A DNA stretch of 22,449 nt from Campylobacterota bacterium (GTDB taxonomy: Bacteria > Campylobacterota > Campylobacteria > Campylobacterales > Sulfurimonadaceae). The notes beneath the pieces are model-generated. The model was not told the DNA's origin and ran no database searches. It was given only the letters and a program-made list of their open reading frames with translations. Both the position numbers and the translations under genes were made by a program. Location: contig JAYEKO010000084.1 of assembly GCA_034661055.1 (NCBI GenBank), positions 6,670-29,118 of the forward strand, written 5' to 3'. Of the stretch, positions 1 to 22,449 are shown piece by piece. The number at the start of each line of letters is the position of its first letter. The stretch's first letter is position 1.

Positions 1-1837
1 CAACATCTCCAATAACTGAAGCAATCTTGCTGACAACATAAGCAAAATCAACACTTTGAGGTTTTCCTGCATTACTTAATGAGTCACTCTCTCTGTCACC
101 AGATACAATAAAGCCCATCTTAAGAGACTCTTGACGTTCTTCATCAAACACAGAACCCACTTCAAAAAGAGCAGAGCCTTTTCGTCCTGACTTAGCATTG
201 AGACTTGCTGACTCAAGAAGATTTAACATTAGAGTCGGTCGTAATGTGTCAAGTGTTGCAGCAATTGGATTAAGCAGGTCACGCTCTTTTGAAATACATG
301 TAAATCCAAAATTCTCTAACTTACTACGCTCATTAAATACAAAGTGGACGCTTTCAAAAAAGCCGTTATAGGCAGCTCTATTTCGATAGCTTTGACGCTT
401 TTTATAATGGGAATAATCATCATTATAACGATTCTTTTCTGCAAAAACAAACGGTTTTGAAGAGATATTCTCAATACCCACTAAACGGACAATCTCTTCT
501 ACAATATCTTGCTTATTGACTATATCGTGACGGTAGTGCGGCACTTCAATTACAAAGTCTTTTCCGCTAGATTTTTCAATATTAAAACCTAAACTTTTTA
601 AAATTTGAACAATCACAGATTTTTTAACAATATCACCAATAAAAGCATTAATCTCATCAACACTTACAGATATAATAGCCTTTTTCATACTCTGCCTGCA
701 CTCAAGTGTTCCACCGTAAAATGATGCCTTAGAAAAACTGTTGAAAAGCTCTACAGTCTGCTTCATACCAAACTCTAAATCACAATCTGTTCCACGTGAT
801 GTTCGATAATACAACTCATCACTCTTGCACTTATTTTCATGCATTTGACGTGAAATAGTATCTGGAGCAATATAGCTTGCTTCTAAGATTAATGTACCTG
901 AGTCAAATAAAAATTTTGAATCATCATTTTGACTGACGCCGACAACAGATGCATTCTCTTTGCCATTAACCGTTACATAACCATTGCTATCTCGATTTAC
1001 ATGTATTTCGGAATTATTAAAGAAGTCACTGCGGTATCCACGAATGACAACACCACTACAGTATGTTGAATAGAAAAGCAGACTCTCTAGTGCACTCTCT
1101 TTCTTTTGCTCTATTTGAGCTAAACGTAGCTCTAGAAGCAGTGGAAGTTTTAAATCTGAAAATTCTAGTGCACAATATTTTAGTTCAACATCAACATCAC
1201 TATGCACTAAACTAATAAGCTTACCAATACCTTTAACATGACCTTTAACATCTCTAGCAGGCTTCTCTCTAAAATCGACATCAAATGCAGCTGAAAGATC
1301 ACGACAGATGCCATTGATGCTTAAGCAGTCACCACGATTTGCAGTTAGTTCAATCTCAATTAAATCATCATTAAAATAGAGATTTTTTGAAAGCTCTTCT
1401 CCAAGATTAAGCGTACCAATACTCTCGTCCAGCTCCATAATACCGTCTTCAAGTTTTGGCAGACCTATTTCAGTTGAAGAACAGATCATCCCTTCACTGT
1501 CAACACCGCGAAGCTGTACCGGTTTAATTTCTAATCCACCAGGCATCTTAGCACCAATAGTTGCTACGGCTACATGGAGTCCTTCTCGTACATTAGCTGC
1601 ACCACAAACAATTTGACGTGTTGCCGCTCCAATATCTACTTGACATACATTTAACTTATCGGCATCTGGATGTTTTTCACACGCCAAAACCTTACCGACA
1701 ACAATTTTAGCAGGAACATCAAACCGCTCATGACGATCTACCTCTAAACCTATAGAGTTAAATGTTTTTGCTAAATTATCACTACTAATTCCATCAAGAT
1801 TAATCCACTCGTTTAACCAACTTTTTGTAACTATCAT
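1..1837 (-). CDS. pheT: Phenylalanine--tRNA ligase beta subunit (3' part runs off the window)
   Basis: Not in the ORF track because its stop lies outside the window. Manual translation from the ATG at 1837 gives [35 protein letters not shown]...[16 protein letters not shown]...QIVCGAANV...[19 protein letters not shown], which are PheT hallmarks. ATGA overlap with the pheS stop. Confidence 0.97.
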
Positions 1838-2826
1838 CTAAACTGCTCCAATAATCTTGCATCACCTTCAAAGAGTGATCGTAAATCACCAATACGGTGA
1901 ATCAGCATCGCAAAACGCTCAACACCTAAACCAAAAGCGTAACCACTAACATTTTTGTAACCAACCGCTTTAAAGACATTCTCATCAACAATACCACAGC
2001 CAAGAACTTCTAGCCAACCTGTTTTAGAACAGACTCTACACCCTTTTCCTTCACAAAAAATACAGCTAATATCGACCTCAGCAGATGGCTCGGTAAACGG
2101 GAAGAAGCTTGGACGAAAACGTACTTCTACTTCACCAAACATATAGTGCAAAAAGTCCTCTAGTATAAATTTCAAGTTAGCAAATGAGACTTCACCCTCT
2201 TTATCGACAAGCAGACCTTCAACTTGGTGAAACATCGGTGTATGTGTAAGATCATAATCTCTACGAAAAACAGCACCTGGTGCTATCATACGAATAGGAG
2301 GCTTTGTATGCATCATCGTTCGAATCTGAACTGGTGACGTGTGTGTGCGAAGCAGTGTCTCATCTTTAAAATAAAATGTATCTTGCATATCGCGTGCTGG
2401 ATGATACTTTGGCAAGTTTAGTGCTTCAAAGTTATGAAAATCATCTTCAATCATAGGACCGGTATGAATAGCAAAGTTCATTGATGCAAAGTACTCAACA
2501 ATTCTATCCATTGTCTCCATCACGGGATGCAGTGAACCACTCTGTGACGTAGTTGAATACAGCGTTACATCAAGAGCCTCAGCCTTCATAGCTGTTTCAA
2601 GTTCTTGAAGCTGTAGCACTATTTTTTTATCGGTAAGTAGTGCTGTCAACTTTCCTTTATGAATGTTAAGCTCTTTAGCAATTCCTGCTTTCTCTTCATT
2701 GGTAGCTGTTTTCATTTTGGCAAACTGAGCCGCCAAGACCCCTTTTTTACCAAAAAGTGCAATTCTTATCTCTTCAAGTTCACTGACACTCTGCACTGTG
2801 TCAATTTTATCGTACCACTCTTTCAA
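1834..2826 (-). CDS. pheS: Phenylalanine--tRNA ligase alpha subunit
   Basis: Motifs [39 protein letters not shown] and FAFG-like [15 protein letters not shown] start with an AGGTGG SD-like sequence upstream. Confidence 0.98.
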
Positions 2827-2948
2827 TTAGACCACCTATTTTAGGACTCCTGTCCTTTATATTACGCGTATTCTATTCAAATTCTATTTAAGAGGCTCTG
2901 AAGAGAGAAGTGAATACAATATTGTCATAATCAATTAAAGGTAAAAAA

Positions 2949-3305
2949 ATGTGTATTTTTTGTAAAATAGTAAATAAAGAGATTCCCTCAAACTCCGTCT
3001 TAGAAGATGATGATTTCCTTGCATTTCATGATTTAAACCCAAAAGCACCCGTACATATTTTAGTTATTCCTAAATTACATGTAGATAGTTTTAATGAAGT
3101 ATCCGCTGATATCATGGCCAAAATGACACTATTTATGCAAAAAGTGGCAACAGAAGTAGGCGTTGAGAAATCAGGTTATCGCATTATCACCAACATTGGT
3201 GATAATGGCGGTCAAGAAGTCAAGCATCTCCACTTCCACCTGCTTGGCGGAGCTAAACTTGCCTGGGGTCATTTTGCAGATGCTGACCCCAAAGATTTCT
3301 TCTAG
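2949..3305 (+). CDS. hinT: Histidine triad (HIT/HinT) nucleotide-binding protein
   Basis: N-terminal CIFCKI and the triad HLHFH (GQEVKHLHFHLLGG). It is divergent from pheS. Confidence 0.93.
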   Translation: MCIFCKIVNKEIPSNSVLEDDDFLAFHDLNPKAPVHILVIPKLHVDSFNEVSADIMAKMTLFMQKVATEVGVEKSGYRIITNIGDNGGQEVKHLHFHLLGGAKLAWGHFADADPKDFF

Positions 3306-3475
3306 ATAGAAGGAGGCTTAGGCGGACGAAGTGATTCGTCTGCCACAGTAGGCTGTGGTGTATTTGCGCGTGATGATGGAGTACTAGACTCCGTTACAGC
3401 ATCACTGCCTCCACCACCACATCCAACAAAAAATGCTGCTAGAACTAATAATATAATTGGTAAAAGTTTCATCAT
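3302..3475 (-). CDS. Small (57 aa) putative lipoprotein with a Gly/Ser/Pro-rich tail
   Basis: Manual translation: MMKLLPIILLVLAAFFVGCGGGGSDAVTESSTPSSRANTPQPTVADESLRPPKPPSI*. It has a lipobox FVG|C at Cys19 and a strong SD (AAGGAGG) overlapping the stop of the upstream beta-propeller gene. Absent from the ORF track. Confidence 0.8.
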   Translation of the reverse strand: MMKLLPIILLVLAAFFVGCGGGGSDAVTESSTPSSRANTPQPTVADESLRPPKPPSI

Positions 3476-3482
3476 ATCCTCC

Positions 3483-6071
3483 TTACTTTACTGTTTCACA
3501 GATAATATTTGAACCTTTTAACAAGGCACCATAAGTACTGCTACCGTAATCAAAAATAAGCCCTCTATCAGTGTTACCCCAATCAGACCCACTAGAAGTA
3601 ATGGTATGGAGCTTATTAATACTCATTCCATCGACTTCATAAATGCCAAAATTCTCACTCTGATTTTTATATTCACTGTAATTATATGTACGATACGGTA
3701 CACCAAACATCAGGTCACTTCCTCTGTATGCAAATGCCTTATGATTATGTTCAGCCTCACTGTATGTATATTTATCACCAATTTGCATCTTATCTGCTAA
3801 ACGAGGAGCAGCAAAATTAGTAATATCAAACAGTTGAAACTGTAACTCTTGTTGACGGCCCTCTGCATCGGCATTACGTCCAATACTCAATACTCGATTT
3901 TCATCAATTACATGTAAATATGTTGAGAAGCCTGGAATCTCCAGCTCACCCACCGCTTTTGGATTTTCCGGATCACTCATATCAAGAGTATATAGCGGAT
4001 CTGTCTGCTCAAACGTCACCACAAAACCGCGATCTCCCATAAAACGCACCGCACGAATAGTCTCATTTTCATGTCCAAGTCCCTCAAGTGTTCCTTTGAC
4101 CTCTAAGACCTCATCACTATTTTTTAGTGTATAGACAGAATTGGTGGTACCACCACTGCCCCACCATGACCAACCTGAAGTAGTAGCCACTCTTAAGTAG
4201 TCATCTTTTTCACTCATACTAAACTGGTTAAGCATTCTGCCCTCAACAAAACCACGACCTTCATAAGCCATTGTCTCTCCTAGAGAAAACTTGTAGATCA
4301 TCTGCTGCTCTTTATAGCGCTCGTAATCATAGTAACGTGGATATTCACTTGAGACTAAATATAGTGATGTCGTCGATGCATAATTGGTGTGTGTATTTCC
4401 CAAAAATGAAATAGTCTCACTGCGAGCACCACTATCTACACTAAAACTACTAATAGAGGTAATATTAGCACTCTGATCAAGCTTAAGTGGGGCATAAAAT
4501 TTTGAAGGAGCTACCAAGTCAGATACAGTTCCATCACTTGTAATCGTTGGTGTTAAATCCTCACTAATAACTATTGGATTATCATAATCGTACTTCCATG
4601 CACCATTGGCATCGTAGTTGTATTGATAACAGTTATTATCTTTCCATGCCTGGTAGTTTGAACTATACTCGCACGACTCTTCATATTCTTCTATCTCTGG
4701 TTTAGGGCAATCTTCTTCAGGAAGACATGCCGGTACAAGTTGATCTTCAATAGAACCAGAACAATATCCATATATTTCATTTTGATCTAAGTCGGTACAG
4801 ACTGTAGCAAGATAGAGTTTTGGATACTCATACTCAACTCTAGGATAAAACTGACTAATTAAAAAGAGTCTTCCATCAATTAAACGGCTATCTTGATAAC
4901 TTCCATCAATCTCATGAGATGCGATTATGGTAATACTATTAATATTGGAGACATCAAAAACATCTAATGTAAAAAGAGGCTCACTGTAGTAATATGGCAT
5001 TGAACGCACTGACTCTTCATCATTAACTATACCTGTATCTTCTTCCATCGGTTTCACTGGATAATCGTAGTTATATGATTTATTTGAAATAACACTCAGG
5101 CGGTTATTTTGTAAAAACATCGCAATCACATTTTTCTCACTCATTGCTATTTCAGCAATAGGAGTATAGTTTTGCTGTGCTATATTTGAAAATGATGTTA
5201 CTATGATTTTATTATTTCTATTGTCAACATTAAAAATATGAGTACCATCATGCTTCATAATGTCACTTTCATCAACACCCTCTTCTTGCAAGTTAGTTGA
5301 AGTGGCATCTTTAGCACTCTCTTCATTGCTGGCTTCATCTCCACTAGACACCTCAGCAGCAGTAGGAACAGCAGCATCTAAAGCCGCTTCTGGTACTGCC
5401 ATAGGTTCAATAATTCCGCCACCATAATAGTAATAATTATTCATAGTGATCATCTTACGGATATACTCCAACATTGAAGCTTTATCATTAAATGTCTGCA
5501 GTTTTGAGAGCCTACTGTCAACGTCAATAGTTTGTGCAGTCTCACTCTTTACCCACAGCCCTTCACTAGAAGTAATCGCTTCAATTGGTGGAAAACTTAA
5601 ACTCTCATCGTTAACTTTCCACTCCTGATCACTACTATATTTCCAAACTACCGCATCGCCAAAAAATTCATCTGAAACGACACTATTTTGAGGAATTTCA
5701 ACTAAATTCCAGCCCTCATAGAGCTTTATTTCACTGTTTTTAGCACTACTAAGAAGAGCTGACTCTTTAAAGTCTAAAGACCACTGCTCCTTACTAAAGA
5801 CCCAAACAGCCTGCCAAGGCTGTAGTGAGTCCAGAGTAGCAAAGCCTTTTTCGGTAATAATTCCCTGTAATTCAGCATCAGGAGCATACCCATTCCAACT
5901 CTGAGTTACTCCATCATACCCCCAGACAATCTCTACACTCTTAGTATTAAACACAGACATGTCATTAAGAGTTGATGGAACTCCAATAAGTTGCCACCCT
6001 TTTTTTAAATTAACTGTTGTATTAGCGTGCATAACACTAAGGACAAAAAGAAGTACAACAAAAATACGCAT
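3483..6071 (-). CDS. Secreted protein with a C-terminal beta-propeller domain (COG4880 / Beta_propel-like) and N-terminal GWxL repeats
   Basis: Signal peptide MRIFVVLLFVLSVMHA. Family-like motifs TNLQEEGVDESDIMKHDG, GRMLNQFSMSE..YLRVATT, ETIRAVRFMGDRGFVVTFEQTDPLYTLD and GELEIPGFSTYLH. I prefer the ATG at 6071 over the GTG at 6080 because of SD spacing. Confidence 0.85.
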   Translation of the reverse strand: MRIFVVLLFVLSVMHANTTVNLKKGWQLIGVPSTLNDMSVFNTKSVEIVWGYDGVTQSWNGYAPDAELQGIITEKGFATLDSLQPWQAVWVFSKEQWSLDFKESALLSSAKNSEIKLYEGWNLVEIPQNSVVSDEFFGDAVVWKYSSDQEWKVNDESLSFPPIEAITSSEGLWVKSETAQTIDVDSRLSKLQTFNDKASMLEYIRKMITMNNYYYYGGGIIEPMAVPEAALDAAVPTAAEVSSGDEASNEESAKDATSTNLQEEGVDESDIMKHDGTHIFNVDNRNNKIIVTSFSNIAQQNYTPIAEIAMSEKNVIAMFLQNNRLSVISNKSYNYDYPVKPMEEDTGIVNDEESVRSMPYYYSEPLFTLDVFDVSNINSITIIASHEIDGSYQDSRLIDGRLFLISQFYPRVEYEYPKLYLATVCTDLDQNEIYGYCSGSIEDQLVPACLPEEDCPKPEIEEYEESCEYSSNYQAWKDNNCYQYNYDANGAWKYDYDNPIVISEDLTPTITSDGTVSDLVAPSKFYAPLKLDQSANITSISSFSVDSGARSETISFLGNTHTNYASTTSLYLVSSEYPRYYDYERYKEQQMIYKFSLGETMAYEGRGFVEGRMLNQFSMSEKDDYLRVATTSGWSWWGSGGTTNSVYTLKNSDEVLEVKGTLEGLGHENETIRAVRFMGDRGFVVTFEQTDPLYTLDMSDPENPKAVGELEIPGFSTYLHVIDENRVLSIGRNADAEGRQQELQFQLFDITNFAAPRLADKMQIGDKYTYSEAEHNHKAFAYRGSDLMFGVPYRTYNYSEYKNQSENFGIYEVDGMSINKLHTITSSGSDWGNTDRGLIFDYGSSTYGALLKGSNIICETVK

Positions 6072-6243
6072 AACATCCACCTTTTAGTAATTTATTTGCT
6101 TCTTTGCAGTGTAGCCAACCAATATTAACATCATATTAGCATCACCCCTTTTAGCTTATTCAAAAAAATGTTACATTTATAAGCTTATTATAAACAATAG
6201 TTATCTATATAAACAAATTTAGCACAAACTCGGTACAAAACTG

Positions 6244-6249
6244 TATAAT
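6244..6249 (+). promoter_or_regulatory. Probable sigma70 -10 box (TATAAT) for the acyl-CoA ligase/RNase T2 pair
   Basis: Perfect TATAAT 31 nt upstream of the ATG at 6281, in an AT-rich divergent intergenic region. Confidence 0.55.
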
Positions 6250-6280
6250 CATCTATACAAATAACTATGAGAGAAGACAG

Positions 6281-8002
6281 ATGAATAACATTTATGACCT
6301 ACAAGAGCTAACACTTCCAGCACTTCTTGAGAGAAGTTTTGCACTCTATTATGAAAAAGAGTGTGTCTGTTTTGTGGATGGGAAATCTACTACATATGCC
6401 CATTTTTATGAGAAAGTTCATGATGTTATGAACCAATTAAAGGCATTTGACATCGAACATGGCGATCATGTTGCCATACTTAGTGAAAATATGCCTAACT
6501 GGTCTGTTGCCTATTTTGCTATTACTGCATTGGGTGCTATTGCTGTTCCTATTCTTCCCGATTTTCACACTTCTGAAGTGCATCATATTTTAAAAGATGC
6601 CCCTATTAAAGGAATTTTTGTATCTGAAAAACATCTCGATACCATTTTAGAGCAAGAAGAGAATAGCCTAATGTTCGCCATTAATACAGATACGTTAACT
6701 ATGATTGATGAACTGCACAAAACCGGAAAGCTATCTGAAAAATTTGAGCAGTTTAAAAAAAGTGCGCATGAGCTTCGAGAGAAGTTACTAGCTTCTAAAG
6801 ATACTGGGAATATAGAAGAAGAAACCCAATACCGACCTGCTGAAGATGACTTGGCGGTACTTATTTACACATCTGGAACTACCGGACACTCTAAAGGGGT
6901 GATGTTGACACATAAAAACCTTGTCTCTAATGCAACATCAACCCACAAAGTGGTGACAATTACCCCTGAAGACCGCTTCTTATCTATTTTACCTCTAGCA
7001 CACACATTTGAAGCTACTGTTGGTATGTTAGTCCCTATTTTACATGGTAGCTCCATTCACTACCTCAATAAAACACCGACACCTACTATTCTTTTAAAGA
7101 CATTTGCTACAGTAAAACCTACCTTTATGTTAAGTGTTCCTTTGGTTATTGAGAAAATCTGTAAAAGTAAAATTTTTCCTAAATTTCATGCAAACATTAT
7201 CATTGACACACTTTACAAAATTCCATTCATTCGAAAAATCATTCATAAAGCTGCCGGTAAAAAACTGATGGAATCATTTGGTGGCGAGATGCGTTTCTTT
7301 GCCATCGGTGGTGCCCCACTTTCACCATATGTTGAGAAATTCTTACTTGAAGCAAACTTTCCTTATGCCATAGGATATGGTCTAACTGAAACAGCACCTA
7401 TTATTGCAGGAACGCCAATTGGACACACTAAACTCAAATCTACCGGTCCTGCACTTCATGGCGTAGAGTTAAAATTACGCGACTTTAACCCACAGACAAA
7501 ACAGGGTGAAATTATTGCACGTGGACCAAATGTGATGGTTGGGTATTACAAAGATCCCGAGCGTACTGCTGAAGTCTTGGATGAAGATGGATGGTTTGAG
7601 ACAGGAGATCTGGGCTACTTTGATGAAGATGGCTACCTGTTCATTAGTGGACGTAGTAAAAATGTCATTATTGGAGCAAGTGGAGAGAACATCTACCCAG
7701 AACAAGTAGAAGCTACCATTAATGAAGATGAGTACGTTGCTGATTCACTCGTGTACGATCAAGATGGAAAACTGGTTGCTAGAATTCATCTAGACTATGA
7801 GCTAATAGATAAAAAATTTGCATCTACCAAACATTCTGACTCTGAACTTCATGATGATATTGAAGCATTTTTAGAAGATATGCGCATCAAGACCAATAAA
7901 AAACTCTCAGCATTTAGTAGAGTTACCAAGTATATTGAGCAGAGTGAACCATTTGTAAAAACACCAACGAAAAAAATTAAACGCTATCTCTACATCGCGT
8001 AA
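6281..8002 (+). CDS. fadD: Long-chain fatty-acid--CoA ligase (AMP-binding family)
   Basis: AMP-binding motifs IYTSGTTGHSKGVMLTH, GYGLTET, GWFETGDLG and SGRSKNVII..SGENIYPE. Confidence 0.88.
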   Translation: MNNIYDLQELTLPALLERSFALYYEKECVCFVDGKSTTYAHFYEKVHDVMNQLKAFDIEHGDHVAILSENMPNWSVAYFAITALGAIAVPILPDFHTSEVHHILKDAPIKGIFVSEKHLDTILEQEENSLMFAINTDTLTMIDELHKTGKLSEKFEQFKKSAHELREKLLASKDTGNIEEETQYRPAEDDLAVLIYTSGTTGHSKGVMLTHKNLVSNATSTHKVVTITPEDRFLSILPLAHTFEATVGMLVPILHGSSIHYLNKTPTPTILLKTFATVKPTFMLSVPLVIEKICKSKIFPKFHANIIIDTLYKIPFIRKIIHKAAGKKLMESFGGEMRFFAIGGAPLSPYVEKFLLEANFPYAIGYGLTETAPIIAGTPIGHTKLKSTGPALHGVELKLRDFNPQTKQGEIIARGPNVMVGYYKDPERTAEVLDEDGWFETGDLGYFDEDGYLFISGRSKNVIIGASGENIYPEQVEATINEDEYVADSLVYDQDGKLVARIHLDYELIDKKFASTKHSDSELHDDIEAFLEDMRIKTNKKLSAFSRVTKYIEQSEPFVKTPTKKIKRYLYIA

Positions 8003-8703
8003 TGAAACGGTTACGTTTAACACTAACACTTTTTCTACTCATTGGTGCTATGCTTTATGCGTATGTATCCAAGAGCAATAGTCATACATCAACAGATGTC
8101 TCAACCAATAACCTCTTAGCGATTAGCTGGCAAAATGCCTTCTGTGAGACCCACCAAAAAAAGCGAGAGTGTCGTAATATTAAAGCGACCGACTTTTCAG
8201 CATCGCACTTTACACTTCATGGGCTCTGGCCACAACCAAGAGATAATACCTACTGTAAAAAGAGTAAAAAGGTCTGGCTAGAAAAACCGCTATACACAGA
8301 GCTTTTACATGTAATGCCCGCAGCAAAAAGTGGGCTACATCAGCATGAGTGGAAGAAACATGGAACCTGCTACAATAGCTCTCAAGAGCAGTATTTTAAA
8401 GACTCAATCTTACTGTTAAAACAGATTAACAACTCTGCTGTTCGTGATTTTTTTGCAAAAAACATTGGTAAGACAGTCACTGCAAAACAGGTTCGTTTAG
8501 CATTTGACAGAGCTTTTGGACAGGGAAGCGGTCGAAAAGTTAAAATGCAGTGCCATAAAGGACTCATTACCGAATTACATGTAAATCTTCAAGGTAATAT
8601 TAGCGCGCTTTCTGACATTGACAGGCTTTTAAAAGATGCCAAATATGCACAAAATGGTTGCCAAAAAGGTCGTATTGATGGTGTTGGCTTTAGCAGATAC
8701 TAA
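8002..8703 (+). CDS. Ribonuclease T2 family protein (secreted or periplasmic)
   Basis: CAS I (FTLHGLWPQ) and CAS II (HQHEWKKHGTC) motifs, an N-terminal hydrophobic signal and several Cys. TAATG overlap with the ligase stop. Confidence 0.93.
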   Translation: MKRLRLTLTLFLLIGAMLYAYVSKSNSHTSTDVSTNNLLAISWQNAFCETHQKKRECRNIKATDFSASHFTLHGLWPQPRDNTYCKKSKKVWLEKPLYTELLHVMPAAKSGLHQHEWKKHGTCYNSSQEQYFKDSILLLKQINNSAVRDFFAKNIGKTVTAKQVRLAFDRAFGQGSGRKVKMQCHKGLITELHVNLQGNISALSDIDRLLKDAKYAQNGCQKGRIDGVGFSRY

Positions 8704-9863
8704 AGAGCATTATACTGAATTGGCGTATTCTTTAGAAGTGTCTCAATCGTAACAATATCTTTTTTCGTTAGTAGATGTCGTTCATTAGTAATCTTAAAAA
8801 TATGAACAACCTCAGTTACGGTAATTCCAAACGGATCTTTTTTAGAAATGTTGGCGACACCGTTTTCATTTACCTTTACATACATAAGATTCTTTCGACT
8901 GTACTGAAAATAGTACGCTAAGGTCAACTCTCCGGTATGCTCTTTGTCAATTGAGACCATAACACGTTCTGGTATCTCATTTTCAATTGATGGGTAGAGG
9001 TTTTTAAACTCTTCTGCTTCCATGTAACCTATATAAATCTTAGTGAAAAGGTCTATATAGCGTGTCACATCAGGACGTTTTAAAAACTGCATATTAAACA
9101 CATGCTTATTGTGTGTTCTTAAACCGGTAAAAATCCACGCCAATGTATTGTAGTATCGAAATGGATGAGTCTGTAAATTTCGAGTACCAACAATATTTTT
9201 TCCAGAAACTTTTTTAAGAGGCTTTTTAGATCTGTTTCCATCCGTCACAATCTTCTGATAATACTTCTGTGCAGAGTACGGCTTTGTAACCCATGTGGTG
9301 CAGTATGACGGCAACTGCTTTAACCCCAAAGCACCTTCATTAACTATGATTAAACACTTTATTGTCATATTTGGAAATAGGACATTGAGCAGTGCTTTTT
9401 TCTTGCGCAGCCTTTTTTTAAGATTTGAGACCGATTTTACCAGAGTCATCTCTACAAAATAGAGAATATCTCCTGCACAAAACAGTGCATCAAATTCGCC
9501 AATCTCTTTACTTTTTGTTCGGTAAACAATCTGCCCTTTTGAGCTGATTGAAAGTGCATTTCCAAGTGCTTTAGTTCGCTGCTTATGCGGACCTTTAATA
9601 ATAAACTCTGTAATCTCACTATGAAGTAGTGCGTAGCGAAGTAGCAGTTCATACATTACATTTTCAAATACCTCACCTTCAAAAGAGCGGTAAGCACTTA
9701 AAAACTGCGGATCATCTTTTGCAATGCCCTGCTTTTCAAGTCGGCTAAGATGTTTTGTTGCGTAGTCATAATACAGAACATTATCACCAATGGCACTATC
9801 GTCCAAATTGACAATATCTGATGACATCTCTAAAAATTTATTATTGGAGCTTTTTTTATTCAT
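8700..9863 (-). CDS. Hypothetical basic protein with a PD-(D/E)XK nuclease-like N-terminal motif set
   Basis: 387-aa ORF. FEGEVFENVMYELL...IGEFDALFCAGDILYFVEMT matches the E...D-x(10-15)-E pattern of restriction-endonuclease-like folds. The start could alternatively be the Met of MSSDIV. Confidence 0.6.
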   Translation of the reverse strand: MNKKSSNNKFLEMSSDIVNLDDSAIGDNVLYYDYATKHLSRLEKQGIAKDDPQFLSAYRSFEGEVFENVMYELLLRYALLHSEITEFIIKGPHKQRTKALGNALSISSKGQIVYRTKSKEIGEFDALFCAGDILYFVEMTLVKSVSNLKKRLRKKKALLNVLFPNMTIKCLIIVNEGALGLKQLPSYCTTWVTKPYSAQKYYQKIVTDGNRSKKPLKKVSGKNIVGTRNLQTHPFRYYNTLAWIFTGLRTHNKHVFNMQFLKRPDVTRYIDLFTKIYIGYMEAEEFKNLYPSIENEIPERVMVSIDKEHTGELTLAYYFQYSRKNLMYVKVNENGVANISKKDPFGITVTEVVHIFKITNERHLLTKKDIVTIETLLKNTPIQYNAL

Positions 9864-9887
9864 TAAAACTTTTCAAAATTCAGTTAT

Positions 9888-9946
9888 GGGCACCTCTAAA
9901 AACCCTAGTATCACTCAGAGGGGTACTAGGGTTTTTAGAGGTGCCC
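9888..9946. repeat. 59-bp palindromic element with 23-bp perfect inverted arms and a 13-nt spacer (MITE/IS-end/REP-like)
   Basis: GGGCACCTCTAAAAACCCTAGTA (9888-9910) and its exact reverse complement TACTAGGGTTTTTAGAGGTGCCC (9924-9946), in the intergenic gap between the helicase and the nuclease-like gene. Confidence 0.9.
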
Positions 9947-9979
9947 TTTATATTGTATCCAAAATCTAATATAAACTGC

Positions 9980-11287
9980 TTATTTACCAGACTTTTTCTT
10001 GTCATCAAACCTGCTTGCAGCTGGTCCGTCACGTTTCGTACGCTTCTTTTTAGTTGCAGGCCCTTTTCGCTGTCGTCGTCCAAAGGCACCCTTAGTACTT
10101 TTTTCTTTAGGAATCTGTTTAACTTCAGAACTTCCTACACTCTTTTCATGAACCATGCGCTCATACCCTTTTACATGTAATTGGGGAATCCTAAATTTAA
10201 TTAGACGCTCTACCGCTTTTAAGTAGTAATCTTCACGGGAACTCACTAGTGAAATTGCCTCACCTTCTCGTCCTGCTCGACCTGTTCTTCCTACACGGTG
10301 AACATAGTCTTCATTGACACTTGGCATCTCATAGTTTATGACATAATCAAGTTCATCAATATCTAGCCCACGAGCAGCAATATCCGTGCCTACAAGCACT
10401 CTAATTTTACCCTCACGAAAAGCATCAAGTGTACGTTTTCGTGCGCCCGCTTTATGCTCACCATGAATAGCTAGAGAACTTAAACCGGTCTCATTTAGAT
10501 ATGCGGCAACATCATCGGCACTTTTTTTGGTTTTAGCAAACACTAAAACTTTGTGCCAGTTTTTAGCACCAATTAAAAACGAAAGAAGCTCACTCTTTCT
10601 CTCGTCATCGACCAAACAGACGGAGTGCTTTACTGTTTTTGGAATCTCCCCTGCTCTATTAACCTCAAAGGTAAGTGGCTTACGCAGAACTTTTTCAGAG
10701 AGCATCTTTACCTTGCCCATTAGCGTTGCACTAAAAAGCAGTGTTTGACGAGTTGCAGGGAGTAGGTCAACAATTTTGTAAACATCGTTGTGAAAGCCCG
10801 TGTCAAACATACTGTCGGCTTCATCAATAACAAAGTGTTCAATCTGTGAAAGATTAATCTGTTTGAGTTTTATAATATCTAAGAGTCGTCCTGGTGTTGC
10901 AACAACAATGTCAGTGCCCTCATTTAAACGGTTAATCTGTGGTTCAATCTTAGCACCACCATAGATTAAATTATGATTTACATGTAAATTTGATGCAAAC
11001 TCATCTAAGCTTCTTCCCACTTGAATAATAAGTTCGCGTGTGGGTGTAATAATTAAAATACGGGGGTGTCGAAACCCTTCTTGGGCAGGCTGTTTTGTAA
11101 GCAGTTGAAGTAACGGCAACAGATAACTTGCTGTTTTACCACTACCCGTCTGTGCGGTTGCAAAGATATCACGTCCGCGCAGTAGTGCAGGAATAACCTC
11201 TTTTTGTACCGGCGTAGGTTCTTTGTAACCACTCTTTTGTACCGCTTTTAAGACCTCTTGATTTAAGCCTAATGTGTGAAATAACAT
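9980..11287 (-). CDS. DEAD-box ATP-dependent RNA helicase (RhlE-like)
   Basis: Q motif (GYKEPTPVQ), AQTGSGKT, PTREL, TPGRLLD, DEAD, SAT, ARGLD, HRVGRTGR and a Lys/Arg-rich C-terminal tail. Confidence 0.95.
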   Translation of the reverse strand: MLFHTLGLNQEVLKAVQKSGYKEPTPVQKEVIPALLRGRDIFATAQTGSGKTASYLLPLLQLLTKQPAQEGFRHPRILIITPTRELIIQVGRSLDEFASNLHVNHNLIYGGAKIEPQINRLNEGTDIVVATPGRLLDIIKLKQINLSQIEHFVIDEADSMFDTGFHNDVYKIVDLLPATRQTLLFSATLMGKVKMLSEKVLRKPLTFEVNRAGEIPKTVKHSVCLVDDERKSELLSFLIGAKNWHKVLVFAKTKKSADDVAAYLNETGLSSLAIHGEHKAGARKRTLDAFREGKIRVLVGTDIAARGLDIDELDYVINYEMPSVNEDYVHRVGRTGRAGREGEAISLVSSREDYYLKAVERLIKFRIPQLHVKGYERMVHEKSVGSSEVKQIPKEKSTKGAFGRRQRKGPATKKKRTKRDGPAASRFDDKKKSGK

Positions 11288-11295
11288 TCTCTACC

Positions 11296-12474
11296 TTACA
11301 GTTCTAATATTTTCCAAGGAAGCCCTTGCTTATTCATCTCGTTCATAAATGGGTCTGGATCAAACTGCTCCATATTGAAAACACCTTGACCTTGCCATTT
11401 TTTTTCAATCATCAGTTTAGCACCAATCATAGCAGGAACTCCTGTCGTATAAGAGACCCCTTGAGACTTCACTTCGGCATAGCACTGCTCATGATCACTC
11501 ACTTGATAAATGTAAATCTTACGCTTTTTACCATCTTTTAGACCCTCGGCAACAATTCCAATATTGGTTTTACCCGTAGTGCGCGGTCCAAGTGATGCAG
11601 GATCAGGAAGCAGTGTTGCTAAGAATTCAATAGGAGTAATTTTTTGACCCTGATGCTCTACTGGTTCAATTCCAAGCATTCCCACATTCTCTAATGCTTT
11701 CATATGCATTAAATAGCTCTCATCAAAGGTCATAAAAAAACGAATACGTTGTAAGCCTTTAATATGCTTGACAAGGGATTCCATCTCCTCATGATAGAGC
11801 AGATAACTCTCTTTAACCCCTATTTCTGGGTAATCCCAAGAGATATGAATCTCCATAGGTTTAGTCTCTATCCATTTTCCATGTTCCCAGTAACGTCCAT
11901 TGGAACTCACTTCACGCAGATTAATCTCAGGATTAAAGTTCGTTGCAAAAAAATAACCGTGATCTCCAGCGTTACAGTCTAAAATATCTATAGTATAAAT
12001 CTCATCAAAGTAATGTTTTTGAGCGTAAGCGCAAAAGACATTTGTAGCTCCTGGGTCAAACCCACTGCCTAAAAGTGCCATTATGTTAGTATTTTTAAAA
12101 GCATCATCACGCACCCACTGCTCTTTGTACTCAAACTTTGCCTCATCAGGATGTTCATAGTTTGCTGTGTCAAGATAATCAACTCCTGTTGCAATACAGG
12201 CATCCATTAAGGTTAAGTCTTGGTATGGGAGGGCTACATTAATTAAAATATCTGCACCAATACTCTTGATTAACTCTACGACTTCATCTGTTTTATCGGC
12301 ATCTATAGTTGTCACTTCAATGGCACCAAGCGGCAGTTCACTAGCAATGATCTCACACTTACTTAGTGTCCGTGATGCAAGAACAATTTTTGTAAAAGTA
12401 GTAGCATTTTGAACGCACTTATGTGCCACAACACGCCCCACACCTCCAGCACCAATAATTAAGACTGTAGCCAT
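11296..12474 (-). CDS. Saccharopine dehydrogenase family protein, probably carboxy(nor)spermidine dehydrogenase (CASDH)
   Basis: Rossmann motif IIGAGGVG, plus YLDTANYE, GSGFDPG, DCNAGDHG..FATNFNPEINLRE and VSYTTGVPAMIGA, typical of bacterial CASDH. SD AAGGAG upstream. Confidence 0.88.
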   Translation of the reverse strand: MATVLIIGAGGVGRVVAHKCVQNATTFTKIVLASRTLSKCEIIASELPLGAIEVTTIDADKTDEVVELIKSIGADILINVALPYQDLTLMDACIATGVDYLDTANYEHPDEAKFEYKEQWVRDDAFKNTNIMALLGSGFDPGATNVFCAYAQKHYFDEIYTIDILDCNAGDHGYFFATNFNPEINLREVSSNGRYWEHGKWIETKPMEIHISWDYPEIGVKESYLLYHEEMESLVKHIKGLQRIRFFMTFDESYLMHMKALENVGMLGIEPVEHQGQKITPIEFLATLLPDPASLGPRTTGKTNIGIVAEGLKDGKKRKIYIYQVSDHEQCYAEVKSQGVSYTTGVPAMIGAKLMIEKKWQGQGVFNMEQFDPDPFMNEMNKQGLPWKILEL

Positions 12475-12512
12475 AAAACTCCTTCAACAGCTAATTTACA
12501 TGTAATTATATA

Positions 12513-14753
12513 CTAAAAAGCGTGTCCTAAATAGAAATACAGAGAATCTCGTCCGCCTTTTGAGAGTCCATATGCAAAATAGAACGGGCCTAAAATGGTA
12601 TCTGAAGCAAGATAGATATTTGCGGCACTAATCATACTAGGAGTATTCTGCTCATCATGAAACCATACATTCCCCATCTCAACCATACCACCAACATACA
12701 GTGGCGCAGAGAGTGCCCCAAAAAAATTATTATTTGAGATTTGATACCTGTAATTCAGGACACCTAAAAGTCGTGTATCTCCAGAGAGTGCATTATTGGC
12801 GTAACCAGATAGTTTTGCAAATCCACCTAAAGTAAGTAGTGATGTAAAATCCGACTCTCCATTGTAGGTTGTAGCATACTCTAGTTTAGGCAAAAAGGTG
12901 TGTTTACCAAAACTGTACGCAGCATTAAAAGATGTGTCAATCTGTTCAAAATCAAGATCACCACCAAGAGAGTCAAACTCTTTACTCCATTTTACATAAG
13001 AGTAATACCCATACTTTGGAAAAAACGCGTTGTCATAAGAGTCATAAACCATTTTAAAATTCAGAGATCGTGAATCATCTTTATTTTTAAATCTGACATA
13101 TTCTACTTGCATAGTTTCAGCATCTATTGCCAAAGTGTCATAAATAGATTCATTTTTTTTCGCAGCAATAGTAGCTTCTACTTGAAAACTATTGGTAAGA
13201 TTAGCTCCAAATGCCAAAGCAGCACCACTCTCTTTAACTTCAATGTCTAACACGTCCTCATCAGAACCTTCGACTCCTACTGCTGTTGCACTAGTATATA
13301 CATTTCGGTCCCTATAGAAGAAATAAGGTTTAAAGTAATACTTTTGCATCATGTCAATGGGTTGATACCACTCCGTGTAAATTAGCTCTTCACTTCCTAT
13401 ACTAAAGCGATTTCGCCACTCTGCACCATAACTATTTAATCCATACAGTGTTGCTTCAAAACGTAAATCAAAATCATTTTCACCTTTGAAGTTATCTTCA
13501 AAGCTAATGCCTGCTTTAATAATTCCATTTTGATTCCAACTTGGATCTGCATTTACATGTAAAATAGAGTTGCCATCTTTTGACTCAATATCATAAAGTA
13601 TTTCACTAAAAATTTCAGTATTAAAAAGCCTGTCTATTCCGCTTTCTACTCTTGTAACATTAAAATCATCACCATTTTTCACATCTAATTTTTTCATAAT
13701 AAACTTATTGGAGATATAGGTTGAATTATTAATATTTATGGCATCAATAGTGCCATAGTCAAAAGATGGTTGGTATCGTGAACTTTTTTTGTAGCGCTTA
13801 TACTCACTCTCACTAACACTAAGGTGCGATAAATTACTGTGATAGATACTCTCCACACTCTGCTCACCAATGGCAATAATCTCTGGATATTTATTTGAGT
13901 CTAGTGGCGTATAGCCTTTGAGGTCTGGAGTAATGAGTATTTCGTTATCTCTCATAGATGCAATATCTTTTTCAACATTTTTACGCATTAAAATATCTGA
14001 AAGCTGAGAGATTACTGTCAGGTACGATTCTGAGTCTATATCTTTAGCAAAAGGCGTACTAATATCTACCGCAACAATAATATCTGCGCCCATATCTCTC
14101 ATCGCTTCAAGAGGTAAGTTTGCAGCAATTCCTCCATCTACTAAGACTTTACCGTCTATTTCAATAGGTTCAAAACCACCTGGAATAGCAATTGAAGCGT
14201 AAATTGATTTAGAGAAATCTCCACTCTCAAGCACTACCATTTCACCATTTTGCAAGTTACTAGCAACTGCTACATAAGGAATAGGAAAATCCGAGAAATT
14301 TTTAATGTTATTTACATGTAAAGTCTCTCTTTTTAAAAGTTTTAACATCTGCTGTGCACTAAACAGACCTGCTTGAAAGGTAGGTTCATCCTCACTGTTT
14401 AAGCCAATGCGCAGTCTTCCTGGAAAGTCTCTATCAAACTGTTTACGTTGAAACGGTATCTTGGCACGCTCATAAGAGACCGATATGTAATCTTCCCATG
14501 ACGTTTCAGTAAGCAGTTTCTCAATCTCATCAGATGTCTTTCCAGAAGCATATAGTCCACCCACAAGTGACCCCATACTCGTCCCTGCAATCATATCTAT
14601 GGGAATATAATATTTCTCAAACATCTTTATGACACCTAGGTGCGCTCCACCACGAGCACCACCACCGCTAAGTACCAGACCAATTTTAGGACGCGTTGTC
14701 TCTGCATAAGTCATGCTTACCAATAGTAAAAATAGGACTAATAGTTTCATCAT
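12513..14753 (-). CDS. Patatin-like phospholipase with POTRA and an Omp85-like beta-barrel (PlpD / type Vd-like)
   Basis: Signal peptide, then patatin motifs GGGARG, GTSMG and DGG. POTRA-like segment near TIDAINI...LFNTEIFSEI, an amphipathic beta-strand C-terminus and a terminal Phe (YFYLGHAF). Confidence 0.88.
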   Translation of the reverse strand: MMKLLVLFLLLVSMTYAETTRPKIGLVLSGGGARGGAHLGVIKMFEKYYIPIDMIAGTSMGSLVGGLYASGKTSDEIEKLLTETSWEDYISVSYERAKIPFQRKQFDRDFPGRLRIGLNSEDEPTFQAGLFSAQQMLKLLKRETLHVNNIKNFSDFPIPYVAVASNLQNGEMVVLESGDFSKSIYASIAIPGGFEPIEIDGKVLVDGGIAANLPLEAMRDMGADIIVAVDISTPFAKDIDSESYLTVISQLSDILMRKNVEKDIASMRDNEILITPDLKGYTPLDSNKYPEIIAIGEQSVESIYHSNLSHLSVSESEYKRYKKSSRYQPSFDYGTIDAININNSTYISNKFIMKKLDVKNGDDFNVTRVESGIDRLFNTEIFSEILYDIESKDGNSILHVNADPSWNQNGIIKAGISFEDNFKGENDFDLRFEATLYGLNSYGAEWRNRFSIGSEELIYTEWYQPIDMMQKYYFKPYFFYRDRNVYTSATAVGVEGSDEDVLDIEVKESGAALAFGANLTNSFQVEATIAAKKNESIYDTLAIDAETMQVEYVRFKNKDDSRSLNFKMVYDSYDNAFFPKYGYYSYVKWSKEFDSLGGDLDFEQIDTSFNAAYSFGKHTFLPKLEYATTYNGESDFTSLLTLGGFAKLSGYANNALSGDTRLLGVLNYRYQISNNNFFGALSAPLYVGGMVEMGNVWFHDEQNTPSMISAANIYLASDTILGPFYFAYGLSKGGRDSLYFYLGHAF

Positions 14754-16582
14754 AAAGTCTCCTTTTTAAGTCTTAATACCGCATCTCTCACCTCTTGCGA
14801 ACTGCTTTGAAGTGAGATACCTTGAGCAAAAGTAATGGTTATCTCTCTTCTAAATAGTAGATGCTTGAGTATATTTTTTGTTTTAGAGCGACTAAAGAGT
14901 GATCCATACATATTGCCTATATAAAATGGGACAATAGTACCATTATAGTTTTTTGCAACCTGTTCAAAACCTCTGTAAAATTTTCCAATCTCTCCATCAT
15001 AACTTATACGACCTTCAGGAAAAAGAGCTACCATCTCACGCGAAGCAATACACTCACTAGCACGCTTAAAAGCCTCTTTAGCACCACGCGCTGATATAGG
15101 AATAGCATTACCCAGTTTAAAAAAAGGCTTTAAAAATTTTGCCTCATAAATATCTCGATCCATCACATAGTTTATGCGACGACGAAGTGGCAGTTGTACC
15201 AATAACCAGTCAATCCATGAGATATGATTTCCTAAAAGCAGTACCGCACTCTCATCGGAGACATTTTCAACGCCAACATAACGAATCTTATAGCGCAAGG
15301 AGAGCAGTAGCTCCAGAACTAACCATATTAGCATAACGAGATAACTTCTTATGAGATAGACACAAAGTACTAAACCAATACTCCCCATAATAAGAAACAG
15401 CGAAAAAGAGTTCAAACCGTAATAAGCAAAAAGCGTAGTCAGCAGTAGTGCCGTAAACATAAAAATATTTTGAATGAAGTTATTACCCGCAAGAATAGTA
15501 CCTAGATGAACTCGTGGTGAGCGCTGCTGTATGTAGGCATTTAAGGGAACAATAAAGAGTCCTGCAAAGATCCCAAACGTAAAAAAAGCGGTCGCTATAG
15601 CCGTTAAGCTGGTTAAAAAAGGCAACATTAATGTAATAATTGAAAACCCTAAAGCCCCTAAGGGTGCCGCTCCAAGATGAATAAAGTACTTTGAGATCTT
15701 AGCACTTAAAAAAGAGCCGACAATAATACCAATACCCGCTAGTGCCATCATCCCTTGGACCATAATAGCGTTATCTACATGTAATTGTGTTTTGGCATAT
15801 GCTCCAAAAATGGCTAAAACCACCTGAGATATTGACCAAAAAAGACTCAGCGCAACAATGGCAATAACAATCTTACGTTTACGCATAATGACTCTAAGGT
15901 TCTTTCTCAGATAGTAGCCGTTTTTATATTTCTTAAAATTAAATCGTTTTTTAGAGGGAGCTATCTGTCTATTTGGAAGTCTCAATGTTAGGTAATACTC
16001 AAAAAGTGAGCTAATAACAAGCAGCCAACCAATAGGTGCAATCTGTTGTAAAATGTCTGATGCTGTAGCAAATTCATCTGTTAAAGCATTCTCAAAAAGA
16101 ACCGTATAAAAAAGTATTCCTCCAAGTATGGCTACGGTTGTTACCGCCTGAACCACTGCGTTACCCATGGTAATACGACTCTCTCCTACAAGCTCTTTAA
16201 TGTACCCATACTTTGCAGGTGAGAAGATAGCACTCTGAGTAGAGAGCAAAAATGTAAAGAAAAAAGCTAAATAAAAGAGTCCCAAATAGTAGGACAAAGT
16301 AATGCCTAGAGTAATCACTACAGCAGCTAGTGATGAGTACTTCATAATAGTATGTTTAGGATATTTATCGGAGAGAAATCCAGATGGTGAGAAGAGCATA
16401 ATAAAAGGTAGTAGTACTAATGCGCTTAAAAATGCTGTTAGTATTATCTGTAGGCGTTCATCATATAGCTTAAAGACACTATTTTGAATAATAATCTTAT
16501 GTCCCAAGTCAGTAAAAGCGTTAATAAATAAAACGGCTATATAGGGAATGAAGCCTTCAATACTATTTAGCCGTTTACTCAT
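14750..16582 (-). CDS. MFS lysophospholipid transporter (LplT-like) fused to a glycerolipid acyltransferase; Aas-like but without the acyl-ACP synthetase domain
   Basis: About 12 hydrophobic segments with GFLSDKYPK and QSAIFSPAKYGYIKEL, then acyltransferase motifs NHISWID and LFPEGRIS. The ATG at 16582 overlaps the upstream stop (ATGA), so I prefer it to 16600. Confidence 0.87.
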   Translation of the reverse strand: MSKRLNSIEGFIPYIAVLFINAFTDLGHKIIIQNSVFKLYDERLQIILTAFLSALVLLPFIMLFSPSGFLSDKYPKHTIMKYSSLAAVVITLGITLSYYLGLFYLAFFFTFLLSTQSAIFSPAKYGYIKELVGESRITMGNAVVQAVTTVAILGGILFYTVLFENALTDEFATASDILQQIAPIGWLLVISSLFEYYLTLRLPNRQIAPSKKRFNFKKYKNGYYLRKNLRVIMRKRKIVIAIVALSLFWSISQVVLAIFGAYAKTQLHVDNAIMVQGMMALAGIGIIVGSFLSAKISKYFIHLGAAPLGALGFSIITLMLPFLTSLTAIATAFFTFGIFAGLFIVPLNAYIQQRSPRVHLGTILAGNNFIQNIFMFTALLLTTLFAYYGLNSFSLFLIMGSIGLVLCVYLIRSYLVMLIWLVLELLLSLRYKIRYVGVENVSDESAVLLLGNHISWIDWLLVQLPLRRRINYVMDRDIYEAKFLKPFFKLGNAIPISARGAKEAFKRASECIASREMVALFPEGRISYDGEIGKFYRGFEQVAKNYNGTIVPFYIGNMYGSLFSRSKTKNILKHLLFRREITITFAQGISLQSSSQEVRDAVLRLKKETL

Positions 16583-17292
16583 GCCAAAGTAGTACTCCAA
16601 CCTTCATATAGACCATGTTCATCCATTGCCAACTGCATTAGCTCTTTTGTTATTGTGTCAACTACTTCTGGAGTTACACTGTGTACTTGAGTCAATACAA
16701 TTGCGTGACGAAGTTCACTCTCATCATCAACAAGTTCTTCTTTACATGTAAATTCTAAACTCTGTGCTTTAGAGATGGCACGCTGGGCATTACTTTTTGT
16801 TGGAAAAAAGAGGTAGTGTTCTACCTCTCTGATGGCTTCGTGATTATCTCCAGCAGCATGAAGAGATGAAATAATGTCACTGTTTCTAATCTGCAGAAAT
16901 TGCATCTCATCTGGATAGAGTTCATCAAAGTAGAGTTTATACTTTGTATCTTTATAAGAACCTACTTCATAACTATATTTTGAGCCTACTACAGATGCGG
17001 TGATGTTCTCAAATTTTTTAGCACTGTAGGCATAAAAGTAGATCTCAAACCAGCCATCAACGACTCTGTAGCCTGCTAATGTCGCTTCTAATTTCTCTTT
17101 TAAGGAACTATTTAACTCCTCTAAGAGTTCTAGTAGCAATGTTAGCTCATCAGCACTGCCCTCTCTAATTTTAAGAAAAATCCATAAGACATTTTGGGCA
17201 AAAGTCTCATAAGACTCTTTTTCAAACTCTAGGTTGACACCGACTTCTATTGACTCATTGTCATCATTTACGTTCTGGTATCGTGTTAGCAT
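16579..17292 (-). CDS. DUF695-domain protein with a C-terminal RraB-like domain
   Basis: Acidic 237-aa protein. N-terminal AGYRVVDGWFEIYFYA (DUF695-like) and C-terminal GD....REVEHYLFF...HGLYEGWST (RraB-like). Family recognised from memory. Confidence 0.7.
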   Translation of the reverse strand: MLTRYQNVNDDNESIEVGVNLEFEKESYETFAQNVLWIFLKIREGSADELTLLLELLEELNSSLKEKLEATLAGYRVVDGWFEIYFYAYSAKKFENITASVVGSKYSYEVGSYKDTKYKLYFDELYPDEMQFLQIRNSDIISSLHAAGDNHEAIREVEHYLFFPTKSNAQRAISKAQSLEFTCKEELVDDESELRHAIVLTQVHSVTPEVVDTITKELMQLAMDEHGLYEGWSTTLA

Positions 17293-17303
17293 TTTACCTC
17301 TTG

Positions 17304-17741
17304 TTATTGTAATTTTTTTACAGCAGCAACGTTATTGCCATCTTTAATAATCTGCACACGATCACCGGTATGAAACTCATTTCCTTTAGTAACAACCACT
17401 ACAACATTAGAGTTATTAAGCTCTACCGTTAACTCCTGAGCATCAGATTTATTAACCTCACCTCCAGCATACGAACCCGCTAGACCACCTGCTAATGTTG
17501 CAAGCGTCCTACCATTACCACGTCCTACGGTTGAACCTAAAACACCACCCACAATAGCACCAAGAAAACTTCCTGTTCCTGTATCTGAAATAACAACAGG
17601 CCTATGGCCTACTATCGTACCAATCTGAATTTTTTTCATCTGGGAATAGCTTCTTCCATCATATTCCGGGCCTTTATTGGTTGCACATCCACCGATGAAT
17701 AGAGCTATCAGTGTCACCATTACTATAAAAAATATTTTCAC
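17304..17741 (-). CDS. Glycine-zipper 2TM outer-membrane lipoprotein (SlyB/Pcp-like)
   Basis: Lipobox IGG|C and glycine zipper GSFLGAIVGGVLGSTVGRGNGRTLATLAGGLAGSYAG. GTG start with SD GAGGAAG. Confidence 0.88.
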   Translation of the reverse strand: MKIFFIVMVTLIALFIGGCATNKGPEYDGRSYSQMKKIQIGTIVGHRPVVISDTGTGSFLGAIVGGVLGSTVGRGNGRTLATLAGGLAGSYAGGEVNKSDAQELTVELNNSNVVVVVTKGNEFHTGDRVQIIKDGNNVAAVKKLQ

Positions 17742-17765
17742 TACTACTTCCTCATAATTTTAATA

Positions 17766-17802
17766 AGAGTATATCATGATAGCTATTAACATGATATAAT
17801 CT
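17766..17802. promoter_or_regulatory. Back-to-back extended -10 promoters forming an inverted repeat
   Basis: The + strand has TGATATAAT (17792-17800) and the - strand has TGATATACT (17768-17776). The arms CATGATATAATCT and CATGATATACTCT match at 12 of 13 positions. Confidence 0.65.
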
Positions 17803-17811
17803 CTATCACAA

Positions 17812-18207
17812 ATGAATGATATTTACACACTTACCCTAATTTATCTTATTTTAGAACTCTTTGAGACACAGTGGCAAAAAGCTGACACCCTTATTGGCAT
17901 GCTTGAAAATATGTATGAAAAGTTTCAAAGTAATATTTTACAGTTTCTAATTCTTCATCCAACATTTTACTTTACCATATACTTAGCCATGATTACCGAT
18001 TACTCTGCGCAAATATTATTAGTACTTTTTATTAAGACCTTTGATATTGCAACAAAAATTATTTTAATGGTACAAGTATTTCAAAAAGAAGAGATACCTC
18101 AGGAGCTTTCACAGATGCTATTGGCACCACTTCATAAGCTGATGCCCTACATTGGAGTGGGACTTTACGTCCCGTTAATATTTATGGGCTTGATTAACAC
18201 TTATTGA
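17812..18207 (+). CDS. Hypothetical membrane protein
   Basis: 131-aa ORF with 3-4 hydrophobic segments, preceded by an extended -10 box. Its end overlaps the hisG 3' end convergently. Confidence 0.75.
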   Translation: MNDIYTLTLIYLILELFETQWQKADTLIGMLENMYEKFQSNILQFLILHPTFYFTIYLAMITDYSAQILLVLFIKTFDIATKIILMVQVFQKEEIPQELSQMLLAPLHKLMPYIGVGLYVPLIFMGLINTY

Positions 18208-18811
18208 TTGTTGCATTAATCTTTTCGTAGATATCCAGCACTTCGGACTTTTTCTCAAAATAGCTGTTTTTGTTAGCAATGAGATACGTTGATGATTCCA
18301 TTATGGTCTCAACAACTTCTAAACCGTTTTGCTTCATTGTTGCACCAGTGTCAACAATATCGACAATCATGTCGGCAAGCCCAACAAGTGGAGCTAGTTC
18401 AATTGAGCCGTAAAGTTTAATGACATCAGCAGCAACGGCACGTTCTGCAAAATACCGTTTGGTAATGTTTACCATTTTTGTTGCTACTTTAATCTCTGGC
18501 TTACTAAAATCTAATGTTTCACCTTTACGCATACCAATGGCTACTTTACATCTGCCTCGACACATATCTAAAAGACGAATAACGTCTAATCCCTGCTCTT
18601 CTAATGTGTCCAAACCTACCACACCAATGTCGGCAGCTTGATGGTAAACGTAAGTTGCTACATCTTGGTTACGTACCAATAAAAATTTAAAATCTGGAGT
18701 CTCAAGAATCAGTTTACGGTCATCAAAGACAAACTCACTGCCAAATATTGTCTCAAAAACCTCTAATGTCTCTTCAGCAATTCGTCCTTTAGGTAGGGCT
18801 ACTGTTAACAT
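18194..18811 (-). CDS. hisG: ATP phosphoribosyltransferase, short form (HisZ-dependent)
   Basis: MLTVALPKGRI, DIGVVGLDTLEE and KLYGSIELAPLVGLADMIVDIVDTGATMKQNGL. At 205 aa it lacks the C-terminal regulatory domain. Confidence 0.97.
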   Translation of the reverse strand: MLTVALPKGRIAEETLEVFETIFGSEFVFDDRKLILETPDFKFLLVRNQDVATYVYHQAADIGVVGLDTLEEQGLDVIRLLDMCRGRCKVAIGMRKGETLDFSKPEIKVATKMVNITKRYFAERAVAADVIKLYGSIELAPLVGLADMIVDIVDTGATMKQNGLEVVETIMESSTYLIANKNSYFEKKSEVLDIYEKINATINKC

Positions 18812-19422
18812 ATATCTATCCTGCTACTTATTATTTTCATCCCTTTAAAAATCAGCATCTCATCGACCTTGGCATCTTTAAAAATCTTTTTAAGTTCCAA
18901 AGCACTACCACCCGTTAAAATAATGGGTTTATTATGGCGCATCACTTCACCATAAAGTAGTCTTAAAAATCCATAACTGATTGAATCTTGGGAATTTTTC
19001 GGCATTTTATCTAAATTGAGCTCAAAATTAAAGGTATAGTCGAGTCTTGATGAGATATTTCTATAACTCTCTGCCATTGCATCGACACCAGGGTAGATAA
19101 ATCCACCCTCATAAAAGCCACTATTTATTATGTCTACAGTGATTGCACTTCCAGCATCAATAACAATAGCATCATTCACCGCTTCACAAGCCATAATTCT
19201 ATCAATACCCATCGTCTCATAATAGTGTGTATAATCCACATACGCTTTTAAATCAACCCAATTAGAGGCCTTTTGTAAATCTACATGTAAATTTGGATTG
19301 ACATTAATGTAATAAACTTTCTCTTTACATGTAAATATATCAAATTTTTCTACATCTTTTTTGTAACTGTTTTGACCATCATAAAAATGTAGTGAGGTGT
19401 TTCCAATATCACACAGTAGCAT
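18805..19422 (-). CDS. coaX: Type III pantothenate kinase
   Basis: LLCDIGNT, MGIDR, VIDAGSAITVD, GGFIYPG and ILTGG motifs. Confidence 0.95.
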   Translation of the reverse strand: MLLCDIGNTSLHFYDGQNSYKKDVEKFDIFTCKEKVYYINVNPNLHVDLQKASNWVDLKAYVDYTHYYETMGIDRIMACEAVNDAIVIDAGSAITVDIINSGFYEGGFIYPGVDAMAESYRNISSRLDYTFNFELNLDKMPKNSQDSISYGFLRLLYGEVMRHNKPIILTGGSALELKKIFKDAKVDEMLIFKGMKIISSRIDIC

Positions 19423-19714
19423 CAGTCATCACAGTAAAGTTTCTCTCCTGTAAAGCTTTGAGTGCTTTAGAGCAGATTGGGGCTTTTAGTATCAGTACTT
19501 TTTTACTAAACTTGTAGCCGACAAAATTAGAAAGCTTTGTCATTATAGCTTCAAACTTTGGTACATCTTTAATGAGTATTCTACTCTTTTGGTTAATACC
19601 AAGCAGTGCAACTTGAGAGTTTGAACTGTCAATACCGTAATGAATAGTGATCTTATTGCGAATACCAAGCTCTTTGGGTGAAATCTCTTGTATCTGTTTA
19701 AAATTATGTTTCAT
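19409..19714 (-). CDS. Small basic hypothetical protein (about 101 aa)
   Basis: SD AAGGAG (19724-19729) sits 9 nt before the ATG at 19714 (MKHNFKQIQEI...), which is a better start than 19771. It overlaps the coaX start. Confidence 0.75.
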   Translation of the reverse strand: MKHNFKQIQEISPKELGIRNKITIHYGIDSSNSQVALLGINQKSRILIKDVPKFEAIMTKLSNFVGYKFSKKVLILKAPICSKALKALQERNFTVMTDATV

Positions 19715-19740
19715 CTTATATAGCTCCTTAAATAGTAATG

Positions 19741-20568
19741 TCATAAAGACTCCTGAGATAGTGGATGACACGCATTAACTGTCTCTCTAAGATGTGACTG
19801 CTGTAGATGCGTATAGATCTGTGTAGTTAGCAGTGATGAGTGTCCTAAAAGTTCTTGTACTACTCTTAAATCTGCACCACCTGTAATGAGCGCTGTTGCA
19901 TAAGAGTGACGCAGTACATGAGGAGATACATTAAGATACTTTTGTGTGATTTTATAGGCTGAAATACGACTCAGTTTATTGCCCCTACTGTTTAACCATA
20001 GTGTAGGTTTATCATAAGGAGATGCCTCGAGATAGTTCTCGACTGCTTTTAAAGCTTCTGAAGCAACAGGAACATAGCGCTCTTTCTCCCCTTTTCCATG
20101 ACGAATACGAAGCCATGTATCTTCAAAATCTTCTCTTTGTACACTTAAACACTCACTAATCCGTGAGCCTGTGGCATATAAGAAGATAATAAGGGCATAA
20201 TCCCTTAAGTCAGTCCACTTTTTAAGCTCAATGGCTTTTAAACCACTCATAACATCACTATAAGAGAGGTACTTCGGAAGCACTGCAGGAAGTTTTGAGA
20301 GTTTAAACTTTGAAAACGAATCTACAAAGCGCTGTTTATGACAGAAGGTAAAAAAAGCGTTAATAGTAGATAGTTTTCTATTGATGGTCCTACGATTTTC
20401 TACTACCGATAACACTTTTAATACATCGTCACTTTTAAGCTCAATGAGTGATTTTGAAGTAGTGTTTTCAATTGCCACTAAATCACTCTCATAAGCAGCT
20501 ATGCTATTTTTAGAGAGAGACTTAGAGATAGTTATATACTCTATAAACGCCTCCAGCTCATTAGACAT
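19741..20568 (-). CDS. xerD: Tyrosine recombinase, XerD/XerC-like
   Basis: Catalytic R-K-H-R-H-Y set: YATGSRISE, GKGEKER, SPHVLRHSYAT, QELLGHSSL and TTQIYTH. It sits in a housekeeping operon with no phage or IS genes. XerC versus XerD is not resolved from sequence alone. Confidence 0.8.
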   Translation of the reverse strand: MSNELEAFIEYITISKSLSKNSIAAYESDLVAIENTTSKSLIELKSDDVLKVLSVVENRRTINRKLSTINAFFTFCHKQRFVDSFSKFKLSKLPAVLPKYLSYSDVMSGLKAIELKKWTDLRDYALIIFLYATGSRISECLSVQREDFEDTWLRIRHGKGEKERYVPVASEALKAVENYLEASPYDKPTLWLNSRGNKLSRISAYKITQKYLNVSPHVLRHSYATALITGGADLRVVQELLGHSSLLTTQIYTHLQQSHLRETVNACHPLSQESL

Positions 20569-20574
20569 TAACGG

Positions 20575-21576
20575 CTATTTTACCTTAAAGAAAATATCAT
20601 TGACAAAAAATGTCTTATTAGCAGTAAAAACATAGCCGTCTTCAATGTCAACATCGTACACTTTAAATGCTAAAAGTTCTTTATCTAGGCTAATTAGATA
20701 GCCCTCTTTCTCTAGAGCATAGACTCTATTATCAGTAACAATCAGACCTAAAAAATGAGCAAATTGAAATTTCTTTGCCGCAATTTTTTGAAGTGATGGA
20801 GTGAATGATACAATTTCACCCTGTTTAGTACAGATGTAAATAACATCATCTTTAAAGACCATATCGCGCAGCTCATAAGACTCTCTTACCTCTTTAGCAC
20901 CTAAAGAGAAGATATTGTATGGAGTAGCAGCAATGAGGGTATTTCCGATGACATTAAAGTGGGTAATGTTGTTAAAATATGACTCTGAAGATACAATCAT
21001 AGAGCGTATCACTTTTTTAGCCTCAGTATTAACAATTACAATCTTTCCATCAAGTGTCAAAAAAAGCACCAAATCTTGCATGAAATATGGGTTTTGTACT
21101 CTAGAATCTACAGCAATTGGAGCTGTTCCCTGCTCTTTAAAAAGTAGCTCTTTTGACGCAAGTGAATAGATAGCCATCTCGTTATTTGCAAATAAAACAG
21201 CTAAAATATCATCTTTAACTGAAGCCGCAGCAACTGTTTTTTTCAATTCAAATTCAATACCTGCCTTGGGAGCTTCCATTGCTTTTAATGAGACATTACC
21301 ATCACTCGTACTTGAGACCACCCATCCATCACTAAAAGATAAGAATCGGTGTTGTGGCGTTAATGAGGCTTTAATCAGTGCTTTTGTTGTCATAATCTCA
21401 CCGCTGTCTAAAACAGCTCCATCAGATGTAACATCAATAATTTTTCCACTTAGTGTACCACTGGAATCCCAGTCACCAACTGTACTCTCTGGAACATAAT
21501 ACTCTTTAGAACCACAACCAGTTAAAAGCGTTATGAATAAAAAAAGTACGGCTAAAAAATAGTTGTGGCGAGGCAC
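20575..21576 (-). CDS. Lipoprotein with a probable beta-propeller fold (PQQ-like/BamB-like; resembles the H. pylori PgbB family)
   Basis: Lipobox LTG|C and repeating beta-rich units (LVLFLTLDGKIVIVN, VIYICTKQGEIVSF, RVYALEKEGYLISLD). Confidence 0.7.
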   Translation of the reverse strand: MPRHNYFLAVLFLFITLLTGCGSKEYYVPESTVGDWDSSGTLSGKIIDVTSDGAVLDSGEIMTTKALIKASLTPQHRFLSFSDGWVVSSTSDGNVSLKAMEAPKAGIEFELKKTVAAASVKDDILAVLFANNEMAIYSLASKELLFKEQGTAPIAVDSRVQNPYFMQDLVLFLTLDGKIVIVNTEAKKVIRSMIVSSESYFNNITHFNVIGNTLIAATPYNIFSLGAKEVRESYELRDMVFKDDVIYICTKQGEIVSFTPSLQKIAAKKFQFAHFLGLIVTDNRVYALEKEGYLISLDKELLAFKVYDVDIEDGYVFTANKTFFVNDIFFKVK

Positions 21577-22169
21577 TACTTAACTCCGTAGTGCATCAAT
21601 GACTTTGCCACTTTATAGAGTGGTGAGTCCTCAGAGATCAGAGATAATTTTTGTTGAGCTTTTTGATTCTGGTCACTCTTCATTAGAAGAAGCGAGTTTT
21701 CAAGTATTGCTAAATCTTTATAGATTGCATTTTGTTTTGATGTATAGCTAGCTAGAGCCTTTTCATCAGCATTAATAACTGCCAACTCATATGTTGCTAA
21801 ATCACTAATAACATCATCATCACTTACACTAAGAGCTTGCAGTGACTCTACATCACCTGAGGTGACAGCATTAGAGAACTTCAAAGCATTAAAGAGGCTT
21901 GGATTGAGTGCAGCCAACTCTTTTTCTGCTGCACTGTCAGGACCTTTTAACAGTGTTGCATAAGCTGCATTAGAGTCTTGTGCTGCTGCTTCAACATTTG
22001 CATCATTAATTGCACTAATAGCAACAACGGCTACCACTGCAATGACTCCACCAATAATAACTGTTTTATACTTTTTCCAAACACGTTCTGCCTTAACGGC
22101 ATTTTCAAAAAATTTCTCTTCCGAATTTAATTCATCTTTTACCATATCTATATTTTCTTTAAGACTCAA
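21576..22169 (-). CDS. Single-TM protein with a helical/TPR-like periplasmic domain (YfgM-like)
   Basis: TTG at 22169 with SD AGGAG 5 nt upstream (MSLKENIDMVK...). WKKYK followed by a hydrophobic TM, then Ala/Leu-rich helices. Confidence 0.7.
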   Translation of the reverse strand: MSLKENIDMVKDELNSEEKFFENAVKAERVWKKYKTVIIGGVIAVVAVVAISAINDANVEAAAQDSNAAYATLLKGPDSAAEKELAALNPSLFNALKFSNAVTSGDVESLQALSVSDDDVISDLATYELAVINADEKALASYTSKQNAIYKDLAILENSLLLMKSDQNQKAQQKLSLISEDSPLYKVAKSLMHYGVK

Positions 22170-22301
22170 AAAAGCTCCTGCATACATTATTTTGCGTAGC
22201 ATAATATCTAATTAACTATTAATTTTATGTAAACATCACCTAAAGTATAAGTTTTTTCTGTTACAATCGCTATTAAAATTACATGTAAATACGGAGTAAC
22301 T

Positions 22302-22449
22302 ATGAAAATAGACAATGAACTATTACAGCGACTTGAAAAACTCTCATATCTAGAAGTTGGTGAAAATAAGCGTGATGAAATTATTTCACAACTCAGTAAG
22401 ATTTTATCATTTGTAGATAACCTTGCCGAACTAAATACTGAAAATGTGA
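22302..22449 (+). CDS. gatC: Asp/Glu-tRNA amidotransferase subunit C (partial, runs off the window)
   Basis: Manual translation: MKIDNELLQRLEKLSYLEVGENKRDEIISQLSKILSFVDNLAELNTENV. SD GGAG at 22293-22296. Confidence 0.9.
   Translation, partial: MKIDNELLQRLEKLSYLEVGENKRDEIISQLSKILSFVDNLAELNTENV

Follow-up and report, generated by a model that had tools for sequence, protein, structure and literature searches.

A lineage-specific, highly iterated palindrome in part of the Sulfurimonadaceae, tentatively read as a self-DNA tag

The palindromic octamer TACATGTA is a lineage-specific, strictly defined, highly iterated DNA-level motif in part of the Sulfurimonadaceae. The best explanation that we can offer, and we offer it tentatively, is a lineage-specific tag of self DNA, driven by a bias in transformation or recombination and probably methyl-marked. 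Several points we count as established: the motif is hyper-abundant irrespective of coding, it distorts the proteome, it is distributed by clade and it is associated with a methyltransferase; competence genes are present, and sister species have an alternative motif.

The window, the whole 22,449-nucleotide stretch of DNA that was analyzed, contains 16 exact copies. A recount reproduced every start listed in a sequence-only reading of this DNA, together with its observation that 16 of the 17 ACATGT hexamers lie within the motif; the sole exception is at 5957. Dinucleotide-preserving shuffles of the window gave a mean of 0.65 copies and a maximum of 3, and 16 was reached in none of 100. Eleven copies extend to TTACATGTAA; those starting at 3076, 15776 and 19282 read TTACATGTAG or its complement, and those at 295 and 998 read TTACATGTAT or its complement. 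Ten unrelated ORFs, distributed over both strands, hold 14 of the copies, of which 11 are read as xTA-CAT-GTA (L/I-H-V) and three as ACA-TGT (T-C). The pheT gene carries one copy in frame F-T-C (295..302, context AAATACATGTAAAT) and one in frame I-H-V (998..1005, context ATTTACATGTATTT). The frame L-H-V is used in genes for a HIT-family protein (3076..3083), a beta-propeller protein (3909..3916), an RNase T2 (8306..8313 and 8576..8583), a DEAD-box helicase (10172..10179 and 10979..10986, the latter a full 14-mer ATTTACATGTAAAT), a patatin/Omp85 protein (13554..13561 and 14313..14320), an MFS/acyltransferase protein (15776..15783) and a type III pantothenate kinase (19282..19289). The kinase gene has its second copy 44 bp further on, in frame F-T-C (19326..19333), the frame also used in an RraB/DUF695 gene (16743..16750). 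The two intergenic copies are found in the gap between the saccharopine dehydrogenase and patatin/Omp85 genes (12497..12504) and at the downstream end of the window (22280..22287).

The sequence-only reading had proposed a genome-wide signal, and the source genome, a 1.9-Mb Sulfurimonadaceae MAG, bears this out with 899 copies, where a zero-order model predicts 65.8. The density given in that reading, about one copy per 1.4 kb, is correct for the window, but the genome-wide figure is one per 2.1 kb. The octamer is the most over-represented of all 8-mers with at least 100 copies in this genome and occurs on each of the 40 largest contigs at 0.23–0.89 per kb. For the ORFs, two null models of 20 shuffles each were used, synonymous-codon shuffling and codon permutation; 756 copies were observed against 128 ± 11 and 34 ± 6, respectively, so a codon-aware null cannot explain the excess. 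Relative to codon permutation, the enrichment in the source genome is 24-fold. By the same comparison its twelve one-mismatch classes stand at 0.36–1.12 times expectation, and the motif therefore has no halo of near-matches there; outer-position variants are at 0.41–0.50 times and ACATGT outside the core at 0.5 times. The extended consensus in this genome is the AT-flanked 14-bp palindrome ATTTACATGTAAAT.

The excess acts on DNA rather than on protein, as the earlier reading had proposed, and overrides both codon and protein constraints. ORFs hold 758 of the 899 copies, with all three frames used (516/195/47), and 141 lie between genes, at an intergenic density of 0.83–1.15 per kb compared with 0.43 per kb within genes. 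The tripeptide LHV occurs 421 times in the source proteome against 80 expected (5.3-fold), with YTACATGTA spelling 399 of the 421, and LHVN is 35-fold over expectation. The most conserved genes are poor in the motif, with 0.19 per kb where identity is at least 75%, compared with 0.68 per kb at 45–60%. When 553 motif sites were mapped to the motif-free relative G006, only two were shared; the motif occupies variable residues, and G006 carries [LVI][HQNKD][VI] at these places.

We surveyed 201 Sulfurimonadaceae genomes, counting TACATGTA against a control word. Thirty-eight are enriched, with 99–1780 copies against 0–76 of the control word, which places the motif of this Campylobacterota genome across a clade. 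Five genera are enriched throughout (6/6, 4/4, 5/5, 1/1 and 12/12), and a sixth is enriched in 10 of 54 species, along a gradient from 101 to 850 copies. The 17 other genera (119 genomes) are at background with 3–58 copies, and five genomes from other families of the order have 6–22. Sites persist between genera: of 256 sites mapped to G167, a positive genome from another genus, 27 (10.5%) are shared, against about 0.06 by chance. G167, unlike the source genome, has a near-match halo at the outer motif positions. Literature searches turned up no published report of TACATGTA iteration, in agreement with the earlier suggestion that the motif is undescribed in this lineage.

Three species of the sixth genus, to which G167 belongs, lack TACATGTA enrichment and instead carry a different word. 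The non-palindromic 8-mer TGCGTGAG is present in 962, 630 and 759 copies in G006, G058 and G068, respectively, and in at most 77 per strand in the remaining 198 genomes. Its density of one per 2.1 kb equals that of TACATGTA, and it occurs on both strands and in all frames that its sequence allows. A 71-kb island of 30% G+C is free of TGCGTGAG, and islands of atypical composition are free of either motif. Being non-palindromic, unskewed and embedded in genes at such density, TGCGTGAG looks like a classical uptake sequence by analogy.

Known uptake sequences, the DUS of Neisseriaceae and the USS of Pasteurellaceae, share many features with TACATGTA. These are a frequency of about one copy per 1–2 kb in all frames, intergenic enrichment, inflated tripeptides, avoidance of conserved genes and residues, lineage variation and no orientation bias. 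Findlay & Redfield 2009 (PMC2817400) report that uptake sequences are rare in conserved genes and residues and spaced nearly at random, as TACATGTA is, and that they inflate tripeptides about 2-fold, less than the 5.3-fold seen for TACATGTA. Bakkali 2007 (PMC1939737) describes a gradual over-representation of near-matches, a halo that DUS and USS have and the source genome lacks. Additionally, TACATGTA is palindromic, unlike known DUS and USS, and does not form their inverted-pair terminators. This likeness, together with the non-palindromic word of the sister species, favors uptake or recombination. A molecular drive would raise the motif to about one per 2 kb and be strong enough to alter proteins, most likely because motif-bearing DNA of the own species is preferentially taken up and/or recombined during natural transformation. 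DUS and USS are precedents for such a drive, and HIP1 of cyanobacteria is now proposed to be a methylation-dependent uptake or transformation signal (Xu et al. 2018, PMC5861425; Rodriguez-Cruz et al. 2026, PMC13756078).

Competence genes permit this idea without supporting it specifically, since they are equally present in enriched and non-enriched genomes: ComEC, DprA, ComEA-like HHH_3 proteins and a secretin were found in all five genomes tested, and type IV pilins in 183 of 201. Among the candidates examined, no receptor or ComP-like reader protein was found; the pilins C20, C52_5096 and C61_2952 and a LigE-like ligase were rejected because they do not track the motif. A search of differential gene content, which covered 36% of the positive genome used for comparison, gave no presence/absence determinant.

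The proposed tag may be marked at its central CATG by a resident orphan N6-adenine methyltransferase of the NlaIII family, and methylation would then matter to how it is read. In the source genome, a PF02086 D12 adenine methyltransferase gene sits alone between xseA and sppA, and relatives at about 54% identity are labeled 'Modification methylase NlaIII' by their sources. Judging from these family names, its predicted target (CATG, ACATGT or longer) is the center of the motif. Of the 38 enriched genomes 29 have a strong homolog, as do 13 of the 163 others, an association in line with a methylation system, one of the three that the earlier reading put forward. The deep clades of the methyltransferase tree come entirely from enriched genomes, track genera and have conserved gene neighbors: one genus has xseA-MT, two have recO-MT and two have dxr-MT-tsaD. 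A shallow 'crown' clade that cuts across genera contains all 13 non-enriched carriers. An HTH controller and a nuclease-like ORF adjoin the gene in two of these (G044 and G019), in the further non-enriched carriers G163 and G207 and in the weakly enriched G155; the ORF is of IceA/NlaIII type in G044, G155 and G207. However, the enzyme is neither necessary nor sufficient for enrichment. No D12 methyltransferase is present in the complete genomes G084 (611 copies), G201 (694) and G151 (171) or in the 99%-complete G067 (914), and that of G083 is a remnant with two stop codons, whereas the 13 non-enriched carriers include an orphan copy at the same dxr-tsaD locus in G195, G213, G203, G165 and G024.

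These data also bear on an unlikely alternative, in which a repair system guided by the mark of the orphan methyltransferase turns near-matches into perfect copies, through biased repair or gene conversion and with no role in uptake, a mechanism of the kind that Elhai 2015 (PMC4390886) proposes for HIP1. HIP1 (GCGATCGC) and the alternate HIPs of cyanobacteria are exact palindromic octamers, hyper-abundant clade-wide in genes and between them, as TACATGTA is. Both also have an internal sub-site targeted by an orphan methyltransferase (predicted for TACATGTA), and in both exceptional lineages have another word instead. The vertical inheritance of the enzyme in enriched lineages, its location beside the repair and recombination genes xseA (in the genus of the window) and recO (in two other genera), and the depletion of near-matches, which a sink toward the perfect motif predicts, all fit. 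However, ACATGT is about 2.7-fold depleted in motif-free G006 too (244 against a zero-order estimate of about 660), and part of the sink signal is therefore background. The carriers without enrichment and the four enriched genomes of 99–100% completeness without the enzyme stand against this mechanism, as do the inability of a CATG enzyme alone to specify the flanking TA...TA, the poor fit of non-palindromic TGCGTGAG to a type II orphan methyltransferase and the lack of a deamination bias for m6A. TACATGTA further differs from HIP1 in phylum, in its AT-rich and CATG-centered sequence, in an associated m6A NlaIII-family enzyme rather than GATC/CGATCG enzymes, in a looser methyltransferase link and in having a non-palindromic alternate. 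Its copies in the source genome are spaced almost at random (CV 0.95, compared with 1.00 ± 0.03), while abstracts on HIP1 call that motif quasi-periodic.

Two other systems tie repeated or methylated words to transformation. In Campylobacter jejuni, RAATTY methylated by CtsM is regarded as the self-mark for transformation; as proposed for TACATGTA, this is a short palindromic mark with an orphan N6-adenine methyltransferase, in the same phylum. RAATTY is short and, to our knowledge, not driven to excess, whereas TACATGTA is a word of 8–14 bp enriched 24-fold, and the enzyme family also differs. The NTS/SRM repeats, which Ssn nucleases of the GIY-YIG type cleave, likewise have hundreds of palindrome-containing copies and a tie to transformation, which for TACATGTA is proposed; according to PMC11893778, NTS are oriented, about 30 bp long with an N8-loop hairpin, and flank genes, notably ssnA, whereas TACATGTA is loopless and mainly intragenic.

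A Chi-like role, in which enzymes of the AddAB/RecBCD type would read TACATGTA or TGCGTGAG by lineage so that self DNA is repaired and not degraded, is in our view improbable. Chi sites are over-represented, lineage-specific octamers of core genomes and native DNA, and they differ between lineages without gene gain or loss, which would explain the absence of a presence/absence determinant. The lack of both motifs from atypical islands agrees with this, as does the small but real leading-strand bias of TGCGTGAG in G006 (522 against 429 by our own count). However, Chi is asymmetric and strand-skewed, a palindrome cannot hold the polarity that defines its function, and the orientation bias of TGCGTGAG is merely 55:45. 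The 24- to 30-fold enrichment with proteome distortion also far exceeds the roughly 6-fold of Escherichia coli Chi (1008 observed against 151 expected; Bakkali 2007, PMC1939737).

Similarly doubtful is the idea that the motif is bound, genome-wide, by an abundant dimeric protein that associates with the nucleoid or organizes the chromosome, following the logic of Noc, SlmA or ParB. A 14-bp AT-flanked palindrome would suit a dimer, intergenic density is doubled, 15 pairs lie 11–17 bp apart against about 3 expected by our own estimate, and 15 of the 29 pairs less than 50 bp apart are intergenic. Against this, spacing is random, and in G167, a complete relative, a 0.8-Mb length of one replichore has an even distribution of copies (4–19 per 50 kb), which argues against a regional site. 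Known sites of the Noc/SlmA/ParB type number tens per genome, compared with about 900 here. Transcription-factor-like proteins tolerate mismatches, but one-mismatch variants are not enriched; no candidate protein was found, and the sister lineage has a non-palindromic word. Finally, LHV and TC peptides might in principle generate the word and MAGs may contain artifacts, but the idea that the word has no function and follows from codon or dipeptide usage, from base composition, from the avoidance of restriction or from faulty assembly is refuted, to the point of deserving almost no credence, by the codon nulls, the higher density between genes, the mere 33 occurrences of the control palindrome ATGTACAT and recurrence in 38 genomes including the single-contig complete G041, G084, G167 and G201.

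The earlier reading had attributed the maintenance of the motif to a methylation/repair, DNA-uptake or nucleoid-binding system; a DNA signal with an associated methyltransferase stands, and of the three the evidence tentatively favors uptake, or recombination. If the self-DNA tag that we tentatively prefer is true, members of this family carry an undescribed 'self' mark, of the kind by which some bacteria recognize their own DNA.

All 16 copies of the palindrome TACATGTA that the sequence-only reading had placed in the window were recovered at the same positions, and its further description was accurate: 16 of the 17 ACATGT hexamers in the window lie inside the motif, 11 copies extend to TTACATGTAA, and on one strand three read TTACATGTAG and two TTACATGTAT. 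Fourteen copies are distributed on both strands across ten unrelated ORFs, among them those for pheT, a HIT protein, a beta-propeller protein, RNase T2, a DEAD-box helicase, a patatin/Omp85 protein, an MFS/acyltransferase, RraB/DUF695 and pantothenate kinase, and two copies are intergenic. The two reading frames described for the coding copies were likewise found, with xTA-CAT-GTA in 11 cases and ACA-TGT in three. Dinucleotide-preserving shuffles of the window contained a mean of 0.65 copies and never more than 3, with none of the 100 reaching 16.

The proposed genome-wide signal is also borne out in G000, the genome that contains the window at positions 6670–29118 of contig C84 (1.908 Mb in 92 contigs, 36.2% G+C, 83% completeness). 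It contains 899 copies of TACATGTA versus 65.8 expected at zero order, which is a 13.7-fold excess; over codon permutation the excess is 24-fold. Among the G000 8-mers with at least 100 copies, TACATGTA has the highest ratio of observed to zero-order expected counts, and each of the 40 largest contigs harbors it at 0.23–0.89 copies per kb. Information around the octamer reaches three bases on each side, giving a 14-bp palindrome, A-T-T-TACATGTA-A-A-T (ATTTACATGTAAAT). The word is sharply defined. ACATGT occurs 1103 times, 82% of them within the octamer, and outside it the hexamer is present at 0.5 of the codon-permutation expectation; the twelve one-mismatch classes of TACATGTA stand at 0.36–1.12 of that expectation. 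Part of the ACATGT depletion is background, because G006, a family genome free of the motif, is also poor in the hexamer (244 in 2.0 Mb). In both G000 and G167, an enriched genome from another genus, CAAAAGAG/CTCTTTTG and related purine-rich 8-mers were found at 7–14 times zero order, an excess that probably comes from codon or strand composition. A de novo search for recurring 8-mers within 127 short loci returned mostly codon-usage words.

Spacing of TACATGTA along G000 is near random, with a CV of 0.95 versus 1.00 ± 0.03 in 300 simulations. The exception is a set of 15 pairs 11–17 bp apart, where about 3 were estimated. Altogether, 29 pairs lie less than 50 bp apart, 15 of them intergenic, and such pairs recur at spacings of 12 and 17 bp. 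Examples are found at 19282/19326 in the window and, elsewhere in G000, at position 6579 of contig C45, 46872 of C61 and 14870 of C76. Cooperative protein binding is a conceivable origin of this excess.

The enrichment acts on DNA and not on protein. In a crude ORF call of G000 (1757 ORFs covering 92% of the genome), 758 copies (84%) fall within ORFs and 141 outside, at densities of 0.43 per kb in ORFs and 0.83–1.15 per kb in intergenic DNA, with all intergenic types alike. The copies are evenly positioned along genes and occupy all three frames (516, 195 and 47). The codon-aware null proposed as a check of the signal was applied as shuffles within genes, 20 of each kind: ORFs carry 756 copies versus 128 ± 11 after synonymous shuffling and 34 ± 6 after codon permutation, and a separate set of 8 permutations averaged 31.9. 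An origin of TACATGTA in codon usage, composition or artefact is excluded. The word has instead reshaped the proteome of G000, in which the tripeptide LHV occurs 421 times versus 80 expected, LHVN 142 times versus 4.0 and LHVK 94 times versus 5.9. YTACATGTA spells 399 of the 421 LHV tripeptides, and TTA, CAT and GTA make up 29%, 69% and 30% of their own codon families.

The public relatives of PheS come only from Sulfurimonas, Sulfuricurvum, Sulfurimonadaceae or "Helicobacteraceae" MAGs. In order to map the motif in the family, 201 genomes were surveyed with the reversed word ATGTACAT (0–76 copies) as control, and a genome counted as enriched from 99 copies of TACATGTA upward, provided that this was 3 times the control or more. 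Of the 201, 38 were enriched. Every genome was enriched in the window's genus (6/6, 421–1014 copies) and in genera g3 (4/4, 1051–1392), g5 (5/5, 1155–1780), g19 (1/1, 1299) and g37 (12/12, 99–1154). The large genus g2 had 10 enriched genomes out of 54, in a graded series of 850, 694, 611, 527, 413, 291, 232, 172, 171 and 101 copies, and 17 other genera had none out of 119 (3–58 copies). Outside the family, five genomes, each from a different family within the order, contained 6–22 copies. The 12-mer TTTACATGTAAA accounts for 27% of the octamers in G000 and 1–8% in several other genomes, and it occurred 0–1 times in 16 other families, each represented by one genome. In the 0.8 Mb of G167 sampled the outer positions are looser, with 65 copies of CACATGTA and 53 of TACATGTT. 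The flanks thus differ by lineage, and the word therefore has dialects. A FastTree phylogeny of PheS+PheT built from 75 named public loci and the window, in which some 7 kb of each genome decided motif status, separates the 18 motif-rich rows into three or more groups and requires a minimum of 5 changes.

The distribution of sites within genes follows the conservation of the host protein. Copies of TACATGTA per kb rise from 0.19 in genes at least 75% identical to their G006 homologue, to 0.46 at 60–75% and 0.68 at 45–60%; ORFs without a G006 homologue contain 0.41. Of 553 coding sites mapped on aligned orthologues, G006 carries the word at two. Its residues opposite L-H-V sites are LHV (16 cases), LHI, VHV, LQV, LNV and others, and this variation implies that the word was imposed where a hydrophobic-polar-hydrophobic pattern is tolerated. 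In G167, the exact word is found at 27 of 256 mapped sites (10.5%; chance about 0.06), nine other sites are one base off and most are 3–5 off. Findlay & Redfield 2009 (PMC2817400) describe the same site behavior for uptake sequences; the match extends to everything but the inflation of tripeptides, which is about 2-fold there and 5.3-fold here.

A second word was identified in G006, which had been picked solely as a negative control. The 2.0 Mb examined (contig 1, 1–2,000,000; loci L085–L184) contain a hyper-abundant, nonpalindromic 8-mer, TGCGTGAG/CTCACGCA, with 482 + 469 copies (951). This is about 30 times zero order and one copy per 2.1 kb, a density equal to that of TACATGTA in G000. The logo around it reads [C/T]TGCGTGAG[not T]; 921 of the 951 copies (97%) lie in ORFs, on both strands and in each stop-free frame, and inverted pairs showed no excess in this genome. 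Its orientation is close to balanced, with counts of 270:217 where GC skew is positive and 212:252 in the remaining half, or 55:45 overall. A 70.9-kb island (1,118,133–1,189,065; 30.4% G+C versus 38.6% for the genome) is free of TGCGTGAG, as are further stretches of atypical composition. Across the family, TGCGTGAG is hyper-abundant in three of the 201 genomes (G006, G058 and G068), all of them TACATGTA-negative members of g2, and the remaining 198 have at most 77 copies per strand. The presence of two unrelated and mutually exclusive words at equal density in one genus speaks for a general process of word accumulation with a specificity that depends on the lineage.

A motif-based screen of the ORFs of G000, where others may be missing as the genome is 83% complete, identified two DNA methyltransferases. 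One is an MmeI-like type IIL restriction-modification enzyme of 900 aa (contig C24, 18366–21068, minus strand, outside the window), with a 56%-identical homolog in G167 and none in G006. The other is a 326-aa N6-adenine enzyme of the D12 class (PF02086, E 3e-48), solitary between xseA and an S49 peptidase gene. Its relatives at about 54% identity bear the source name "Modification methylase NlaIII", and on these family names its target would be CATG, the center of TACATGTA; a PDB sequence search with the enzyme gave no matches. Strong homologs (E below 1e-80) are present in 29 of the 38 enriched genomes and 13 of the 163 others. Among 35 sequences placed in a tree, the deep clades with long branches contain enriched genomes only and track genera, and all 13 nonenriched carriers fall in one shallow clade mixing six genera, as would be the pattern of a mobile gene. 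Gene order supports this picture, with ubiE-xseA-MT in the window's genus, Rrf2-MT-recO in two genera and dxr-MT-tsaD in g2 and g37. The orphan enzyme lies directly downstream of recO in two enriched genera (loci L264–L267, from G007, G047, G009 and G059) and downstream of xseA in the window's genus, and recO and xseA are both repair/recombination genes. The dxr-tsaD site, filled in many genomes from two genera, resembles a hotspot of restriction-modification genes. In G167, the insert at this site encodes an AccI-type endonuclease, an Eco57I-type methyltransferase and an NlaIII-family methyltransferase (L191, 12509–16222; contig 1, 132,509–136,222).

Several observations bear on whether this enzyme could account for the motif. 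In five genomes its neighbors are an HTH controller and a nuclease-like ORF (G044, G019, G163, G155 and G207, with 27, 11, 57, 172 and 62 copies of TACATGTA), and these loci look like true restriction-modification systems; the nuclease-like ORF is of the IceA/NlaIII type in G044, G155 and G207. As an explanation of the nonenriched carriers, such a nuclease covers only some, with a match in 6 of 42 carriers. The D12 enzyme was not found in four enriched genomes, of which G084, G201 and G151 are complete and G067 is 99% complete. Enriched G083, otherwise without the enzyme, retains a D12 remnant with two in-frame stops (L225; contig 70, 34707–34880), which suggests recent loss. Conversely, several nonenriched genomes carry the orphan gene at the same dxr-tsaD site, and an enzyme for CATG alone cannot specify the TA...TA flanks. 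Taken together, the enriched genomes lacking the enzyme, the nonenriched orphan carriers and the unspecified flanks argue against a simple causal link between methyltransferase and motif.

In order to search for a reader of the word, the 1757 ORFs of G000 were compared by tblastn with motif-free G006 (2.0 of 2.03 Mb, 98.6%) and enriched G167, which belongs to the same genus as G006 (0.8 of 2.2 Mb, 36%). Of the 445 ORFs absent from G006, 32 are present in the sampled 36% of G167, including the D12 methyltransferase, the MmeI-like enzyme, a LigE-like periplasmic ligase and pilins. Besides the first two, no sequence-specific DNA protein was found among these 32 in that sample. The ligase (contig C58, 38561–39361, plus strand, outside the window) is a 266-aa ATP-dependent enzyme with a signal peptide and KxDG motif, of a type linked to competent proteobacteria. 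It was rejected as reader because 70 of the 201 genomes have it, irrespective of whether their genus is enriched. Three pilins were tested for a ComP-like receptor, and none tracks the motif. Pilin C20 has full-length homologs in many nonenriched genomes. The FimT-like minor pilin C52_5096 had looked promising on five genomes and is present in 51 of 201, including 8/17 and 23/54 in two nonenriched genera and 1/12 in an enriched one. Pilin-like C61_2952 is absent from enriched G067 and sits in a Gsp-type type II secretion system. This cluster (contig C61, 94–10401, minus strand, outside the window) is absent from G006 and adjoins a gene for a 458-aa lipoprotein composed nearly entirely of acidic Pro/Glu/Asp/Ala repeats. 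Candidates for paralogue replacement, ORFs far closer to G167 than to G006, were judged by eye from their sequences to be housekeeping. ComEC, DprA, ComEA-like proteins and a secretin were each present in all five genomes tested, enriched or not, and type IV pilins in 183 of 201 family genomes. Judged by gene content, the Sulfurimonadaceae look generally able to take up DNA, and none of the candidates examined emerged as a specificity factor. In G006, the ComEC match has one in-frame TGA (contig 1, 254710–255462, inside L097), for which a pseudogene, a sequencing error or recoding is possible.

With HIP, TACATGTA shares an exact palindromic octamer, a strong genome-wide excess and presence in coding and noncoding DNA irrespective of frame across a clade. 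HIP1 proper, however, has the word GCGATCGC and is cyanobacterial, whereas the word here differs and the host belongs to the Campylobacterota, so that TACATGTA is at most an "alternate HIP" by analogy. With DUS and USS it shares a short word at about one per kb, presence in genes with enrichment between them, lack of strand bias and peptide distortion, and competence machinery is encoded here, in nonenriched genomes too. In C. jejuni, of the same phylum, a methyl-marked palindrome is the uptake signal. Tentatively, we favor a role for TACATGTA as a transformation-linked self tag, probably methyl-marked, because its site behavior matches that of uptake sequences, TGCGTGAG is built like a classical uptake sequence, the genomes encode competence genes, and the C. 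jejuni signal and a proposal for HIP1 run parallel. A transformation-linked, methyl-marked self-tag role is put forward for HIP1 in recent work.

A drive by methylation-directed repair without uptake would agree with the depletion of near-matches and the position of the methyltransferase next to xseA or recO, but it is an unlikely explanation given the enriched genomes without the enzyme and the asymmetry of the sister word TGCGTGAG. A regional nucleoid-protein site is argued against by number and placement: NBS, SBS, matS and parS number in the tens and are restricted to, or kept out of, a chromosome region, whereas about 900 TACATGTA sites occur in G000, on all its large contigs, and in G167 the word is even along 0–800 kb, a sample that lies outside the terminus region. 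A polar signal such as Chi or KOPS is also argued against, as Chi is asymmetric and skewed to replication direction, whereas TACATGTA is its own reverse complement and TGCGTGAG is skewed only 55:45. Structured repeats such as REP, MITE or NTS are at least 20–30 bp long, form stem-loops and are mostly extragenic, and the 14 bp of information and 84% ORF location of TACATGTA argue against this class; the anatomy of the motif likewise does not fit an Ssn/NTS repeat. This leaves the HIP/DUS class, in which a drive has saturated native DNA with a short word. Extending the self-tag reading, uptake or self-recognition sequences might have arisen independently a third time in the Sulfurimonadaceae, with words exchangeable between lineages (TACATGTA in five genera and part of a sixth, TGCGTGAG in three species of that sixth), a re-targetable specificity factor and TACATGTA read in its m6A-marked form, a possibility that we regard as rather doubtful. 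If true, the series in g2 from about 20 to 850 copies would record a drive gained, switched and lost.

The novelty suggested for the motif stands in the literature searched, which left out most subscription journals: neither TACATGTA nor any iterated or uptake sequence turned up there for Sulfurimonas or Campylobacterota. Three bacterial groups are known to have hyper-abundant short words, namely cyanobacteria (HIP1), Neisseriaceae (DUS) and Pasteurellaceae (USS), and the origin of such words is still debated. Our findings add a free-living, environmentally dominant clade of sulfur oxidizers, with the useful traits of a strict AT-rich palindrome, visible rewriting of the proteome and an asymmetric word at equal density in sister species. 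HIP1 has been used to improve Synechococcus transformation, according to 10.1101/2024.09.10.611283. Similarly, TACATGTA could aid genetic transformation of Sulfurimonas, flag foreign islands and help MAG binning. Several informative genomes are completely assembled in a single contig, and this suggests that cultures exist. The gradient within one genus, which climbs from background to 850 copies in genomes that carry or lack the candidate methyltransferase, offers a natural experiment to separate the methylation, uptake and repair models.
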